Assembly: GCA_047285805.1 (NCBI GenBank) | Contig: JBJBCN010000002.1 | Span: 1,120,001 to 1,184,000, forward strand | Reading direction: 5' to 3' | Source: Synechococcus sp. | GTDB taxonomy: Bacteria; Cyanobacteriota; Cyanobacteriia; PCC-6307; Cyanobiaceae | Length of the DNA stretch: 64,000 nucleotides | In this document: positions 1-64,000 of the stretch, in pieces | How positions within the stretch are numbered: position 1 is the stretch's first letter | How the letters are laid out: each line of letters begins with the position of its first letter | Made by a program: the position numbers and the translations under genes | The notes under the pieces: model-generated | Databases searched by the model: none | The model's input: only the letters and a program-made list of their open reading frames with translations | Told to the model about the DNA's origin: nothing

Positions 1-365
1 CGTGGAACAGCTCCCCGCCGATCCCTGGGATGTGTCTTTCCCAGGCTGGCTGGATGAGGAGGGCATCCATTGGCGTGATGGAGTGCAACGTCTTGAACAA
101 CCTTGAAGACAAGGCACAGCGGAGCATCGAATTTGGCAGGATCAGTACAATTCACAGTGGCAAGGGTGGATCACGCAGGCAACGACGCAGTCTTTCCCTC
201 GACCAACACAGGCCGTCCGTCCTCCGCTGACGAGCCCCGCAGCGAGATCAGCACGAGCGCCCTCTCGATGATGGTGAGCTCGATGGTCCACATGGTTCAA
301 GCCGGCCAGACCCAGACAGACAGCAATTGGTCCGCTTAAGTCGTCAGCAAAGGCCCTGAACGCCA

Positions 366-812
366 ATGCGAGCGACCGTTCTGTTTTGCCTCGTCACTCC
401 TGTACTGGTCTCAGCCCCCTCGGCCAGGGCCCACGGCATTGAGACGAGCATCAACCGGCTCGAGAGCCTCAACGCCGCTCTAGTGCTACGAAGCCAGTTC
501 TCAACGGGTGAGCCCACCACCGATGCATTGGTGCGACTGATTGGCCCGGACGGCAGCCAGCACGAGCTAGGGCGAACCGATACCGCGGGGCGCCTCAGCT
601 TCTCCCTACCGACAGGCAGCCAAGGCGCTTGGGAGGTGCAAGTCGATGGCGGCCCAGGCCACCGCGACTACCTGGAAATGTCCGTCCAGGCCGGTGAAGT
701 GCAGCTCGATCAAATCAGCACCGGCCACCAACCGCGGCCCCTGATCTGGCTCAGTACCTTCAGTACGACTGCCATGCTGATGGGACTTCAGCGCATGCGA
801 CGCAACCGTTAA
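366..812 (+). CDS. Exported/membrane-anchored protein, possibly a Ni/Co transport accessory (NikL/CbiL-like)
   Basis: Signal peptide ending A-R-A|H-G, TDxxG motif, DGGPGH, C-terminal hydrophobic anchor. Confidence 0.5.
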   Translation: MRATVLFCLVTPVLVSAPSARAHGIETSINRLESLNAALVLRSQFSTGEPTTDALVRLIGPDGSQHELGRTDTAGRLSFSLPTGSQGAWEVQVDGGPGHRDYLEMSVQAGEVQLDQISTGHQPRPLIWLSTFSTTAMLMGLQRMRRNR

Positions 813-1234
813 TGGCCACCGGCAGCCAAAAGCTCGATCAAATCGTTGACCGCCTCAAAGGCACCGCCGATCCGAAGCGGCGCTACGAATACGTGCTCTG
901 GCTCGCCAAGAAGCTCGAGCCCCTGCCAGAGGAATTCCGCAACGAAGTCTTCAAGGTCAAAGGTTGCGTGTCCCAGGTGTACGTCGTCGGACAACTGGTG
1001 GACGGCGGGCTCCATTGGCAGGGCGATAGTGATGCCGCCATCACCAAAGGCCTGCTGGCCCTGCTGATCGAGGGCACCGAGGGCCTCGATCCGAGCGCCA
1101 TGGCCGGCCTTGACCCGACCTTCTTGAGTGAAACGGGTCTGCAGGCCAGCCTGACCCCCTCCCGAGCCAATGGCTTTCTGAACATCTTCAAGATGATGCA
1201 GGCCCAGGCCTGCGCCCTGACCCCCGCGGCGTAA
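812..1234 (+). CDS. sufE: SufE family Fe-S assembly sulfur acceptor
   Basis: KVKGCVSQV catalytic Cys motif, GDSDA, LTPSRANG. Confidence 0.93.
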   Translation: MATGSQKLDQIVDRLKGTADPKRRYEYVLWLAKKLEPLPEEFRNEVFKVKGCVSQVYVVGQLVDGGLHWQGDSDAAITKGLLALLIEGTEGLDPSAMAGLDPTFLSETGLQASLTPSRANGFLNIFKMMQAQACALTPAA

Positions 1235-1283
1235 ATCCGGGGAGGTCGATTTCTAGGATCACTTCTTTCGGATCGGCGACAGG

Positions 1284-2594
1284 ATGACCATCGGCATCGG
1301 CTTGCTCGGGCTCGGCACTGTGGGAGCAGGCGTTGCGGAAATCCTGCAAACCCCTGACAGTCGCCACCCGCTCGTGGGAAATCTGGCGCTCAAACGCGTG
1401 GCCGTCAGGGATCTGAACCGCCCTCGGCCCATCGATCTCCCCAGCGACATCCTTTGCACCGACCCTGAAGCGGTCGTCCAGGACCCCGCCGTTGACATCG
1501 TCGTTGAGGTCATGGGTGGCCTGGAGCCCGCCCGCAGCCTGATCCTGGCGGCGATTGCGGCCGGGAAGCCGGTCGTCACGGCCAACAAGGCTGTGATCGC
1601 GCGCCACGGCGAAGAAATTGCGGCAGCCGCCGCCGAGAAAGGTGTCTACGTACTGATCGAAGCCGCCGTGGGCGGCGGAATCCCCATCATCGAACCCCTC
1701 AAGCAGTCCCTGGGGGGAAACCGGATCCAGCGGGTGAGCGGAATCATCAACGGCACCACCAACTACATACTCAGCCGGATGGCCGATGAGGGCGCGGCCT
1801 ACGCCGAGGTGCTGGCTGACGCCCAACGTCTGGGTTACGCCGAAGCCGATCCGGCCGCCGATGTGGGCGGTGGTGATGCAGCAGACAAGATTGCCATCCT
1901 CTCGGGCCTGGCCTACGGGGGACCGATCGAGCGCGCGGCAATTCCAACCAAAGGCATCGATCGCCTGGATGGCTGCGATGTGAACTACGCCGAGCAACTG
2001 GGCTATGTGGTGAAACTCGTCGCCCAAGCCAAGAACCTCGGCACCGCAAGCGATGGCACTGTCCAGCTGGATGTTCGGGTGAGTCCTACCCTGCTGCCGA
2101 AGGATCACCCCCTCGCCGGCGTGCATGGCGTGAACAACGCGATTCTGGTGGAAGGCGACCCCGTCGGTCGCGTGATGTTCTACGGCCCCGGCGCAGGATC
2201 CGGCCCCACCGCATCCGCCGTGGTCGCGGACATCTTGAACATCGCCGGCATCCGCGCTGCAACGGGAAACAACGGCGGACTCGACCCCCTCTTGGCGGCA
2301 AACCGCTGGCGCAACTGTGCCCTGGTGGATGCCGGAGAAACCATGCAACGGCACTACGTGCGCCTGCAAACCGGCGATGAAGCCGGGGTGATCGGCCTCA
2401 TTGGGAGCTGCTTTGGCGACCAGGGCGTCTCGATTCGCTCGATCGTCCAGTTCGAAACCACCGGGGATGCGGCCGACGCCGAAATCGTGGTGATCACCCA
2501 TGAGGTGAAACAGCAGCACTTCGCCCAGGCCCTGGGTGCGATCAAGGCGCTGCCCGAGGTGAAAGCCGTCGCGGCCTGCCTACCCACGCTCTAG
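1284..2594 (+). CDS. hom: Homoserine dehydrogenase with C-terminal ACT domain
   Basis: GLGTVG Rossmann motif, VVTANKA, EAAVGGGIP, GIINGTTNYIL, GYAEADP. Confidence 0.96.
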   Translation: MTIGIGLLGLGTVGAGVAEILQTPDSRHPLVGNLALKRVAVRDLNRPRPIDLPSDILCTDPEAVVQDPAVDIVVEVMGGLEPARSLILAAIAAGKPVVTANKAVIARHGEEIAAAAAEKGVYVLIEAAVGGGIPIIEPLKQSLGGNRIQRVSGIINGTTNYILSRMADEGAAYAEVLADAQRLGYAEADPAADVGGGDAADKIAILSGLAYGGPIERAAIPTKGIDRLDGCDVNYAEQLGYVVKLVAQAKNLGTASDGTVQLDVRVSPTLLPKDHPLAGVHGVNNAILVEGDPVGRVMFYGPGAGSGPTASAVVADILNIAGIRAATGNNGGLDPLLAANRWRNCALVDAGETMQRHYVRLQTGDEAGVIGLIGSCFGDQGVSIRSIVQFETTGDAADAEIVVITHEVKQQHFAQALGAIKALPEVKAVAACLPTL

Positions 2595-2756
2595 TGGCAG
2601 CCCCAGGGGCACCTGGGCCAGAGTCGGGGAACCGGTTGGTGCCGTTCCCCTGACCCAAACGCCGTTCTGTAGCTCTCCGAACGTTTTGAGCGCAGACAAC
2701 GCGGAACCCTGGGCGCGTCAGCTGGTTTGCGCTTCGGCCTCACCCCTCCGTTGGCC

Positions 2757-2957
2757 ATGACCTCAGTTAGCACCTTTCATCAAGGCGATTGCGTCACTCT
2801 CGTGAGCGACTCGCATACGTACCAAGTGGTTGGCATTGATAACAGCCACAACCGCTGCTGGGTGCGGCGCTGGCCCCTCGCCCGCCACGGGTGTCCCGTC
2901 TTTGAAATTTCCCTGCAACAGCTCGAGGGACACCGAGCCATCACCTCCGCAAATTGA
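2757..2957 (+). CDS. Small hypothetical protein (picocyanobacterial type)
   Basis: Compact ORF with YQVVGID..RCWVRRWP; fills the gap before the ABC operon. Confidence 0.6.
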   Translation: MTSVSTFHQGDCVTLVSDSHTYQVVGIDNSHNRCWVRRWPLARHGCPVFEISLQQLEGHRAITSAN

Positions 2958-4576
2958 AGACTTGGGGCTTGAATGGGGCGGCTGAAGCTAAGCGCCCCAT
3001 CACTCGCCTCCCCGCTGCTGCCGGCCTTTTGGCCCTGTTGCCGGCTCTGCAGCTGTTGATGGGCTGCCAGCCACCCCATCCCGCCGGTCAGCTGGTGGTG
3101 GCCAACAAGAGCAGCCTGGATTCTGTCGATCCGGTCGATGTCTATCTTCTGGCCGGAACGCAACTGCTCAGCGCCGTTGGTGACCCCCTGTACGCCGCCG
3201 ATCGGCAAGGTCAACTCCAACCACGCCTGGCGACGGCACTGCCGCAATTCAGCGCCGACGGCCTCAGCGCTCGAATCCCCCTGCGCCAAGGCGTGCGCTT
3301 CCACGACGGAACCCGCTTCGATGCCGAGGCGATGGTGTTCAACCTCAATCGCTTCCGCCGCCTCGGAAAACTGAGCTACCTGCTGGACGACCGCATCGCA
3401 TCGGTGCGCAGCGTCGGGCCTTACACAATTGAAGTCCGCCTGACGCGGCCCTACCGCGCCCTCGCGGCGCTTCTGAGTTCGATCACCTTCACTCCGGTTT
3501 CACCCACCGCCTACCGGGACTACAGCGAGCGCTCCCTGACGGGGCGGTTTGTAGGGACCGGTCCCTACCGCTTGGCCAGCTACAGCCCGCGCAAACAGCA
3601 GCTGCTGCCATTTGAGGACTACTGGGGGACGCCCGCCAAAAACGCCGGGATCCACCTGATCACCCTGAGCAACTCCACCGCTTTATTTGGCTCCCTGGTC
3701 AGCGGCGAGGTGGACGTCTTGATCTCGAGTGGGCTCGAGAGCGACCAACAGGAGGCCCTTGATGCCCGCGTTTCCCGCGGGGAACTCGTCAGCGGAGCCG
3801 GTCCGGCCATCGAGATCGCTTTGATGGCCCTCAACAGCCAACGCAGCCCGTTTAACCGCAGTGACCTGCGGCAGGCGGTGGCCCTGAGCCTGGATCGCCA
3901 GCTGATTAGCCAACGGGTGAGCTTTGGCCTGAGTGAACCCCTGCGCTCCCTTGTGCCGCCACCTCTGGCAGGCTCCACCCCCCCGAGCTGGCCGGCATAT
4001 TCCCCCAAGGCCGCTCGGGCGCTCTACAAGCAGGCCGGCTTCTGCAACGGGAACCGGCTGACACTTCCGCTGACCTTCCGGTCGAACCACGCCTCCGATC
4101 GCCTCTTTGCCCTCACCTGGCAGGCGCAATTGCGCCGCGACCTGGGGGACTGTGTGCGGCTGGAGATCACCGGGATGGAATCCACCAGCGCCTACCGGCA
4201 GCTGGCCCAGGGGGTCTTCCCGATGATCATTTACGACTGGATTGGGGATTACCCCGACCCGGACACCTACCTGGCCCCGCTGCTGGGCTGCCGCAGGAGA
4301 ACGGGCGACCATTGCCTCGCAGGCAGCAGCGTGGACTCGGGCAGCTTCTGGACAGCGCCCGGCCTGCAAGTGCAGCTTCAGGCCAGTGAGAGCCGCACGG
4401 GAGCGGCCCGCCAGAGCAGCCTGCTCACGGTCCAGCGGATGGCTGCCAAGGGCGCCTCGTTTGTTCCCCTGTGGCAGGTCAATGCCCGCGCCTGGGGACA
4501 ACGGAACCTGAGCGCACCTCAATTTGATGGGTCCGGCCGGGTGATCCTGCAGACGCTAGAGATGGTGAAGCAGTGA
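2954..4576 (+). CDS. dppA: Peptide/nickel ABC transporter substrate-binding lipoprotein (family 5)
   Basis: Lipobox LMGC, LRQGVRFHDGT, GTGPY, WIGDYPDPD; start uncertain. Confidence 0.88.
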   Translation: MKTWGLNGAAEAKRPITRLPAAAGLLALLPALQLLMGCQPPHPAGQLVVANKSSLDSVDPVDVYLLAGTQLLSAVGDPLYAADRQGQLQPRLATALPQFSADGLSARIPLRQGVRFHDGTRFDAEAMVFNLNRFRRLGKLSYLLDDRIASVRSVGPYTIEVRLTRPYRALAALLSSITFTPVSPTAYRDYSERSLTGRFVGTGPYRLASYSPRKQQLLPFEDYWGTPAKNAGIHLITLSNSTALFGSLVSGEVDVLISSGLESDQQEALDARVSRGELVSGAGPAIEIALMALNSQRSPFNRSDLRQAVALSLDRQLISQRVSFGLSEPLRSLVPPPLAGSTPPSWPAYSPKAARALYKQAGFCNGNRLTLPLTFRSNHASDRLFALTWQAQLRRDLGDCVRLEITGMESTSAYRQLAQGVFPMIIYDWIGDYPDPDTYLAPLLGCRRRTGDHCLAGSSVDSGSFWTAPGLQVQLQASESRTGAARQSSLLTVQRMAAKGASFVPLWQVNARAWGQRNLSAPQFDGSGRVILQTLEMVKQ

Positions 4577-5592
4577 ACCGCCGCCATCACCTCTGGGGCT
4601 ACCTGCTGAGCCGCCTGGCCCTCGTGCCCGTGATGCTCTGGCTGATTGCCAGCCTGGTGTTCCTGTTGCTGCGGGTTGCCCCCGGCGATCCGATCGACGC
4701 CCTGCTCGGTCCCCGGGCTCCGCAGGCCGCGCGGGAGGCCCTGCGGCAGCAACTGGGGCTCGACCAGAGCCTGCCTGTGCAATACGGCCAGTACCTCAAC
4801 GACCTTCTGCACGGCCAACTGGGGACGTCCCTGACCAACCAGGAACCCGTGACCACGGTGATCGCGCGCAGCCTTGCCGCCAGCCTGGAACTCGGTCTAA
4901 CAGCGCTGCTGATCGCGGCGGTTGTCGGACTTGCCGTGGGGTTCAGCGGCATTGCCAGACCGGAGGGCAAGCTCGACCTCTCCGCCCGGCTCTATGGCAT
5001 CGGCACCTACGCAATGCCCCCGTTTTGGGCCGCGATGTTGGTGCAGCTGGTCTTCGCGGTCTGGCTGGGTTGGCTCCCTGTAGGCGGGCGCTTTCCCGCC
5101 ACCTTGATCCCGCCGGAGGGCAGTGGCTTTTATCTGCTCGACAGCCTGCTGCAGTGCAACGGCCAACAGTTTTGGGGCGCGATCCGGCATCTCGTTCTGC
5201 CGGCCAGCACCCTGGGGATCCTGCTCAGCGGCATCTTCGCCAACGCCCTACGCCTCAATCTGCGGCGGGCCTTGGATTCCGACTACGTAGAGGCGGCCCG
5301 CAGCAGGGGACTCAGCGAAACCCGCGTGGTCCTTCGCCATGCCCTGCCAAATGCCATTCTGCCGGTGCTTACGATTGCAGGTATCACCGTGGCGTCTCTG
5401 ATCGGTGGAGCCCTACTGATCGAGGTGACCTACTCCTGGCCAGGGGTGGCCTACCGGCTTCAAGAAGCCATCAGCCAACGAAACTACCCGGTCGTCCAGG
5501 GAATAGTCGTGGTGGTGGCCAGCCTCGTCGTGGCAGTCAGCGTGCTGGTGGATCTGCTGGTGGCTCTGCTGGATCCACGCGTGAAGTTCTGA
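4573..5592 (+). CDS. dppB: Peptide ABC transporter permease
   Basis: PGDP N-terminus, DYVEAARSRGL EAA loop, HALPNA, LDPRV C-terminus. Confidence 0.92.
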   Translation: MNRRHHLWGYLLSRLALVPVMLWLIASLVFLLLRVAPGDPIDALLGPRAPQAAREALRQQLGLDQSLPVQYGQYLNDLLHGQLGTSLTNQEPVTTVIARSLAASLELGLTALLIAAVVGLAVGFSGIARPEGKLDLSARLYGIGTYAMPPFWAAMLVQLVFAVWLGWLPVGGRFPATLIPPEGSGFYLLDSLLQCNGQQFWGAIRHLVLPASTLGILLSGIFANALRLNLRRALDSDYVEAARSRGLSETRVVLRHALPNAILPVLTIAGITVASLIGGALLIEVTYSWPGVAYRLQEAISQRNYPVVQGIVVVVASLVVAVSVLVDLLVALLDPRVKF

Positions 5593-7198
5593 CCTCGATC
5601 CGGTTCTCCCAGAGCTGGGCCAGCTCATGATCGAGCACATAGGCGCTCACCCCACCCAGGTCCCGGCGCTGGGGCGCGAGTTCCCGTTTCACCCCGCCTG
5701 GATCCAAGCCCCACAAGAACTCACTGCTCAAGCTCAAGATCAAGTTCTGAACCCGCGTGGGATCAACGCCAACCCACTCCTCGCCAAACTTGAACAAGGG
5801 CGCCTCGCTGCTCGGCTGCATGCGCACGGGGGAGAAGTGGCTGGCTCCCTCGAGCAGCACCAAACGGCTACGGGGATTGGGATCGGGCAGGAACAAGCGC
5901 AGCTGCTCGCTTAGGGGGGGCGTTATCAGATCCAGACTCCCGCCCAGCATCAACACAGGAGCCTCCAGCCCCCGCAAACCGCGATGGGGCCAGAGCAAGC
6001 TGCCAAATCCGTTGAGGGTGACGACGCCCGCGATCGGCTGGGCCAGCGGTTGCACTGCCGGTAGGGGCACCTCGGGAAGTTGGCACTGCAGCAGGCGCGA
6101 AAGGTTGATCAGCGGCAAGCCCGCCAGCGATCTCTTGCAACGGCGCTGCAGACCGGGCTCAGGACGCAGACCAGCCGCCAAGAGGCTCGTCAGCCCGGCC
6201 AGGGAATGGCCCAGCAGAACCACCCGCTGCCCCAACCCAGGCAATCCACCCGAGTGAGCCGCAGCCACAACGGCCTGCAGGTCCCGGACGCGCCCAGGAA
6301 GGGTCTCGGCACCGGGGGGCAAGCGGCGGCCCTGGACGAGCTCACGCACCGCCAGCTCATTACTGCCGGGGTGATCCAGCAACACCACGGGCCACTTCCG
6401 CTCATGCAGGGCCTCAGCAAACCAGCGCAGCTGATCTGTGCTGCCCCCCAAGCCGGGCATCAAGAGCACCCAGGTGGTCGCCCCATGGACAGGCCAGAGC
6501 TCCAGCGTCAGGACCTCCTGGCGATGCGAGACCGGCAGACGCCAGCGCTGCGACGCCCGATTAGCTGCCGAGCCCTGCTGCTCCAGGAAGACCCCGTCGG
6601 AGAGAGGCAACAGCGGCGTGCCGTGGGGTAGCGGCAGGGTTTGCAGCGCCTGAAGGGCCACCTTCTGCTCGAACAACTGCCGCTGCCAGCCTTCGGCCAA
6701 CTGCTGAAGACCGTCCAGGTTGATCGTGAGCTGTCGAACCGGAAGCGCCCGCATTAACTCGAGCACGGTCACCTGCTGCTGCTCTTTGAGCAGGGCGTTC
6801 AAGGTACTGAGCACCAGGGGGCCTGCATTGCCGTTCTCCGTGCTGAGCAGGACGCCCAACTCTTCGGAAACGCGCTGGCCGGCCCAGCTGCGCATCATCT
6901 GCTGGGTAAAGCTGCGCTGCTGCACCAAAGAGGTGTTCAGCAGCTGATGCAACTGCGCTTGGCTTTGGGGATCCAACAAGTTGAGCCAGACCCGGAGCTC
7001 ACCAGAGCGGGTCTCCGGATCACGGCTCCAGCGTTCGAGCTCGGCGAGGTTCAGGGGGAGATCCAGTCCATCGAGGCGGATGTCGAGTTCTTCGGCGGCC
7101 TGGAACGGCGGAGCCACCAGCGCTCCGAAGGAGAGAACACCAGCTAGCAGACTGCTGCACAGTGCACGGCGGCGACGCAAGCGGGTTGGCTCAACCAC
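5537..7198 (-). CDS. DUF1400-containing alpha/beta hydrolase
   Basis: AEEL..LDG N-terminal domain, PGLGG, GHSLAG nucleophile elbow, D and H downstream; start uncertain. Confidence 0.8.
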   Translation of the reverse strand: MVEPTRLRRRRALCSSLLAGVLSFGALVAPPFQAAEELDIRLDGLDLPLNLAELERWSRDPETRSGELRVWLNLLDPQSQAQLHQLLNTSLVQQRSFTQQMMRSWAGQRVSEELGVLLSTENGNAGPLVLSTLNALLKEQQQVTVLELMRALPVRQLTINLDGLQQLAEGWQRQLFEQKVALQALQTLPLPHGTPLLPLSDGVFLEQQGSAANRASQRWRLPVSHRQEVLTLELWPVHGATTWVLLMPGLGGSTDQLRWFAEALHERKWPVVLLDHPGSNELAVRELVQGRRLPPGAETLPGRVRDLQAVVAAAHSGGLPGLGQRVVLLGHSLAGLTSLLAAGLRPEPGLQRRCKRSLAGLPLINLSRLLQCQLPEVPLPAVQPLAQPIAGVVTLNGFGSLLWPHRGLRGLEAPVLMLGGSLDLITPPLSEQLRLFLPDPNPRSRLVLLEGASHFSPVRMQPSSEAPLFKFGEEWVGVDPTRVQNLILSLSSEFLWGLDPGGVKRELAPQRRDLGGVSAYVLDHELAQLWENRIEVRTSRVDPAEPPADPPAR

Positions 7199-7200
7199 GG

Positions 7201-8418
7201 ATGCAGGCAACAGGCTGGAGCTGGTGGCACCAGTTTCCCCCGGCATTGAGGGAACTGGCCACTGTTCGTCTGGTTGCCAGTTTTGGCGCCGGGGGGATTT
7301 TGTATCTCACTCCGATGGTGTTTCACCAACAGGAGTTCAGCGCCGCCTCAATTGGACTGGGCTTAGCCCTTGCCGCCCTGGCTGGAACGATCGGGCGCTT
7401 CATCAGTGGGGCCCTGCTCGACAAAGGCCGCAGCTGCGGAACGCCCGTACTGCTCGCCGCGGCCTGCGGGTTTGCCGGAGATAGCTTCCTACTGCAAGCC
7501 AGCACCATGAAGGGCTACGTCGCCGGCCAGCTATGCATCGGCATGGCCGGCGGTCTGTACTGGCCAGCAGTGGAACTCGCCGTACCGCAATGCGCCCAGC
7601 CCCTGCCCTCCGCCAAGGGCTATGCCCTCGTGCGCAGCACCGATGCCCTTGGCGTTGCCACCGGGACGCTTTCAGGGTCGCTGTTTGCGGCCGCGGGGCT
7701 GTTGCGAGGCGTCTACGGGATTGATATCGCGGCGGTGATCGCCCTGGCGGTTCTGCTGCTACTCAAACCACTTCCTCGGGCAGCGAAATCCAGCGACAGC
7801 GGAGAGGGAAAACTTCCCCTGCGCCAATGGCTTCCAGCCCTAGTGCCCATGTTGGCCATTTCGGTTGTAGCCACGTCGATGCCAGCCTTGATGCAGAGCG
7901 CCCTACCGTTGGACTTGGTGCGCGGCGGACTGAACCGAGCCGGGCAACCTGAAAGTTTGAGCGCCCTGCTCATCGGCCTGCAATTGGGCCTGTTGGTCTT
8001 GATTCAATGGCCCGTGGGTCGGGCCCTGGCCCTGCGCCCAGTGGGGGTGGGCCTGGGACTGAGCTTGGTCTGCTTCATCGGCGGGACCCTGCTGTTGGCG
8101 GCCTCAGCCTTCAGCAGTCAGGGCATTGCGCTTGTGGTGGTCGCCCTGGCAGTGGTCGCCCTCGGGCAGGCCGCGTTTTTGCCGACAGCGACGGAGGCGG
8201 TCATCGAGCTCAGTCCAAAGGGGCATGGCGGCTTGGCGATGGCCCTCTTTTCCCAATGCTTTGCTATCAGCGCCTTTGCCGCACCGCTGCTGGCGGGGGT
8301 TCTGTTAGATCGCCATGGCCATGGCGTCCGCCTTTGGCTGACCACGGCCATCACGTGCGGCCTCAGTCTGCTCTTAGTCGGACCAGTTCAGCGCCGCTCG
8401 AAAAGGCGACCTACTTAG
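7201..8418 (+). CDS. MFS transporter
   Basis: About 12 hydrophobic segments, G.LLD.GR loop motif. Confidence 0.85.
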   Translation: MQATGWSWWHQFPPALRELATVRLVASFGAGGILYLTPMVFHQQEFSAASIGLGLALAALAGTIGRFISGALLDKGRSCGTPVLLAAACGFAGDSFLLQASTMKGYVAGQLCIGMAGGLYWPAVELAVPQCAQPLPSAKGYALVRSTDALGVATGTLSGSLFAAAGLLRGVYGIDIAAVIALAVLLLLKPLPRAAKSSDSGEGKLPLRQWLPALVPMLAISVVATSMPALMQSALPLDLVRGGLNRAGQPESLSALLIGLQLGLLVLIQWPVGRALALRPVGVGLGLSLVCFIGGTLLLAASAFSSQGIALVVVALAVVALGQAAFLPTATEAVIELSPKGHGGLAMALFSQCFAISAFAAPLLAGVLLDRHGHGVRLWLTTAITCGLSLLLVGPVQRRSKRRPT

Positions 8419-8585
8419 GCCTTGTTCTTGGCGACCCAGGCTTCGTGCGGAAGGGGCTCGGTGCCGTACTCCCAGTCGTCGTAGTCGGGATCGTTGCGGA
8501 TCTGCTGGTGCAGCTCCTTCTGACTGTCGAAATCGTGGGATTGACGGTCGTCACCGGTGGTTTCAGGGGTGGGGTGGGCCGTCAT
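8415..8585 (-). CDS. Small acidic hypothetical protein (56 aa, DPDYDDWEYGTEP)
   Basis: Translated by hand: MTAHPTPETTGDDRQSHDFDSQKELHQQIRNDPDYDDWEYGTEPLPHEAWVAKNKA; below the ORF-track cutoff. Confidence 0.55.
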   Translation of the reverse strand: MTAHPTPETTGDDRQSHDFDSQKELHQQIRNDPDYDDWEYGTEPLPHEAWVAKNKA

Positions 8586-8779
8586 GGCAAACCTGGGACT
8601 TGCGTCATTCTGGAACAGCTACTTCGATTTGGAAGGGAGTAGCCGCAACCAAGCCCAGAAGAGAAACGCCACCGGAAGCATCGCGAGCAGCAGCAGGATC
8701 AGCACAAAACGCAGTTCCTCGTCCACCGAATCCGGGCCCTCTCCGCGAGACTGATGCTGACGGATGCCCCAATCCCCTG

Positions 8780-8953
8780 ATGCATCAGCTCTGGCTGCTG
8801 GTTCCCTGGGCCGTCTTCGCCCTGGCCGCAGGGGTGAAGTTTTGGAGGTTGACGCGGCCGTTTCGGCGGCAAGTCGGAGAACCCAGCACCGAGCAGGTTC
8901 GCGCCTCCCTTGAGCGCCGCTGGCAGGCGGACCAGGGGGAACTCAGTGAATAG
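8780..8953 (+). CDS. Small membrane protein
   Basis: MHQLWLLVPWAVFALAAGVKFWR, single TM followed by a basic tail. Confidence 0.6.
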   Translation: MHQLWLLVPWAVFALAAGVKFWRLTRPFRRQVGEPSTEQVRASLERRWQADQGELSE

Positions 8954-9416
8954 TGGCCGAGGGACGCTGCCCCGCGCAGGCCAGGCAGCCGCCGTTAATG
9001 CGATACGGCGCCAGGTGATCCCTTAGGCAACGGGTGCCTCGAAAAAACAACACCTGTCCCATTTCGCGGGCATGGGCATCGGTGAGAGGCAAGGCCAACC
9101 AGCTTTCGGGAAACTGCCCCTTGAGGGACTCCCGATTCGCCAGAGCTTCACGCCGGCGCTGCCGCTCTTCCCGATCGTTTTTCGCGCAAACCGCCTCCAC
9201 CTGGAGCTCACGGGAACAGTCCACACAAGCCTGCACCGTGGTTTTTTTTCGCTCCAGGTTGTGGGAGAGCTTGTCACTGGGGACCTCCCGCTCTTTGCCG
9301 CAGCTACAACGGCACCACCAGTAGGCATTCCCAGCCATGGAACGTTTCTCGGACGCGCGCACGACGGTGAGTTGCCCATACACCTGACCAAGGCGATTGC
9401 GCGGCTTGGAAGGCAT
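8943..9416 (-). CDS. Zn-binding hypothetical protein with an N-terminus like HNH/AP2-associated domains
   Basis: GQVYGQLTVV...WWCRCSCG, CxxC and C..H..CxxC clusters. Confidence 0.7.
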   Translation of the reverse strand: MPSKPRNRLGQVYGQLTVVRASEKRSMAGNAYWWCRCSCGKEREVPSDKLSHNLERKKTTVQACVDCSRELQVEAVCAKNDREERQRRREALANRESLKGQFPESWLALPLTDAHAREMGQVLFFRGTRCLRDHLAPYRINGGCLACAGQRPSATIH

Positions 9417-9475
9417 TCAATCCAATGAACTCTGCTAAAAATCCTAGGGAGTGGGATTGAGAAAACACAGGAACA

Positions 9476-9712
9476 ATGACGCGACGCAACAGCGGGCTAA
9501 TACGACTGCTTCTCTCCTCGCTCTGGCTTCTGCTCGGGGTGTTTGCGTTCCTCAGCCTCGCCAAAGTATTCCTTTGGGCATTGAGCTGGTATTTCATTCG
9601 CGCAGCTCTTGCCATTGGGTTGGCGTACTTCGTAATCGATCGTGTACGGAGCCTCCGGCAAATCCAGGACCTGCGGGCTTTGAGCTTACGGGCCTGGCTG
9701 GAAGAGGACTGA
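9476..9712 (+). CDS. Small membrane protein
   Basis: Two hydrophobic helices, directly upstream of arfB. Confidence 0.5.
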   Translation: MTRRNSGLIRLLLSSLWLLLGVFAFLSLAKVFLWALSWYFIRAALAIGLAYFVIDRVRSLRQIQDLRALSLRAWLEED

Positions 9713-9736
9713 TCGCATCCCTTCATCAAGTTCGCC

Positions 9737-10177
9737 ATGGCGAAAAACATTGACCTCATTGTTCATCCGAGCCTGGTAATTCCAGCGGCGGATTTGCAGT
9801 GGTCATTCAGTCGCAGTGCAGGACCAGGTGGTCAAAACGTGAACAAGCTGGAAACGGCTGTCGAGCTCAGTTTTGACATCGCAGGAAGCACGGTTTTGGG
9901 ACCCTTCCAGAAACAACGGCTGCAATCGCGCCTCACCCAGTTGAGGGGCTCAGGCGTGCTTTGCATCCGTGCATCCGTGCACCGGTCGCAATACAAGAAC
10001 CGTTGCCTGGCGCTTGAGAAGATGGCTGAGGCACTGCGGGACGGTCTCAAACCAGACCCCAAACCACGGCGCGCCACCAAGCCCTCGAAAGCCTCCAACC
10101 GAAAACGCCTGGAGGTGAAGAAACTTCGCGGCCATGTCAAACGTAACCGGCAGCAACGTCCCCGGGTTGACGACTGA
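9737..10177 (+). CDS. arfB: Alternative ribosome-rescue peptidyl-tRNA hydrolase ArfB
   Basis: RSAGPGGQNVNK GGQ motif, RSQ..NR, basic C-terminal tail. Confidence 0.93.
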   Translation: MAKNIDLIVHPSLVIPAADLQWSFSRSAGPGGQNVNKLETAVELSFDIAGSTVLGPFQKQRLQSRLTQLRGSGVLCIRASVHRSQYKNRCLALEKMAEALRDGLKPDPKPRRATKPSKASNRKRLEVKKLRGHVKRNRQQRPRVDD

Positions 10178-10668
10178 ACGCTAGACGTATCGACCGTGAT
10201 GTCACCAGGGTGATGAATCCGGATCACCGTCACACCGGAAGGGGTTTGTCCCGCAAAGCGCAAAATCTCACTTCCGGAGACTGCAAATCAGACTTCCTGG
10301 GCGAAGCGAGACACGTCGTCGGCCGTCATAGCCTCTAGGGCGGCTTGCCGCAGGGAGGGCTCAGCCTGAACCCGCGACAAAAACTGCTACAGCTACTCGA
10401 ACGCCATGGGCGCATGGCTAGGAGCTGTGGCCTTGAGCAAAGCCGACCGTGGTCTGGGGCGCAACAAAGTTCAGCGGTTCCAGGCAGGCTGAAGGGGTCA
10501 GCAGATGGCCTGTCGGCCAAAATGCAACCATCCCCGTGGTCGTCACTCCACACCTCGAGACCCTGTCCTCTCGATCCCTCTGGGCGGAATACACGTAACG
10601 CACCTTGAGAATCCCCCTCGGCCGGCGCTGAACGCCCCAAAATGAGGCAACCGTCCGATCGATCCTCC

Positions 10669-10920
10669 ATGCCAGGCCCTGCCGTTAGCGCACAAGAGAA
10701 AAACGAGTGGGCGAACTTTGTGGTTCAGCAACTGGTGAGTTTCTTGGGTGCGCGCAAAGAGGAGATCTACGCCGATTACGCCGCCCAAAGTGAGGGCAAA
10801 CTCAGCCGGAAAACCATCGAAGAAGCCGGTCTCATGGATTTCGAGATAGCCCTGACGTATCTGAACGAACGCAACTCCGGACTAGGCCGGGGCTTCCTTG
10901 GAATGAACCTGATTCGATAG
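10669..10920 (+). CDS. Hypothetical protein, last core-like gene before the island
   Basis: GC-rich codon usage like the flanks; ends 9 bp before the first att-like repeat. Confidence 0.6.
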   Translation: MPGPAVSAQEKNEWANFVVQQLVSFLGARKEEIYADYAAQSEGKLSRKTIEEAGLMDFEIALTYLNERNSGLGRGFLGMNLIR

Positions 10921-10928
10921 CGACTTGA

Positions 10929-10952
10929 CTAGACGTTGAAGAGGCACTCGAT
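10929..10952. repeat. att-like copy of the ychF 3' end (left island boundary)
   Basis: ctagacgttgaagaggcactcgat; reverse strand reads IECLFNV* versus ychF MEFLFNV*. Confidence 0.8.
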
Positions 10953-11118
10953 AGGTTCCAGTCATAGCAGTAGATCTCGTCAATAGAAGGCCGGTAGACT
11001 TTTGTTAGAGTTGTGGAGAAATTGATATAGTGAACGAACTGTCTTGTCTACAATGCAGAAAATATGTCGGTTCGGCCCGCTGAAAGCCCTAGAGAACGTT
11101 TTCTGCAAGCAAGACAGT

Positions 11119-11433
11119 TTGACGCGTCTTTTGCTACCGCTGCTGCTTGGTGCGATTGCCACCCCACTCAGCGCCGCTGCACACCACGGAAGGCTCCTGG
11201 CACACGTAGTAGAGGAAGGCGAGAAGAGCCTTCCAGTAAGTCGTGGAAGAGTTGATGCCGGTTCTAACGAACAGATTTACCTAATGCTTAAGGATGGTGC
11301 TTCATTCACCGTACCTATCCCGATGACAAACCGGTTCACTTGTGAGTTAGAAGGTGAAAAGTGGGTTGAGACCCCCGTCAAGGGCGTAGACGGGCGCTGG
11401 AAGGCGTTCTGGTGTGTCGCTGGGATGAAGTAG
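11119..11433 (+). CDS. Small secreted protein with two Cys (paralog at 27769-28079)
   Basis: Signal peptide, then LPVSRGRVD..EQIYLMLKDG..NRFTCELEG..FWCVAGMK; start uncertain. Confidence 0.7.
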   Translation: MTRLLLPLLLGAIATPLSAAAHHGRLLAHVVEEGEKSLPVSRGRVDAGSNEQIYLMLKDGASFTVPIPMTNRFTCELEGEKWVETPVKGVDGRWKAFWCVAGMK

Positions 11434-12183
11434 CCAGAGATGCGAACACAACCACTAAACAGGTCCCACCACAAACCGAGCCAAACAGGTCATCCAGACT
11501 CTAATTACTCCGAATAACGCAAGAGCAAGAAGTCGAGCACTTAAGAGCGATACCAGACAAAACCTCTGATTTTCACTGATAACATTAGCCATTGCCGCGC
11601 GCGATACAAGCAAGTCAATAACTCTATCAGGGATATCTTTAGACGAATGAATGGACGCCCTCAGTTTAAATGATCAAATCAGAAGCGGGCAAGATGTTCA
11701 CTACAAGCAGATCATTGGCAAATTAGAGTTGCATGGAATGCTAAACAAGCTACGCGGCTTAATCAGCTCAACAACGCTAAGAATTCGAAAGGTAGTCGAA
11801 TCGACAACAATCTACTTCCATTTGATATGAGATGAGATATGCCGTGTTTCATCTTCGTGAAAACGAAGGAAGAGACAAAGAAACAACAACTTGTATGATC
11901 AAAAGATTCGCATTGGGAACAGAGCCACTCGGGAACCACCTAGACAGCAGGGGAAGGAAAAGAAGGATGTTTAATACTCAGCAAGGAATCAGACCTAGCC
12001 ACAAGTAATAACAGCGTGACGAATAAATACCTACAACTACATACAGCCAGAGAGAACCGAAGAGTGTCATATCATTACAAACCCGCGATGCGCTGGATGC
12101 GGGAATAGCCGCAATGACTTTTGGCCTGGCGACCAATTGGTAAAATGAAATGCAGTAGTATGTTAGAAAGCCTTAAGAGTCCT

Positions 12184-14010
12184 ATGAGTTCAAACGATCA
12201 TATTCTTGTTGATTGCCCACCTTATGGGACTTTCAAGGTTGCCGCGACATCCGAATTCATTTGCTGGAGAGCGACATCATTTCACACAAAAGAACCGACA
12301 ACCATTCAATGGTTGCAGTCGCTAGAAAAAGATTCAGTATTGATAGATGTAGGCGCTAACATTGGCATTTATACTATTCCAGCCGCTCTCTTTCATGCAA
12401 AGAGAGTGATTGCAATTGAGCCCGAGATCAAAAGCTACCGAGAGCTGATAAGAAATGTCGAGCTTAATGGTGTCGATAAAGTCGTGGATGCGTTACCTTT
12501 GGCTGTATCAACAGAATTTGCAAATTGCGTCTCAAGCCTGTATCTGACAAGTGACGAGCCTGGTTCGAGCTGCCACCAGGTTGGCCGCAATCAGAATTAT
12601 TTGCTGAATCCTACCAATGAAGAGAGGAAAAGAAGATCTATTTATTGCATTTCACTATCTTCAATAGTCACCAAAGCTCATGATGAGAATCCAACATCTC
12701 CACTGCATATCAAGGTTGACGTGGATGGGATCGAAGAAGATGTTTGCCAGTCGCTATTTGACTCGAAGGCTTTAAACTATGTCAACACCCTTCAAGTTGA
12801 ACTGAATCCCGCAATACCCCAACACGGTAGCCTCATCAACAAGTTACAAGATCATGGATTCAGCTATTCAAAAGCACAGGTTGCTAAGGCAGCTAGAAAA
12901 AGTGGTAATTTTGAAGGTTTTGCTGAATACGTATTTCGTCGATACATCACTCGTGGACTTGCATCGAGCTTACCGGAAGATGTATCAAGTAAGTTTTATT
13001 TTGTAGATGATGAAGATGATCAGTCCGATGTTTCAGGCTTAGTGCTTGGGTCAAAGCTTAAACCTAATTCAGTCAAAAGCTTTTTTTCCAATACTTGCAA
13101 TCCTGTAGAAATATCAACAAGTCCGCCGGCTCTGGTGCTTCCTCAACTGCTAAGTGTTGGCGAATGCCTTGAAATATGCTCTTCACTCGGACAATGCATT
13201 GAAGACTCGAATGATTTTGGGTTTAGTTCCAGTTCGGGTTTTAACAAGGATGAAAATCGGCGTGCTATTTCAACCGAGAAGCTACTTCAAGTCGATATGC
13301 CATATGTGCAGCAGCTGTTTAGGCGTTTTTCCGATATTGAGATACCCAGGTCTATTATTAAGAAGAGCATGCCCATATTAAAGTCGTATTTGGGGCTTGA
13401 AGCGAAAAACCCATTTGTTCCTGGGCTGAAACTAACTGTAAGAATACGACATTTCCTAGATCTCCAAGGTTTTTATCTCACTTGCCACCATGATTCGAGG
13501 GACACTCTTTTTGCTCTGGTTTGTCCGTTGACGCCATCATCAAGTACTACTACCTTATTTAACTCAGCTCCTGAAACGAATAATCGAGCTCCATCAGACA
13601 AATCATTGCGCCTTGAGTCACAGTTTAGAGGTGGGCATTTTTATGAAACTTCAGCCAACGTAGATGGCATCTACAGGGTAGTAAATGGTGATGGTGACAA
13701 CTTGTATTGCCTTTATGCACATAGCACATATCTTCGGCATGGTGACACATTAGTTATTCCAAATTTGGGATCAGAGGCCTTTGCGAGACCTGACTGGGGA
13801 CAGAATAATCCTCTTGCGCACTTTGGTCATGGAGTTTTCCCACCAATCCCAGATTTATTAAGACCGGTACTGTTGGTAGATTATATGGTTTCCAAGCAGG
13901 AAGATACGGATGTATACTCAACACTATTTGAGACTAGAAAACAGAATTCTCTGCACGTTCATATTTGCCCGTTGGATCATTTACTTGTTGAGCACACTAA
14001 AAGTAAATAG
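12184..14010 (+). CDS. FkbM-family methyltransferase fused to a putative 2OG-Fe(II) oxygenase-like domain
   Basis: KEPTT, IDVGANIGIY, IEP, HIKVDVDGIE; C-terminal half has HxD (HHDS) and a distal HGV. Confidence 0.8.
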   Translation: MSSNDHILVDCPPYGTFKVAATSEFICWRATSFHTKEPTTIQWLQSLEKDSVLIDVGANIGIYTIPAALFHAKRVIAIEPEIKSYRELIRNVELNGVDKVVDALPLAVSTEFANCVSSLYLTSDEPGSSCHQVGRNQNYLLNPTNEERKRRSIYCISLSSIVTKAHDENPTSPLHIKVDVDGIEEDVCQSLFDSKALNYVNTLQVELNPAIPQHGSLINKLQDHGFSYSKAQVAKAARKSGNFEGFAEYVFRRYITRGLASSLPEDVSSKFYFVDDEDDQSDVSGLVLGSKLKPNSVKSFFSNTCNPVEISTSPPALVLPQLLSVGECLEICSSLGQCIEDSNDFGFSSSSGFNKDENRRAISTEKLLQVDMPYVQQLFRRFSDIEIPRSIIKKSMPILKSYLGLEAKNPFVPGLKLTVRIRHFLDLQGFYLTCHHDSRDTLFALVCPLTPSSSTTTLFNSAPETNNRAPSDKSLRLESQFRGGHFYETSANVDGIYRVVNGDGDNLYCLYAHSTYLRHGDTLVIPNLGSEAFARPDWGQNNPLAHFGHGVFPPIPDLLRPVLLVDYMVSKQEDTDVYSTLFETRKQNSLHVHICPLDHLLVEHTKSK

Positions 14011-14823
14011 GCTGATGGAATGAATGCTATTGATAGTCTTATTGCTCGGTGAACAGAGTTAACTGGAAAGAGAATAGCTTGCCTCTTTCGTTTGCGCAGC
14101 AAGATTAATTTAGATTGAGCCAGCACAAACCCGTGATGATAGACCAAAGCATTCATAGTCCTTCGAAATCATTTACGCGATAGTTTCTCGCCATGAATGT
14201 TCAAGCTCATCACAGCGCAACAAATACAAGAGCCCAACCTAAAGAGATTGACGACTTATACCATTTGCCTAAAGCAGTTGAATCTCCATTATTAGAAGAG
14301 TAGGTTTCAGTCAAATAGCATCAGTCGACTTTGGTTGAGGTTTTGACTTCTTCGAGCAAGTAGCAAAATGTCTTTTCTAGAATCATTCAGCACATACCCT
14401 CCAACCCCTTGAATTCATAAGGGTTTCGCTAAACAGGAGTACACACGGAGCTACAAGAACTTACGCTCATTGGAATCATTGATGCAGAAACCATCCGTTA
14501 TTGTTTATGGCGCATCTTCAACAGAAATGGGTTTTGAAGAAGAATTTGGTTGATCTCTGATGTCTCGGACTGACAATACTTACTGGATTTATTCTAGTTA
14601 GGTCAGTATTATCCATTTCTGTCGTTATTGCGATCGTGACCTTTGCTACAGAATCGGAAAAGAAGTAGCAAGCAAACGCCATCGAATAACGTATTAAAGT
14701 ACACCCAAAAACTCGTGATCCCGAAGCACTACGCAGGGCGAGAGTGATTGAGTACATAGCGGTCACACAACAGGTCTAGTCGCAGTAGTGTGAATCGGTG
14801 CGCTGGCGAAAAAAACGAGCTCA

Positions 14824-15822
14824 ATGCAGCAGTCCCTAAGCATCTCGCTGGTGGCACTCAGCTCTTTTGCTTTCTCCATCACAACACTGGCTACCGTCAG
14901 CGCCAAACCAGATGAGGTGGCTTCCGGCCCTTATGGTGACGTTGGGTAATGAGGATCAAGCTCACGGGAATCGGCAAACTGCAGATCGCATCCAAGGTCA
15001 AACACAAGCCGCTCGCACCCTCTACCAAGCAGGTCTGGGTGGCTTCCTTTCCATGGTAGTGGGCAGCAACAGCGTCTTCTTTGCTGATGTGCGGGCGAAT
15101 GCAAACTTCGCGGACCGAGGCAGCATCAGCATCAATACCAAGGTGGCTGGTACCACCATCAGCACGTCATCCAGGCTGTGTTGCGTCTGACTGAACGTTG
15201 ACCGCAGTTGGATATTTGGCGTCAACGGTGGGTATGACACCCGACCGATGGCAGCTGGTGATGCCGCCGATACGGGCGTTGCGGTCTCTGATCAGTGGAC
15301 AGTCTTTTTCCAGCAGGCAGGGTTTGCTTGGAAGCAGTGAATGATGACTGGAACTTCAATACCTACGGGCTCATCCCAACTGGAACAACTGAATACAGGC
15401 TAAATAGTCGCTACAACGAAGGAGCAGTGGATACTTACGGGTTTAATGCAGGCTACAGCCTCACGACAAAGTGGAAGCTCAGCGTTGGCTATTACTACCA
15501 AAACCGCGACCTCAATACAGCTGATGGCTCAGGCGTGCTTGGGCGACTGACTTACAGCATCAATGAGGGTGTAACGGTTGGTGTCAATCTGTCTTATGAC
15601 AGGGCGCTTAAGTCACGCTTCTCGGCTGATATTAAGTGGCGGTTTAATACAGCAGGAATTACGCAAAGTGAAAAGCACAAGCAGGTGTGGGAGTAGCCAA
15701 CGATTAAGGCACTAACTGAGAGCGTTAAGAATAGGGATGTGCCGGTGCACGATTGCGAGGGTAATGGGGCTTGCAGGCGTAACGGGTTAAGAGGGTGCGG
15801 AGGCACTGTTTGTGGTATTTGA
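14824..15822 (+). pseudogene. Inverse-autotransporter beta-barrel paralog 1 (frameshifts and stops)
   Basis: MQQSL.. start; homologous in pieces to 30511-31542; ends NRDVPVHD-CEGNGACRRNGLRGCGGTVCGI*. Confidence 0.88.
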
Positions 15823-15887
15823 ACTGACAGCTGCTTACTGTCTGTTTTTACTGTTCAGGTTAGTAACTGACTGTGGCTAGGCACCCT

Positions 15888-15915
15888 AAACCCCTACCAG
15901 CGCAGGGGCTTTTTA
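15888..15915 (+). terminator. Degenerate intrinsic terminator after paralog 1
   Basis: aaacccctaccagcgcaggggcttttt. Confidence 0.6.
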
Positions 15916-16460
15916 TTGCTTCAATTACGCCAACAAGCCAACAAATCAGCACCCAGTGTCTAAAGAGGTTGTACTCTTCAATGAGGGCAAGTTTGGGTTT
16001 TGATCAGCGATACCAGCTGCTGGTGACTGCGAACAAACCTCCTGCGCTGAGGACTGTCGTAGTCCCCTTCAATAACCTCCAGAGTCGACGTGCCACCCAG
16101 CAGCCAGTCGCTCATCGGCCTCATCAAGCCCCATGGTCATGCCGCTTTCCTCAGAAAACGCTTGTCCTGATCGAGCTGCATCACCCGGAGTGCTTCGTAG
16201 TCTTCCGTGCACTTCTGGCAGCTACAGGGGACGCCATGCAGATCCCAGCGGTCTAAAAGGAAACCAGTCAGCTCAACTTGGTCTTTGTGGAACTTGGGCA
16301 AAGCTAGAAGCCGAAGGCCGGCTGCCCACTCTCAAGGAAACCAATGACGAATGGTTGCCGATTTCGTGGATGTCAGTGGGATCACATCGTTTTCGGTAGC
16401 CGTTGCTCCGCAATAACTACTTTTCTTTGTGGGCCTTCATCAGCGAGTACAAGCGGTCCC

Positions 16461-16619
16461 TCAATCGCTTTTCGAATCATCTGGACTCAGCAGCAGCTCC
16501 TCCAAGAGCCGCTCCATTAGGTCTCCTCGAATGCGCAGACGCAGTTTTCGCTTGGGCTGATCCACAGCGGCCAAGACCTCGGTGCTCAGCTCTAGGTAGA
16601 TCCGTTCTCTCTCGGCCAA
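16461..16619 (-). CDS. Small ribbon-helix-helix-like protein
   Basis: Translated by hand: (M)AERERIYLELSTEVLAAVDQPKRKLRLRIRGDLMERLLEELLL..; strand-helix-helix pattern. Confidence 0.4.
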   Translation of the reverse strand: MAERERIYLELSTEVLAAVDQPKRKLRLRIRGDLMERLLEELLLSPDDSKSD

Positions 16620-16766
16620 GTGCCTGGTCAGTTCATCGTTGCCCCATCAGGAATCGTCTAGGAAGTCTCGTCTCCCTTCATCCTGCCGCCGCCCAGCCAA
16701 CTGCTCTAAGCCCAGTGGCAATGCAGGTTGTTTTGGCAAAGCTCCGAGCAGTTGAGCGTGTCTGTG

Positions 16767-17753
16767 ATGCAGCAGTCCATTCGCCTGAGCCTCTCTCTCA
16801 CGGGTGCTGCAGCGCTGGCACTGGCATCAATGGCGCAGGTCAGCGCCAAGCCCGTTCAAGTCGCACAAGGCACAGCCAGTGACCTGGGTGTGATGAGCAT
16901 CAACCTCAAGGACATCGTCCAACCGCAGGTCGGCATCCAAGGTCAAACCCAAGCCGCTGGCACTCCCAACCAAGCAGGTCTGGGTGGATTCCTTCCACTA
17001 GTGGTCGGCAGCAACAGCGTCTTCTATGGCGACGTTCTGGCGAATGCCAACTTCGCAGACATCAACAACTCCTCCAGCATCATCAACACCACCGTTGCTG
17101 GCACCACCATCTCCACCTCATCCCGCCTGGGCTATCGCTGGCTCAATGGCGACCGCAGTTGGATGGTTGGCCTGAATGCGGGCTATGACACCCGACCAAT
17201 GAGCACGGGTGATGCCGATACAGGCATTCCTGTCTATGCCTCACGCACGGCTTTCTTCCAGCAGGCTGCTGTCAATGCAGAAGCGGTAAGCGATAAGTGG
17301 GCATTCAATGCCTATGCGCTTATCCCAACGGGTGACACCAAGCAGGTCCTCAACACCGTCTATCAAGGCGGCGCACTGGACACCTACGGCTTGGATGCGG
17401 GTTACAGCCTGACGCCAGCCCTAAGAGCATCTGTTGGTTACTACTACCAAAACGGCGATGCAGGAGAAGCAGATGGCTCTGGTGTCTTGGGTCGCCTCGC
17501 TTATGCCATCAATAACGAACTAACTATTGGCACCAACCTCTCTTATGACAGTGCCTTCAAGTCACGCTTCTCCGCTGATATCAAGTGGCGCTTCCAGACC
17601 AATGGCGGTCCTGGCAAAGAAACACCGAAAAACAATGCTGCCATTGAAGCCCTAATATCAACGCCAAGTAATCGGGATGTGCGGGTGCATGACGACTCCA
17701 GAAAGACACGAGTCACAATGGTCGATGGCTCGGTCAAGTTTGTAAACGACTGA
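16767..17753 (+). CDS. Inverse-autotransporter (intimin/invasin-type) beta-barrel protein, paralog 2, intact
   Basis: Signal peptide; RLGYRWL..WMVGLNAGYD; FFQQAAVNAE..NAYALIP; linker PSNRDVRVHD plus 19-aa tail. Confidence 0.85.
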   Translation: MQQSIRLSLSLTGAAALALASMAQVSAKPVQVAQGTASDLGVMSINLKDIVQPQVGIQGQTQAAGTPNQAGLGGFLPLVVGSNSVFYGDVLANANFADINNSSSIINTTVAGTTISTSSRLGYRWLNGDRSWMVGLNAGYDTRPMSTGDADTGIPVYASRTAFFQQAAVNAEAVSDKWAFNAYALIPTGDTKQVLNTVYQGGALDTYGLDAGYSLTPALRASVGYYYQNGDAGEADGSGVLGRLAYAINNELTIGTNLSYDSAFKSRFSADIKWRFQTNGGPGKETPKNNAAIEALISTPSNRDVRVHDDSRKTRVTMVDGSVKFVND

Positions 17754-19143
17754 ATTATTTTACCAATCCCATTAGGTCCTTGGGTGGGGAGATTTCCCAG
17801 AGACTTAAGTGAGGGGAATCACTCCTTGATAGCCTGCAACAAATTGCGAAACATATAAGTCTTCAGTGCGAGATCGCGAAAACCAAGAAATCAACATCCA
17901 ATATCTGGCATCATTGCCATCAACCTAGCTTGACGACAGACCCATCAAGGCACTGAATAGAAGTCACCTCAGAATATGAATTCGACTGTGGGCAGTTTTC
18001 AATACGTTGAAGAAAACCGTCAACATATCGATATTCACTCACACCTTTTCCTATGCCGTCACGGTTAGCCGGCACGAAGAAGAACGTTTTTGATGGTTGG
18101 GAGTTCCATCAAACTCCATTGAATCCAGTCGCAGAAAGCGTTCTCAAGGAATTGGTAGACAGGGTTGTGAAATAGGTAGGCAAACACGTGCACTCAGTGC
18201 GGAATAAGGCCGCTCCGGCACCGAACAACACTTGAGCGCCCGGTGATATGGATTGGACCCACTGCTGGTATGCACACCTAAACCGGTGCCTCATCTCGTC
18301 CTGCAGTGGTCCTCAGATCCACAGAAAAAGTTCATTTGGTTACAAACGGCACATCACCGCCAAAGCGGCTGCTGGATCATTTGCTTGTGACCTCCGGGTC
18401 GGGCAAGGGAGATAGCTGAGGCGGGCTGGAACCGCCTTTTTCATGTCCGCCGGACCGCTGCTGGGTTGCATCAGCAGACGCTGCTGCCATTCCTGCTCCA
18501 GCTGGTCCAGGCGGGTGCTCACGGCTGGGTTCACTGAGGGGCGCCCAGTGATCGGCTAAACCTGGCAACAGATGTGACGTGAGTGGCTGCAAATGCCAGC
18601 AAACGGAAACCCGGCATGGGGGTATCTGGAGCCCTTCTGACTCAATGAAGTGGGCTCAGAAATTTGCGGTTGGAACTTGTCGCATGTGTGGGAAAAAACC
18701 ACAGCTGATCGAGGCTTCAGTCAAGAGGGGATGTATCGAGGACGGGTACTTCAAAGGACATCCAAACGCCAGTCAGTCCACGCCGAAATTCATTCACGTT
18801 GGGAGCGGCTATGCGGGTTTACGTCTGGCGAGTCCTGAGTTGGCTGTGAATGCTGAGGAGGCTTCGTACAACTTGCACCCTTGGCGCTTCTCTTGCGGTT
18901 GGTTGGTTTCCCGAGCAAGGTTGGACTTTTGTCCATGCTCGACGTGTTGTCAGCGGAGCTTTGTTCTGGGTTCATGAGCCGTCCCAGTGACGTACCAACG
19001 CTGGCAATAGCTCTAGTGGTGTCGCCAGCTCATGCCAGCAAACGGACACCGTGTATGGGTTAACTGGAATCCTTGTGAGTACGTGAAGTGGCTTCAGAAA
19101 TTTGAGGCAGGAATCGGCTTAAACAAGAAACCGCCCAGATGAA

Positions 19144-19253
19144 TGGCGTTTCACCAACCGGCAGCCAATCAGCTCAGGGGCAACGACCTCCGCTGGACGG
19201 CACAAGAAGGCGTGGGGCAGGGCGGGGAAAGCTTGGGTGATGGGCTGGGTGGC
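19144..19253 (-). pseudogene. mpg: N-terminal fragment of DNA-3-methyladenine glycosylase (Mpg/AAG)
   Basis: Reverse strand reads [28 protein letters not shown], then homology stops. Confidence 0.65.
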
Positions 19254-19368
19254 TATGGGAGTGGCTTCTTTATCTGTCTTCATCGTGCCGCCGCCAAGCC
19301 AACTGCTCTAAGCCCAGTGGCAATGCAGGTTGTTTTGGCAAAGCTCCCAGCAGTTGAGCGTGTCTGTG

Positions 19369-20333
19369 ATGCAGCAGTCCATTCGCCTGAGCCTCTCTCT
19401 CACGGGTGCTGCACCGCTGGCACTGGCATCATGGCGCAGGTCAGCGCCAAGCCCGTTCAAGTCGCACAAGGCACAGCCAGTGACCTGGGTGTGATGAGCA
19501 TTCAGCTCAAGGACATCGTCAAACCTCAGGTCGGCATCCAAGGTCAAACTCAAGCCGCTGGCACCCCTAACCAAGCAGGTCTGGGTGGCTTCCTTCCACT
19601 TGTGGTCGGCAGCAACAGCGTCTCCTTTGCTGATGTCCTGGCGAATGCCAACTTCGCTGACATCAATAACTCCAGCATCATCATCAACACCACCGTTGCT
19701 GGCACCACCATCTCCACCTCATCTCGCCTGGGCTAGCGCTGGCTCAATGGCGACCGCAGTTGGATGTATGGACTGAATGCGGGCTACGACACCCGACCAA
19801 TGAGCACGGATCCTGCAGACACAGGTATCCCTGTCTATGCCTCACGCACCGCCTTCTTCCAGCAGGCTGCCGTCAATGCAGAAGCGGTGAGCGATAAGTG
19901 GAACTTCAATGCCTATGCGCTCATTCCAACGGGTGACACTGAGCAACAGCTCAACACCGTCTATGAAGGCGGTGCACTAGACACCTTCGGTTTGGATGCC
20001 GGTTACAACCTCACCAAAGCTTTAAGAGCATCTGTTGGTTACTAATACCAAAACGGCGATGCAGGCGATGCCGATGGCTCTGGCGTCTTGGGACGCCTCG
20101 CCTATGCCATCAACAATGGACTCACTGTTGTCACTAATCTTTCCTACGACAGTGCCTTCAAGTCACGCCTCTCCGCTGACATCAAGTGGCGCTTCAATAC
20201 CAATGGCGGTCCTGGTAAAGAAACACCGAAAACCAATTCCGCCATTGAAGCCCTAATATCAACGCCAAGCAATAGGGATGTGCGGGTACACGATTGTTCC
20301 CTGGAGGTTCTTGCGCAATTGGGGCAGTGTTAG
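19369..20333 (+). pseudogene. Inverse-autotransporter paralog 3 (1-bp deletion near 19430, TAG 19734, TAA 20043)
   Basis: Close to paralogs 2 and 4; ends NRDVRVHD-CSLEVLAQLGQC*. Confidence 0.9.
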
Positions 20334-20380
20334 GGGGGGGGAATCTCCTAATCAGTGGAGAATTGGGAGCCTAATCACCC

Positions 20381-20408
20381 AAAGCCCCTGCAACCGCAGG
20401 GGCTTTTT
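20381..20408 (+). terminator. Intrinsic terminator after paralog 3
   Basis: aaagcccctgcaaccgcaggggcttttt. Confidence 0.85.
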
Positions 20409-20890
20409 ATTTCTTCAGTCACACCAATAAGGCAATAAACCAGCCTCCAATGCCTGGCACCATCGCCATCAACGCAACCTGACGGCAGACCCAACGAGGC
20501 ACTGAATAGAAGTCAACTCAGGAAAACACATCAGCTGTAGGCAATCTTCTATAAGTTAAAGTTAAACCGTCAACAGGTCGACATTCACTAAGGCCTTTTT
20601 TCTATACCGTCACGCTTGTTCGGGACAGAGGGGGACTTTTTCTATGCATGGGAGTTCTAAGGAAACTCCATTTAATCGAGTCGTGCCACGCGCTCTCAAG
20701 GAATCAGTAGACAGGTTTGCCACAAGAGGTAGACAACCAAGTCCACTCAGCGAGGCAGAAGGCAACGTGCAGCGAGCTGCAGCGGCAACAACTAGCAAAG
20801 GAAGGTTGTATGTCGATTGCAGATTCGTTGGAAGCAGCGCGGAAGACGGCCAGTGCCATCAAATTGAAAGGCACGACTACCAGCGGCAGG

Positions 20891-21047
20891 TCTGCTCAAG
20901 GTCGGCTGAATGCCCGTAGAGGCACTTTGAGGAGCCGATCAGGAGGTGTAGCTGTCTGCTCAGCATTCAGGCGTAGAAGCCCCTAGGGGGGGGGGGGAGC
21001 TGGGTCCATGCGCCTACGTAATACGGCTTCAGAAAATTGGGCCAGGA
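20891..21047 (+). pseudogene. Duplicated 3' fragment of the DUF1651 gene plus its downstream sequence
   Basis: Matches 26041-26198, with two TGG>TGA changes. Confidence 0.75.
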
Positions 21048-21087
21048 AACCATCTGAAGCCGAGGCCCTTCCAATTCACATCAATGG

Positions 21088-21258
21088 TCAAGAGTCAGCG
21101 AACACGTCATAGATCGGTCGAATAGAGCGACTAACCTTTTCTGAGCGCTCTTGAGCTATTTCAAGCCTCCGCTTAGTCGTTGCAAGCTCAACTTCTATCG
21201 CCAATTGTTCAAGCTGAGCACTTAGAAGCTTTTGGGTTCGCGCTGAAACATTTGCCAT
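21088..21258 (-). CDS. Small helical/coiled-coil protein (56 aa)
   Basis: Translated by hand: MANVSARTQKLLSAQLEQLAIEVELATTKRRLEIAQERSEKVSRSIRPIYDVFADS. Confidence 0.45.
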   Translation of the reverse strand: MANVSARTQKLLSAQLEQLAIEVELATTKRRLEIAQERSEKVSRSIRPIYDVFADS

Positions 21259-21419
21259 GGTTATCGGTTAATTTGCTGAAAGCTATAAATTGAATTCGGC
21301 AATCGCGTAAAGACTTTACGTATCTACACCTATGCATGTAGTTAAGTGAAGCATTTGCTTGGCTGGGCCTCATTGGCGGGGTGTTCGGTTTGCCGCTTCT
21401 GGCTGCAGGCAGCCCCTTG

Positions 21420-21845
21420 CACGCTTGCAGCGAACTAAGCCATAACCACTGAGGACACGGTTCCCCGCAGACCCTTTGATCCGAGAAGGGGGAGCGGCTA
21501 CCTCCCCGACCTCAACACTCCCCGTCACTAAGCAGTAGCTCGGGGAGCTGTTTGGCGAGCAAGCAAAAAGCCGGTCACCAATCGGCTCCTTTCTCTCCCC
21601 GTGCACTGCACGGCACTCCTTGGTTTTGGCTCATCTGGATACAAAGCGCCAGTAGCGTGTCTGCAGTCGCAGTAGAGCTTCTTTACGAGCCCTCGCACTA
21701 CCCACATGGGTTTTGCCATAACCGATCTGAGGAAAGCTGATTGGCGAGTCCCAGCGATCCGACGGGGAGCCAACTCCCTCCCCGATTTCTCCCTGAGCCC
21801 GCCCAATACCCCTCCGACGCCTTCGTTTTGAAGTCGGAGGTTTTT
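21420..21845 (+). ncRNA. Candidate structured non-coding RNA with two copies of an internal motif (possibly Cyano-2-related)
   Basis: Dense hairpins, three GCGA-containing loops, duplicated GCCATAACC..CTGAGGA..GATCCGA..GGGGAGC..CTCCCCGA, 3' terminator, no convincing ORF. Confidence 0.6.
21810..21845 (+). terminator. Intrinsic terminator closing the candidate RNA
   Basis: cctccgac...gtcggagg stem followed by ttttt. Confidence 0.75.
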
Positions 21846-22205
21846 GCCTTATGGCTAGGCTTGACGGGTCGGCGTCAGCAAGTGCAAGTGGCACCTAGGC
21901 AGCTTTAACTGAAGGAGGCCTCAGTCGCCTGAGCTGCAGACGGTTTCCACCAGTCCAACACTGGTCTCGAAGCTCTTAGACCAGCACGTCGCTTATGCAG
22001 TCGCTGTAAGCGCAAACCTCTGTGGCTAGTCATCACATGGAGGTTTTTTCTTGGCTGGTCGCTGAAGGGTTGCTTACGGCTAGATGCTGGAGAGCCTCAG
22101 GCCCAGTCCTTAGTCCCACACACAACGCTCAATGGGTGACCAAAGACACGTCACCGCTGAAGGCCTGGCCGCACTATTTCACCAAGACCTTCGAATGGGT
22201 TTCAA

Positions 22206-22249
22206 GGGACAAAAAAGCGGCGGTGTGAAACCCGCCGCTTTTTTGTCCC
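22206..22249. terminator. 18-bp perfect inverted repeat, probable bidirectional terminator
   Basis: gggacaaaaaagcggcgg-tgtgaaac-ccgccgcttttttgtccc. Confidence 0.7.
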
Positions 22250-23089
22250 GATGGCCACTGCCGGGTTGCATCAGCAAACGCTGCTGCCATTCCGTCTCCA
22301 GCTGGTCACAGTGGGCGAGGACGGCTGGGTTAAAGAGGTGGTCGCGGAGGCTGAGTGTGAAATTCCTATGGAAAATCGTTGTTGGTGCACTCTGGGTGGG
22401 TATTTGTCCATTACTGAGGCCCCATAACGCATGAAGCGACTTACTTAAGCCATAGGCATTAGGGAAATGGTCGTCACTTGACTGGATAGATGGGGTTGGG
22501 GTGTCTTTCCGCTCACCCCACCTCAACGTTCCCCACCGCGAGCGGTGGTCTAGGAAGGTTGTGGCACTAACGATCTTCTTATTCCCATAGCGCAAGCCAA
22601 TGGGTGGTGCAGTGATCACACATAGACAATTCTTGTGCTTGTCAAGCCTGTATTTGGGATAGGCCTCCACAAGAGAGCTGAGTCTTCATTGATTCGACGA
22701 GTCCTAAGGCTCATCTCTATTCACGAAGCATGCATATAGAACTAATTCCATGCCCAAGACACTCTTTCATTGGAGAGGATGTTACAAGATCGACAAATCC
22801 ATTACATCAACAATACAGAAGACAAGGAGTGGCCCGCAACCCCAAGCTGTGAACTCGTAGATTGAGCCATCCGGCAAGTTCTTATTTATGCATAGGAGAG
22901 TCTTAGGCGGATTCTTTAGCACCCAACCGAAACCGCATTTTTGTATCCGAAAGCACCAAAGCCATGAAAACAACAATTAATAAGCGGCTCGGACAAGGGT
23001 TTGCTGACACAACCAACGAACGGTACCGTTTGATACTCGTTGTGTATTAGCTAATTCGCGAGAATTTTGATATGTATTCAGCTGTGTAG

Positions 23090-23506
23090 ATGCTTGCTCG
23101 CAGACCTATCGAGATCGTTCATCAGACTCCTCTACAGTCAGGTGTAGGGTTCTTTGGCGATCCACTTCCCAGTGACGAAACGCTAATTGCGGAGATTCCA
23201 CCTTGTGTGAGTCCTCAATTGTTTTGTCATCGCAATCAAACTGATCAACTGATGGTCCTGCGCGGAAGCATCGATCTAATAGTTCTGCAGAACCGGGCTT
23301 TGAAGCGGATAGCCCTTAGGGAAGATGAGGCCTTCTGGGTACGTATTCCAGCAGGTGTCCCACATGGCGCTATCAACCGAAGCCATGGCTCAGCCGTGCT
23401 GGTCAATGCAGTGTTGCGCCATGGTCCAAGCGATCTTCGTGATTATCGCCCTCGGCCTGTTCCCAACGCCCTACTGCCAGAATGGAATGATCTAATCAAC
23501 AACTAA
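23090..23506 (+). CDS. RmlC-like cupin (dTDP-4-dehydrorhamnose 3,5-epimerase-like)
   Basis: FCHRNQTDQLMVLRG and IPAGVPHGAIN cupin motifs. Confidence 0.75.
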   Translation: MLARRPIEIVHQTPLQSGVGFFGDPLPSDETLIAEIPPCVSPQLFCHRNQTDQLMVLRGSIDLIVLQNRALKRIALREDEAFWVRIPAGVPHGAINRSHGSAVLVNAVLRHGPSDLRDYRPRPVPNALLPEWNDLINN

Positions 23507-24130
23507 GTCATTATGAGAGCTCTATGCAGTTTCCAGAAAAAAGCTTTCACCAAAGTCATTGATAAAAAGATCAGATAATTGGATATGCATCTTTTGGTGC
23601 CATGATTAATTCAGATTGTGCGTATCTGGCAGCCCTAGATCCTCTAGGCGATAGTCCCGCAACCACGGCGGGAATTGAAAACAGCAGAGATTAACCACAT
23701 ATTTGATTCCGCGCAATCAATCAACAAGATCCGACCTTAAGTCTGGTTGACAATCTTCTTAATCTGGCTTCTGAACCCTGAAGCCAGTAAGAGCTGTACG
23801 AGTCTGCAAGGTGACTTGTTGGCATCGGGTCTGTTTCCCTTCAACCATTGCTTTAGTACGAAGAAGCATTTGACTTGTGGTCGCGCCCTGGGCTTCCATT
23901 GCAGCTGCGACAAGAAGCCAGTTTATTATTCGGTAGTTGATGAAGCTGTAGTTCGGTGGACTGAACCAACAACCAATGCGACCCCAGTGGACCTATCGCG
24001 CTGGAGGTTTCCGAACCATAAAGTCTCGCGAAAGGCTGAGGCAAGTGCTTTCCAGGCAATAGTTGCAATCGACACGTCAAAGGAAGAGCACCACTTGTCA
24101 TAATTGTCTCCAGCACGTGGTCCTGGGCCG

Positions 24131-24319
24131 ATGAGCGACGAGGTCGTAGCGAGTTTTCACTACAACTTGACGGCATTGAGGTTGGAGTACAAAACCACTT
24201 CTGATGCTCTTCAGAAGTGGTCAGGTGGTCCGGCAGAAGAGCAGGACTTTTTGGTCTACAAGAAACAAGAACTCTTCAGGGCCATGGTTGAGCAAAGCTA
24301 TCACTCGGATGCAGACTGA
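24131..24319 (+). CDS. Small hypothetical protein
   Basis: MSDEVVASFHYNLTALRLEY..WSGGPAEEQDFL; compact helical ORF. Confidence 0.6.
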   Translation: MSDEVVASFHYNLTALRLEYKTTSDALQKWSGGPAEEQDFLVYKKQELFRAMVEQSYHSDAD

Positions 24320-24936
24320 CACTAATTGACCACGAACGATCAGGTATTCGTCATCCATCAAGTTTTGAAGGCTTGAGCGACTCCGATACCCCAGCTGTCT
24401 TAATTCCGCTGCAATGCTTTTAATGGCCACTACTAACCCGATATCAGCGCCTAAACCAGCCAAAGGAATTTTGAGCTGACGCTAGACAAACCGAGCGCCT
24501 CTGGAGACCCACAGACGCTATTAAACGAAGGACCCTCAAGGCGCAAAACCATCTTGAAGCAACTAGAAGTGTGGGGGGGATCAATGATCTTTGCTCCACA
24601 GTTGCGAAGCCGCAAATCGCCAGGCGATGAAAGTACTTAGGGACGCGCCAAAGGCAAGAAGAGCTAACAAGAGCTGAGAGGTGGTCATAGAAGCACCCTG
24701 AATTGAATTTATTTATAAAGCCTTCATGGTGACTGGCGCCGTTGATACAAGATCAGGCGTATCAATCAATACGTCTTTTGGTGAGCCTAAATTACTTAAC
24801 TCACTTACCAATGAATGGTAGATCTGCGATTTTCATCAGAGTCCAGTTGACCTGCGGGACCACGACAAAAGAGGTGACTCAAGGTCAGAGTGTCCACCAC
24901 TCAAGACCTCGTTGTAAACTGATTCGATCCAGCCAC

Positions 24937-25173
24937 TCAAGAATCTGCTGCCTTTTGTCTCCAATGGGTTCCATGATTTCGCAAGGCTTCAGCTTCCATC
25001 TCCCTTCGAATCTGCACTACTGCTTCGCGCACGAAGGCTTTTTCGTGCTCCTGTGCGGCAATGATTTGCTTGGTTAGTGCACGTAAGGCATCAATATCTT
25101 CGCAGGCATCGATTTCTCGAAAGGCGGCCTCAAGGTGGAATTTTTGCTCCAGTGAGAGTCGGTGGTTAGCCAT
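24937..25173 (-). CDS. NblA-like small helical protein
   Basis: LSLEQKF motif near the N-terminus, 78 aa, two-helix pattern. Confidence 0.55.
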   Translation of the reverse strand: MANHRLSLEQKFHLEAAFREIDACEDIDALRALTKQIIAAQEHEKAFVREAVVQIRREMEAEALRNHGTHWRQKAADS

Positions 25174-25227
25174 GGTGGTACGAAAAGAGGCCCCACTCAT
25201 GTGAGGCCAGATAAGTCAGTTGAGTGC

Positions 25228-25395
25228 TTAGCGGACTTCCGAGATTGTTTGAGGTGCAGCCGGGAAGCTTGTTGGCATTGGGTCCGGCAGTCCTTCGGCA
25301 AGAGCCTTCGCGCGGACATACATCTGACTATTAATGGCACCCTGAGCTTCCATTGCCTCGGCGACAACAGCCCAGTTGCGGATCTCGGTAGTCAT
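25228..25395 (-). CDS. Small hypothetical protein
   Basis: MTTEIRNWAVVAEAMEAQGAINSQMYVRAKALAEG..DP; co-oriented with the NblA-like gene. Confidence 0.6.
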   Translation of the reverse strand: MTTEIRNWAVVAEAMEAQGAINSQMYVRAKALAEGLPDPMPTSFPAAPQTISEVR

Positions 25396-25852
25396 TGGAA
25401 GAAATGACGATTGAACCTGCAAACTTTCGCCACCTCAGCCGCGAGACGGTGAGGATGAAAACCGATCACCTACCGAACATCGATTCCACTTCTTTCGCTG
25501 GTAGGCATTTGCGGATCAAGTCAAACAAAAAGGCGACTGCAAGGCCACCTGATGCACTAAAAACCCAGTCCCAGTCAAGAAAGTCATGCGATCGCGTCCT
25601 GCATCGCAGCGAAGCTTTCAGGGTGTCTGACGGCGATATGGATCGACTGCAGCGCTCGGATGCCAGTCGTGGACTCAATTCGTCCATGTGATCGCCAGCC
25701 CCAGTTGTGACAAGCGTTCTTGTTGAAGCTTGGGTAAGGCGCTGTTTAGTCCCGCTATCAGGGTTTTGAACCCCCTATGAATAAGAAACTCTGAGGCTCC
25801 CGCCACAACCGGCTCAACCGGCTAGCCTGGTACAGGCGTACTAAGGCATGGG

Positions 25853-26101
25853 ATGTCAATAGGGGGGTTCATCCAGGATCCAGCTAGCAAGCAGGCCAAG
25901 CGCTTCCACCGCGATGAGAAGAGTTGGTCACAAGACCCCATGGTCTTTGTGGACACAGGCGTTCCGATTCCGGGCGAGCCTCCGCTCCTGAAGACTCGAG
26001 TGCACTTACATCGCAACGTTGCGGTGACCCTCTGGAACGATCTACTCAAGGTCGGCTGGAAGCCCGTAGAGGCGCTTTGGGGAGCCGATCAGGAGGTGTA
26101 G
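25853..26101 (+). CDS. DUF1651-family protein
   Basis: KRFHRD..VFVDTG...PPLLKTR..W..L.K.GW pattern. Confidence 0.75.
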   Translation: MSIGGFIQDPASKQAKRFHRDEKSWSQDPMVFVDTGVPIPGEPPLLKTRVHLHRNVAVTLWNDLLKVGWKPVEALWGADQEV

Positions 26102-26221
26102 CCGTCTGCTCAGCATTCAGGCGTAAACACCCCCCCCATGGGGGGCTCGTACGTCCATGCGCCTACATAATTCGGCTTCAGAAATTTGGGCCAGGAACCT
26201 CGATAAAGCCAAGCAAGACCA

Positions 26222-26257
26222 GTGCAGCGGCCTGGTAGTGCGGGTGCTTTGGGAGCA
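26222..26257 (+). repeat. Degenerate 5' half of tRNA-Pro(TGG), att-like scar
   Basis: gtgcagcggcctggtagtgcgggtgctttgggagca resembles the D arm and anticodon arm of tRNA-Pro; no T arm. Confidence 0.5.
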
Positions 26258-26418
26258 ACCGCAACTACAAGCGAGAAGCTAGTCATTCACTAGATCCAGC
26301 AAGTCTTAACCGGCTGTATTAGCGACAAACTAGCGACAACGCTCCTGCACTCACTCGATTTATCCGTGCGGACGAGCTGCAATCACGGCAACATCACTGC
26401 AACCACGTACCAGCGCTG

Positions 26419-27369
26419 ATGCTGCGGACCTTGTCGATTGGGTTAATGGCATCTGCATTCGCAGTCGCCACTCTCCCTGCACAAGCTGATGGGCATGGCA
26501 GCGCCAGTGACCTAGGCGTGATGAGCATTCAGCTCAAGGACATCGTCAAACCTCAAGTCGGCATCCATGCGCAAACCCAAGCCGCTGGCACCCCCAACCA
26601 AGCCGGTCTGGGTGGCTTCCTTCCACTGGTGGTCGGCAGCAACAGCATCTTCTTTGCTGATGTCTTGGCGAATGCCAACTTGTCGGACTGGGGTAACAGC
26701 AGCAGCATCATCAACACCACCGTTGCTGGCACCACCATCTCCACCTCATCTCGCCTGGGCTAGCGCTGGCTCAATGGCGACCGCAGTTGGATGTATGGAC
26801 TGAATGCGGGCTACGACACCCGACCAATGAGCACGGGTCCTGCAGACACAGGTATCCCTGTCTATGCCTCACGCACCGCCTTCTTCCAGCAGGCTGCCGT
26901 CAATGCAGAAGCGGTGAGCGATAAGTGGAACTTCAATGCCTATGCGCTCATTCCAACGGGTGACACTGAGCAACAGCTCAACACCGTCTATGAAGGCGGT
27001 GCACTAGACACCTTCGGTTTGGATGCCGGTTACAACCTCACCAAAGCTTTAAGAGCATCTGTTGGTTACTAATACCAAAACGGCGATGCAGGCGATGCCG
27101 ATGGCTCTGGCGTCTTGGGACGCCTCGCCTATGCCATCAACAATGGACTCACTGTTGTCACTAATCTTTCCTACGACAGTGCCTTCAAGTCACGCCTCTC
27201 CGCTGACATCAAGTGGCGCTTCAATACCAATGGCGGTCCTGGTAAAGAAACACCGAAAACCAATCCCGCCATTGAAGCCCTAATATCAACGCCAAGCAAT
27301 AGGGATGTGCGGGTGCACGATTATTGTTATCTACCCCGTCGGGGTGCGTGCCGATTGGGGATGGATTAG
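26419..27369 (+). pseudogene. Inverse-autotransporter paralog 4 (TAG 26761, TAA 27070), with a different signal peptide
   Basis: Body nearly identical to paralog 3; ends NRDVRVHD-YCYLPRRGACRLGMD*. Confidence 0.9.
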
Positions 27370-27421
27370 TATTTTTGTGCGATACATATTGTGTTTAGGG
27401 GTATTATTACCCTAGGCGCCC

Positions 27422-27612
27422 AAAGCCCCTGCAGTTGCAGGAGCTTTTTATTTCTTCAGTTACACCAATAAGCCAATAAACCAGCCTCCAAAACCTGGCA
27501 CCATCACCATCAACGCAACCTGACGACAGCCCCATCAAGGCACTGAATAGAAGTTGCCTCAGGATAAAAAGTCAGCTGTGGGTAGTCGTTACACGTTGAA
27601 GAGGAACTCCAT
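27422..27612 (+). repeat. Conserved module right end: terminator, about 140-bp spacer and exact ychF 3'-end att core (27589-27612)
   Basis: Close copy of 33112-33302; ttacacgttgaagaggaactccat is identical in both. Confidence 0.92.
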
Positions 27613-27768
27613 AGGTTCTAGTCATAGCAATAGATCTGAGCGGAAAAGCAGCAGTAGACTTTTAGTAGACTTATTTGGCACCCGAGTCGGCTTGCCTACT
27701 GTCTAGCAATACATAAGCACTACGCGGTTGACGTTCTGGATGAGGTCGAAGGTGAGCAATACAGTTGG

Positions 27769-28079
27769 ATGCGACGTTTCCTACCGCTGCGATTGGCGTG
27801 ATTGTAACGCCGCTGAGTGCAGCAGAACACCACGAGACGAAGCCGGCACAGGTCGTTGATGAAAGTGATACGAACCTTCCCGTGAGTCGTGGAAGGGTTG
27901 ACACCGGTTCTACAGAGCAGATTTACCTGATGCTCAAGGACGGTGGTTCCTTCTCAGCACCCATTCCAATGACGAACCGGTTCACTTGTGAACTAGAGGG
28001 TAAGAAGTTGGTTGAGACGCCCATCAAGGGCGTAGTCGGTCGCTGGAAGGAGTTCTGGTGTGTCGCTGGGATGAAGTGA
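27769..28079 (+). pseudogene. Second copy of the small secreted protein, apparently with a 1-bp deletion in the signal peptide
   Basis: Mature part highly similar to 11119-11433; ATG at 27769 is out of frame with the body (ctgctt versus cgatt). Confidence 0.65.
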
Positions 28080-28247
28080 AGCGACTGACCTGGGGCGAAC
28101 GTACTAAAAAAACAAAACAGCCTTCTCGGGCTACTTAATGGATTCGAGAGAAGAAATACTTCACCATCACTTTGATTAAGCAATATCGTTTAAGAACTGG
28201 AACACAGATATGGATTTCAGCATAAGGAGAAGAAGAAGACCTGGCAG

Positions 28248-29951
28248 TCACCCTTCAATGAGTGACCGGAATTCAGTATCCACAAGCTTTTGATGCACAC
28301 ATTGCGCAATTCGGCTCGTGAGAGGGTAGCCAGGATGAGAATCTACATGGACACCATTCCACATCCATCTTGGAGCTGCTTTGTCAATACCTGTAACCTC
28401 CTGTATATCAGGCAAGCATGAATGACTTGGTATTCCAGCGTGACGGAATAAGCCGTCAGCATATTCAAATACTTTGCTTTGACTCTGTAGACCATTCCAA
28501 GGAGTGAAAAACACATAAATGGGAGCTTGAGCTTCTTCAACCAAGGCTTTCACAGCTTGAACATTCAACGCATGCCGATTTGGATCCAGACTCATATCAT
28601 TATCGACAAATCCGAGGAGAATCAAATCGACGGAGTGCTTTGAGCCTTTTACCTGAAGAAAGTCAACCTGATCTCTAGTACTCCAACCGCCCTGCCCCCA
28701 ATAAAAGACTAAACAGCCAGGAACCAACTTCTGAAACTGAGCCGGCCAGCGCTCATCGCTTCCTGGGGAATTACCCCAACCCCATACAAACGAGTCACCT
28801 AGAACAGCAATTTTACACTTAGCTTGAAGATCGTAATCAGCTACTGGTCGGTCGATAAAGCCATATTCATTAACACTGCCAAGGCGTTTCCACAAGTTCA
28901 CTCGATTAATAAATTCACTCTTTATCGGCAAGTACGAAGGACTTCTTGATGCAGACTCATCAAGCAAACTGGTTGTTGAAAGCAGCAGGTCAAGAACAAC
29001 TAACGAAAAAGCTGTCATACAAGAGAAGACAAGTAGATTCACCCCCAATAGCTTGCTTGCCTTATCAAGGTTAATGGCAGTCCTGGCCTTACCTAAACCA
29101 CAGAGAAGCGGCAAGATCTCCGAAAAAAGAATCCATAACAGGAGGCAAAGAATTGCCCCTCTTAAATAAAGAGGGATATCAAAAGTCGAAAGATACACGA
29201 GAACGCCATCCGACTCTTCTACATAGAAATAAATAGGAGAAAGCCAGGGAATATACTCAGCAACAATCGTCTGAAGCTTGCCTACAAACAGAGCATCCAA
29301 ATGCCGACGAGACAAGAAGACTGAGGGGGCTTTTATCCATGGAACAAATAGGCCTCTGTGATACAAAGAAGTATCTTGCAAGAAACCACCCTTGCACCCG
29401 GCATCCAAAATACTATCAGGATGCAAAACAACAAATCCCAGAGGGGAGCGATCAGTCCATCCGGAGTAAAATGAGAGCGGTTTTTTTTTGGAATATTCAA
29501 CTGCCAAATCATCGGCCCTAGTTAAGCCATGGTCAAATAAGTCACCCAAGAAGCTTCTCTTGGGAATCAAGTAATTCCCTTTAGTTTCCAAGGGGACACC
29601 CTGAAAAGACTGGAGCTTCTGCTCGAGCCAATAAAAAGCTGGAGAGTGCCAAAGCACTTCTGAGCGTGGCTTACGAAAAGCCTGAGTTACATCAAGATTT
29701 CCAGAAGCAAGTGGTCCAGAATGAAAGTAAGTGTCTAGGTTTTTCTTTGGCTTATAACCTTCGTAGGGCGGCACAGAATAAAATCTTGTGGGCCTGACTT
29801 CAAATCGGAAGTAATCACTACTATCGATGCATTCCGAATTCCCCGATCCCATCAAGAACTTTGACGGCAGGCCTGGAGCAAATACAGCTGCTCCGAGTAG
29901 CGGCAAAAAAAGCCATTTAGCACCAAGCGGACATAAAGATCGAAGCTTCAC
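28248..29951 (-). CDS. Membrane-anchored SGNH/GDSL hydrolase-family protein
   Basis: AVLGDSF (block I), GQGGWST (II), GFVDND (III), DSHP (V); two internal TM segments. Confidence 0.8.
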   Translation of the reverse strand: MKLRSLCPLGAKWLFLPLLGAAVFAPGLPSKFLMGSGNSECIDSSDYFRFEVRPTRFYSVPPYEGYKPKKNLDTYFHSGPLASGNLDVTQAFRKPRSEVLWHSPAFYWLEQKLQSFQGVPLETKGNYLIPKRSFLGDLFDHGLTRADDLAVEYSKKKPLSFYSGWTDRSPLGFVVLHPDSILDAGCKGGFLQDTSLYHRGLFVPWIKAPSVFLSRRHLDALFVGKLQTIVAEYIPWLSPIYFYVEESDGVLVYLSTFDIPLYLRGAILCLLLWILFSEILPLLCGLGKARTAINLDKASKLLGVNLLVFSCMTAFSLVVLDLLLSTTSLLDESASRSPSYLPIKSEFINRVNLWKRLGSVNEYGFIDRPVADYDLQAKCKIAVLGDSFVWGWGNSPGSDERWPAQFQKLVPGCLVFYWGQGGWSTRDQVDFLQVKGSKHSVDLILLGFVDNDMSLDPNRHALNVQAVKALVEEAQAPIYVFFTPWNGLQSQSKVFEYADGLFRHAGIPSHSCLPDIQEVTGIDKAAPRWMWNGVHVDSHPGYPLTSRIAQCVHQKLVDTEFRSLIEG

Positions 29952-30169
29952 GGCCTAAGCGCTCTTCTGCGTAGTGTATTATACACACAAGGAGAGTTGA
30001 AGGTGAAGTATCCTCTGGCATGCGACCATAAAAACTTCCTGTAAGTATCTATATTTACTTATACAGAAAGAAGCCTATATGAATGCATCCAGCTCGCGAA
30101 AGCCCCACCAGTCATAGCGAAAACAATGTCTTCGACTAGAACAGAAAACCCCATGGCATGACTGGATGC

Positions 30170-30193
30170 TTATACGTTGAAGAGAAACTCCAT
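30170..30193. repeat. att-like copy of the ychF 3' end
   Basis: ttatacgttgaagagaaactccat, two mismatches to 33279-33302; still encodes MEFLFNV*. Confidence 0.88.
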
Positions 30194-30510
30194 AGGGTCG
30201 AGTAATAGCAAAGGATCTCAGCCGAAAAGCGGCAGTAGACTTTTCAAGCCGTCAAGCCAGTAGACAAAGCATCTTGTCTACCCTGATTCAGCTCACACTC
30301 ACCACTGTCTAGACTTCCGCAGGGCTGCACTAATCCAGAGCACAGGGGACGCCGACAATCTTCCAGTTCATTGGAATCGGTGACGCAGCAGGAATCGTCT
30401 AGGGAGTCTCGTCTGCCTTCATCGTGCCGACGACCAGCCAACTGCTCTAAGCCCAGTGGCAATGGCGGATTTCCTGGCGAAACTCCCAACAGAAGTTGAG
30501 CGCGAGCGCT

Positions 30511-31542
30511 ATGCAGCAGTCCATTCGCCTGAGCCTCTCCCTCACTGGTGCAGCTGCTTTGGCACTGGCATCAATGCCGCAGGTGAGCGCAAAGCCTGCA
30601 GTGGTGGCGCAAGGGAGCGCGGAAGACCTTGGAGTGATGAGCATCCGCCTCAAGGATGTGGTGAAACCGCAGGTTGGTGTTCAAGGTCAAACCCAAGCGG
30701 CTGGCACCCCGAATGAGGCAGGCATTGGCGGTTTTATGCCGCTGGTGGTGGGAGAGAACAGCGTCTTCTTTGCTGATGTGCTGGCGAATGCGAACTTCGC
30801 GGACTGGGGCAACAGCAGCAGCATCATCAATACCAAGGTGGCGGGTCCCACCATCAGCACGTCATCCAGGCTTGGGTATCGCTGGCTGAATGGTGACCGC
30901 AGTTGGATGTTTGGTGTCAACGGTGGGTATGACACCCGACCGATGGCAACGGGTGATGCCGATACAGGTGTTGCGGTCTCTGGCCAGCGGACAGTCTTTT
31001 TCCAGCAGGCAGCGTTTGGCTTGGAGGCAGTGAATGATGACTGGAGCTTCAATGCCTATGGATTAATACCAACTGGAACAACGGAATACAGGTTGAATAG
31101 TGCTTACAACGGGGGAGCACTGGATACGTATGGGTTTGATGCGGGCTACAGCATCACGCCAGAGTGGAAGCTGAGTGTTGGCTATTACTACCAGAATGGC
31201 GACCTCAATACAGCTGATGGCTCAGGCGTGCTGGGGCGACTGGCTTACAGCATCAATGAGGGAGTAACGGTTGGCACCAATCTGTCTTATGACAGCGCGT
31301 TTAAGTCACGCTTCTCAGCTGACATTAAGTGGCGGTTCAATACGGCAGGAATTTCGCAAAGCGAGAAGCAGAAGAAAGCGTGGGAGAAGCCAACGATTAA
31401 GGCATTAACTGAGAGCGTGAAGAATAGGGATGTACGGGTGCACGATACGACCTGGTGTAATACCCCAGGCGGGGAACCGGGAATATTAGTAACTACCCCT
31501 GGAGACGGGAAGTCTGTGTGTGTCACGCCCGCCCCAATGTAG
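30511..31542 (+). CDS. Inverse-autotransporter beta-barrel protein, paralog 5, intact
   Basis: Same motifs as paralog 2; ends VKNRDVRVHD-TTWCNTPGGEPGILVTTPGDGKSVCVTPAPM*. Confidence 0.87.
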   Translation: MQQSIRLSLSLTGAAALALASMPQVSAKPAVVAQGSAEDLGVMSIRLKDVVKPQVGVQGQTQAAGTPNEAGIGGFMPLVVGENSVFFADVLANANFADWGNSSSIINTKVAGPTISTSSRLGYRWLNGDRSWMFGVNGGYDTRPMATGDADTGVAVSGQRTVFFQQAAFGLEAVNDDWSFNAYGLIPTGTTEYRLNSAYNGGALDTYGFDAGYSITPEWKLSVGYYYQNGDLNTADGSGVLGRLAYSINEGVTVGTNLSYDSAFKSRFSADIKWRFNTAGISQSEKQKKAWEKPTIKALTESVKNRDVRVHDTTWCNTPGGEPGILVTTPGDGKSVCVTPAPM

Positions 31543-31566
31543 GGTGAGCCTAACCACCCAACGCCC

Positions 31567-31597
31567 AAAGCCCCTGTAACCGCAGGGGCTTTTTATT
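31567..31597 (+). terminator. Intrinsic terminator after paralog 5
   Basis: aaagcccctgtaaccgcaggggcttttt. Confidence 0.85.
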
Positions 31598-31859
31598 TCT
31601 TCAGTCACACCAACAAGCCAACAAATCAGCCTCCAATGCCTGGCACCATTGCCCTCGACTTAGCCCAATGGCAGGTCGCTCACGGCATTCTTTGCCTCAT
31701 CGCAAGACCGCAAGACACACCAAAGCCTCCCTCAATATCTTTCTCTCTACTTCTATCCTTATTTCCTCAACGCATTCACCAATCACTTCGCTCTCTATAG
31801 CCATCACGGATGCCATTGGCGCGTCTAAATCTCACCGCCACTTGATACCAAGCCGCCTG

Positions 31860-31936
31860 GGGGCAACGACCTCCGCTGGACGGCAGAAGAAGGCGTGGGG
31901 CAGGGCTGGGAAATCTCTGGTGATGGGCTGGGTGGC
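31860..31936 (-). pseudogene. mpg: Second N-terminal Mpg fragment
   Basis: Reverse strand reads [18 protein letters not shown]; homologous to 19144-19253. Confidence 0.6.
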
Positions 31937-32053
31937 TATGGGAGTGGCTTCTGGTCTCCCTTCATCGTGCCGACGACCAGCCAACTGCTCTAAGCCCAGT
32001 GGCAATGGCGGATTTCCTGGCGAAACTCCCAACAGAAGTTGAGCGCGAGCGCT

Positions 32054-33082
32054 ATGCAGCAGTCCATTCGCCTGAGCCTCTCCCTCACTGGTGCAGCTGC
32101 TTTGGCACTGGCATCAATGCCGCAGGTGAGCGCAAAGCCTGCAGTGGTGGCGCAAGGGAGCGCGGAAGACCTTGGAGTGATGAGCATCCGCCTCAAGGAT
32201 GTGGTGAAACCGCAGGTTGGTGTTCAAGGTCAAACCCAAGCGGCTGGCACCCCGAATGAGGCAGGCATTGGCGGTTTTATGCCGCTGGTGGTGGGAGAGA
32301 ACAGCGTCTTCTTTGCTGATGTGCTGGCGAATGCGAACTTCGCGGACTGGGGCAACAGCAGCAGCATCATCAATACCAAGGTGGCGGGTCCCACCATCAG
32401 CACGTCATCCAGGCTTGGGTATCGCTGGCTGAATGGTGACCGCAGTTGGATGTTTGGTGTCAACGGTGGGTATGACACCCGACCGATGGCAACGGGTGAT
32501 GCCGATACAGGTGTTGCGGTCTCTGGTCAGCGGACAGTCTTTTTCCAGCAGGCAGCGTTTGGCTTGGAGGCAGTGAATGATGACTGGAGCTTCAATGCCT
32601 ATGGATTAATACCAACTGGAACAACGGAATACAGGTTGAATAGTGCTTACAACGGGGGAGCACTGGATACGTATGGGTTTGATGCGGGCTACAGCATCAC
32701 GCCAGAGTGGAAGCTGAGTGTTGGCTATTACTACCAGAATGGCGACCTCAATACAGCTGATGGCTCAGGCGTGCTGGGGCGACTGGCTTACAGCATCAAT
32801 GAGGGAGTAACGGTTGGCACCAATCTGTCTTATGACAGCGCGTTTAAGTCACGCTTCTCAGCTGACATTAAGTGGCGGTTCAATACGGCAGGAATTTCGC
32901 AAAGCGAGAAGCAGAAGAAAGCGTGGGAGAAGCCAACGATTAAGGCATTAACTGAGAGCGTGAAGAATAGGGATGTACGGGTGCACGATACGACCTGGTG
33001 TAATACCCCAGGCGGGGAACCGGGAATATTAGTAACTACCCCTGGAGACGGGAAGTCTGTGTGTGTCACGATTACGCCCTAA
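32054..33082 (+). CDS. Inverse-autotransporter beta-barrel protein, paralog 6, intact
   Basis: Protein identical to paralog 5 except the final residues (..VCVTITP*). Confidence 0.87.
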   Translation: MQQSIRLSLSLTGAAALALASMPQVSAKPAVVAQGSAEDLGVMSIRLKDVVKPQVGVQGQTQAAGTPNEAGIGGFMPLVVGENSVFFADVLANANFADWGNSSSIINTKVAGPTISTSSRLGYRWLNGDRSWMFGVNGGYDTRPMATGDADTGVAVSGQRTVFFQQAAFGLEAVNDDWSFNAYGLIPTGTTEYRLNSAYNGGALDTYGFDAGYSITPEWKLSVGYYYQNGDLNTADGSGVLGRLAYSINEGVTVGTNLSYDSAFKSRFSADIKWRFNTAGISQSEKQKKAWEKPTIKALTESVKNRDVRVHDTTWCNTPGGEPGILVTTPGDGKSVCVTITP

Positions 33083-33111
33083 TGTAGGGTGAGCCTAACC
33101 ACCCAACGCCC

Positions 33112-33139
33112 AAAGCCCCTGTAACCGCAGGGGCTTTTT
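33112..33139 (+). terminator. Intrinsic terminator after paralog 6 (may also terminate ychF)
   Basis: aaagcccctgtaaccgcaggggcttttt. Confidence 0.85.
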
Positions 33140-33278
33140 ATTTCTTCAGTCACACCAAGAAGCCAGCAAATCAGCATCCAATACCTGGCACTGTCGTCAT
33201 CAACGCAACCTGATGACAGACCCATAAGGGCACTGAATAGAAGTTGCCTCAGGATAAAAAGTCAGCTGTGGGTAGTCG

Positions 33279-34370
33279 TTACACGTTGAAGAGGAACTCC
33301 ATCACGTCGCCTTCTTCAACGACGTACTCCTTCCCTTCAGCGCGAAGCCATCCTCTGTTGCGCGCTTCTGCGAGAGAACCGGCTTCAAGCAGCTGCTTGT
33401 ATCCAATGGTTTGCGCGCGAATAAAGCCGCGTTCAAAGTCCGTGTGTATTACACCGGCGGCCTGGGGAGCAGTCATGCCAGCGTTGATCGTCCAGGCCCG
33501 GGTTTCCTTCTCACCGGTCGTGAAATAGGTGCGCAGACCCAGCAGGTTGTAGGTAGCACGAATTAGGCTTTGCAGACCACCCTCTTCGACTCCTAATCCA
33601 TCCAGGAATTCCGCGCGATCCTCTTCCGGCAGCTCAATCAATTCGGCCTCCACCTGCGCAGAAATCCGGACCGTTCCTGCGCCCTCTTTCTCGGCAAGCA
33701 CGGCCACTTCCTCGCAGTAGAGATTGCCGCTGGAGAGGTCGTCTTCACTGACGTTGGTGGCGTAGATGATCGGCTTAGCCGTCAGCAAACCCAAGGGTTT
33801 GATCATCACGGCCTCGTCATCCGTGAGGCTGACGCTGCGGGCGGAACCTCCCTGCTCAAGCACCGCCTGAATGCGCTCGAGGACCTCGTCCTCCACCTGT
33901 GCTTCCTTGCTGGTGCGCACCTGCTTCTTCAGACGCTCCCGGCGCTTCTCTACCTGGGAGAGATCCGCCAGACCCAGTTCCAGATTGATCACTTCGGCAT
34001 CGCGAGCCGGGCCGACAGAGCCACTGACGTGGATGACCTCGTCGTTCTCAAAGCAACGAACGACATGAACGATGGCGTCCACCTCACGAATATTCGCCAG
34101 GAACTTGTTCCCCAGTCCTTCCCCTTGGCTGGCGCCCTTAACCAGGCCGGCGATATCGACGAACTCCACCCGAGTGGGGATCAGCTCTTTGCTGCTGCTC
34201 AAATCCGAGAGCTGCTGCAGCCTGGGATCCGGAACTGCGACCACACCGGAGTTCGGCTCAATGGTGCAAAAGGGGTAGTTGGCAGCTTCAGCCTGGGCGT
34301 TGGCCACCAAGGCGTTGAAGAGAGTCGACTTGCCCACATTGGGCAGCCCCACGATTCCGGCTTTAAGCAT
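33279..34370 (-). CDS. ychF: Redox-regulated ATPase YchF
   Basis: GIVGLPNVGKST, NYPFCTIEPN, DIAGLV, C-terminal TGS domain. Confidence 0.98.
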   Translation of the reverse strand: MLKAGIVGLPNVGKSTLFNALVANAQAEAANYPFCTIEPNSGVVAVPDPRLQQLSDLSSSKELIPTRVEFVDIAGLVKGASQGEGLGNKFLANIREVDAIVHVVRCFENDEVIHVSGSVGPARDAEVINLELGLADLSQVEKRRERLKKQVRTSKEAQVEDEVLERIQAVLEQGGSARSVSLTDDEAVMIKPLGLLTAKPIIYATNVSEDDLSSGNLYCEEVAVLAEKEGAGTVRISAQVEAELIELPEEDRAEFLDGLGVEEGGLQSLIRATYNLLGLRTYFTTGEKETRAWTINAGMTAPQAAGVIHTDFERGFIRAQTIGYKQLLEAGSLAEARNRGWLRAEGKEYVVEEGDVMEFLFNV

Positions 34371-34485
34371 CGATGGAATCTACGGTTAGACCCCTATGAC
34401 GGTGATCCGTCCCTAGCCGAACCCCCACCAGCTCCCCACTGCCAGGAAGACTGGTGAGACACCAGGAGCCAAACAGGTCAGCGCG

Positions 34486-35685
34486 ATGCTCCAACAACCC
34501 CGTCGCAAACAACCTGTTGTTACCTGGCTGCAAGGCAACACCTTGAGCCTCAAACGCCTCGCCAGCGTTCGCCCCTGGCTGGGGCGGCGCCGCTTCTGGT
34601 CTGCGGCCCTAGCCGGGACCGTCGCGATTGCCGGCGGTGCAACCGCCCTGAACCTCAGCCGCAGCGCCAAGCAGGCCCGCAGCCTGAGCGCCTATACCGC
34701 AGTCGCCCAAGAGGGATCGCTGCCAGGGCTCGTCACCGCCAGCGGTGAGCTTGAGGCTTTCCGGCTCGTCAACGTCAGCCCCAAACGCCAAGGGGTCCTC
34801 AAAACCCTCTACGTAGAGGAGGGCGACAGCGTTCGGGCCGGTCAGGCCCTTGCCTTGATGGATGGCGGTGACCTGACAGACCGGCTGGAAGAGCTGTCCG
34901 CTCAACTGCAATCGGCCAAAGCGCAACTCGCCCGTAGCCAAAGCGAACTCCAACGCCGGGAGAACCTTGTCCGCAACGGTGCCATCAGCCAGGACAACTA
35001 CAACAGCGCGAAGGCGACTTATCTGGTGGACCGCGCCGCCGTGGATGCCGCCCAGCAACGCCTCGAGCAGCGCGAGATGGAGCGCAGTGAATTGATCGTT
35101 CGCGCCCCCTTCGCCGGGATTATTACCGCACGGTTCGCCGACCCCGGGGCCTACGTGACCCCCACCACCTCGGCGTCAGCTTCCGCCGGTGCCAGCAGCT
35201 CCTCCATTGTCGAGCTCGCCCAAGGGCTCGAAGCGGTCGCCAAGGTTCCCGAGAGCGACATCGGCAGGATCAAGCTCGGGCAAACCGGCTCGGTGCGGGT
35301 CGACGCCTTTCCCGATCGACGCTTCAAAGCCCAGGTGCGTCAGATCGCACCGCGGGCGGCCAAGCTCAACAACGTCACTTCCTTTGAGGTCACCCTGAAG
35401 TTCGTCGAGCAGGCGTTTGAATTGCGCATTGGCATGACTGCTGACATCGACTTCAACACCGGCGATCTGCCCCCGCGCACCCTGGTACCTACCGTGGCGG
35501 TCGTCACCGAGCGCGGAAAGCCCGGGGTGCTTCTGGTGGGCCCCGGCAACCAGCCGAAGTTCCAAGCCGTCACCCTGGGTGCCAGCAGCGGCCGCAACAC
35601 CCAAATACTGGATGGCCTCCAGACTGGGACGCGAGTGTTCATCGACCTCCCCCCCTGGGCGAAGCGCAACAGCGATTCGAACTAA
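34486..35685 (+). CDS. Efflux membrane-fusion (periplasmic adaptor) protein
   Basis: N-terminal TM, V.EGD.V..GQ.L lipoyl half, RAPFAG, LRIGMTA; start uncertain. Confidence 0.88.
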   Translation: MLQQPRRKQPVVTWLQGNTLSLKRLASVRPWLGRRRFWSAALAGTVAIAGGATALNLSRSAKQARSLSAYTAVAQEGSLPGLVTASGELEAFRLVNVSPKRQGVLKTLYVEEGDSVRAGQALALMDGGDLTDRLEELSAQLQSAKAQLARSQSELQRRENLVRNGAISQDNYNSAKATYLVDRAAVDAAQQRLEQREMERSELIVRAPFAGIITARFADPGAYVTPTTSASASAGASSSSIVELAQGLEAVAKVPESDIGRIKLGQTGSVRVDAFPDRRFKAQVRQIAPRAAKLNNVTSFEVTLKFVEQAFELRIGMTADIDFNTGDLPPRTLVPTVAVVTERGKPGVLLVGPGNQPKFQAVTLGASSGRNTQILDGLQTGTRVFIDLPPWAKRNSDSN

Positions 35686-35689
35686 GTCA

Positions 35690-36820
35690 CTAGGCCGCCG
35701 CGTGGCGGCGCTCGTTGAGGAAGCTACGGCAGGCATCCAGGATGCGAGTGCTGGCCTGGCCATCCCCAAACGGGTTGTGGGCCCGCGCCATTTCCTCGTA
35801 GGCCTCAGCGTTATCCAGCAAAACGGCGGCCTCCCGAAGGATGTCGGCGGAGTCCGTTCCAATCAACTTGGCTGTGCCAGCGTCCACGGCCTCGGGCCGT
35901 TCGGTGGTGCGCCGGAGCACCAGGACTGGCTTGCCAAGGGCCGGAGCCTCCTCCTGAAGACCGCCTGAATCGGTCAGAAGAAGCGTCGAGCCATGCATAG
36001 CGGCCACCAGGCGGTCGTAATCCAGGGGCTCCGTTAGGAAGGCCCGCGGATGATCACCCAGCAGCACCTGCAGAGGTTCCCGCACGGTGGGATTGCGGTG
36101 CAAGGGCAGCAGCAAGGCCGTATCGGGGTAGCGCTCCAGCACAGCCAAGAAGCCCTTGCCGATCTCCTGCAGCCGCTCGCCCCAGTTCTCGCGACGATGA
36201 ACGGTCGCCAGGATCACCCGCTGCTTCTCAAAGTCCAAACCCGAGAGCTCAAAGGGCGGAGCCTTTTTCGCCATCAACAGGAGGGCGTCGATCACGGTGT
36301 TGCCGGTCGTGATGGTCTCACCGACCACGCCAGAGGCCGCCAAGTTGCGGGCCGACACGTGGGTCGGGGCGAAGTGCAGCAGGGCAACCTGGGAGATGAG
36401 ACGTCGGTTGGCCTCCTCGGGGTAGGGATCAAAGATGTTGTCGGTGCGCAGTCCGGCCTCCACATGGCCGACGGGGATCTGCTTGTAAAACGCCGCCAAC
36501 GCCGATGCGAAGGCCGTTGTGGTGTCCCCCTGAACCAAGACCAACTCTGGGGGGAACTGCTCAAACTCCGCCTTCAATCCTTGCAGCGCTCCACAGGTGA
36601 TGTGGGTCAGGGTCTGCTTGGGCGCCATCAAGGCCAGGTCGTGATCAGCCTGCAGGTCAAACAGGTCCATCACCTGGGTCACCATCTCCCGGTGTTGGCC
36701 GGTGAGCACCACACGAGTGTTGAAGTCATCGGACTGCTGGAAAGCCTGGATGACCGGAGCAAGCTTGATCGCCTCCGGACGTGTGCCCAACACGATGCAG
36801 ACGTTGTGGGGAGCGCTCAC
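35690..36820 (-). CDS. wecB: UDP-N-acetylglucosamine 2-epimerase (non-hydrolysing)
   Basis: GTRPEAIK, TGQH, VQGDT, HVEAGLR, DSGGLQEEA, TERPE. Confidence 0.96.
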   Translation of the reverse strand: MSAPHNVCIVLGTRPEAIKLAPVIQAFQQSDDFNTRVVLTGQHREMVTQVMDLFDLQADHDLALMAPKQTLTHITCGALQGLKAEFEQFPPELVLVQGDTTTAFASALAAFYKQIPVGHVEAGLRTDNIFDPYPEEANRRLISQVALLHFAPTHVSARNLAASGVVGETITTGNTVIDALLLMAKKAPPFELSGLDFEKQRVILATVHRRENWGERLQEIGKGFLAVLERYPDTALLLPLHRNPTVREPLQVLLGDHPRAFLTEPLDYDRLVAAMHGSTLLLTDSGGLQEEAPALGKPVLVLRRTTERPEAVDAGTAKLIGTDSADILREAAVLLDNAEAYEEMARAHNPFGDGQASTRILDACRSFLNERRHAAA

Positions 36821-36855
36821 TCGAGGGGCAACGGGCTGTCGCTTGGATCCTAAAG

Positions 36856-37361
36856 ATGGCGGGCAGAAAAGCGGCTCACCCTTCGCTTTGCCGCAACAGT
36901 GGCGGCAAAGCGAGCAACAGTTCGCCCTTCCCGATCGGGCTGATTCCAAACCGGGAGCGCGCCCCCAAGACAATTGCCATCCCGGAACCACAAGAGCTGG
37001 ATGGTTCCCTGCAAGGCCGCCAACCCAGTTCGCTCAAGGGCATGGTCAAGCTCGCCGCACCCTGGCAGAGAGCCTGCTGGAGGTCATCGCCCGGGGGCTC
37101 ATCAAAACCACCCACGGCAAAAGGGCCGCTCTTCACGACATCTTGATCAACAACGACGCCTGCAAGGAATACATCGAGAGTGGTGAGCTCGAGGGGATCG
37201 AGTCGATCATGTCCCGCAGCAGTTTTGACGGCATGCAAACCGCCAACCAATCCCTCATGGCAGTGGTCAAACAGGGCCGTGTAGCGGGTGAGACGGCCCA
37301 GGTCGAAAGCCTCAAGGCCAATGAGCTAGCCCAAGCTCTACGTGCTAAGGAATCGATTTAG
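36856..37361 (+). pseudogene. pilT: PilT/PilU twitching ATPase remnant with an internal deletion
   Basis: C-terminal part HDILINNDACKEYI..GMQTANQSL in one frame; Walker A/B core absent. Confidence 0.72.
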
Positions 37362-37371
37362 CCCCGAGGGC

Positions 37372-37554
37372 TCAAACCTTGCCGGCCAGGCGGGCGATCA
37401 AGAGGACGCTCAAACCAACGGAGAGGCCAACCATCGCCATCCGGCCGTTCCAGATCTCAGCCTGGGGCGTGAAGCCACGCTTCCACTGGTTCAGCTCTTC
37501 AGGAGCCGCTTCAACCACTTGATCCTGGGTGGGAGCGGGTTCTGCAGTGGCCAT
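37372..37554 (-). CDS. hli: High-light-inducible protein
   Basis: GFTPQAEIWNGRMAMVG chlorophyll-binding motif. Confidence 0.92.
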   Translation of the reverse strand: MATAEPAPTQDQVVEAAPEELNQWKRGFTPQAEIWNGRMAMVGLSVGLSVLLIARLAGKV

Positions 37555-37590
37555 TACCTCTGCTCACTAAGTCCAGTCACCCTACGAACC

Positions 37591-38658
37591 TCAGAAGGGT
37601 GGCTGGGGTTCATAAAGAACCGGTGCCTCCTCGAGGGGCAAGCGGGGGGTCACGGCCAACCGGATTGAGCTTTGGCCGCCAGCTCTGAAGCGCTCCTCAG
37701 CGGCCACGCCAATCATCGCGGCGTTGTCGGTGCAATACGCCAAAGGCGCCACCCGCCAGTCCAGTTGCAGGGCTTGGCAGCGCTCCTGCAAACGGTCCCG
37801 CAAGCGACGGTTCGCTGCGACGCCACCCACCATGACGATGGTCTTCAAGCATTGGTCGCGGGCGCAGCGGGTAGTGCGCTCCACCAACACATCCACTACC
37901 ACCTGCTCAAAGCTGGCTGCCACATCGGCCAAGGGGAAGGGCTCTCCGCCACCTGCCTCCGCCGCCCGGAGGTGATTCACCAGGCGGAGAACCGCTGTTT
38001 TCAAGCCGCTGAAGCTGAAGTCGTAAGGGTGAAAGCCTCCCTCCGGAAGGGACACACGTCCCTTCGGCAAGGGAAAACGCTTGGGATCACCGGTAGCGGC
38101 AGCGGTCTGAACAGCCGGACCACCTGGATACCCCAGCCCGAGCAGACGGGCCACCTTGTCGAAGGCCTCTCCGGCCGCGTCATCGCGGCTACGGGCCAAG
38201 CGGCTGTAAGCGCCGGGCCCATCCACGCGAATCATCTCGGTGTGCCCGCCACTGACCAGCAAGACCAGATATGGGCCTAAGGGCAACGGATCCCCCAACT
38301 GCACGGAACAGAGGTGACCCTCCAGATGATGAACACCCACAAAGGGTTTGCCATGGAGACGAGCCAAGCTTCTACCGGTCACTGATCCCACAAGCAGCGC
38401 ACCGACCAACCCAGGGGCGGCCGTGGCCGCAATGGCATCCAGCTCGGCGTAGCTCACCCCACTTTCGGCCATCACCTGCTCAATCAGATGGGGCAGCGCT
38501 TCTACATGGCGCCTGGAGGCGATTTCCGGGACGACACCACCCCAGCGGGCGTGCTCTTCGATCTGGGTCGCGATGGCACTGGCCAAGACCGTTTGATCGC
38601 GCACAACAGCAGCTGCTGACTCGTCACAACTTGTTTCGAGCGCCAGCAACGTGGGCAT
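37591..38658 (-). CDS. tsaD: tRNA threonylcarbamoyltransferase TsaD
   Basis: [46 protein letters not shown]. Confidence 0.97.
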
Positions 38659-38723
38659 GAGTTCTGGAGGACTCTCTTACTGTCCGTAAGTGACATCCTG
38701 CCGTGCAGCAGCTGGACCTGACG

Positions 38724-39203
38724 ATGCGCCGCCTTTTTGCAGTTCTCATTTCTGCCCTGCTGATTTTCGGCTTCGCCCCCGTGGCGAAAGCTGATATCGC
38801 AGGCCTGACCCCCTGCGCTGAAAGCGCACGATTCCAATCCCGTGCCGCCGCGGCCGCCACTCCACAGGCGAAGGCGCGGTTCGAAATGTACAGCCAGGCC
38901 TCCTGCGGCGCTGATGGCCTTCCCCACCTGATTGTGGATGGTCGCCTCAGCCACGCTGGTGACTTCATCATCCCCGGCATCGCCTTCCTCTACATCGCTG
39001 GTTGCATCGGCTGGGCCGGTCGCAACTACCTGATGGCCATCCGCGGTAGCAAGGATGCAGCCATGAAGGAAATCCAGATCGACCTGTCTCTGGCCTTCAA
39101 GAGCACCCTGGCCGCGGCCAGCTGGCCCATCGCTGCTTTCTCTGAATACAGCGGCGGCAAGCTGACCGAATCCGAAGACAAGATCACCGTTTCCCCTCGC
39201 TGA
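38724..39203 (+). CDS. psaF: Photosystem I subunit III
   Basis: AGLTPC, CGADGLPHLIVDG, LYIAGCIGWAGR, TVSPR. Confidence 0.97.
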   Translation: MRRLFAVLISALLIFGFAPVAKADIAGLTPCAESARFQSRAAAAATPQAKARFEMYSQASCGADGLPHLIVDGRLSHAGDFIIPGIAFLYIAGCIGWAGRNYLMAIRGSKDAAMKEIQIDLSLAFKSTLAAASWPIAAFSEYSGGKLTESEDKITVSPR

Positions 39204-39242
39204 TCGCGGCGGGTTACATCCACTCTTTCAACGTCTTTTCCG

Positions 39243-39359
39243 ATGAAAAAGTTTCTGACCACCGCTCCGGTCTTCGCCGCGATCTGGTTCACCGTCACCG
39301 CCGGCATCCTGATCGAATTCAACCGCTTCTATCCCGATCTCCTCTTCCACCCGATGTGA
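39243..39359 (+). CDS. psaJ: Photosystem I subunit IX
   Basis: Translated by hand: [38 protein letters not shown]. Confidence 0.96.
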
Positions 39360-39375
39360 TCGGAAGACGCCACAG

Positions 39376-39403
39376 AAAAGGCCCCCTTTCGGGGGTCTTT
39401 TTT
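39376..39403. terminator. Bidirectional terminator between psaJ and gmk
   Basis: aaaaggccccc-tttc-gggggtctttttt. Confidence 0.85.
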
Positions 39404-39424
39404 ATTGGAAACCGATGTGGCGCT

Positions 39425-39994
39425 TTAGTGCAGTCTCATCAACTGCTCCAACTGCTGCAGAGCCTCCGCCAAGTCGCCGTTGACGATCACCGCGTCAAAT
39501 TCAGAGGCGGCCTGCAATTCCACCTTGGCCCTTTCCAAACGCTTGGCTATGGCCTCCTCGCTGTCGGTGCCCCGACCGCGGATCCTTCGCTCGAGCTCCT
39601 CAAAGGAGGGGGGCTCGATAAAGATCTGCACGCCGCTGGGAAAGTTGCGGCGCACCTGACGCGCCCCCTCCAGCTCGATCTCCAGCAGAACCGGACGCCC
39701 AGCTTGAAGCTGTGCCTCCACAGGTTCGCGCGGGGTGCCGTAGCAGTTACCGGCGAATTCGGCCCACTCGAGCAAGCCGCCCTGAGCCACCTTGGCGTCG
39801 AAGTCGGATCGCTGCAGAAAGAAGTAGCTCTGCCCATCGACTTCACCGCTGCGAGGAGCGCGGGTGGTCGCTGAAATCGAGAGCCAGATGTCCGGATGAC
39901 GCTCCAACAGCGCGCTCACCAGAGTCCCCTTGCCCACTCCACTGGGGCCCGTGATCAGGAACAACCTGCCGCTGGAGGAGGGCGCTTCCGCCAT
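39425..39994 (-). CDS. gmk: Guanylate kinase
   Basis: [28 protein letters not shown]. Confidence 0.97.
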
Positions 39995-40053
39995 GGGGAC
40001 TCAACCGTGGAAATGCAGAGTAAGAGTGCCTCCGCCGCGAACCCGCGCAGACC

Positions 40054-41745
40054 ATGGCCGCCCAGCACCTCCAGGCCATGGACCTCACCAGCCTGCGGGC
40101 CGTGCTCGCGGAGCTCAGGCCCCAACTCGTCCCCAGTCGCTTTGAGAAAGCGCAGCAGGCAGATGGGCAAAGCATTCATTTGGGGTTCCGCACCTTGGAA
40201 CGGCGGCTCTGGCTCGAGTTGAGCTGGCTGGCTGAAGCTCCCCGGTTGCTGAAAATCCCGGCGCCCCCCAAGCAGGGGGATGGCAGCACCCTCGCCCAAC
40301 AGCTTCAGCACGGACTTAGTGGACTCGCCCTGACCGACCTCCGGCAAGAGGGCTGGGAGCGCGTGGTGGAGCTGGACTTCGCCCCGAGGCCCTCCGAGCC
40401 ACCCCAACGAAGCCTGGTCCTGGAATTAATGGGCCGCCACAGCAACTTGTTCCTGCTCGATCAGGACCGCAGGGTCGTGGCCGTGGCCCGGCAGGTGCGT
40501 GAGAACCAATCGCGCCTGCGCCCCATCAGCACTGGCGACATCTACCTGCCGCCCCCACCCATGGGCGGCCGTTGCCCCAGCCGGGAGGAAAGCTTCGAGG
40601 ATTGGAAGGGGGAACTGCAGCTGCTCCCCCTTCCCCTGAAACGCGCGCTGCCCAGTAGCTATCAAGGCATCAGCCCAGCCCTGGCGCGGCAATTAGTGGC
40701 CGGGCTCGGTGATGACCTGCTCAGCCAACCCGTCCAGGACCTGAGCGACACCAGCTGGCAACAGCTCTGGCAGCGCTGGCAGCAGTGGCTCGATGCGTTG
40801 GAGGAGGAACGCTTTGGCTTCCGACTGGATGAAGACGGGGGCTACTGCTGCTGGGCAACCGGCGTCCCAACCACCAGCCTCAATGCCGAGCTGGCGGCCT
40901 ATCACCAAGGGCGCCTGCTGACCAGAACCTTCAGCCAGCGGCAGCAGGCCCTCAAGCAGCGCCTCGAGCGGGCCCTGGAGCGTGAGCGCCAGCAACAGCA
41001 GCACCAACGGTCGCTCCTCGATCAAGTCGAAAGCAGCGATGGCCTCCAGGAGCAGGCCGACACCCTGCTCTGCCAAGCCAACCCAAGCCGAGAGACGATC
41101 AACGAGGCCCAGAAGCTCTACAAAAAAGCCCGGCGCTTGCGGCGCTCCGTCGCCTCAATCACCCCCAGGCTGGCCCAGCACCAACAGCAGATTGATCAGC
41201 TCGAGGGCAGCCTGACCTTTCTGGAGTTGATCCAACTGGAATGCGAGCGGGACCCGCACAGCGGGCTTCAGCAGCTCAAAGCGCTCGAGGAGGACAGTGA
41301 GCTGCTCTGGCAACGCCAACCCACGAACCGCAAGGAACGCCGGCGGTCGCAGGGGGATCCATCCCCCTTGACCCTGACCAGTTTGAGGGGCCTCACGATC
41401 CAGGTCGGACGGAACCACCGCCAGAACGAATGGATCAGCCTGCAGCAGTCACGCAAGGGGGATCTCTGGTTTCATGCCCAGGAGTGCCCCGGAAGTCACG
41501 TGGTGCTGAAAAGTTCGGCCGCTCCAGCGGAGGAGAGTGACCTGCAGGCGGCGGCCAGCCTGGCGGCCTACTTCAGCCGTGCTCGAGGCAACAACCAAGT
41601 CGCCGTGGTGATGACCCCCTGCGAGCAGCTGCAACGCATCCCTGGAGCCGGCCCAGGGACCGTGCGGCACCGGGGCGGAGAGGTCCTCTGGGCCAACCCC
41701 GAGGGCGCCGCAGCGCTACTGCGCGGCAAACCCTTTAGCCTCTAG
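40054..41745 (+). CDS. rqcH: NFACT/RqcH (FbpA) family protein
   Basis: MD, ERVV, ELMGRHSN, VGRNHRQNE, WFHAQECPGSHV. Confidence 0.92.
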   Translation: MAAQHLQAMDLTSLRAVLAELRPQLVPSRFEKAQQADGQSIHLGFRTLERRLWLELSWLAEAPRLLKIPAPPKQGDGSTLAQQLQHGLSGLALTDLRQEGWERVVELDFAPRPSEPPQRSLVLELMGRHSNLFLLDQDRRVVAVARQVRENQSRLRPISTGDIYLPPPPMGGRCPSREESFEDWKGELQLLPLPLKRALPSSYQGISPALARQLVAGLGDDLLSQPVQDLSDTSWQQLWQRWQQWLDALEEERFGFRLDEDGGYCCWATGVPTTSLNAELAAYHQGRLLTRTFSQRQQALKQRLERALERERQQQQHQRSLLDQVESSDGLQEQADTLLCQANPSRETINEAQKLYKKARRLRRSVASITPRLAQHQQQIDQLEGSLTFLELIQLECERDPHSGLQQLKALEEDSELLWQRQPTNRKERRRSQGDPSPLTLTSLRGLTIQVGRNHRQNEWISLQQSRKGDLWFHAQECPGSHVVLKSSAAPAEESDLQAAASLAAYFSRARGNNQVAVVMTPCEQLQRIPGAGPGTVRHRGGEVLWANPEGAAALLRGKPFSL

Positions 41746-41749
41746 TGCA

Positions 41750-42595
41750 ATGAGCGATCAACCACAGTCCCAAGGCGATCGCTCGGGTTCGGACGGAGCA
41801 CCGAGCAGCTCCGGATTAGCGCCGCCGCCCATAAAAATTCCTGCGGCTGCCCCCGAGACGGCAGCGGTCGAAGCCACCGAAGAGTTCCCCTCCGAGGTGG
41901 AGATGACCTTGGTGGGACACCTGGAGGAACTCCGAAGCCGTGTCCTCCGCAGCCTGCTGGCGGTGGTGGTCGGCGCCGCCGCCTGCCTGCTGTTCGTGCG
42001 GCCGTTGGTGCGCCTCCTCGAGGTGCCGGCCAAGGACATTCATTTTCTGCAGCTCGCTCCGGGCGAATTCCTGCTGGTATCCCTCAAGGTGGCGGGGTAC
42101 GCCGGACTCACGCTGGCCCTTCCCTATGTCCTCTATGAGGGCCTGGCCTTTGTGCTCCCTGGCCTGACCCGCAGGGAACAAAAGCTGGTGGCACCGGCCG
42201 TCGCCGGGTCAGCGATGCTCTTTCTGGCCGGCCTGGCCTTTGCCTGGTGGGCTTTGGTCCCCGCCGCCTTGAACTTCCTCGTGAGCTACGGCGCAGATGT
42301 GGTGGAGCCGCTCTGGTCCATCGAGCGCTACCTAGATTTTGTCTTGCTTCTCATGGTGGCCACGGCGTTGGCCTTCCAGCTCCCCGTCCTTCAGATGCTG
42401 CTGGCGGCCCTCGGGCTAGTGCGCTCCGAGGCCATGCTTGGGGCATGGCGATTTGTGGTGATGGCCTCGGCCTTGGCTGGGGCCGTGCTGACTCCCTCAA
42501 CAGACCCCATCACCATGCTGCTGCTCAGCGGCGCCATCACGGCCCTGTACCTCGTGGGAGTGGGTCTGGCTAGGGTGGTCCAACGACCCGCCTGA
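41750..42595 (+). CDS. tatC: Twin-arginine translocase subunit TatC
   Basis: M.L..HLEELR.R, FVLPGL, FQLP, TPSTDP. Confidence 0.96.
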   Translation: MSDQPQSQGDRSGSDGAPSSSGLAPPPIKIPAAAPETAAVEATEEFPSEVEMTLVGHLEELRSRVLRSLLAVVVGAAACLLFVRPLVRLLEVPAKDIHFLQLAPGEFLLVSLKVAGYAGLTLALPYVLYEGLAFVLPGLTRREQKLVAPAVAGSAMLFLAGLAFAWWALVPAALNFLVSYGADVVEPLWSIERYLDFVLLLMVATALAFQLPVLQMLLAALGLVRSEAMLGAWRFVVMASALAGAVLTPSTDPITMLLLSGAITALYLVGVGLARVVQRPA

Positions 42596-42596
42596 T

Positions 42597-42932
42597 TTAG
42601 AGAAGAAATTCGCTCGCGCGTCCCTCAGGTAACTCAAGGGGCAGGGTCATGGCCTTCCCAAGGCGGGGTTTGTCCGTGGTGGTGGTTAGCCATTCACGAA
42701 CCTGTCCGGCCACCCCTAAGCCGTTCAAGGTGGCGACGAGCTCGTCCAATTTCGCGGCGTACTGCTCGGCATCCAGGGGAAAGGATTGCTGCTCCAGGTA
42801 GGCCCACATCACCTGCAGATAGAGACGTCCGCGACGGGACGTCAGCTGCAGGTCATAGGAGGCCTGCCAGCGAGCCCGCAGGGTTTCAAGGATCTCCGCA
42901 CTCGCCAGGGGAGCGGCATGTGGCTCAGTCAC
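42597..42932 (-). CDS. DUF3067-family protein
   Basis: W..SYDLQL..RRGRLYLQVMWAYLEQQSFP; divergent from petC; start uncertain. Confidence 0.85.
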   Translation of the reverse strand: MTEPHAAPLASAEILETLRARWQASYDLQLTSRRGRLYLQVMWAYLEQQSFPLDAEQYAAKLDELVATLNGLGVAGQVREWLTTTTDKPRLGKAMTLPLELPEGRASEFLL

Positions 42933-43063
42933 GGGAAGGCAATCCAACGAACCGCGCAACAGCATGTTGCAGGCTTCAGCCACCTGCCTGTGATTCGGGC
43001 CCGTTGCGGGAACGACAAGGTCCATAATGGCCCCCACGTCGTTGTGGCAGCCGGCCGCCCCGT

Positions 43064-43612
43064 ATGACCCAAATTCCAGCGAGCGCCTCGAACAGTGATG
43101 TCCCTGGAATGGGTCGCCGGCAGTTCATGAATCTTCTGACCTTCGGTTCAGTCACCGGAGTTGCCCTGGGCGCCCTCTACCCAGTTGCCAACTACTTCAT
43201 CCCCCCGAGGGCCGCTGGCTCCGGCGGTGGCACTGCCGCCAAGGATGAGCTTGGCAACGCAGTGACCGCCAGCGGTTGGCTGAGCACCCACCGTGAAGGT
43301 GATCGCAACCTGGTCCAAGGCCTGAAGGGCGATCCCACCTACCTGGTGGTTGAAGGCAGTGATGCCATTGGCAGCTATGGCATTAACGCGATCTGCACAC
43401 ACCTGGGTTGCGTAGTCCCCTGGAACGCCGCTGCCGACAAGTTCATGTGCCCCTGCCACGGCTCGCAGTACGACGCCACCGGCAAGGTCGTCCGTGGCCC
43501 TGCACCCTTGTCCCTGGCCTTGGCCCACGTCTCCGTCGAAAACGACAACGTGTTCCTGAGCCAGTGGAACGAAACTGATTTCCGCACCGGCGAGAAGCCC
43601 TGGTGGGTCTGA
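43064..43612 (+). CDS. petC: Cytochrome b6f Rieske Fe-S subunit
   Basis: RRQFMN Tat motif, CTHLGC, CPCHGS. Confidence 0.98.
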
Positions 43613-43650
43613 TCTCCTCCCCAACCGTTCCCCTCTCGCCCCAACGCCCC

Positions 43651-44583
43651 ATGCGTCGCTCCTTCTCCCTGCTGCTGAGTTCGGTTCTGGTTCTCGGCGC
43701 CCTGTTCTTTGCTCCTCAAGCAAGCTGGGCCTATCCCTTCTGGGCTCAACAGCAATACGACTACCCGCGGGAAGCCACCGGCAAATTGGCATGCGCCAAC
43801 TGCCACCTGGCCCAAAAGCCCACCCACGTTGAACTCCCTCAAGCGGTATTCCCCGATGAGGTCTTCAAGGTTGAAGTTGAAATCCCCTACGACACCAGCG
43901 TTCAGCAGGTCGCTGGTGATGGTTCTGCCACCGGCCTGAACGTCGGTGCAGTCGTGATGCTTCCCGACGGCTTCAAACTCGCTCCCGCAGATCGTCTTAC
44001 CGACGAACTTAAGGAAGAAAGCGAGGGTGTCTACGTCACCACCTGGGACGAAGAAAACCCCAACATCCTTCTGGTCGGCCCCCTCCCGGGTGATGACCAC
44101 CAAAAGATCGTCTTCCCGATCCTCTCGCCCGACCCCGCAGCCGACAGCAACATCCACTTCGGCAAGTTCCAGCTCCACGTGGGCGGCAACCGCGGTCGCG
44201 GCCAGGTCTATCCCACCGGAGAGAAGAGCAACAACGGAGTGTTCAACGCCTCCGCTGCTGGCACCATCGAAGCCATCAATGCCGGTGACGCCGGCTCTTC
44301 CGTTGTGGTCATCAAGACCGCCGACGGCAACAGCATGAGCGACACCATCCCTGCAGGCCCCACCGTGACCGCCAAGGTTGGTGATGTCGTGGACGCCGGT
44401 GCTGCCCTTACCAACGACCCCAACGTGGGTGGTTTTGGTCAGCTCGATGCCGAAGTCGTTCTCCAGAACCCTGTTCGCATCTACGGCCTGCTGGCCTTCT
44501 TCGCCGCCGTGGCTCTGGCTCAGATCATGCTTGTTCTGAAGAAGAAGCAGATAGAAAAGGTGCAGGCCGCCGAAGGCGTTTGA
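43651..44583 (+). CDS. petA: Apocytochrome f
   Basis: [29 protein letters not shown]. Confidence 0.98.
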
Positions 44584-45437
44584 TGTATCTCGCTGTATTC
44601 ACCTCTCCGGGCCCCCTGCTGTTTCAGCTGGGGCCTTTTTCTTTGCGTTGGTACGGACTGCTGATCGCCATTGCGGTGCTCTGCGGCCTCGCCCTGGCCA
44701 CCCGGCTGGGCAAAGAACGGGGGATCGATTCAACGCTCATTGCCGATCTACTACCGCTACTGGTGCTGGCGGCCGTGGTAGGCGCGCGGATCTACTACGT
44801 CAGCTTTGAGTGGCGTCAGTACCGCTTCAATTGGCTGAATGCTCTCGCGATTTGGCGTGGTGGCATCGCCATCCACGGGGCCCTGATCGGAGGAACCCTG
44901 GCGGTGATCCTTTACAGCCGTTGGCGCAAGATCCCCTTCTGGAACCTGTTGGATGTCCTCCTGCCCTCCGTCGCCCTGGGTCAGGCGATCGGCCGCTGGG
45001 GGAACTTCTTTAATTCCGAGGCGTTCGGGCTTCCTACGGACCTGCCCTGGAAACTGACCATCCCGTTTTCGAACAGGCCGGTTGAATTCCTCGATCAATC
45101 GACCTTCCACCCAACGTTCCTCTACGAGTCGATCTGGAACCTGGGGGTGCTGGTGCTTTTGCTCTGGCTGTTTCGCAACGGGATCGAGGGAAAAATCAGG
45201 CTTCCTGCAGGGGCCCTGAGCTGCGTCTACCTGATGAGCTACAGCTGCGGACGCCTCTGGATTGAAGGGCTGCGGATCGATCCGCTCTGCTTAATGGGTA
45301 CCGCGCCCTACTGCGCCGGAGGTCTGCGGATGGCGCAGGTCATCAGCTTGGTCCTGATCTCCCTCGGCGGTCTAGGGCTGTACTGGCTCTACGGCCGCAA
45401 GCGTGCCCTTCCCGATCCCAGCGGAGTGACCCCATGA
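44583..45437 (+). CDS. lgt: Prolipoprotein diacylglyceryl transferase
   Basis: [34 protein letters not shown]. Confidence 0.97.
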
Positions 45438-46207
45438 CCACCACGACGGGCAAAGTTTGGATCGTGGGAGCCGGCCCTGGCGCGCCTGATTTGTTGACCC
45501 TCCGGGCTGCGCGAGCGATTGAGGAGGCTGAGGTCTTGATCTGGACCGATTCGCTAGTCAATCCGCAGCTGGCCGCCATGGCGCCGCAGAACTGCGAACG
45601 CATTCGCACCAGCACCTTGACATTGGAAGAGGTGATGGGACTGATGCTCGACCGGGTCAAGGACGGCAAACGGGTGGTGCGTCTTCACGACGGCGACACC
45701 TGCCTGTACAGCGCCCTCAACGAGCAGCTGTGCGGCCTACTGGACGCCAGGGTAGCCGTGGAAGTCGTCCCCGGCCTAAGCGCCTATCAGGCCACAGCCG
45801 CCCAACTCAAGAGTGAGCTCACGATTCCGGGCCTGGTGCAAACCATCGTTATTGGCCGCGCCGGTGGCCGGACGGGCGTTCCAGAAAGCGAAGCCCTCGG
45901 ACGCCTGGCCTCCCTGAAGGCCTCCCTCTGCCTCTACCTGAGCGCACGGCATGTGGAGGAGGTGCAGCGCGAGCTGCTGTTGCACTACCCACCTGAGACG
46001 CCTGTAGCGATTGGCTATCGGGTGAGCTGGCCGGATGAATGGATCAAAGTTGTCCCCCTCAAGGACATCGACCGGGTGAGCCGTGAACGGGAGCTGATTC
46101 GCACGACGCTCTATGTGGTGAGTCCTGCGCTGGCGGCCCCTGTCGAAGCCCGCTCCAAGCTCTATTCAGCGAGCCACAACCACCTGTTCCGCGGCGGTGC
46201 CGACTAG
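45434..46207 (+). CDS. cobM: Precorrin-4 C11-methyltransferase
   Basis: [36 protein letters not shown]. Confidence 0.93.
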
Positions 46208-46262
46208 GTCTGGCAGGCGGGCCATGATCTAAACTGAGCTGGCGTCAGCAATAAGCGCACGC

Positions 46263-46334
<72 letters not shown>

Positions 46335-46400
46335 CTTGATTGATTCATAGGCCGGCCGCAGTGCACTGCGACCTTCTTTTTTGCGGCCAACACCCAGCTT

Positions 46401-47993
46401 TCAACTTACGCTCAAGCCCAATCCAACCGCTTCCTCCACGTAGTGCTGGCATGACTGCAGGCTCCAACGCTCCAAGCTGAGGTCCACCTCAGCGGTGAGC
46501 GGCATCAGTTGCATCGCTATGCAGTTCTTACCGTGGGCCTTGAGCACACAATCGGCAATCACCTTCTGGGGGCGACGGTCCATCGCCACGGCCAGGCGCA
46601 GCAGCAACGCCATCGATGACACTGTGCGGCGCTGATCCCGCCCTTCGATCAGCTGCCAGGATTCATGACGCTTTTTCGGTAGGGAACGACGGTGGTAGCG
46701 GGCAATCGCGGCGACCATCAGATGCTCGCTGTCGGAGTATCCCAGCAGATCGCCGTGGCGGACTAAATACCAAGTGTGTTTATGGTAAGCACCGACATTG
46801 ATGTGCTGCCCGCAGCTGTGCAGCATTGCCGCGGCCCAGAGCAACTGACGGCCCTGACCATCGTCCTGGTGCAGGAGGCCCTGGCTTTGGTCGTAGAGAC
46901 GCAGCGCCAGCGCCGCGACCCCTTCAGCCCGGGGGACGTCCACTCCGTAGCGCTGGGCTTGGTGCAAGACCGTGCGTTGACGAATACTGCTCTGAAAGGC
47001 GAAGCGATCAACGATCAAATCGTTGCGCAGCATCCAATCGACAATCAGCCCCTCACGCAGAGCCCTTTCACTGATCAGAAACTCCTCGGCCCCGATCATC
47101 CCCATCGCCGTCTGCAAGATGAGCGCACCAGGCACGATGATTTCGGCGCGGCGTTCATTCAAGACAGGGTGGGCCTTCCGCTCCGCAGGCGTCATCGCCA
47201 AGAGGCATGCGACGATCTGATCCAGTTTTTGCCGCGAGACCCGGTAGCCCTGCATGCGCAGGGGCGGACGCGATTCGTCCGCGGCAGCCATCGCGGCGAT
47301 GGCCATCGCCGTTCCACTGGTGGCGACCAAAACTGGCTGCTTGCCCAAGGGCTTGAGTCCTTGGCGCAGCTTCAGTACCGCGGGTTCGAGCGCCCCCTGG
47401 ATGAAGGCCCGCAGAAAGGTGCCCCGCTTGGCCGGGATCGGGTCGTCCTGGAAGAAATCCCGCTGCAGACGGACTGCACCAATGCGGGTGCTGGTTAAGG
47501 CGTGAGAGTCAGAGCCATCCGCCAGCACCAACTCAGTGGAACCCCCACCGATGTCGATGATCACGTGGGGCTGGTCACCAAAGGACATCCCCGAGAGGAC
47601 GCCCAGGTAAATCAAACGCGCTTCTTCCGGACCGCTGACGAGATCCACAGCCAGGCCGAGTTGCTCCTGGATCGATTGCAGGAACTCCCGGCCATTGGGG
47701 GCTTCACGAACCGCGCTGGTGGCGGCCGTGACGACATCACCAGGGGCCACTCCATGGCTGGCCGCCAACTCTCGGCAATGGCTCAGGGTCGTAAATGCGC
47801 GCTCAATCGCTTCAGGAGAGAGATCACCGCTGACAGGATCGCGCTCCCCCAATCGGGTGGTTGATTTTTCCGTGAGTACCACCGAGAAGCTGCGCAGCTG
47901 GGGATCAACGCTGGCGATCAGCAGGTGGATCGAGTTGGTGCCAATGTCGATGCCGGCGACCTGACGTGGGGCACCGCTGAGGAGCTCACTCAC
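46401..47993 (-). CDS. ppx: Exopolyphosphatase / Ppx-GppA
   Basis: IDIGTNS, ATSAVREA, EEARL, DIGGGSTE, ALREG, C-terminal HD-like domain. Confidence 0.95.
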   Translation of the reverse strand: MSELLSGAPRQVAGIDIGTNSIHLLIASVDPQLRSFSVVLTEKSTTRLGERDPVSGDLSPEAIERAFTTLSHCRELAASHGVAPGDVVTAATSAVREAPNGREFLQSIQEQLGLAVDLVSGPEEARLIYLGVLSGMSFGDQPHVIIDIGGGSTELVLADGSDSHALTSTRIGAVRLQRDFFQDDPIPAKRGTFLRAFIQGALEPAVLKLRQGLKPLGKQPVLVATSGTAMAIAAMAAADESRPPLRMQGYRVSRQKLDQIVACLLAMTPAERKAHPVLNERRAEIIVPGALILQTAMGMIGAEEFLISERALREGLIVDWMLRNDLIVDRFAFQSSIRQRTVLHQAQRYGVDVPRAEGVAALALRLYDQSQGLLHQDDGQGRQLLWAAAMLHSCGQHINVGAYHKHTWYLVRHGDLLGYSDSEHLMVAAIARYHRRSLPKKRHESWQLIEGRDQRRTVSSMALLLRLAVAMDRRPQKVIADCVLKAHGKNCIAMQLMPLTAEVDLSLERWSLQSCQHYVEEAVGLGLSVS

Positions 47994-48043
47994 AGTCCAA
48001 TCTCTGGCGCTGAGCCACTTTCGCACTGCCCTTCAGCCCTAGG

Positions 48044-48976
48044 GTGCGGAAACCTTTTCCCCTGCTGACCGTGCCTGCCGACAGCAAGGGCCTTGGAGTG
48101 CTGCTCCGGGCTTGGCTAGGTCTGCTGCGCTGGGACAAACCCAGCGGACGCTTGATTCTGCTGATTCCTGCGGGTTGGAGCCTCTGGCTCCACGGCGAAG
48201 CCCCTCCCAGCCTTCCCCTAGTGGCAGCGATCGTGATCGGAGGCCTGGCCGTCAGCGGAGCCGGTTGTGTCGCCAATGACCTCTGGGATCGGCGCATTGA
48301 CCCCCAGGTGGAGCGGACCCGTCAACGCCCCCTCGCCAGTGGTCAGATCGGTGTCCCGGGTGCCGTCGTCCTGCTGCTGATCTGCCTGGGCGCCGCTCTG
48401 GCTGTCGTGGTGTGGGGTCTGCCTGAAGCCCACAGGGCCCTCTGCCTCCAGCTGGCGATCGCCGCCCTGCCTCCGGTGCTGCTTTACCCATCGGCGAAGC
48501 GCTGGTTTGCCTACCCCCAGGCGGTCCTGGCCCTGTGCTGGGGCTTTGCGGTCTTGATCCCCTGGGCAGCCGCCCGCGGCAGTCTGGACGGTGGCTGGCC
48601 CCTACTCTTCCTTTGGCTCGCGACCGTGCTTTGGACCTTCGGATTTGACACGGTCTATGCCATGTCCGACCGCGACGACGACCGCAAAGTCGGGGTCCAC
48701 AGCAGCGCCCTCAGCCTGGGTGAGCACGCCCCCATGGCGGTTGCCCTTTGCTACGCCAGCGCAGGCGGACTTTTGGCGATCGCCTCCGGTCTGCAGGGCG
48801 TTTACCCCTGGTTCTGGCTGCTCTGGCTCGTGGTGGTCACTGGCCAACTCAAGGAAGCCCTAGCCTTGCGAAGGCCGCAGCGGCCGCGATCGGCCTTCGG
48901 CCAGCACTTCAAACACCAGGTGCTTCTCGGGGCGCTCCTTCTGCTCGGCTTGGTGGCTGGACGGATGTGGGCATGA
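48044..48976 (+). CDS. ubiA: 4-hydroxybenzoate polyprenyltransferase
   Basis: LLRWDKP, NDLWDRRID..VERT..RPLASG, DTVYA..DRDDD; start uncertain. Confidence 0.93.
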   Translation: MRKPFPLLTVPADSKGLGVLLRAWLGLLRWDKPSGRLILLIPAGWSLWLHGEAPPSLPLVAAIVIGGLAVSGAGCVANDLWDRRIDPQVERTRQRPLASGQIGVPGAVVLLLICLGAALAVVVWGLPEAHRALCLQLAIAALPPVLLYPSAKRWFAYPQAVLALCWGFAVLIPWAAARGSLDGGWPLLFLWLATVLWTFGFDTVYAMSDRDDDRKVGVHSSALSLGEHAPMAVALCYASAGGLLAIASGLQGVYPWFWLLWLVVVTGQLKEALALRRPQRPRSAFGQHFKHQVLLGALLLLGLVAGRMWA

Positions 48977-49881
48977 GTCAGCGCCCTTGGCCCAGACCAC
49001 TCCAAGCCGGCGATCGCGTCCAACTTGCCGCGGTAAGTTCCGCCCTCCAAGGCGAGGCCATCAGCCTCCTGGATGCGGGAATCAGCATTCTCCAGCGCTG
49101 GGGCCTAGAGGTCGAGAGCCATCCCAACCTCGAGCGGCATTGGGGGTACTACGCCGGCACCGACGCAGAACGCCGAGCTGATCTGCTGCCGAAGGCCCCA
49201 CTGGTGGCCTGCGTCCGCGGTGGCTGGGGGTCGGCCCGGCTGCTGGAGCAGCCTCTCATGGATTCCCTCCTGGGGGCACGCGCCCACTGGCTGCTGGGCT
49301 TCTCCGATGTGACCTCCCTGCTCTGGGCCCGGCAGGCGGCGGGCGTACCAGGGGGCATCCATGGACCGATGCTTACCAGTCTGGCGGCGGAACCCGCATG
49401 GAGCCAAGAGCGCCTGCGGGCCTTACTGTTTGGGGAGCCACTCCCGTCTCTTGATGGAACGCCGTGGCAGCGAGGTCAAGCGGAAGGACCCTGCCTGGTG
49501 GGTAATCTCACCGTTGCCACCCATCTGCTGGGCACCCCCCATCTACCTGACCTGCGGGGCGTCATCCTGCTCTTCGAAGACGTGGGTGAGGCGCCCTACA
49601 GGATCGATCGCATGCTCTCCCACTGGCGACTCAGTGGCGCCCTGCAACACGTGGCCGGGATTGGCTTTGGCAGCTTCAGCGACTGCGAGGCCGAGGAGGA
49701 GGACGCCCGTGATCCCGAGCGTCCCTTTGCTCTCCAGGCGGTCCTCAGGGAGCGCTGCGGCGACCTGGGGATCCCGTTGGTCGCCGAATTGCCCTTTGGA
49801 CACCAGTGCGGCAATGCCGCGATCCCCATCGGACGCCGGGGCCGCCTGGACGGGGATCGCGGTGAGCTGAACCTGCTTTAG
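48973..49881 (+). CDS. ldcA: LD-carboxypeptidase (peptidase S66)
   Basis: RGGWG, GFSDVT, HGP, GNL, EDVGE, PFGH. Confidence 0.92.
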
Positions 49882-50555
49882 CGGGCGGAGAGAACCGCCT
49901 CAGCGACCGTCAGGTCAAAGGGCGTGGTGATCTTGATGTTTGAGGGGGAGGACTCCATCACCCGGACAGGCCAGCCCAGCCGTTCAAACAAGGAGGCGTC
50001 ATCGGTGACGCTCCACCTCTCCTGACGGGCTTGGGCATGGGCCTGACGTAACTGCTCGACCGGGAAACCCTGGGGGGTTTGGGCGCCCCAGAGGACGGAG
50101 CGATCCGGGGTGTCCTGAATCACACCCGCGGCGTCGACCCGCTTGATCGTGTCGGTGACCGGTGCAGCCGCGATCACCGCCGCCCCGGCATCCACCGCAG
50201 CGGAACACCGATCAATCAGGGCCGGATCCACCAAGCAGCGCGCCCCGTCATGGATCAAGACCGAACGCGCCTCCGGCGGGAGGGCCGCCAGGCCGTTGCA
50301 GACCGAGTCTTGACGGGTATCCCCGCCTTGGATCCACTGGACAGGCCGGTCCGGATTCGCTGCCTTCACCAGAGCCTTGATGTCAGGGCGGTCCAGCTCT
50401 TGCCCCACCACCCCGATCCAGCGGACGCTGCTCGAAGCCAGGGCCGCGTCCAAGGTCCAAGCCAGGACAGGGCGGCCACTGACCTCAAGCAAGAGCTTGT
50501 TGCGCTCCGCACCCATCCGCCGACCGCTTCCAGCACAGGCAATCAGCAGATGCAT
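49878..50555 (-). CDS. ispD: 2-C-methyl-D-erythritol 4-phosphate cytidylyltransferase
   Basis: [36 protein letters not shown]. Confidence 0.96.
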
Positions 50556-50628
50556 GATGCGCTCCTGAGGACTAAGTAATCCGACCTACATACAATCAAC
50601 CAGCGATCCGCTTCACACCCGCGCGACC

Positions 50629-51462
50629 ATGCGAGTCCTCTTTTTGGTGCCGGGTGGGGTCAGTGATCAGCTGCAGGCCCTTCCGGCGGCAGCCCAGGTC
50701 GCGCATGACCTGAACGCCCAAGTCCAGGTGGCCTGTGCCCCGGCCGCTGCTGCCACTTGGTCCCTGCTTCCGGCTGTGGAGAAGGTCATTCCCTTCGCCT
50801 TTGACGACGGACCGAGCCTGGCGGATTGGGCCAACCTGCTGGGGAACGTCCGCGAGCCCGACTTCCAAGCCTGCATCAACCTCGCCAGCGGACGGCAGGT
50901 GGACCTGATGCTCTCGATGAGCCATATCCCCAATCGTGTGGCCGCCTCAGGCTTCTCCGCCACCGCGACCGTGACTCCGGGAACGGGTTGGGGAGCCCAA
51001 GCGCTCGCCCCCTACCTGGGCCAGCTGGGGATCAACTTGGATGCCAGCCAATTCCGCCTCTCCTTGCCCAAAGGTGCCCTGGAGCAAGCGGCAGCCGCGA
51101 TGCCCAGCGGCCAAGGGCCCGTACTCCTGCTCGCCCCCTCCGGAGACCGTCAGGACTGGCCCGCCCAACATTGGCGTGCCCTGCCCGACGCCATCCGCAA
51201 CAAATTGCCGGATCTGCGGGTGATCGAGGCCGGTGGAGCCACCCTGCTGCAACGTGCCGCCCAACTCGCAAGCTGTGATGTGGTGCTCAGCAGTGATCCC
51301 ATCACCAATCAGCTGGCCCTGCTGAACGGTATGCCCCTGGTCGCTCTAGGCCAAGATCCGGCCTCCCTGCCGGAGCGTCCCGGGGTGCAAGCGGTGGGCC
51401 AAGCCGGAACCCTGCACAACCTCAGCACCGCCGAGGTCTTGCAAGCCCTCGGCTTGGGATGA
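50629..51462 (+). CDS. Glycosyltransferase family 9 (heptosyltransferase-like)
   Basis: LVPGG..DQL..LP N-terminus, WP...W, GT-B layout. Confidence 0.8.
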   Translation: MRVLFLVPGGVSDQLQALPAAAQVAHDLNAQVQVACAPAAAATWSLLPAVEKVIPFAFDDGPSLADWANLLGNVREPDFQACINLASGRQVDLMLSMSHIPNRVAASGFSATATVTPGTGWGAQALAPYLGQLGINLDASQFRLSLPKGALEQAAAAMPSGQGPVLLLAPSGDRQDWPAQHWRALPDAIRNKLPDLRVIEAGGATLLQRAAQLASCDVVLSSDPITNQLALLNGMPLVALGQDPASLPERPGVQAVGQAGTLHNLSTAEVLQALGLG

Positions 51463-52592
51463 GACCGATGCGGCAGCGACTCCGTTCACTGCCACGCAGA
51501 CGCGGCCTTCTCGCCCCGATTCGCACACAGGTGGCCCAGCGGCCTTGGGTCGGTCCAATCCTGGCCCTTGCGGCCGTGGTCAATGCCGGTGCGGTCGGTT
51601 ACCGGCTGGTCGAGGGCTGGGACTGGGGCGATTGCTACTGGATGGTGCTGATCACCCTCAGCACGCTCGGCTTCAGCGATGAGCACACCCAGCTGATCCA
51701 CACGGGCGGCAGGATCGTGACCGCGCTGCTGCTGGTAGGCGGCCTCGTGGTGGTCCAGCAAACCCTCCAAAAACTGCTGGAATTGACGAACTCCGGCTAC
51801 TTTCGCCGCATCCGCCAGCGGCGCTACCGCCAACAGCTGCAGCGATCGATGAATAAGCACGTCATCCTCTGCGGCTACGGCCGGATGGGCCGCGAAATTG
51901 CAGAGCAACTCAACGGAGAGAACATCCAGCTGTTGGTGGTTGAAAACGACAGCGATCGCATCGAAGAGGCCCAACAGCGCGGCCTGACGGTGCTTCAGGG
52001 GGACGCGACCCTCGACGAAACCCTGGAGGAAGCTGGCATTCACCGCTGCCGGTCGCTGGTCGCCGCGCTGCCCAGCAATGCCGCAAATCTGTACGTGATC
52101 CTCAGTGCCAGGGGCTTGGCGCCGAGGGCACGTCTGATCGCCCGCTCCGACAGTGAAGAAGCGGAAGGGAAACTGCGCCTCGCCGGGGCCGACCAGGTGG
52201 TGAGTCCCTATGTAGCCGGCGGCCGGGCCATGGCCGCCACCGCCCTAAGGCCCCTGGCGGTGACCTTCATGGACCTATTGGCCGGAAGCGACTGCGAGGT
52301 GGACGAATTTCTGCTCAGCGAGCATCCCGAAGACCTCGGCGAGCTCAACGGCGCCAGCCTCTCGGAACTGCAATTGGGCCGTCGCAGTGGGTCCCTGGTA
52401 CTCGCGATCCGCAACCCCGCCGCCAGCGAACTGAGCACAGGTGCCCCAGAACCACTGATCGCCAACCCCGGCGGCGATGTCCGTCTCGGCCCCGGCCAAT
52501 TGCTGGTGGTGATGGGCAGCAAGCGCCAATTGCAGCGCTTTGGTGAACTCCTCGGTCCGGCCCTGGCCGAGGTCAAAAACATGCCCGCCTAG
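51459..52592 (+). CDS. Potassium channel with TrkA-N/C domains
   Basis: TLSTLGF pore, [23 protein letters not shown]. Confidence 0.9.
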
Positions 52593-52618
52593 CCTGGATC
52601 GACTTTTCTGCGTTCTCC

Positions 52619-53371
52619 ATGGCGGACAGCACCCCCCTTGCCGGTCAGGTTGCGCTGGTCACCGGAGCCAGCCGGGGCATCGGGGCTTCAATTGCCCGCG
52701 AGCTCGCACAAGCCGGGGCGAAGGTGGTCGTGAACTACGCCAGCTCCCCCGCTGCCGCGGACGCTGTGGTTGCTGAGATTCAGGCCGCCGGTGGCCAGGC
52801 CTGGGCCCACCAGGCCAACGTGGCGGACGAAGAGCAGGGGGAGGCCATGGTGAAGGCCGTCCTCGAGAAGGAAGGGCGCCTGGACGTGCTGGTCAATAAC
52901 GCGGGCATCACCCGTGATGGCCTGCTGATGCGCATGAAGAGCGCCGATTGGCAGAGCGTGATCGACCTGAACCTCAGCGGCGTCTTCCTCTGCACCCGGG
53001 CCGTGAGCCGGGCCATGTTGAAGGCCCGCAGCGGTCGCATCATCAACATCACCTCGGTGGTGGGCCTGATGGGCAACCCCGGCCAGGCCAACTACAGCGC
53101 CGCCAAAGCCGGCGTGATCGGCCTAACTCGCAGCAGCGCAGCCGAATTCGCCAGCCGTGGCGTGACTGTGAATGCGGTGGCACCGGGCTTTATAGAGAGC
53201 GACATGACCGCGGAACTCGACAAGGAGCCGATCCTCAAGGCCATTCCCCTGGGCCGGATGGGCCAACCCACCGAAGTCGCCAGCGCCGTCCGCTTCTTGG
53301 CGGCCGACCCCGCCGCGGCATACATGACCGGCCAGGTATTGCAGGTGGATGGCGGAATGGTGATGCGCTAA
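52619..53371 (+). CDS. fabG: 3-oxoacyl-ACP reductase
   Basis: [26 protein letters not shown]. Confidence 0.96.
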
Positions 53372-53374
53372 GCC

Positions 53375-53623
53375 TTAACCCTCGACCGGTTGGGTGAGCT
53401 CTTCCCGCAGCCGCCGAATGCGCTGCAAGAGGCGCAACCGGCGGCTGCGCGCCGTCGCCGTGAGAAAGATGCGCAAGGGGACGTAGATCAGGGCCATCCC
53501 GAGGCCTAAACCGGCCACGATCAGGAAGGCCATCACATTGCTGCCGGCACTTGGATCGGCCAAAGCATCGCTCAATGGCCCATTGAGGCCGTCGGCCAAG
53601 GCTTCGCTGACGCTGTCCTCCAT
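53375..53623 (-). CDS. Small membrane protein
   Basis: Single TM followed by an Arg-rich helix. Confidence 0.6.
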   Translation of the reverse strand: MEDSVSEALADGLNGPLSDALADPSAGSNVMAFLIVAGLGLGMALIYVPLRIFLTATARSRRLRLLQRIRRLREELTQPVEG

Positions 53624-53625
53624 GA

Positions 53626-55458
<1,833 letters not shown>

Positions 55459-55465
55459 TCCCGGA

Positions 55466-55657
55466 CTACATCGTCCGAATCAAGCGGGCGTAAATCCGGT
55501 AGATAGCGAGGGCTTCCCTGGGCGGATTGCTGCACAGGAGGCCCAGCTCCCTTTTCAACGCTTCAAGTTCAGCAAAGGGGAGCCCAGCCATGGGCATAGC
55601 CATGAGGGTCACTCCCAACGCCACAGAAAACAACGGCAGCGCGCGCTGGGAGCTCAT
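55466..55657 (-). CDS. Small exported hypothetical protein
   Basis: Signal-like N-terminus, then LCSNPP. Confidence 0.45.
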   Translation of the reverse strand: MSSQRALPLFSVALGVTLMAMPMAGLPFAELEALKRELGLLCSNPPREALAIYRIYARLIRTM

Positions 55658-55739
55658 CAACCCTGCTCCCAAACGAGACAAACTTGGTTTGCTCCCGGCT
55701 TGTGGCAAAGGCCCCCTCCTTCAGAAACCTTTTTGACGC

Positions 55740-56429
55740 CTAGGCCCCGAGGGCCCGCTGGTACGCCGCTACCTGCAAATCCACCCCGGTGATGGCGGTG
55801 CCCACGACGACAGCATCGGCACCGCCATCGAGAGCCTGACGAGCCTGCTGAGGCGACGCGATCCCCCCCTCACAAATCAGCAGCACTTCGGCGGGCAGCT
55901 GCTCCCGAAGAGGTACCAAAACAGGCCAAGCCGGGGGCGGAAGCGACGCGGTGGCCTCGGTGTAGCCATACAGAGTTGTACCCACCCAATCGCAACCCAG
56001 TTGAGCGGCGCGTAGGCCGTTCTCCAGGCTGTCGACATCCGCCATCAAGCACGCACCAAGCTCCTGCTTGGCACGCTGCAGCAACGCAGGCAACTGGGCT
56101 CCATCGGGGCGACCCCGTTCTGTCGCATCGAGGGCAATCACATCGGCCCCAGCAGCCCAGACCGCCTGGATCTCCTTCCAGCCTGGGGTGATATAGACGG
56201 AACTATCTGGGAAAGTGCGCTTCCACAGCCCAATGATCAAGGCTTCGGGGCAACGACGACGCACGGCTCCGATGTGCTCGGGGCTCTCCAAGCGAACCCC
56301 AACCGAGCCGTTGTTCAGGGACGCTTCCGCCATGGCTGCGATCACCTGGGGATCGCGCATCGGCGACCCCTCCGGAGCTTGAACCGAAACGATCAGTCCT
56401 CCCCGGAGCCTGGATGGATCAGGTAGCAC
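55740..56429 (-). CDS. nanE: N-acetylmannosamine-6-phosphate 2-epimerase
   Basis: LIVSVQA, IIGLWK, VYITP, MAD, GTTLYGYT, EGG, VVVGTAIT. Confidence 0.93.
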   Translation of the reverse strand: MLPDPSRLRGGLIVSVQAPEGSPMRDPQVIAAMAEASLNNGSVGVRLESPEHIGAVRRRCPEALIIGLWKRTFPDSSVYITPGWKEIQAVWAAGADVIALDATERGRPDGAQLPALLQRAKQELGACLMADVDSLENGLRAAQLGCDWVGTTLYGYTEATASLPPPAWPVLVPLREQLPAEVLLICEGGIASPQQARQALDGGADAVVVGTAITGVDLQVAAYQRALGA

Positions 56430-56976
56430 AGGACTCTCCGGCACTCGGCAGCCAAGAGCGCAACTCAGCGAGGGCGGGATGACTCGGAGCAGGGGCAGGC
56501 CGCGAAGCGACGGGACGCGGGCGGATGGAGTGCTGGGCAATAGGGAGAGGCGCGGGCGCAGCAACCGGTTCCGGTTCGCTTGCTGCCACTGCTGGGGCTG
56601 GGGCTGGGGCTGGGGCTGCGGCAACGCTGGGCTCAGGCTCTGGAACCGCTTCGGGCGTGGGCTCCGAAGCGATCTCCTCTTGAGCGGGCTCGCTCTTAAC
56701 GACGACAGGCTCAGCGATGACGAGAGGCTCGGGGACTGAATGCATGTCTTCGAGCTCTGGCGCTCCCAAACGCCACCAACCCAGCCCCTCGGGATCGTCA
56801 CGCTCCAGCTCTTCAAACAACGGCTCCAGCCCGTCGACACCGTGGCGATGGGCCCATTGCCCAAGCAACCCATCAACCCCAGCTCGATCACGCTCGGACA
56901 GGGCTTGCCTCAGGGAGAGGACATGGGCCTGGCGGCGGGCTTGCGGAGAAGGAGGTCTGGAAGGGCGCTGGGCCAC
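56419..56976 (-). CDS. Pro/Ala/Glu-rich hypothetical protein
   Basis: QWAHRHG N-terminal domain, PA repeats, LRSWLP; in operon order. Confidence 0.75.
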   Translation of the reverse strand: MAQRPSRPPSPQARRQAHVLSLRQALSERDRAGVDGLLGQWAHRHGVDGLEPLFEELERDDPEGLGWWRLGAPELEDMHSVPEPLVIAEPVVVKSEPAQEEIASEPTPEAVPEPEPSVAAAPAPAPAPAVAASEPEPVAAPAPLPIAQHSIRPRPVASRPAPAPSHPALAELRSWLPSAGESCAT

Positions 56977-56994
56977 GATCGCATCCGGAAAAGA

Positions 56995-57861
56995 TCAGGC
57001 GAGCTTGCGATCCAGCAGAGGGCGGATCAACAGGAACAAACCCACCGCCAGGGCAGCCAGGACTCCCAAACAGGCGGCGGCCGTCAAATCCCCATAGGGG
57101 GCATGCAAGACCACGGCAGAAAGGGAGAAGTGACCGGCGTAGGCGGCTCGAATCGGCTCAATCGCGAAGGTAAGGGGATTTACGGCCGCTAGCCAGCCCA
57201 ACCAGGCCGGCATAAAGGAAATCGGGGCAAGCGCCGTACTGGCAAAAAGCAGGGGCAAGTTGGCCACAAAGATCACGGCAATCAGCTCGATGTGCCCCGG
57301 CAGCGCAAAGGCCAAGCCCAAACTCATGCCCGTGACGGCAAAGACCAGCAAGAGCAAGGTCAGCAGCACCAAAACCAACCCACCGCCGCCGGGCCAGCCA
57401 TAGCCAAGCACCCAGGCCGTGGCCATGATCGCGACGCTCTGAACCAGGCTGAGCACGGTGATGTAGAGCACCGACGCCAAGACAATCGAACTGCGTGAAC
57501 GCAAGGGTGCCACCAGCAGGCGATTGAGGAAGCCGAACTCGCGATCGAACATCACCGGCAAGCCTGCATTGAGGGCCGCACTGAAAGCGGTGAAGACGAT
57601 CACACCTGCCCCAAGAAAGCGTCCATAGCTCATGCCCTCGGGAAGAAGACCTTCTGGGGCATTAGCGAAGAGGGCCCCAAAGAGGACCAACCAAATGAGG
57701 GGTTGCAGGACCCCGGCCACCAACGTCGAGGGACGACGGGCCAGTTGAAGAAACAGGCGGCGGGTGAGGGCCAGGGTTTCCTGGGTCAGATCAGCCAGCG
57801 CCGAGCGTTGCGCGTTGGCGCTTAAGGCTGGACTAAGCAAAGAGGAGGAAGCGCTGGTCAT
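56995..57861 (-). CDS. ABC-2 type transporter permease
   Basis: QPLIWL.LFG, DREFGFL..LLVAP, NPLTFAIE. Confidence 0.92.
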   Translation of the reverse strand: MTSASSSLLSPALSANAQRSALADLTQETLALTRRLFLQLARRPSTLVAGVLQPLIWLVLFGALFANAPEGLLPEGMSYGRFLGAGVIVFTAFSAALNAGLPVMFDREFGFLNRLLVAPLRSRSSIVLASVLYITVLSLVQSVAIMATAWVLGYGWPGGGGLVLVLLTLLLLVFAVTGMSLGLAFALPGHIELIAVIFVANLPLLFASTALAPISFMPAWLGWLAAVNPLTFAIEPIRAAYAGHFSLSAVVLHAPYGDLTAAACLGVLAALAVGLFLLIRPLLDRKLA

Positions 57862-57912
57862 GTCAGAAAGCAGAAAAGTCCATCCCGGGGAAATCTCGAA
57901 CCGAAGCAGGGG

Positions 57913-58944
57913 TCAACGCATCGACTGCTTGCGCTCCGCCTTGGCATCACGGACACCAGCCACTGCCAATTCGGCATCCATCAAGGTGCGGCCCGTGGCC
58001 TGCAGGTAGACGTCATCCAAGCTGGGGCGGCTCTGCGCCAAGGCGAAGACAGGCAGTTGGGCCTCGGCCAACTGACGCCGCAGTTGCTCCACAACACCGT
58101 CGTTTTCGACCACCAGGTTCAACGAGAAGCCTTGGGCCCGGTTCACGACCACCTGGCGCACCCCTGGGCACGCCTGCAGCAGCTGTTGCACCCGCAGGGC
58201 CTCGGGCTCATCGCTGAATTCCCGAACTCGCAGGGTGACACGGTCACCTCCGAGGGCGGCTTTGAGCTCAGACGGAGGGCCCGAGGCGATGACTCGGCCG
58301 CCCTCGATGATCGCCAGCTGATCCGCCAGGGCATCAACCTCCTCGAGGTAGTGGCTGCTGAGCAGCACCGTGGTCCCTTGATCCCGCAGTTGACGCAGAA
58401 CCGTCCAGATGGCGGCCCGACTCTCGATATCCAGACCAACGGTGGGTTCATCCAGCACCAGAACATCTGGCCGGTGCAGCAGTCCCGAGGCCAAATCCAA
58501 ACGGCGACGCATCCCACCGGAATAGGTGCCGCTCCGGCGATCGATCCAATCGGCCATGCCCAAAATGGCAATCAGCTCGGCGATGCGCTGATCGCGCGCT
58601 GATCGTGGAAGGTGATACAGGTCCGCCTGCAACTGCAGCAGCTCACGGCCGCTAAGGATTTTGTCTAAGGCGACTTCCTGGGCCACGTAGCCCAAGCGCT
58701 CGCGGACGCCCCTGGGGTCGGTCAGGGCATCCAGCCCAGCCACCTGAACCCGGCCTCTGGATGGTGCCAACAACGTGGCCAGGATGCGCAGGGTGGTGGT
58801 TTTGCCCGCCCCATTAGGGCCGAGCAAACCAAACAGGCTGCCCGCGGGGACCTGCAGATTCAGACCATTGAGGGCATCAACGGCTTTCTCGCCTTTGCCA
58901 TAGCGCTTGGAGACGTTCTCCAGATCAATCACTGGATGAGTCAC
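57913..58944 (-). CDS. ABC transporter ATP-binding protein (DrrA-like)
   Basis: GPNGAGKTT, YSGGMRRR, LDEPT, SH. Confidence 0.94.
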   Translation of the reverse strand: MTHPVIDLENVSKRYGKGEKAVDALNGLNLQVPAGSLFGLLGPNGAGKTTTLRILATLLAPSRGRVQVAGLDALTDPRGVRERLGYVAQEVALDKILSGRELLQLQADLYHLPRSARDQRIAELIAILGMADWIDRRSGTYSGGMRRRLDLASGLLHRPDVLVLDEPTVGLDIESRAAIWTVLRQLRDQGTTVLLSSHYLEEVDALADQLAIIEGGRVIASGPPSELKAALGGDRVTLRVREFSDEPEALRVQQLLQACPGVRQVVVNRAQGFSLNLVVENDGVVEQLRRQLAEAQLPVFALAQSRPSLDDVYLQATGRTLMDAELAVAGVRDAKAERKQSMR

Positions 58945-58981
58945 CGCCGCCGACCTCGCTGGAGCACTAGGAGTCTCGAAT

Positions 58982-59998
58982 CTAGAAAGCTCTGCTGACC
59001 AGCGATGCGACCAGGGTGAAACCTCCGTTGCCGGACCCACTCCACCCGAGCAGGGCGAAGCCCTGCTCCGAGAACTGCTCACCAGCCGGCATGCGTGCCA
59101 TCAACAGCAGAAGACAGACACCGAAGAGATAGAAGATCGACCAGCGAAAGAGCCCCTTGGCCCGCTGAAGATCATCTGGGTCTTGCTGCAAATTCCAGGT
59201 CATCTGCAGAAGCCGAGCGTTAAAGGGCAGCAGCAAGAGCCCATAGAGCAAACCACCGCCGGGCAAGGCCCAGACCCCCACCAGACTGAGCACCACGGTG
59301 GCCAGGGCATACCAGCGAATGGCCTCAGCCGTGGCACCACTGCCCTTCACCACTGGAAGCATCGGAATGCCCACGTTGCGGTAGTCCTCCTCGAGCAACA
59401 AGGCCAAGGCCCAGAAATGGGCGGGTGTCCAGAGCATCACCAAGGCAAACAACCACCAACTGCCCAGGCCAAGGTGACCTGTTGCGGCGGCGGCGCCCAC
59501 CAGCGGAGGAATGGCACCAGCCACACCACCTATGACGATGTTTTGGGTGGTGCGGGGCTTGAGCAGCACCGTGTAGAGGAGCACATAGCTGCAGAGGCCC
59601 AGCAGCGACAAGCTCGCGGCCAAACAATTCACACCCCCCACCAAGAGGGTGGCAGCTGTCAAGGTCAGGGTGACGGCAATGGCGAAGGCCGTCGTGATGG
59701 AGAGGCGACCGGAGGGGAGGGCACGACCACTGGTCCGCTGCATGCGGCCATCGAGCTCCTGCTCCCAAAGACAGTTCAAAATGCCGGCCGCTGCCGCCGC
59801 CAAGGCTCCGCCTCCCAAGGTGCATGCCAAGCGCAAGGGAGGCAGCGGCCAGCCCTCTGACAGCGCCATCCCACCAAGGGTGGTGGCCAACAGCAGGGGA
59901 ATCAACCGCGGCTTGGCGATCTCCAACCAGGGGGGCAACTTGACCCGCTTCCGGGAGGGGACAACCTCCTCTCGCGTCAAGGTCAGGGAATTAGCCAC
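58982..59998 (-). CDS. ctaB: Heme o synthase
   Basis: [35 protein letters not shown]. Confidence 0.96.
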
Positions 59999-60872
59999 GA
60001 AGCACCTCCGGCCAACTACGAACGGTCAAGGCCGCCAACACGGCCACCAGAAGGGCGGCCCCGAGCTGGTGGGCCACCGTCACCACAGGAACGGACAGGC
60101 TGAACCGCAAACTCATTACGCCCAGGGCGATCTGAAGCAACACCAACAGTGCTGCAGCCAGGGCCAAGGGGCGATCACTGGGACGTTTCAAGAGCAGAAG
60201 CCCGGAACCGAGCAGCACCAGAACCCCCACCGGCCGCGCACCAATGCGATGAAAGAGAAGCGAGGAGCAGCCCTCACCTGCGCTCAAGCAACGCCCCGCT
60301 GCCCACTGACTGGCCATCAAGCCGCCGAGGAGGCATTGCACCAAGACAGCCAGGGCCAGAGCCGCGGCCAAACCAGCCCAAAAGGGAGAACGGCTCGAAG
60401 CCGGGGCGAGCGAGCCGATCCTCAGTAATTCACTCAGACCACTGAGGAGAGCCACCAGCACCAGGGCGGTGAGCAGGTGAGCCGTCACCAGAGGGAAGGG
60501 CAACAACATGGTCACCGTTAAGGCCCCCAAGCCGGCTTGAACGGCCACCAAGACCAGACTGAGGCTGGACAAGAGCGGAAAGCCCTGGGGCAACTCGCGC
60601 CGCCAACACCAGCTCGCCGCGGTGAGCACCAGTAGACCGACACCAACGACGAAGGCATCGAGGCGGTGGAACCATTCCAGGAAGACCTGGAGGTTCATCT
60701 GACGACCCGGCAAGAGGGAGCCGTAGCAAAGGGGCCAGTCGGGGCAAGCCAGACCTGCCTCCATCACTCGCGTCGCGCCGCCAATCACCGCTAGCGCAAT
60801 CAAGGCCACCAAAAGATGGGCGCAGAGTTTGGCTAAACGGTCTCGTTTCCTGGGCTGTGTGGCGCCGAACAT
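59991..60872 (-). CDS. ctaA: Heme A synthase (COX15/CtaA)
   Basis: [15 protein letters not shown], conserved TM His residues. Confidence 0.94.
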
Positions 60873-61078
60873 CTCAGCGGGAGAGGGACGGTTGGCGTAA
60901 ACCTAGTGACGTCTCCTCGGCTTCGCTGACCAGCGCAGCAAGCAGTCCCAAAGCGACACCGATAGTGATTAATCCGTGAGCATTCCCTCACCGATGAGCG
61001 GCGGATTACTGCAAAGAACCACGAACGACACCTCAATCGAAAACCCTCCATAGGCTGATTGGGATCGATTCCAGGACT

Positions 61079-61914
61079 ATGCGGATTCCAGCCGCAATCC
61101 TCACCCTGATCACCGGCATGGCCCTTGTTTTGCTGGGCCTATGGATCGGGCAGAACGTCAACCTCCTCCCGGTGGATGCCAGCGCGAATGCGCCGGTCTA
61201 CGACGAACTCTTCAAGGTTCTCTTCAGCATTGGGACCATCCTTTTTGTTGGGATTTTTGGGCTGATCGTCTACAGCCTGGTGAAATTTCGCCGCAAACCT
61301 GGTGATCCGGGTGAAGGTGAAGCCGTCGAGGGAAACCTTCCCCTCGAGATCCTCTGGACCGCAATCCCCGCGGTGGTCGTACTGTTCGTCGGCATCTACA
61401 GCTACGACATCTACGACCGAATGGGCGGCATGGCCCCGCTCAACGACCACAGCTTGCACTCCATGGGCGGAGAAATGGAGGAGTCCCGCACCTGGGGCGG
61501 CATCAGTCCGCTGAGCCTTGATAGTGATGGCGCAGCTACTCCACTGCCGATCGATGTGACGGCGATGCAGTTCGCCTTCATCTTTCACTACCCCGACTCG
61601 GAGATCACCAGCGGTGAGCTCCATGTGCCCATGGGGCAGCCGGTGGCCCTTCACATGAAGGCCAATGACGTGATCCATGCCTTTTGGGTGCCGGAATTCC
61701 GCCTCAAGCAGGACGTCATCCCCGGTCAACCCACCCTGTTGAGCTTTACCGCGACCCGCCCGGGCCGCTATCCGATCGTCTGCGCGGAGCTCTGCGGTCC
61801 GTACCACGGCGGCATGCGCTCAACGGTGATCGTCGACGAACCCGAGACGTTCGAAGCCTGGGTGAACCAAAACAGTCCGATTGCGAACGCCGCTCCCCAG
61901 CCCCCGGTTCAGTC

Positions 61915-61918
<4 letters not shown>
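61079..61918 (+). CDS. ctaC: Cytochrome c oxidase subunit II
   Basis: LEILWT, DVIHAFWVP, CAELCGPYHGGM CuA motif. Confidence 0.97.
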
Positions 61919-63591
<1,673 letters not shown>

Positions 63592-63596
63592 ACACC

Positions 63597-64000
63597 ATGA
63601 CCAGCCTGAGTCCCAGCGAGTCCCTGAGCAAACACGAAGGCAGCAAAGCGCAAGAGCACCACGGCGACTTCCGGATGTTCGGCCTCGCCTGTTTTCTGGT
63701 CGCCGATGGCATGACCTTCGCAGGATTCTTCGCGGCGTATCTGACCTTCCGCGCCGTCAATCCGTTGCCATCCGGGGCTACCTACGAATTGGAGATGGTG
63801 CTGCCCACTATCAACACCCTGCTGCTGCTGATCAGCAGCTTCACCTTCCATCGCGCTGGTGCGGCGATGAAGCGCAACCAACGGGCCCTGGGCCAGCGCT
63901 GGTTACTGATCAGTGCCGCGCTTGGCTTCGCGTTTCTGGCCGGTCAAATGAAGGAGTACTTCGAGCTCCCCTTTGGCCTCACCGACAACCTCTTTGCAAG
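63597..64000 (+). CDS. ctaE: Cytochrome c oxidase subunit III (runs off the window end)
   Basis: FG...FLVAD.MTF.GFF, NT.LLL.SS.T, FL.GQ..EY. Confidence 0.93.
   Translation, partial: MTSLSPSESLSKHEGSKAQEHHGDFRMFGLACFLVADGMTFAGFFAAYLTFRAVNPLPSGATYELEMVLPTINTLLLLISSFTFHRAGAAMKRNQRALGQRWLLISAALGFAFLAGQMKEYFELPFGLTDNLFA

Follow-up and report, generated by a model that had tools for sequence, protein, structure and literature searches.

Picocyanobacteria of marine and freshwater origin carry a multi-copy family of genes in which a conserved barrel, predicted to be of the intimin/invasin (type Ve) kind, is followed by a very short, hypervariable tail with paired cysteines. This observation, originally made on six paralogs in a 64,000-nt stretch of DNA from Synechococcus sp. 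(GCA_047285805.1, contig JBJBCN010000002.1, positions 1,120,001-1,184,000 of the forward strand; here called the window), was confirmed far beyond the window itself. The reading which we favour, and which we regard as probable rather than secure, is that the products are type Ve mini autotransporters with a disulfide-closed loop that is diversified by recombination between conserved flanks.

The six paralogs (c1 to c6, all on the + strand) were found where an earlier note on this DNA had placed them. Only c2, c5 and c6 are intact, c1, c3 and c4 being pseudogenes. In detail, c2 (16728..17753) codes for 341 aa with the linker motif at 17670-17693 and a tail of 19 aa without Cys (17694-17750), and c5 (30496..31542) codes for 348 aa with the linker motif at 31423-31446 and a tail of 31 aa with 2 Cys (31447-31539). 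The third intact copy, c6 (32039..33082, 347 aa), is a tandem near-duplicate of c5, from which its tail of 30 aa (32990-33079) differs at the last residues only. Among the broken copies, c1 (14990..15822) lacks residues 1-61, i.e. about 60 residues, and contains a frameshift as well as an in-frame TGA and TAG; its linker NRDVPVHD (15730-15753) is followed by the tail CEGNGACRRNGLRGCGGTVCGI with 4 Cys (15754-15819). c3 (19354..20333, tail CSLEVLAQLGQC at 20295-20330) is offset by 1 nt within the region of the signal peptide (the spacing of the repeat being 2602 versus 2601) and has in-frame stops at 19734-19736 and 20043-20045. c4 (26419..27369, tail YCYLPRRGACRLGMD at 27322-27366) is interrupted at 26761-26763 and 27070-27072 by the same two in-frame stops as c3, both at positions of Tyr in the intact copies. 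The linker NRDV(R/P)VHD is present in all six copies, ending at 15753, 17693, 20294, 27321, 31446 and 32989, and the tails and Cys counts (4,0,2,2,2,2) reported for them proved exact. A signal peptide common to all six could not be upheld, as c4 has a different one of its own, c1 has none and that of c3 is out of frame. The N-termini of c2, c5 and c6, read by eye rather than by a predictor, consist of a basic residue, a hydrophobic run of Ala and Leu, and VSA followed by K.

Membership of type Ve, which the earlier note had taken as established from motifs, is supported by the predicted fold, to which intimin and invasin are the best matches, and falls below the cut-off of the sequence-based Pfam test. 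The AlphaFold model of c5 (mean pLDDT 86.4, pTM 0.79) has 12 long strands, in agreement with the postulated 12-stranded barrel, followed by helices (290-305) and an extended part that reaches 319, with residues 1-41 disordered. The top three Foldseek matches of this model were invasin 4e1t, intimin 4e1s and 5g26 (E 1e-10 to 5e-10), the next match after these structures having an E of 3e-6. An all-against-representatives structure search (VIA) also gave intimin 5g26 as the best match (Z 23.1, rmsd 2.6 Å, 220/241 residues), with model residues 56-318 aligned to chain residues 209-449; the linker up to the VHD motif is included, as read from the alignment rather than from the model coordinates. 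The linker residues 284-318 are covered by the intimin match only, most other barrels stopping near 281-291: KdgM (Z 17.3) matches 60-282 of the model and leaves 283-318 unmatched, and NanC (Z 15.6) matches the barrel only. A further 12-stranded channel, COG4313, reached Z 17.0. With the Pfam family PF11924 (IAT_beta, gathering score 22.3 bits), c2 scored 11.6 bits (E 0.2) and c5 and c6 gave no match. Among 69 family members four had a match at E<=0.01 (best 9.4e-6), IAT_beta is found on 43% of the members of one Atlas cluster, and one homolog is named 'inverse autotransporter beta domain-containing protein' by NCBI. No solved structure was retrieved in a sequence search with a profile built from the 69 members. 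Conservation of the barrel is high and extends to its own loops, which would be odd for a target of phages or grazers.

The homologs support the suggestion that the linker is followed by a very short peptide which is hypervariable and has its Cys in pairs. Their 269 tails, with lengths of 2-144 residues and a median of 27-29, fall into 235 groups without a BLASTP match at E<=1e-3 between them. Even, non-zero numbers of Cys are found in 193 of these groups, odd numbers in seven and no Cys in 35 (0:35, 1:6, 2:135, 3:1, 4:43, 6:12, 8:2, 12:1). For the first 177 groups (142 even non-zero, 7 odd) the tails were shuffled 2000 times, giving on average 57.7 even and 81 odd, and since the lowest odd count obtained was 57, the observed parity is not due to chance. 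Of the 7328 residues in tails, 411 are Cys, compared with 39 of 47953 elsewhere in the proteins, which makes Cys about 70 times commoner in the tails. The usual layout is about five residues, Cys, a loop of about ten, Cys and about five more. In Prochlorococcus MIT 0707 the tails share a frame of Cys, variable loop, His-Cys and x-Pro, mostly with a later Gly-Trp. A disulfide is not obligatory, as the 35 groups without Cys, which include c2, demonstrate. Apart from one odd fusion, no Pfam domains were found in the window proteins or in 21 long-tailed homologs. In the few comparisons that were possible, 1 synonymous and 16 non-synonymous codon changes were counted in tails versus 72 and 28 in barrels, a pattern which may fit positive selection but equally plain relaxation. 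With their variable, mostly even-Cys tails, the barrels resemble a natural system for the display of putative disulfide loops at the surface.

The boundaries of the tails at the DNA level are sharp. As claimed, the copies diverge immediately after the linker, the alignment being conserved to ...GTGCACGAT and diverging at the next base. Similarity was said to resume at a shared terminator, and this applies to the other copies, where the alignment picks up again at a hairpin (AAAGCCCCTG-loop-CAGGGGCTTT) with T-rich sequence behind it, but not to c2, which has no hairpin and regains similarity about 130 nt beyond its stop codon. Of the terminator-like sites in 14500-33500, the three strongest all represent this conserved hairpin (20381..20406 on the + strand, closing the slot of c3; 31567-31592 for c5; 33112-33137 for c6), and weaker versions follow c1 (15891-15908) and c4 (27428-27441). 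The hairpin is part of a conserved downstream block with about 100-170 nt more, located beside c6 at 33102..33302 (+ strand) and beside the other window copies at 15877-15961, 17880-18013, 20376-20571, 27412-27612 and 31557-31646. In this genome the block was found beside the 11 barrel copies only. The slot between the two conserved blocks, put at roughly 70-135 bp before, measures 64-128 nt in 8 of the 11 genome copies, namely those in which the search pattern found the downstream block. Orphan tail cassettes were not found elsewhere in this genome.

The flanks can be up to 100% identical around unrelated slots of this size. Thus c3 and c4 show 98-100% identity over the 600 nt that precede the boundary, about 50% over the 100 nt behind it, and then 92% and 88%. 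Likewise, c5 and the copy on contig C3 have unrelated slots, with upstream flanks that agree at 98-100%, the final 50 nt excepted (69%), and downstream flanks that agree at 100%. Among 242 pairs of barrels whose last 250 residues are at least 95% identical, 194 have tails less than 35% identical, and among the pairs listed seven have barrels that are 100% identical. Conversely, one tail (92% nt identity) was found on barrels only 66% identical, and one is identical in two genomes despite a difference of about 7% in the flanks, which shows that the turnover of tails is not fast throughout. Unrelated slots between identical flanks can arise by replacement of cassettes or by gene conversion that homogenises the barrels.

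The genome of the window contains 11 barrel copies with nine distinct tails, seven of the copies being open and four having in-frame stops. Another genome has 21 matches, and at least one match is present in 50 out of 301 genomes from the family. In the tree, paralogs from the same genome often group together, e.g. the nine copies of MIT 0707 form one clade. Neighbour clustering over 69 loci revealed no recurrent co-encoded substrate gene. In ten of these loci, genes for PqqD (a lasso-type chaperone), an HprK-related kinase (in eight) and a sulfotransferase adjoin the barrel gene; the same module is found beside a barrel gene in the genome studied here and is missing from the other 59 loci. 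Contigs from four aquatic RNA libraries cover barrels of relatives and stop at the VHD boundary, which is not a proof of transcription.

On this basis we infer the following mechanism. A putative Sec signal peptide would direct the protein to the periplasm, and about 230 residues would form a 12-stranded barrel in the outer membrane. After the last strand, two short helices and an extended stretch would lead to NRDVRVHD, in a position comparable to that of intimin's pore linker, and the 'passenger' behind it (median 27 residues) would come to lie at the outer mouth of the barrel as a disulfide-closed loop on a constant scaffold. The slot coding for the loop would be situated between two arms, the 3' end of the barrel and the terminator block, so that homologous recombination could exchange or keep unrelated slots among paralogs, strains and species. 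The function would most likely be that of a strain-specific, variable set of surface epitopes for encounters with phages, grazers or other cells. Evasion of phages or grazers, adhesion and kin recognition, which the earlier note proposed together with diversifying selection, are hypothetical roles. A more far-reaching version, which we put forward only tentatively and consider rather doubtful as a whole, is a natural peptide-display repertoire of up to about 20 constant barrels per cell, each with a different disulfide-closed loop, in which cassettes are swapped among paralogs, species and even phyla and the loops, under frequency-dependent selection, serve as strain-specific surface identities in encounters with phages, grazers or kin. 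In a still bolder variant, some tails would be modified or released via the neighbouring PqqD, kinase and sulfotransferase.

In a neutral reading, the barrel itself would be the functional unit, for example as a structural or plugged outer-membrane protein, and the tail a small disulfide knot that stops the linker from slipping back through the pore. The sequence of the knot would be free, and diversity would result from relaxed constraint together with gene conversion of the barrels that is unable to cross non-homologous slots. Cys pairing is indeed the only feature common to the 235 tail groups as a whole, the codon changes in the tails are only borderline different from the neutral expectation, the barrel is highly conserved, and paralogs cluster by genome, as concerted evolution would give. 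However, many different tails are kept side by side in one genome, the tails of MIT 0707 retain a conserved frame around their variable loop, the same tail sits on rather dissimilar barrels, and the 35 groups without any Cys are not predicted by such a knot. We hold this explanation to be unlikely.

A channel of 12 strands or a translocase of the ZirT kind, with the C-terminal segment remaining in the periplasm or folding back from it and the Cys pair as a feature of a periplasmic plug, is an interpretation that we regard as improbable. It corresponds to the alternative topology put forward by Heinz et al. 2016 (PMC4943183) for inverse autotransporters whose extensions are short, and the good matches to KdgM and COG4313 agree with a channel. 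Against this stand the coverage of residues 284-318 by intimin alone, the terminator directly 3' of the genes and the lack of a recurrent co-encoded substrate gene over the 69 loci, and it is difficult to see why a periplasmic segment should be hypervariable.

Very improbable, in our view, is a released peptide, for which the barrel would be carrier and export channel and the tail would be cut after VHD as a bacteriocin, a signal or a modified ribosomal peptide, possibly processed by the neighbouring PqqD, kinase and sulfotransferase. As in polymorphic toxins, a conserved motif sharply marks off the variable C-terminus, and this motif and the occurrence of the module beside barrel genes point in this direction, but the slot is too small for an immunity gene, neither a protease nor a cyclase was present among the ORFs scanned beside the module, most loci lack the module, and type Ve systems are not known to be cleaved. 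Finally, it is hardly credible that the tails have no function and represent random read-through from decaying genes into the sequence that happens to lie behind them: the in-frame stops and the mutual unrelatedness of the tails would agree with this, but it is contradicted by the Cys parity, which lies far beyond what shuffling of the first 177 groups gave, and by the enrichment of Cys in the tails.

Of the known systems, intimin (EHEC EaeA) and invasin (Yersinia) have an N-terminal signal peptide, a 12-stranded barrel, a helix-plus-extended linker and a C-terminal part behind it, to which the putative signal peptide and the predicted barrel, linker and tail of the picocyanobacterial proteins correspond. 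They differ in that their barrels share only 12-14% sequence identity with those described here, that they have a periplasmic LysM, which is typical but not universal and was not detected by Pfam in the window proteins, and that their passengers comprise hundreds of residues with Ig-like (Big) and lectin domains, whereas the picocyanobacterial genes are multi-copy with unrelated short tails. Engineered intimin display in E. coli, with a short disulfide-constrained peptide fused behind the intimin barrel, is man-made, in contrast to the natural, multi-copy and polymorphic arrangement in picocyanobacteria.

Polymorphic toxins (CdiA-CT, Rhs-CT), said to have been treated by Zhang et al. in 2012, and antigenic-variation cassettes combine a constant N-terminal delivery part, a demarcation motif and an unrelated C-terminal cassette exchanged by recombination, which is also their likeness to the barrel genes. 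The tails are however too short for enzymes, no immunity gene follows and no orphan cassettes were found elsewhere in this genome. Membership of the polymorphic toxins was rejected, as the slot is closed by a terminator and has no cognate immunity gene; a single weak match to a Pfam toxin family (Ntox22, E 0.0084) occurred among the 69 members. The parallel drawn with the constant leader and variable core of prochlorosin precursors is an analogy only.

Intimin/invasin barrels in picocyanobacteria and "barrel-only" inverse autotransporters are noted in the papers searched, none of which describes the polymorphic even-Cys tails. Heinz et al. 2016 (PMC4943183), in the parts drawn on here, report 'invasin_beta-only' proteins with very short C-terminal extensions, i.e. 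barrel and linker with almost no passenger as in our case, propose a two-partner-like translocase topology for ZirT-type members and mention distant invasin_beta groups in Cyanobacteria. The barrel-only proteins are treated there as a possible ancestral form or as translocases, in passages that mention neither hypervariable tails or paired Cys nor the boundaries of cassettes or arrays of paralogs. Similarly, the relevant portions of Simm et al. 2015 (PMC4365693) contain barrels with an intimin/invasin domain from five Prochlorales and nine Synechococcus strains as a catalogue entry, with a suggested role in association with other organisms and without mention of the C-terminal tails.

The in-frame stops, found in 4 of the 11 copies here and in 22 of 125 matches in relatives among the matches listed, indicate that many copies are decaying. 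The origin of one of them can be traced: a fragment of a methylpurine-DNA glycosylase gene (32 residues, 19125..19220, - strand) is located just upstream of c3, and the whole gene lies upstream of the barrel copy on contig C3, from which it follows that c3 arose from segmental duplication of such a locus.

The source genome (2.37 Mb in three contigs) contains 11 copies of the small barrel gene in total, 7 of which are open, with 9 distinct tails, i.e. peptides following the linker motif NRDV(R/P)VHD. Six copies, c1 to c6, are located in the window, and an ORF listing together with translation confirmed what the earlier note had described for them, namely the number of copies, the linker motif and every quoted tail with its cysteine count. 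Copies c2 (16728–17753, +), c5 (30496–31542, +) and c6 (32039–33082, +) are intact. The remaining three are pseudogenes: c1 is missing its first ~60 residues and carries a frameshift and two in-frame stops, while c3 and c4 have two in-frame stops in common, both at Tyr positions of the intact copies, and c3 additionally shows a one-base offset in the signal-peptide region. A methylpurine-DNA glycosylase gene is represented upstream of c3 by a 32-residue fragment and is found whole upstream of the barrel copy on contig C3 of the same genome.

In all six copies the DNA is conserved through GTGCACGAT and diverges from the following base on. In all but c2, similarity returns at a hairpin that precedes a T-rich stretch; in c2 it returns ~130 nt past the stop. 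The conserved hairpin accounts for the three top-ranking terminator-like sites in this region, and in the source genome the downstream block occurs only beside the 11 family copies. Between these two arms, the barrel 3' end and the hairpin block, lies the variable slot: c3 and c4 are 98–100% identical for 600 nt before the boundary, ~50% identical over 100 nt after it, and then 92% and 88% identical. Likewise, c5 and the C3 copy have unrelated slots, yet 100% identical downstream DNA, and their upstream DNA is 98–100% identical apart from the 50-nt bin next to the boundary (69%). Silent donor cassettes were searched for in the source genome and none was found, each slot being single except for the trio of c5, c6 and the copy at 154k on contig C2. 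The idea that the boundary is a fixed site for DNA recombination was considered and rejected, since the 92 occurrences of the boundary motif comprise 48 distinct DNA versions and variability at its four-fold sites is only somewhat lower than in other motifs, so that no strictly conserved or clear recombination site is discernible.

For the analysis of the tails, 269 were collected from homologous proteins and 69 genomic loci; compared by BLASTP at E ≤ 1e-3, they gave 235 groups that do not match one another. The shortest tail has 2 residues and the longest 144, and two-Cys tails have a median length of 27. No cysteine is present in 35 groups, one in 6, two in 135, three in 1, four in 43, six in 12, eight in 2 and twelve in 1; even non-zero counts thus outnumber odd ones by 193 to 7 among the 235 groups, and the inclusion of proteins cut at contig ends can only blur this parity rule. 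When residues were shuffled among the tails of the first 177 groups, on average 57.7 even and 81 odd counts were obtained, and the lowest odd number in 2000 shuffles was 57, compared with 7 observed in these groups. Cysteine makes up 5.6% of tail residues versus 0.08% elsewhere in the protein. By medians, a two-Cys tail consists of 5 residues, a Cys, a 10-residue loop, a second Cys and 5 further residues. The tails of Prochlorococcus MIT 0707 are built on a common frame, in which a Cys is followed by the loop, His-Cys and x-Pro, most of them having a Gly-Trp further on; it is within the loop that they vary. The possibility that the tails are truncations of one longer passenger without enrichment of even cysteine counts is contradicted by the unrelated tails and by the parity.

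In 242 pairs the last 250 barrel residues are at least 95% identical, and the tails are less than 35% identical in 194 of these and at least 50% identical in 45. Below 95% barrel identity, a tail is held in common by only 9 of ~29,400 pairs; one tail (92% nucleotide identity) is carried by barrels only 66% identical in two different genomes. In addition, c6 was compared with locus L083, which occupies the corresponding island edge in a second genome of this genus (G098): 1 of 308 barrel codons differs, the tails are the same, and the surrounding DNA is ~93% identical, suggesting a recent exchange of the whole allele. Taken together, the unrelated slots in near-identical flanks, the tail shared by barrels of 66% identity and the c6/L083 pair would, as judged from these comparisons, require recombination in the conserved arms. 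Both slot replacement and homogenisation of barrels around old slots would be compatible with the pair comparisons.

Those related tails that allowed a codon-by-codon comparison differ by 1 synonymous and 16 non-synonymous codon changes, their barrels by 72 and 28, respectively (single-pair Fisher p for tail versus barrel 0.008, 0.0004 and 0.23). For the pair of loci L086 and L031, tail identity and global protein identity were used, because indels (nucleotide identity 0.31) make an ungapped codon count of the barrels invalid. The codon pattern of the tails would fit positive selection or relaxation. That the tail is a neutral disulfide 'stopper', with the paired cysteines kept and the codon pattern reflecting relaxation, is the best of the alternatives to a selected surface loop, and we regard it as improbable without being far-fetched.

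The earlier note had assigned the barrel to the intimin/invasin type, an assignment that found support in the predicted fold. By sequence the link to known families is weak: among the window proteins the Pfam family IAT_beta matched c2 only, with E 0.2, at E ≤ 0.01 it matched 4 of 69 family members (best 9.4e-6), and a 69-member profile compared by sequence with solved structures gave no match at E ≤ 10. Modelled with AlphaFold from the 69-sequence alignment, c5 gave a confident prediction (pLDDT 86.4, pTM 0.79) that exhibits 12 long strands, helices at 290–296 and 299–305 and an extended stretch to 319, followed by the tail as a hairpin at lower confidence (pLDDT 71–80). In Foldseek this predicted fold ranks invasin 4e1t, intimin 4e1s and 5g26 at the top (E 1e-10 to 5e-10), the next match being four orders of magnitude behind. 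An independent all-against-representatives alignment placed intimin first (Z 23.1, rmsd 2.6 Å, 220 of 241 residues, model 56–318) and KdgM second (Z 17.3), the latter ending at 282. For the barrel plus the stretch ending at VHD, the ranking and the aligned range suggest an arrangement like that of the intimin beta-domain and its pore linker; the linker path is read from that range. A periplasmic tail, in a protein acting as a channel or translocase, would share the predicted barrel, and we give this reading little credit beside the intimin-like extent of the alignment up to VHD; slightly less still is given to the tail as a released peptide. In a scan of NCBIfam, the c2 tail gave a match to the H-X9-DG C-terminal domain (E 0.03, 14.2 bits, cut-off 19) that was taken as chance, and nothing beyond this sub-threshold match was found.

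Beyond the fold and the gene anatomy, we infer a path in which the barrel protein would be exported by Sec and assembled as a barrel, its short C-terminal part would cross the pore in the manner of type Ve secretion and form a disulfide-closed loop at the outer mouth of the barrel, and the loop cassettes would be shuffled via recombination between the conserved arms. Tails without any function, in the face of their paired cysteines, are scarcely credible. In its architecture, which is now clear, the family combines a barrel that stays constant with a variable, Cys-paired loop beyond a sharp boundary, which amounts to a simple testable rule. If true, the loop would be the smallest natural type Ve passenger and the protein a ready-made natural scaffold for the display of constrained peptides; if surface-exposed, the loops would make the family a candidate determinant of strain-level interactions in sea and lakes. 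Intimin/invasin-domain barrels have been reported from five Prochlorales and nine Synechococcus strains (Simm et al. 2015, PMC4365693), and 'invasin_beta-only' proteins with very short C-terminal extensions as well as distant cyanobacterial groups have been described (Heinz et al. 2016, PMC4943183); the consulted sections of both papers do not mention hypervariable tails, Cys pairing or cassette boundaries. Nor did full-text searches on inverse autotransporters, intimin/invasin and islands in cyanobacteria turn up a description of the variable tails.

The family comprises at least 2289 clusters at 90% identity, as scored among the 8000 candidates examined, and 590 clusters at 50% identity (E ≤ 1e-3). 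Among the listed alignments extending into the C-terminal part, most terminate at query residues 315–324, the position of VHD. Homologs are usually named 'hypothetical' or 'carbamoyl-phosphate synthase L chain', and one is named 'inverse autotransporter beta domain-containing protein'; the carbamoyl-phosphate synthase label is wrong for this family and constitutes a widespread annotation error, which the inverse-autotransporter reading would correct. At E ≤ 1e-20, 50 of 301 genomes sampled from the taxonomic family contain a match (42 of 209 high-quality genomes; 14 of 64 genera), and in-frame stops occur in 22 of the 125 matches listed. One 2.9-Mb genome has 21 matches, many of them tandemly arrayed. 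The family is carried by marine and freshwater Synechococcus, Cyanobium, Vulcanococcus and some Gammaproteobacteria, among others. In Synechococcus WH7803 one locus was identified, and its tail contains two cysteines. Prochlorococcus MIT 0707 has 9 loci, one of which (L060) encodes an extra ~40-residue segment of coiled-coil-like appearance between signal peptide and barrel.

The members from marine Gammaproteobacteria (L056, L061 on the chromosome of Halioglobus sp. Uisw_031, and the bins L067 and L080) have two- or four-Cys tails and 52–61% identity to c5. In a quick FastTree analysis the Halioglobus chromosome copies and the two bins form long branches of their own among cyanobacterial sequences, suggesting transfer between phyla, and two short 'gammaproteobacterial' contigs that are nested within marine Synechococcus may be mis-binned. 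Relatives of 610–2000 aa were not found at E ≤ 1e-10, a search that provides weak evidence only. No family matches were obtained in 50,697 phage records or in IMG/VR contigs. The 1010-aa metagenome cluster representative P0170 combines a phage Baseplate_J-like domain (413–572), the last two thirds of the barrel and a 20-aa two-Cys tail in one ORF, and given the absence of the family from these phage collections the contig or the gene call may be chimeric.

In four aquatic RNA libraries there are contigs that cover barrel relatives (~16824–17741) and stop at the VHD boundary, except for one that runs on from 17693 into a different tail; all 16 sequencing runs listed have small query shares (0.05–0.10). 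As these matches are contigs, they give neither strand nor level and are no proof of transcription.

Picocyanobacteria are among Earth's most abundant phototrophs, and their genomic islands are thought to influence who gets eaten or infected. To our knowledge, the majority of picocyanobacterial island genes have no assigned role. All six window copies, every one on the plus strand, lie within an island with a G+C content of 42–57% from ~11 kb to 33.2 kb, compared with 61–67% outside. Core genes mark the island edge after 33.2 kb, namely a GTPase-like ORF (33279–34370) and an efflux-adaptor-like ORF (34486–35685), both read by eye. The island is not marked by a tRNA, since the sole tRNA of the window is at 46263, and Rfam returned no families over 9000–36000. 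Further island ORFs at 12121–14010 (+), 23090–23506 (+) and 28248–29951 (-) appear to encode an FkbM-type methyltransferase, a WxcM/cupin-like protein and a GDSL-like acylhydrolase for which membrane segments are predicted. These look like cell-envelope modification enzymes, which are typical content of picocyanobacterial surface islands. Among the barrel copies there are also short repeat pairs of 78–90% identity (18432–18531/22232–22331, 20891–20983/26041–26133 and 20991–21064/26140–26213), the first of which overlaps minus-strand ORFs with similar peptide stretches.

Directly beside a barrel gene on contig C2 of the source genome lies a four-gene module (156407–159182; locus L113, 5884–8743) encoding a lasso-type PqqD chaperone, a ~180-aa unknown protein, a sulfotransferase and an HprK-related kinase. 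Genes of the module also occur at loci L016, L018, L019, L022, L032, L064, L066, L067, L075 and L080, two module-bearing loci being gammaproteobacterial bins. Of 69 related loci, 10 have PqqD and the sulfotransferase and 8 have the ~180-aa protein and the kinase; no cyclase or protease was found beside the PqqD module among the ORFs scanned. An IS200-like Y1 transposase gene is present in 14 of the 69 related loci, e.g. in L042 (5249–6085, -), in most of these close downstream of the terminator block of the barrel gene, and a remnant of it is found on contig C2 of the source genome at 156181–156312.

What the first reader, a model, noticed from the sequence alone, without database searches (positions are those of the whole stretch)
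19369..27369. Two silent copies share the same two stop codons yet carry different tails
Seen: paralogs 3 and 4 align at a constant offset of 7027 bp over about 610 bp. I count three substitutions, and both copies carry identical nonsense codons at Tyr positions (TAG 19734/26761, TAA 20043/27070). Identity ends exactly after CAC GAT (HD). The tails, which are both open and Cys-paired, and the signal peptides are unrelated. Inference: either tails were swapped after the body died, or a dead body was gene-converted between loci while tails were kept. Either way the recombination boundary sits at the linker, as expected if broken copies act as a donor archive (pilS/vls-like).
Basis: partly seen in the sequence, partly recalled or inferred. 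Interest (0 to 1): 0.82.

Follow-up and report, generated by a model that had tools for sequence, protein, structure and literature searches.

The report
Dead barrel gene overwrote its neighbour
Two broken copies of a surface-barrel gene family in a marine cyanobacterium share the same two stop codons but different short tails, most likely because a dead copy's middle was pasted into its neighbour by ordinary gene conversion, which is a side effect of constant shuffling in this family rather than a dedicated store of spare tails.

Summary
w3 (19369-20333) and w4 (26419-27369) share 617 bp with 3 differences, both stops included. Short-read contigs carry the stop-bearing body at about twice single-copy depth and bridge both tail junctions, so it is not a collapse. 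w4 is a patchwork; w3 also has its own frameshift. Best reading: w3's dead body was gene-converted into w4, stopping where homology ends (direction about 60-65%). The genome has 11 copies, 7 intact; they are predicted intimin-type barrels with hypervariable Cys-paired tails. Intact copies show the same 'same body, different tail' pattern, so dead copies are not special. The pilS/vls archive is not supported: there is no single expression site, the constant part moved, and neither tail was found on an intact barrel. The scan noted this family before on other DNA of this genome (e1-7899058, e1-8388885).

The parts
19369..20333 (+). w3: full-length pseudogene of the mini inverse-autotransporter family (signal peptide, barrel, RDVRVHD linker, 12-aa two-Cys tail); frameshift plus two nonsense codons; likely donor of the dead body
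   Evidence: uniform ~10% divergence from B and w2 along its length
19430..19431 (+). 1-nt deletion in w3's signal-peptide region relative to w2; ORF from ATG 19369 ends after 41 codons
   Evidence: contigs with and without the base
19679..20295 (+). shared tract in w3 (617 bp, 3 differences from w4)
19734..19736 (+). TAG at a conserved Tyr (model residue 99, inside a predicted barrel strand)
   Evidence: contig of 242 bp at depth 1396 with 0 differences
20043..20045 (+). TAA at a conserved Tyr (model residue 202, inside a predicted barrel strand)
20295..20333 (+). w3 tail, 12 aa with Cys at both ends, plus stop
   Evidence: junction bridged by a 151-bp single-depth contig
20381..20411 (+). 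terminator-like hairpin after the tail; conserved 3' arm found behind 9 of the 11 copies; matches the hairpin consensus printed for prochlorosin loci at 26 of 30 positions
   Evidence: paper text; comparison by eye
26419..27369 (+). w4: mosaic pseudogene (own start, B-identical front, w3-derived dead body, own 15-aa two-Cys tail); ORF ends after 114 codons; likely recipient
26447..26748 (+). 302-bp tract identical to intact copy B (G000:C2, about 547.7 kb, minus strand); overlaps the w3 tract by 43 bp
   Evidence: contigs at about twice depth over 26447-26677
26706..27322 (+). shared tract in w4, with TAG 26761-63 and TAA 27070-72
27322..27369 (+). w4 tail, 15 aa with two Cys, plus stop
   Evidence: junction bridged by a 284-bp single-depth contig in 3 of 3 runs
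27423..27452 (+). w4 hairpin (variant)
27539..27612 (+). 74-bp stretch of w4's 3' flank identical to w6's 3' flank (33229-33302)
14824..15822 (+). w1: older pseudogene of the family (stops and frameshifts), 22-aa four-Cys tail
16767..17753 (+). w2: intact copy, 328 aa, Cys-free 19-aa tail; used for fold prediction; leader and upstream region 96% like w3's
30511..31542 (+). w5: intact copy of the second body clade; 3' flank exact with copy E over 313 bp
32054..33082 (+). w6: intact copy; body exact with copy E (contig C3) over 1075 bp but E has an unrelated tail; 98.9% identical, same tail, to a gene of genome G418

Best explanation
w3 and w4 are broken members of an 11-copy family of predicted intimin-type outer-membrane barrels with short, hypervariable Cys-paired tails, and they share two stops most likely because the already dead body of w3 was copied into w4 by ectopic gene conversion. 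Shown: the shared tract, the stops, w4's patchwork (B-identical front, w3-identical body, own tail, w6-identical flank piece), and long exact tracts between intact paralogs with different tails here and in two other genomes. Inferred: w3 died first and gathered four private changes in the tract (two stops, Gly to Val, one silent); homologous recombination with w4, 7 kb away, then copied 0.6 kb and ended where homology ends, at the linker, which knocked out w4 while leaving its tail in place. Inferred more widely: bodies are interchangeable and homogenised by conversion, while tails are exchanged as cassettes between the conserved linker and the conserved downstream hairpin region; copies are gained and lost continually. 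The tails are predicted to be disulfide loops shown on the cell surface (untested). No dedicated recombinase or archive is needed.
For: w4 has a breakpoint against both partners: vs w3 24 of 203 then 3 of 573 differences (P 5e-12), vs B 0 of 203 then 54 of 573 (P 6e-8); w3 has none (vs B P 0.42, vs w2 P 0.45), and the two segment trees place w4 with B, then with w3 (100/100). w3 carries an extra frameshift outside the tract, w4 none. w3 and w4 do not share flanks. Intact controls: w6/E exact over 1075 bp, then 3 changes in the last 55 bp and an unrelated tail, with w5/E exact over 313 bp downstream; exact tracts of 107-501 bp among 5 of 7 intact G023 copies examined and of 886 and 896 bp in two G387 pairs with different tails; 113 of 121 protein pairs with bodies 97% or more identical have unrelated tails (159 proteins, 10 clusters, pairs not independent). 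Fold: pLDDT 90.6, best PDB matches intimin 4E1S/5G26 and invasin 4E1T, E 1e-9 to 4e-9. Odd Cys count in 8 of 214 tails against 100.6 expected. No reverse transcriptase (PF00078) and no Y1 transposase (PF01797) match in the genome.
Against: Direction is not proven. All lineages are about 10% apart, so w4 could have been the donor to both w3 and B. The count of private changes in the 5' segment does not single out w3 (w3 4, w2 4, D 4, B 2), so only the frameshift marks w3 as independently dead, and it could post-date the event. Two of the three w3/w4 differences lie in the last 57 bp, as the E/w6 differences do, which also fits a tail arriving with a piece of linker. No sister strain with the earlier state was found. 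The protein itself has no Pfam match and only 4 of 58 family members match IAT_beta. Surface display and expression are untested.
Confidence: 0.6

Rival explanations
1. Same recombination, other history: either w4 was the donor and w3 the recipient, or dead w3 was duplicated to the w4 site and then had its front replaced from B and its tail cassette replaced.
For: Tail replacement on a near-identical body is seen among intact copies (E vs w5/w6). Two of three w3/w4 differences are near the linker. Zero differences in the 302-bp B tract against 3 in 617 bp is compatible with a later overwrite of w4's front, though also with the same age (P 0.23).
Against: w4's first 28 coding bases and upstream DNA match neither w3 nor B, and its 3' flank is closer to w6 (90%) than to w3 (79%), so duplication needs at least three further replacements. 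w3 shows no breakpoint against B or w2.
Confidence: 0.25
2. Dedicated donor archive (pilS/vls-like): broken copies are kept as stores of tails that are recombined onto live barrels, or are revived by conversion of their body.
For: Dead and live copies do exchange DNA (w4 = B over 302 bp). All four dead copies still have Cys-paired tail sequence between the two conserved arms, so they could serve as donors.
Against: 7 of 11 copies are intact, no single expression site. Dead copies are whole genes, not promoterless cassettes. The tract moved the constant part and destroyed a gene. None of the four dead-copy tails occurs on an intact copy in this genome. w3 and w4 tails were not found on intact barrels (thin sampling of a huge tail space). 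D's two-Cys tail is itself out of frame by one base. Dead copies differ in age (15 private changes in D's tract vs 5 in w3's), as in plain decay.
Confidence: 0.1
3. Assembly artefact: one dead body was collapsed or polished into both sites.
For: The 617-bp tract is longer than any laid contig that is unique to one copy, so no single piece spans a whole gene.
Against: Stop-bearing contigs have about twice flank depth (X1: 1396 and 1301 vs 532-648; TAA allele about 1300, 1200, 798 in X1-X3); both tail junctions are bridged at single depth with 0 differences; the two copies differ at 3 sites; both post-TAA fragments are on record from 4 contigs, the longest 1,404,521 bp, a length unlike our contig.
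Confidence: 0.03
4. The stops are read through (recoding or suppressor tRNA), so the genes are live.
For: Both stops replace Tyr.
Against: Tyr codons are one base from TAG/TAA. No tRNA with a CTA, TTA or TCA anticodon among the 47 ARAGORN calls in the genome. w3 is also frameshifted; D's stop replaces Glu.
Confidence: 0.02

Closest known systems
Type Ve inverse autotransporters (intimin 4E1S/5G26, invasin 4E1T; Pfam IAT_beta PF11924; PMC4943183, passages read)
   Same: Signal peptide, predicted 12-strand N-terminal barrel, linker, C-terminal part beyond it; best fold matches. [quoted passage not shown]
   Different: No Ig-like passenger; median tail 27 aa, hypervariable, Cys-paired; up to 11-21 matches per genome; 11-13% identity to the solved barrels.
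vls (Borrelia) / pilS (Neisseria) antigenic variation by gene conversion (PMC11499132, passages read; pilS from recall and search listing)
   Same: Segmental conversion between paralogs about 90% identical; some copies carry stops and frameshifts.
   Different: Many live genes, scattered loci, whole-gene pseudogenes, constant part converted, flow into a copy that was thereby killed, tails non-homologous so they cannot be patched segment by segment.
Prochlorosin precursors (procA) of marine picocyanobacteria (bioRxiv 10.1101/2020.03.09.984088, whole text read, supplements not seen)
   Same: Conserved front, hypervariable Cys-containing end, conserved downstream hairpin (26 of 30 positions match the printed consensus), expansion and loss of copies in the same organisms.
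   Different: Carrier is a barrel, not a Nif11 leader; even Cys counts point to disulfides, not lanthionines; the paper says prochlorosins vary by indels, whereas whole-tail replacement is seen here; no Y1 transposase match in this genome.
Rhs / CDI C-terminal displacement with orphan modules (PMC3150448 and others, search listing and abstracts only)
   Same: Constant carrier, sharp junction motif, unrelated C-termini swapped by homologous recombination.
   Different: Tails are 12-45 aa with no toxin domain or immunity gene; spare units here are whole dead genes, not orphan tips.
Pseudogene-mediated gene conversion and birth-and-death evolution of gene families (own knowledge; eukaryotic examples in the listing)
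   Same: A dead paralog passes its lesions to a neighbour; tract ends where homology ends.
   Different: Seen here in a bacterial surface-protein family; no cyanobacterial case came up.

Membership tests
vls/pilS-type silent-cassette system | Single expression locus | tested here: not met
   7 of 11 copies have intact ORFs with signal peptides at four regions of the genome; expression itself not measured
vls/pilS-type silent-cassette system | Silent copies are partial cassettes lacking the 5' end or promoter | tested here: not met
   w3 and w4 are full length; w3's leader and upstream region are 96% like intact w2. Promoters could not be located
vls/pilS-type silent-cassette system | Variable region flows one way from silent to expressed copy | tested here: not met
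   The shared tract is the constant body; no dead-copy tail on a live copy in this genome or; sampling is thin
vls/pilS-type silent-cassette system | High-frequency switching within a clone | not testable with these tools
   Only contigs of three runs of one study were available; no joints inside w4; contigs drop rare variants
Inverse autotransporter (type Ve) | N-terminal signal peptide followed by a 12-strand barrel of the intimin/invasin fold | tested here: met
   Model of w2: 12 long strands, pLDDT 90.6; top three Foldseek hits intimin/invasin, TM 0.58-0.61 by query, 0.71-0.75 by target; signal peptide judged by eye
Inverse autotransporter (type Ve) | Pfam IAT_beta match | tested here: inconclusive
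   w2 and w5 none; 4 of 58 members, best E 9.4e-6; an Atlas neighbour cluster carries PF11924 on 43% of members
Inverse autotransporter (type Ve) | C-terminal part threaded through the barrel and exposed outside | not testable with these tools
   Inferred from topology; helix and strand follow the barrel in the model, lumen position not measured
Inverse autotransporter (type Ve) | Passenger of Ig-like repeats (typical members) | tested here: not met
   Tail median 27 aa, quartiles 17-46, 218 proteins
Diversity-generating retroelement | Reverse transcriptase and template repeat with adenine-specific variation | tested here: not met
   No PF00078 match in the genome; tails are unalignable and of different lengths
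Prochlorosin/TnpA-REP module | Nif11 leader and facing TnpA-REP gene | tested here: not met
   Carrier is a barrel; no PF01797 match. The genome has 11 Nif11 matches elsewhere; all 9 hairpin matches at up to 3 mismatches lie behind barrel genes

The most novel reading that the evidence does not exclude
Body-swap switch: because barrels are interchangeable and each tail stays tied to its locus, gene conversion of the constant body between live and dead alleles turns individual surface peptides off and on again, so dead loci are a dormant peptide library. This would be antigenic variation run in reverse (constant part moves, variable part stays), with w4 caught half-way: front from a live gene, back from a dead one.
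Probability: 0.15. Interest if true: 0.75.

Novelty: new variant of a known kind. Interest (0 to 1): 0.45.

Why it matters
The pair is a dated snapshot of how a large, apparently undescribed surface-peptide family of picocyanobacteria (matches in 79 of 395 family genomes) turns over: barrels are homogenised by conversion, tails are exchanged between two conserved arms, whole genes move between species, and a dead copy can knock out a neighbour. The same layout (conserved front, hypervariable Cys end, shared hairpin) is described for prochlorosins, whose diversification mechanism is open, so these longer genes give recombination tracts that are easier to map. As an isolated event it is ordinary gene conversion.

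Tried and rejected
Tail hunts: protein search with w4's last 54 aa (173 hits, 120 listed, none with the tail) and w3's last 41 aa (51 hits; only the two post-stop fragments of w3 and w4 themselves); degenerate DNA patterns over genome contigs (w4 0 matches; w3 2 matches in unrelated bacteria, not barrels); DNA searches of 45 genus genomes (no match above 76% across the tail outside this genome); local comparison of 8 tails of this genome with the 214 fetched tails (only B's own record matched). These are weak negatives. Private-change counts to fix direction were not decisive. Sequence search of PDB with w2 and with a 58-row profile: 0 hits. NCBIfam, Rfam: nothing on the family or island. Promoter scan uninformative (5 found, 14 expected). 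No RNA holder listed. Cluster members of the two fragments could not be looked up, so it stays open whether the other assemblies are the same strain. One G387 locus (L129) had no linker motif match and was dropped; 8 of its 21 matches were never fetched. Rejected: DGR, TnpA-REP, recoding, assembly collapse. Literature searches that returned no description of this family: 1 paper, on trimeric autotransporters; 0 each; 11 listed, one read in passages. The library lacks most subscription papers.
Full report
Setting. The window is G000:C2:1120001-1184000 of a 2.37-Mb picocyanobacterial genome; named homologs are from Synechococcus strains and are labelled 'carbamoyl-phosphate synthase L chain' or 'inverse autotransporter beta domain-containing protein'. 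The finding lies in a low-GC island between arfB and ychF. Six paralogs (w1-w6) are in the window and five more (A1, A2, B, D, E) elsewhere. Seven are intact (w2, w5, w6, A1, A2, B, E) and four broken (w1, w3, w4, D).

The observation. At offset 7027, w3 19679-20295 and w4 26706-27322 differ at 3 of 617 bases, and both carry TAG and TAA where 30 of 30 homologous stretches have Tyr. Mapped on a model of w2, the stops fall at residues 99 and 202 of 304, inside barrel strands. Tails and signal peptides are unrelated. The last difference is 6 nt before the end of the HD codons, and CACGAT is present in 10 of 11 copies, so the tract ends within about 7 nt of the point where all family members stop being homologous.

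Not an assembly collapse. Three DNA runs hold 93-94% of the region's words; they are one study and may include the source sample. In run X1 a 242-bp contig over the TAG has depth 1396 and a 119-bp contig over the TAA depth 1301, both without differences at the stops, against 532-648 for unique flanks. The TAA allele has depth about 1300, 1200 and 798 in X1-X3, about twice the flanks in each; in X1 the TAC allele has 1937, fitting w2, B and D. Single-depth contigs bridge the w3 junction (151 bp, X2 and X3) and the w4 junction (284 bp, all three). No piece spans a whole gene, and contig depth is only a rough copy measure. Both post-TAA fragments are also on record from 4 contigs, the longest 1,404,521 bp; whether these are the same strain is unknown.

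w4 is identical to intact copy B, 600 kb away on the other strand, over 302 bp (26447-26748), overlapping the w3 tract by 43 bp; 74 bp of its 3' flank are identical to w6's. Against w3, w4 has 24 differences in 203 bp and then 3 in 573 (P 5e-12); against B, 0 in 203 and then 54 in 573 (P 6e-8). w3 shows no such break against B (P 0.42) or w2 (P 0.45). Trees of 29 rows put w4 with B in the first segment and with w3 (100/100) in the second. w3 has a 1-nt deletion after 19430 that ends its ORF at 41 codons; w4's ORF runs 114 codons to the first stop. In the tract w3 and w4 share four changes seen in no other sequence (two stops, Gly to Val, one silent), and w3 has one more. Most of the other 28 w3/w4-specific sites within the genome are found in homologs elsewhere, so the body is its own allele lineage that later died.

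Mechanism. The simplest history (inferred) is that w3 died, decayed for a while, and was then used as template for homologous recombination with w4, which kept its own start, tail and flanks and was inactivated. Direction rests on w4 being the patchwork and w3 having an extra lesion. It is not proven: private changes in the 5' segment are as frequent in intact copies (w3 4, w2 4, B 2), and w4 could have been donor to both. Duplication of dead w3 followed by re-tailing needs more events, because w4's start, upstream DNA and 3' flank do not come from w3.

The pattern is not special to dead copies. w6 and E are exact over 1075 bp, differ at 3 of the last 55 bp and have unrelated tails, while w5 and E are exact over 313 bp behind the tail: a tail cassette replaced between two conserved arms in live genes. 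Intact paralogs of G023 share exact tracts of 107-501 bp, and two G387 pairs share 886 and 896 bp with different tails. Among 159 fetched proteins, 113 of 121 pairs with bodies at least 97% identical have unrelated tails (10 clusters, not independent), and three tail types sit on bodies only 80-83% identical while the tails match at 87-94%. Genome G418, 84-90% identical in the flanking backbone, has at the same site one gene 98.9% identical to w5 over 990 bp with w6's tail, which suggests transfer between species; 2 of its 4 full-length copies carry a stop.

What the proteins are. The w2 model has 12 long strands, then a helix and a strand ending at HD, pLDDT 90.6; best PDB matches are intimin and invasin barrels (E 1e-9 to 4e-9, 11-13% identity). 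Of 214 tails, 8 have an odd number of Cys against 100.6 expected, and 153 of 159 bodies have none in the last 250 residues, which points to disulfide loops. By topology the tail would be outside the cell (inferred). The family matches in 79 of 395 genomes of the family searched. A hairpin follows the tail in 9 of 11 copies and matches at 26 of 30 positions the consensus printed for prochlorosin loci in 10.1101/2020.03.09.984088 (whole text read; supplements not seen).

The archive idea. In PMC11499132 (passages) the vls system has one expression site, a contiguous promoterless cassette array and one-way conversion of variable regions. Here there are seven intact genes, the dead copies are whole genes, the constant part moved, and the result was a lost gene. 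No dead-copy tail is on a live copy in this genome, the w3 and w4 tails were not found on intact barrels (weak negatives given the tail diversity), D's two-Cys tail is out of frame by one base, and dead copies differ in age. In favour: dead and live copies do exchange DNA (w4 = B), and tails remain between the two conserved arms, so occasional reuse is possible. No reverse transcriptase, Y1 transposase or suppressor tRNA was found.

Novelty. Searches found no description of this family; PMC4943183 (passages) notes barrel-only inverse autotransporters with very short extensions and cyanobacterial members. The scan's own earlier notes describe the family on other DNA of this genome; my reading was recorded before I saw them. 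What this finding adds is the mapped mosaic. pilS features, the DUF1651 island context and general statements on gene conversion are from my own knowledge where no call is cited. Verdict: real, explained by gene conversion in a birth-and-death family of minimal inverse autotransporters; interest 0.45.

Noticed in passing
window 31860-32934 and 31578-31890 vs G000:C3 about 203.3-204.9 kb: Copy E is an exact w6 body (1075 bp) and exact w5 3' flank (313 bp) around an unrelated tail and 55 bp of slightly different linker: the cleanest tail-cassette replacement in the genome.
   Followed up: yes
L138:1-990 (G418) vs window 30659-31646: Gene with w6's tail is 98.9% identical between G000 and G418 while flanking backbone is 84-90%; G418 lacks most of the 10.9-30.2 kb island.
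   Followed up: partly
window 10929-11003, 27589-27663, 30170-30244: A 75-nt repeat (76-87%) lies near the ends of the stretch that G418 lacks; 11147-11431 also repeats at 27793-28077 (80%). Possible island junction element.
   Followed up: no
window 18632, 19070, 21005, 26154 (44 nt); 20891 and 26041 (93 nt); 18432 and 22232 (100 nt): Small repeated island modules; 25853-26101 is a DUF1651 gene and 20891-20983 a fragment of its end.
   Followed up: partly
G000:C2 726476-727405 (copy D, minus strand): Older pseudogene whose two-Cys tail is shifted out of frame by one base exactly at the HD junction.
   Followed up: partly
window 17694-17900: w2, though intact, has a Cys-free tail predicted as a beta-hairpin and lacks the family hairpin behind it.
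   Followed up: no
window 10267-10407 (minus strand): A broken Nif11-domain match at the left edge of the island; 11 Nif11 matches in the genome.
   Followed up: no
window 12121-14010 and 28248-29951: Low-GC island genes: FkbM-family methyltransferase and a GDSL-like membrane protein, possibly surface-modification genes.
   Followed up: no
L140:10615-12775 (G418): DNA downstream of a G418 barrel copy matches G000:C2 156.2-158.4 kb, the region behind A1/A2, although its upstream matches copy E's site.
   Followed up: no

Follow-up and report, generated by a model that had tools for sequence, protein, structure and literature searches.

The window, by which we mean the whole 64,000-nt stretch of Synechococcus DNA that was analysed, belongs to a picocyanobacterial genome of 2.37 Mb that is 100% complete (G000, hereafter the host genome). 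It includes a low-GC genomic island whose cargo comprises hairpin cassettes, DUF1651, cupin and FkbM methyltransferase genes, and repeated paralogous ORFs (Table 1). A ~340-aa signal-peptide protein whose C-terminal part is beta-rich and aromatic, and which has no Pfam hit, is represented by at least five paralogues; several are split by frameshifts, and more copies lie on other islands. A separate family of ~300-nt structured repeats, with at least eight copies in the host genome, has no BLAST link to the locus described here.

An earlier note, made from the sequence alone, had described positions 21420 to 21845 as one structured RNA of about 430 nt with a duplicated domain. Its observations are partly confirmed and its interpretation is partly supported. 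The window indeed contains exactly two occurrences of the motif GCCATAACC-N1-3-CTGAGGA (21439-21455 and 21715-21733), with two matches in 0 of 100 shuffles; the duplication is not local to the stretch, the 'domain' being one among about 30 dispersed copies, with a third, decayed copy nearby. The hairpins claimed at 21518-21547, 21569-21587 and 21599-21613 are all present in the sequence, as is a terminator-like hairpin at 21811-21840, followed by T5 at 21841-21845, which a simple terminator scan missed (its loop is longer than 8) when it reported 21569-21587. We also find no credible ORF: the four overlapping ORFs, of 62-92 aa, are disfavoured by a 1-nt indel relative to the sister copies and by paralogue matches that are partial (58-60 aa, in two paralogues). 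The three GCGA loops do not hold up, as none is a tetraloop and most GCGA bases are paired in the partition function; that at 21430 lies within an unconserved promoter spacer (kept in 4/33 homologues), that at 21555 within a variable junction (kept in 2/33), and that at 21744 forms part of the 12-nt loop that closes P1 in unit 2. In place of one 430-base RNA the stretch likely holds three adjacent mini-genes, each with a promoter-like box and then a short hairpin RNA.

Table 1. Features of the locus, of its island and of related loci; positions refer to the window unless a host-genome (G000 C2) or other locus handle is given.
Feature	Position	Strand	Remarks
Low-GC genomic island	10001..34000	.	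42-56% GC vs 59-67% in flanks
Unit 1 -35-like hexamer TTGCAC	21417..21422	+	TTG in 34-40/44 family copies per position
Unit 1 extended -10-like box AGC-CATAAC	21438..21446	+	18 nt after -35; start of the motif of the earlier note
Unit 1, predicted ~100-nt RNA, three hairpins	21453..21552	+	R1 134.6 bits, in training set; covariation
Unit 1 helices	P1 21453-21482; P2 21483-21513; P3 21514-21552	+	P1 from predicted +1
Middle unit, predicted 52-nt small RNA	21565..21616	-	short hairpin, purine-rich linker, terminator hairpin 21569-21587 + U-tract
Middle unit promoter-like box	21623..21651	-	-35 21651-21646, 17-nt spacer, -10 21628-21623
Unit 2 promoter-like box	21693..21722	+	TCGCAC, 18 nt, CATAAC
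Unit 2, predicted ~117-nt RNA	21729..21845	+	P1 21731-21760, P2 21764-21783, linker, terminator hairpin 21811-21840 + U5
Unit 2 linker segment	21786..21802	+	complementary to purine-rich linker + first hairpin of the predicted 52-nt RNA
Third, more decayed family copy	22420..22576	+	degenerate box; R1 58.8 bits, in training set
FkbM-type methyltransferase fusion, 629 aa	12121-14010	+	island cargo
Cupin	23090-23506	+	island cargo
DUF1651	25853-26101	+	island cargo
~340-aa signal-peptide paralogues	14867-15696; 16728-17753; 19143-20333; 26419-27369; about 30400-33000		
52-nt RNA candidate loci	G000 C2:978890-978964; L015:1499-1576; L018:1489-1578; L006:1496-1573; L020:2048-2141		box upstream, no Rfam match
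Yfr1/Yfr10-type motif loci	L180:317-471; L202:1028-1176; L271 near 6609 (-); L282 near 14543; L284 near 6160 (-); G000 C2:295300 and 1227520 (-)		
Two-hairpin leader loci	G000 C2:264830 (-); L270 near 3359; L273 near 5471; L277 near 4571; L275 near 5432		
~300-nt repeat loci	G000 C2:261054, 275736, 278623, 291146, 729716, 988682, 1314789, 1333991		

In the window copy of unit 1, P1 is interrupted by a C.U mismatch and P2 by a G.G one, and the fold z of this copy, -0.98, compares with -3.5 to -3.9 in three homologues and -1.6 in a fourth. The -10 of the middle unit is mutated to CAAAAC, against CATAAC or CATGAC in its paralogues. From the broken unit 1 pairs and this mutated -10 it follows that these copies may be dead; unit 1 may be partly decayed, and the copies of units 1 and 2 here are gene-less. 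The hairpin at 21569-21587, for which the terminator scan made a terminator-like call on the + strand, may also end unit 1 transcripts on that strand. The middle unit has six near copies and one diverged copy in the host genome, and stands alone at L015 and L018 (G041), L006 (G033), L020 (G023) and C2:978890 of the host genome; at L015 and L006 it adjoins Cyano-1/Yfr2.

Unit 2 was outside the training set of R1, the covariance model of the family, which nonetheless aligns it across the box with E = 6e-4 in 30 kb. Its P1 begins 2 nt past the predicted +1 and has 13 of 14 nt in common with the unit 1 junction, and its fold z is -1.71. The four full copies and one partial copy all lie in the host genome; the RNA is 93% identical among them and the spacer 80%, and they show no compensatory change. 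The linker of unit 2 is complementary to the predicted 52-nt RNA, with a cofold gain, calculated without a shuffled control, of -8.9 kcal/mol for the window's own copy and -13.6 to -19.6 kcal/mol for three homologues; this complementarity could reflect selection, or could simply have arisen when part of the adjacent strand was copied.

In both motif copies the first eight letters have the properties of a -10 box that follows a -35 box at a fixed distance: GCCATAAC stands 18 nt downstream of a TTGCAC/TTGACA-like box, and the gap from it to the first base of helix P1 is 6 nt in copy 1 and 8 nt in copy 2. Across 44 distinct copies the layout is a TTG-like hexamer, 18 nt, CATRAC, 6 nt and GGA (one row is off by one base), and in this alignment, anchored on the C and A at -12 and -11, these two bases are found in 44/44 copies and C at -7 in 38/44. 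The exact string TTGACA-N18-CATAAC-N6-GG recurs in five divergent copies (L211, L215, L225, L226 and L036). Identity between seven orthologous pairs, which are not independent as two sequences are used twice, is 90% in the -35 (38/42), 55% in the spacer (58/105), 98% in the extended -10 (62/63), 74% in the 6-nt gap (31/42), 90% over P1-P2 (370/410) and 61% upstream (182/297); boxes so much better kept than the spacer between them argue for a promoter footprint. A spacing-tolerant pattern, with 11 spacings allowed, has the 18-nt spacing in 11/11 matches in the host genome and 16/16 in G023, and, after removal of the five main carriers, in 14 of 36 matches from 15 genomes (nominal P = 1e-6, the loci being related). 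The boxes have the -35 near TTGACA, the 16-18-nt spacer and the A at -11 of sigma-70-type promoters but, with C at both positions, lack the T at -7 (and the usual one at -12), and a consensus promoter scanner detected no promoter at the locus. Boxes read by eye before the host's Yfr1 and many of its tRNA genes are of the TAnnnT type instead. The nine Sigma70_r2 matches in the host genome give no clue to the sigma factor reading the box. Two group-3-like sigma factor region-2 matches (C2:874246-874449 and C2:996452-996610) each contain an in-frame TGA.

The identical box type also lies upstream of unrelated short RNAs. It precedes RNAs with a Yfr1/Yfr10-type UCCUCACAC/UCCUCGCAC motif, which lies in some cases in a short RNA with a terminator and in others within a 5' leader (Table 1). 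In four genomes a two-hairpin leader ending in a U-tract separates the box from a 59-72-aa gene, with the ATG at +94 to +105; in G036 the leader is absent and the homologous gene follows the box directly, with its ATG at +16, a natural deletion that bears on attenuation.

The family fold opens at the predicted +1 with P1 (GGA...UCC, level with the 5' end) and continues with P2 (a G-run against a C-run), a linker rich in A and C, and P3. The structure behind the following counts was proposed by folding those very sequences, which are related. In a sequence-only MAFFT alignment (A2), 80.5% of cells pair and 14/34 pairs change on both sides, the covarying-pair count being reached by 116/500 shuffles and the other measures by 0-41; in both this alignment and the next, the share of paired cells and the covariation score are higher than in any of 500 shuffles. 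A divergent set aligned by sequence only (A4) pairs in 84.9% of cells, with 8/13 pairs changing on both sides (1/500 shuffles), and a model-fitted and hence biased alignment (A3) gives 19/34. RNAalifold run on A2 returned no consensus structure and no pairs. The strand signal is weak: G-U cells outnumber A-C cells 81 to 52, but their distinct types number 29 and 27, and no more than 14/33 copies have the better fold on the + strand. The search for covariation among homologues that the earlier note proposed yields compensatory changes in P1, and this covariation, the low-GC island and the lack of an Rfam family support the broader idea of the note, a structured non-coding RNA belonging to a mobile island. 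The proposed Rfam comparison gave neither a full-length match nor any Rfam 15 match, self-cleaving ribozymes and riboswitches included, over 21400-21860 at E<=10, and scans of 20 and of 12 loci with family copies found nothing over the element.

BLAST and iterated nhmmer identify 34 related places in the host genome at E<1e-3. The covariance model R1, built from 33 copies of G000, G023 and G041, matches 34 times in G000, 28 in G023, 17 in G041, four each in G036 and G022, two each in G025 and G004, and once in G033; matches are convincing in 8/45 genomes of the genus, and five more genomes have only weak ones, mainly to the upstream box. A second model, R2, agrees (10/45 genomes at E<=1e-4, two of them marginal). 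Outside the genus, with the best 20-25 candidates per genome scored, there was one borderline, unconvincing match among 151 genomes of the family and none among 150. Of 31 loci picked up by a pattern scan of metagenomes, 20 match over the length of the family, eight of these being identical, and 11 match the seed only; looser scans gave at least 118 loci in genome contigs and 15 and 1 in viral contigs, none full-length on re-scoring. Regions under 58% GC hold 25 of the 34 host copies (background 18.5%), and 5/6 multi-copy clusters in the host genome lie on one strand. The literature searched contains no description of the cassette family; one copy may possibly bear a name in the set of Gierga et al. 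2012, which reportedly comprises 32 sRNAs of marine Synechococcus. The family is real, apparently undescribed, lineage-restricted and of a known kind; its function and expression are predicted.

A box scan of the one island common to all carriers, presumably the ancestral home of the family, gave 17 copies in five paralogue groups, of which 11 lie 74-155 nt upstream of an intact small gene common to the orthologues (42 aa in 4/4, 113 aa in 2/4, 67 aa in 2/4 and 32 aa in 3/3); one further copy precedes an unconfirmed ORF. The 67-aa protein has 21 homologue clusters. Of 17 downstream ORFs compared with Pfam, only two had matches, to DUF3303 and to a phosphoribosyltransferase. At C2:1278348 and C2:780664, P3 occurs by itself after the stop codon that closes a lipoprotein-like ORF, which fits a terminator role, though the main subtype ends in CUGUUG, a poor U-tract. 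None of 18 tests against shuffles gave significant pairing between leader and start codon (best p = 0.05), although paralogue B looked good at first. At L225:1396-1449 (-) a glutamine-II riboswitch stands back to back with a family cassette.

The islands exchange blocks of 200-800 bp at 75-95% identity with varied breakpoints, and module breakpoints often fall at P3. Candidate mobilisation systems were considered and rejected. The host genome has no RT (RVT_1), Y1, IS110 or TnpB match (PF01797, PF01548, PF07282), supply in trans being possible, and its best TIGR02249 integron integrase match is 25.8 bits against a cut-off of 265; attC, REP/RAYT, IS110, TnpB and retroelement origins thus have no cognate enzyme there. 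Group II intron domains V-VI (RF00029) gave 0 matches at E<=5 in the same genome, which has no RVT_1, and eight tyrosine-recombinase matches are not linked to the element. A MITE is contradicted by the lack of terminal inverted repeats in most copies and of a target-site duplication signal, the longest shared word averaging 4.6 nt between own flanks vs 4.3 between cross pairs (24 copies). The inverted repeat GCCATAACC/GGTTWTGGC, taken as a terminal repeat, is explained as two convergent -10 boxes, the apparent partner being the -10 box of the convergent unit. From the shared island blocks, the varied breakpoints and the absence of mobilising enzymes, inverted ends and target duplications we infer that the cassettes spread by recombination between islands and not by a transposase of their own.

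What we consider somewhat better than an even bet is that the locus holds three adjacent cassettes, each with a predicted sigma-70-type promoter and a short hairpin RNA, units 1 and 2 being gene-less copies of a family with 5'-leader ancestors that was spread by recombination. Transcription would start at the first G of P1, and the 5' end, thereby base-paired, would be shielded from 5'-end-dependent decay; paired 5' ends can stabilise RNA. P3 would act as a leaky terminator or a 3'-protecting stem and yield a 100-120-nt RNA as well as read-through into any downstream gene, and recombination between islands would have multiplied the cassette. The convergent 52-nt RNA might pair with the unit 2 linker as an antisense or sponge pair, which is the weakest step.

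A promoter with a structured leader and a leaky end, to which we give the same modest confidence, is favoured over free sibling RNAs, which we regard as an unlikely but serious alternative, and the two are not mutually exclusive. Under the latter, free trans-acting RNAs of 100-120 nt would pair with mRNAs or sRNAs through paralogue-specific loops or the C/A-rich linker, downstream genes being incidental. Loops vary from paralogue to paralogue and hardly change among orthologues, good terminators close unit 2 and the middle unit, an RNA with a Yfr1/Yfr10-type motif stands behind the same box, and PMC6778093 describes sRNA-sRNA pairing of Yfr1, Yfr2 and Yfr10 in picocyanobacteria. Paralogue A is more easily read as a free sRNA than as a leader, since its RNA is kept through P3 and the U-rich tail where the downstream DNA has been replaced. 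Yet a conserved gene stands directly behind most of the home-island copies, and the main subtype lacks a real U-tract. A ligand-sensing riboswitch, with P1-P2 as aptamer and P3 as terminator, would share the 5'-leader position and the terminator-like last stem, would resemble the glutamine-II riboswitch in its many island copies, and could use the alternative G-run/C-run pairings seen in L004; we think it very improbable, as the nucleotides common to all paralogues are almost all paired, the variable parts are the loops, and the downstream genes share no pathway.

Two further explanations dispense with short RNA units altogether. A selfish or neutral dispersed repeat, MITE- or REP-like or a recombination hot spot, would fold as DNA and carry the boxes as binding sites of a mobilising protein. 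The roughly 30 copies, many of them decayed, with a median pairwise identity of 59%, the breakpoints at P3 and the weak strand signal would suit it, but inverted ends (in most copies), target-site duplications and the enzymes sought in the host genome (RAYT/Y1, IS110, TnpB, RT, IntI) are wanting, the boxes are not palindromic, orthologues hold their place across species, and P1-P2 is conserved far above the spacer; we judge it improbable. The single 430-nt RNA of the earlier note, Cyano-2-like or a ribozyme, is the least credible of all. In its favour, the whole block recurs at one sister locus with 88% identity over 448 nt (its 3' three quarters at two more), and the 451-nt stretch folds with z = -2.46, as good in 0/100 shuffles. 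Against it, promoter-like boxes lie inside the block on both strands, the middle unit is on the minus strand and occurs alone elsewhere, unit 2 matches and the full block are found in the host genome only, and the Rfam models of Cyano-2, of ribozymes and of group II introns find nothing here. A read-through transcript may cross the whole stretch.

Beyond the cassettes with leaky leaders that we prefer, a wider picture, which we think unlikely, is a portable island expression system, in which one non-canonical promoter type (TTG-N-18-CATRAC, without the -7 T) and interchangeable hairpin leaders would be recombined before new small genes, gene-less copies such as unit 2 would sponge the 52-nt sRNA, and one sigma factor or activator would govern an island-wide RNA network. 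The expression of horizontally acquired island genes in picocyanobacteria is poorly known, and the cassettes offer a defined, testable set, which comprises a candidate RNA-RNA pair, starts predicted to the base, and a promoter type that lacks the -7 T and precedes four or more RNA families. Yfr103 and other island RNAs can make up a dominant part of picocyanobacterial transcriptomes (PMC5069720). The locus itself is dropped from the candidates for long, ornate RNAs.

The identity with Cyano-2 suggested by the earlier note is rejected. RF01702 has no match at the locus (E<=10), its best score in the host genome is 12.7 bits, elsewhere, against a threshold of 40 bits, and the covariance search found none in the 45 genomes of the genus, the same search reaching 105-197 bits in genus g5; BLAST of the locus against four true Cyano-2 loci gave a best E of 0.2 and no meaningful similarity. 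A likeness remains in that both are multi-copy structured non-coding elements in gene-poor picocyanobacterial DNA (for Cyano-2, Weinberg et al. 2010, PMC2864571), although the gene-poor upstream kilobase (short ORFs only, one of them scanned, without Pfam hit) is not specific to it. A TTGC/CTGC...CAT-type box likewise precedes the true loci (in L242 and L243 it reads TTGCC-17-CATATT); they differ in having GCGA loops, where our locus has no GCGA tetraloops, and in length and fold. In L241-L244 a conserved TTGCC/CTGCA-17-CATATT box lies 20-60 nt upstream of the Cyano-2 matches, which suggests that transcription of Cyano-2 begins some 30 nt ahead of the Rfam model.

Closer parallels are found among other small RNAs. 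Yfr103 is likewise a multi-copy structured island RNA of unknown function, with seven paralogues in CC9605 and a length of 290-328 nt in many Synechococcus and Prochlorococcus strains, as given by Hou et al. 2016 (PMC5069720), whereas the cassette family has a predicted length of 100-120 nt and was found in one subclade of one genus, the two being set apart by description and not by sequence. Yfr1, Yfr10 and Yfr2 share the short hairpin-linker-hairpin form, with complementary single-stranded motifs that pair mutually (PMC6778093). Units 1 and 2 and the predicted 52-nt RNA differ in having no Yfr1 or Yfr2 motifs and no RF01116 or RF01701 match, and the host's Yfr1 is located elsewhere. Families of sibling sRNAs such as the csRNAs and LhrC, and stabilising 5' stem-loops such as the ompA-type leader, resemble the cassettes in their several paralogues, single promoter type, C-rich unpaired linkers and base-paired 5' end; the cassettes are distinguished by reaching up to about 30 copies, many of them decayed, and by being shuffled before different island genes.
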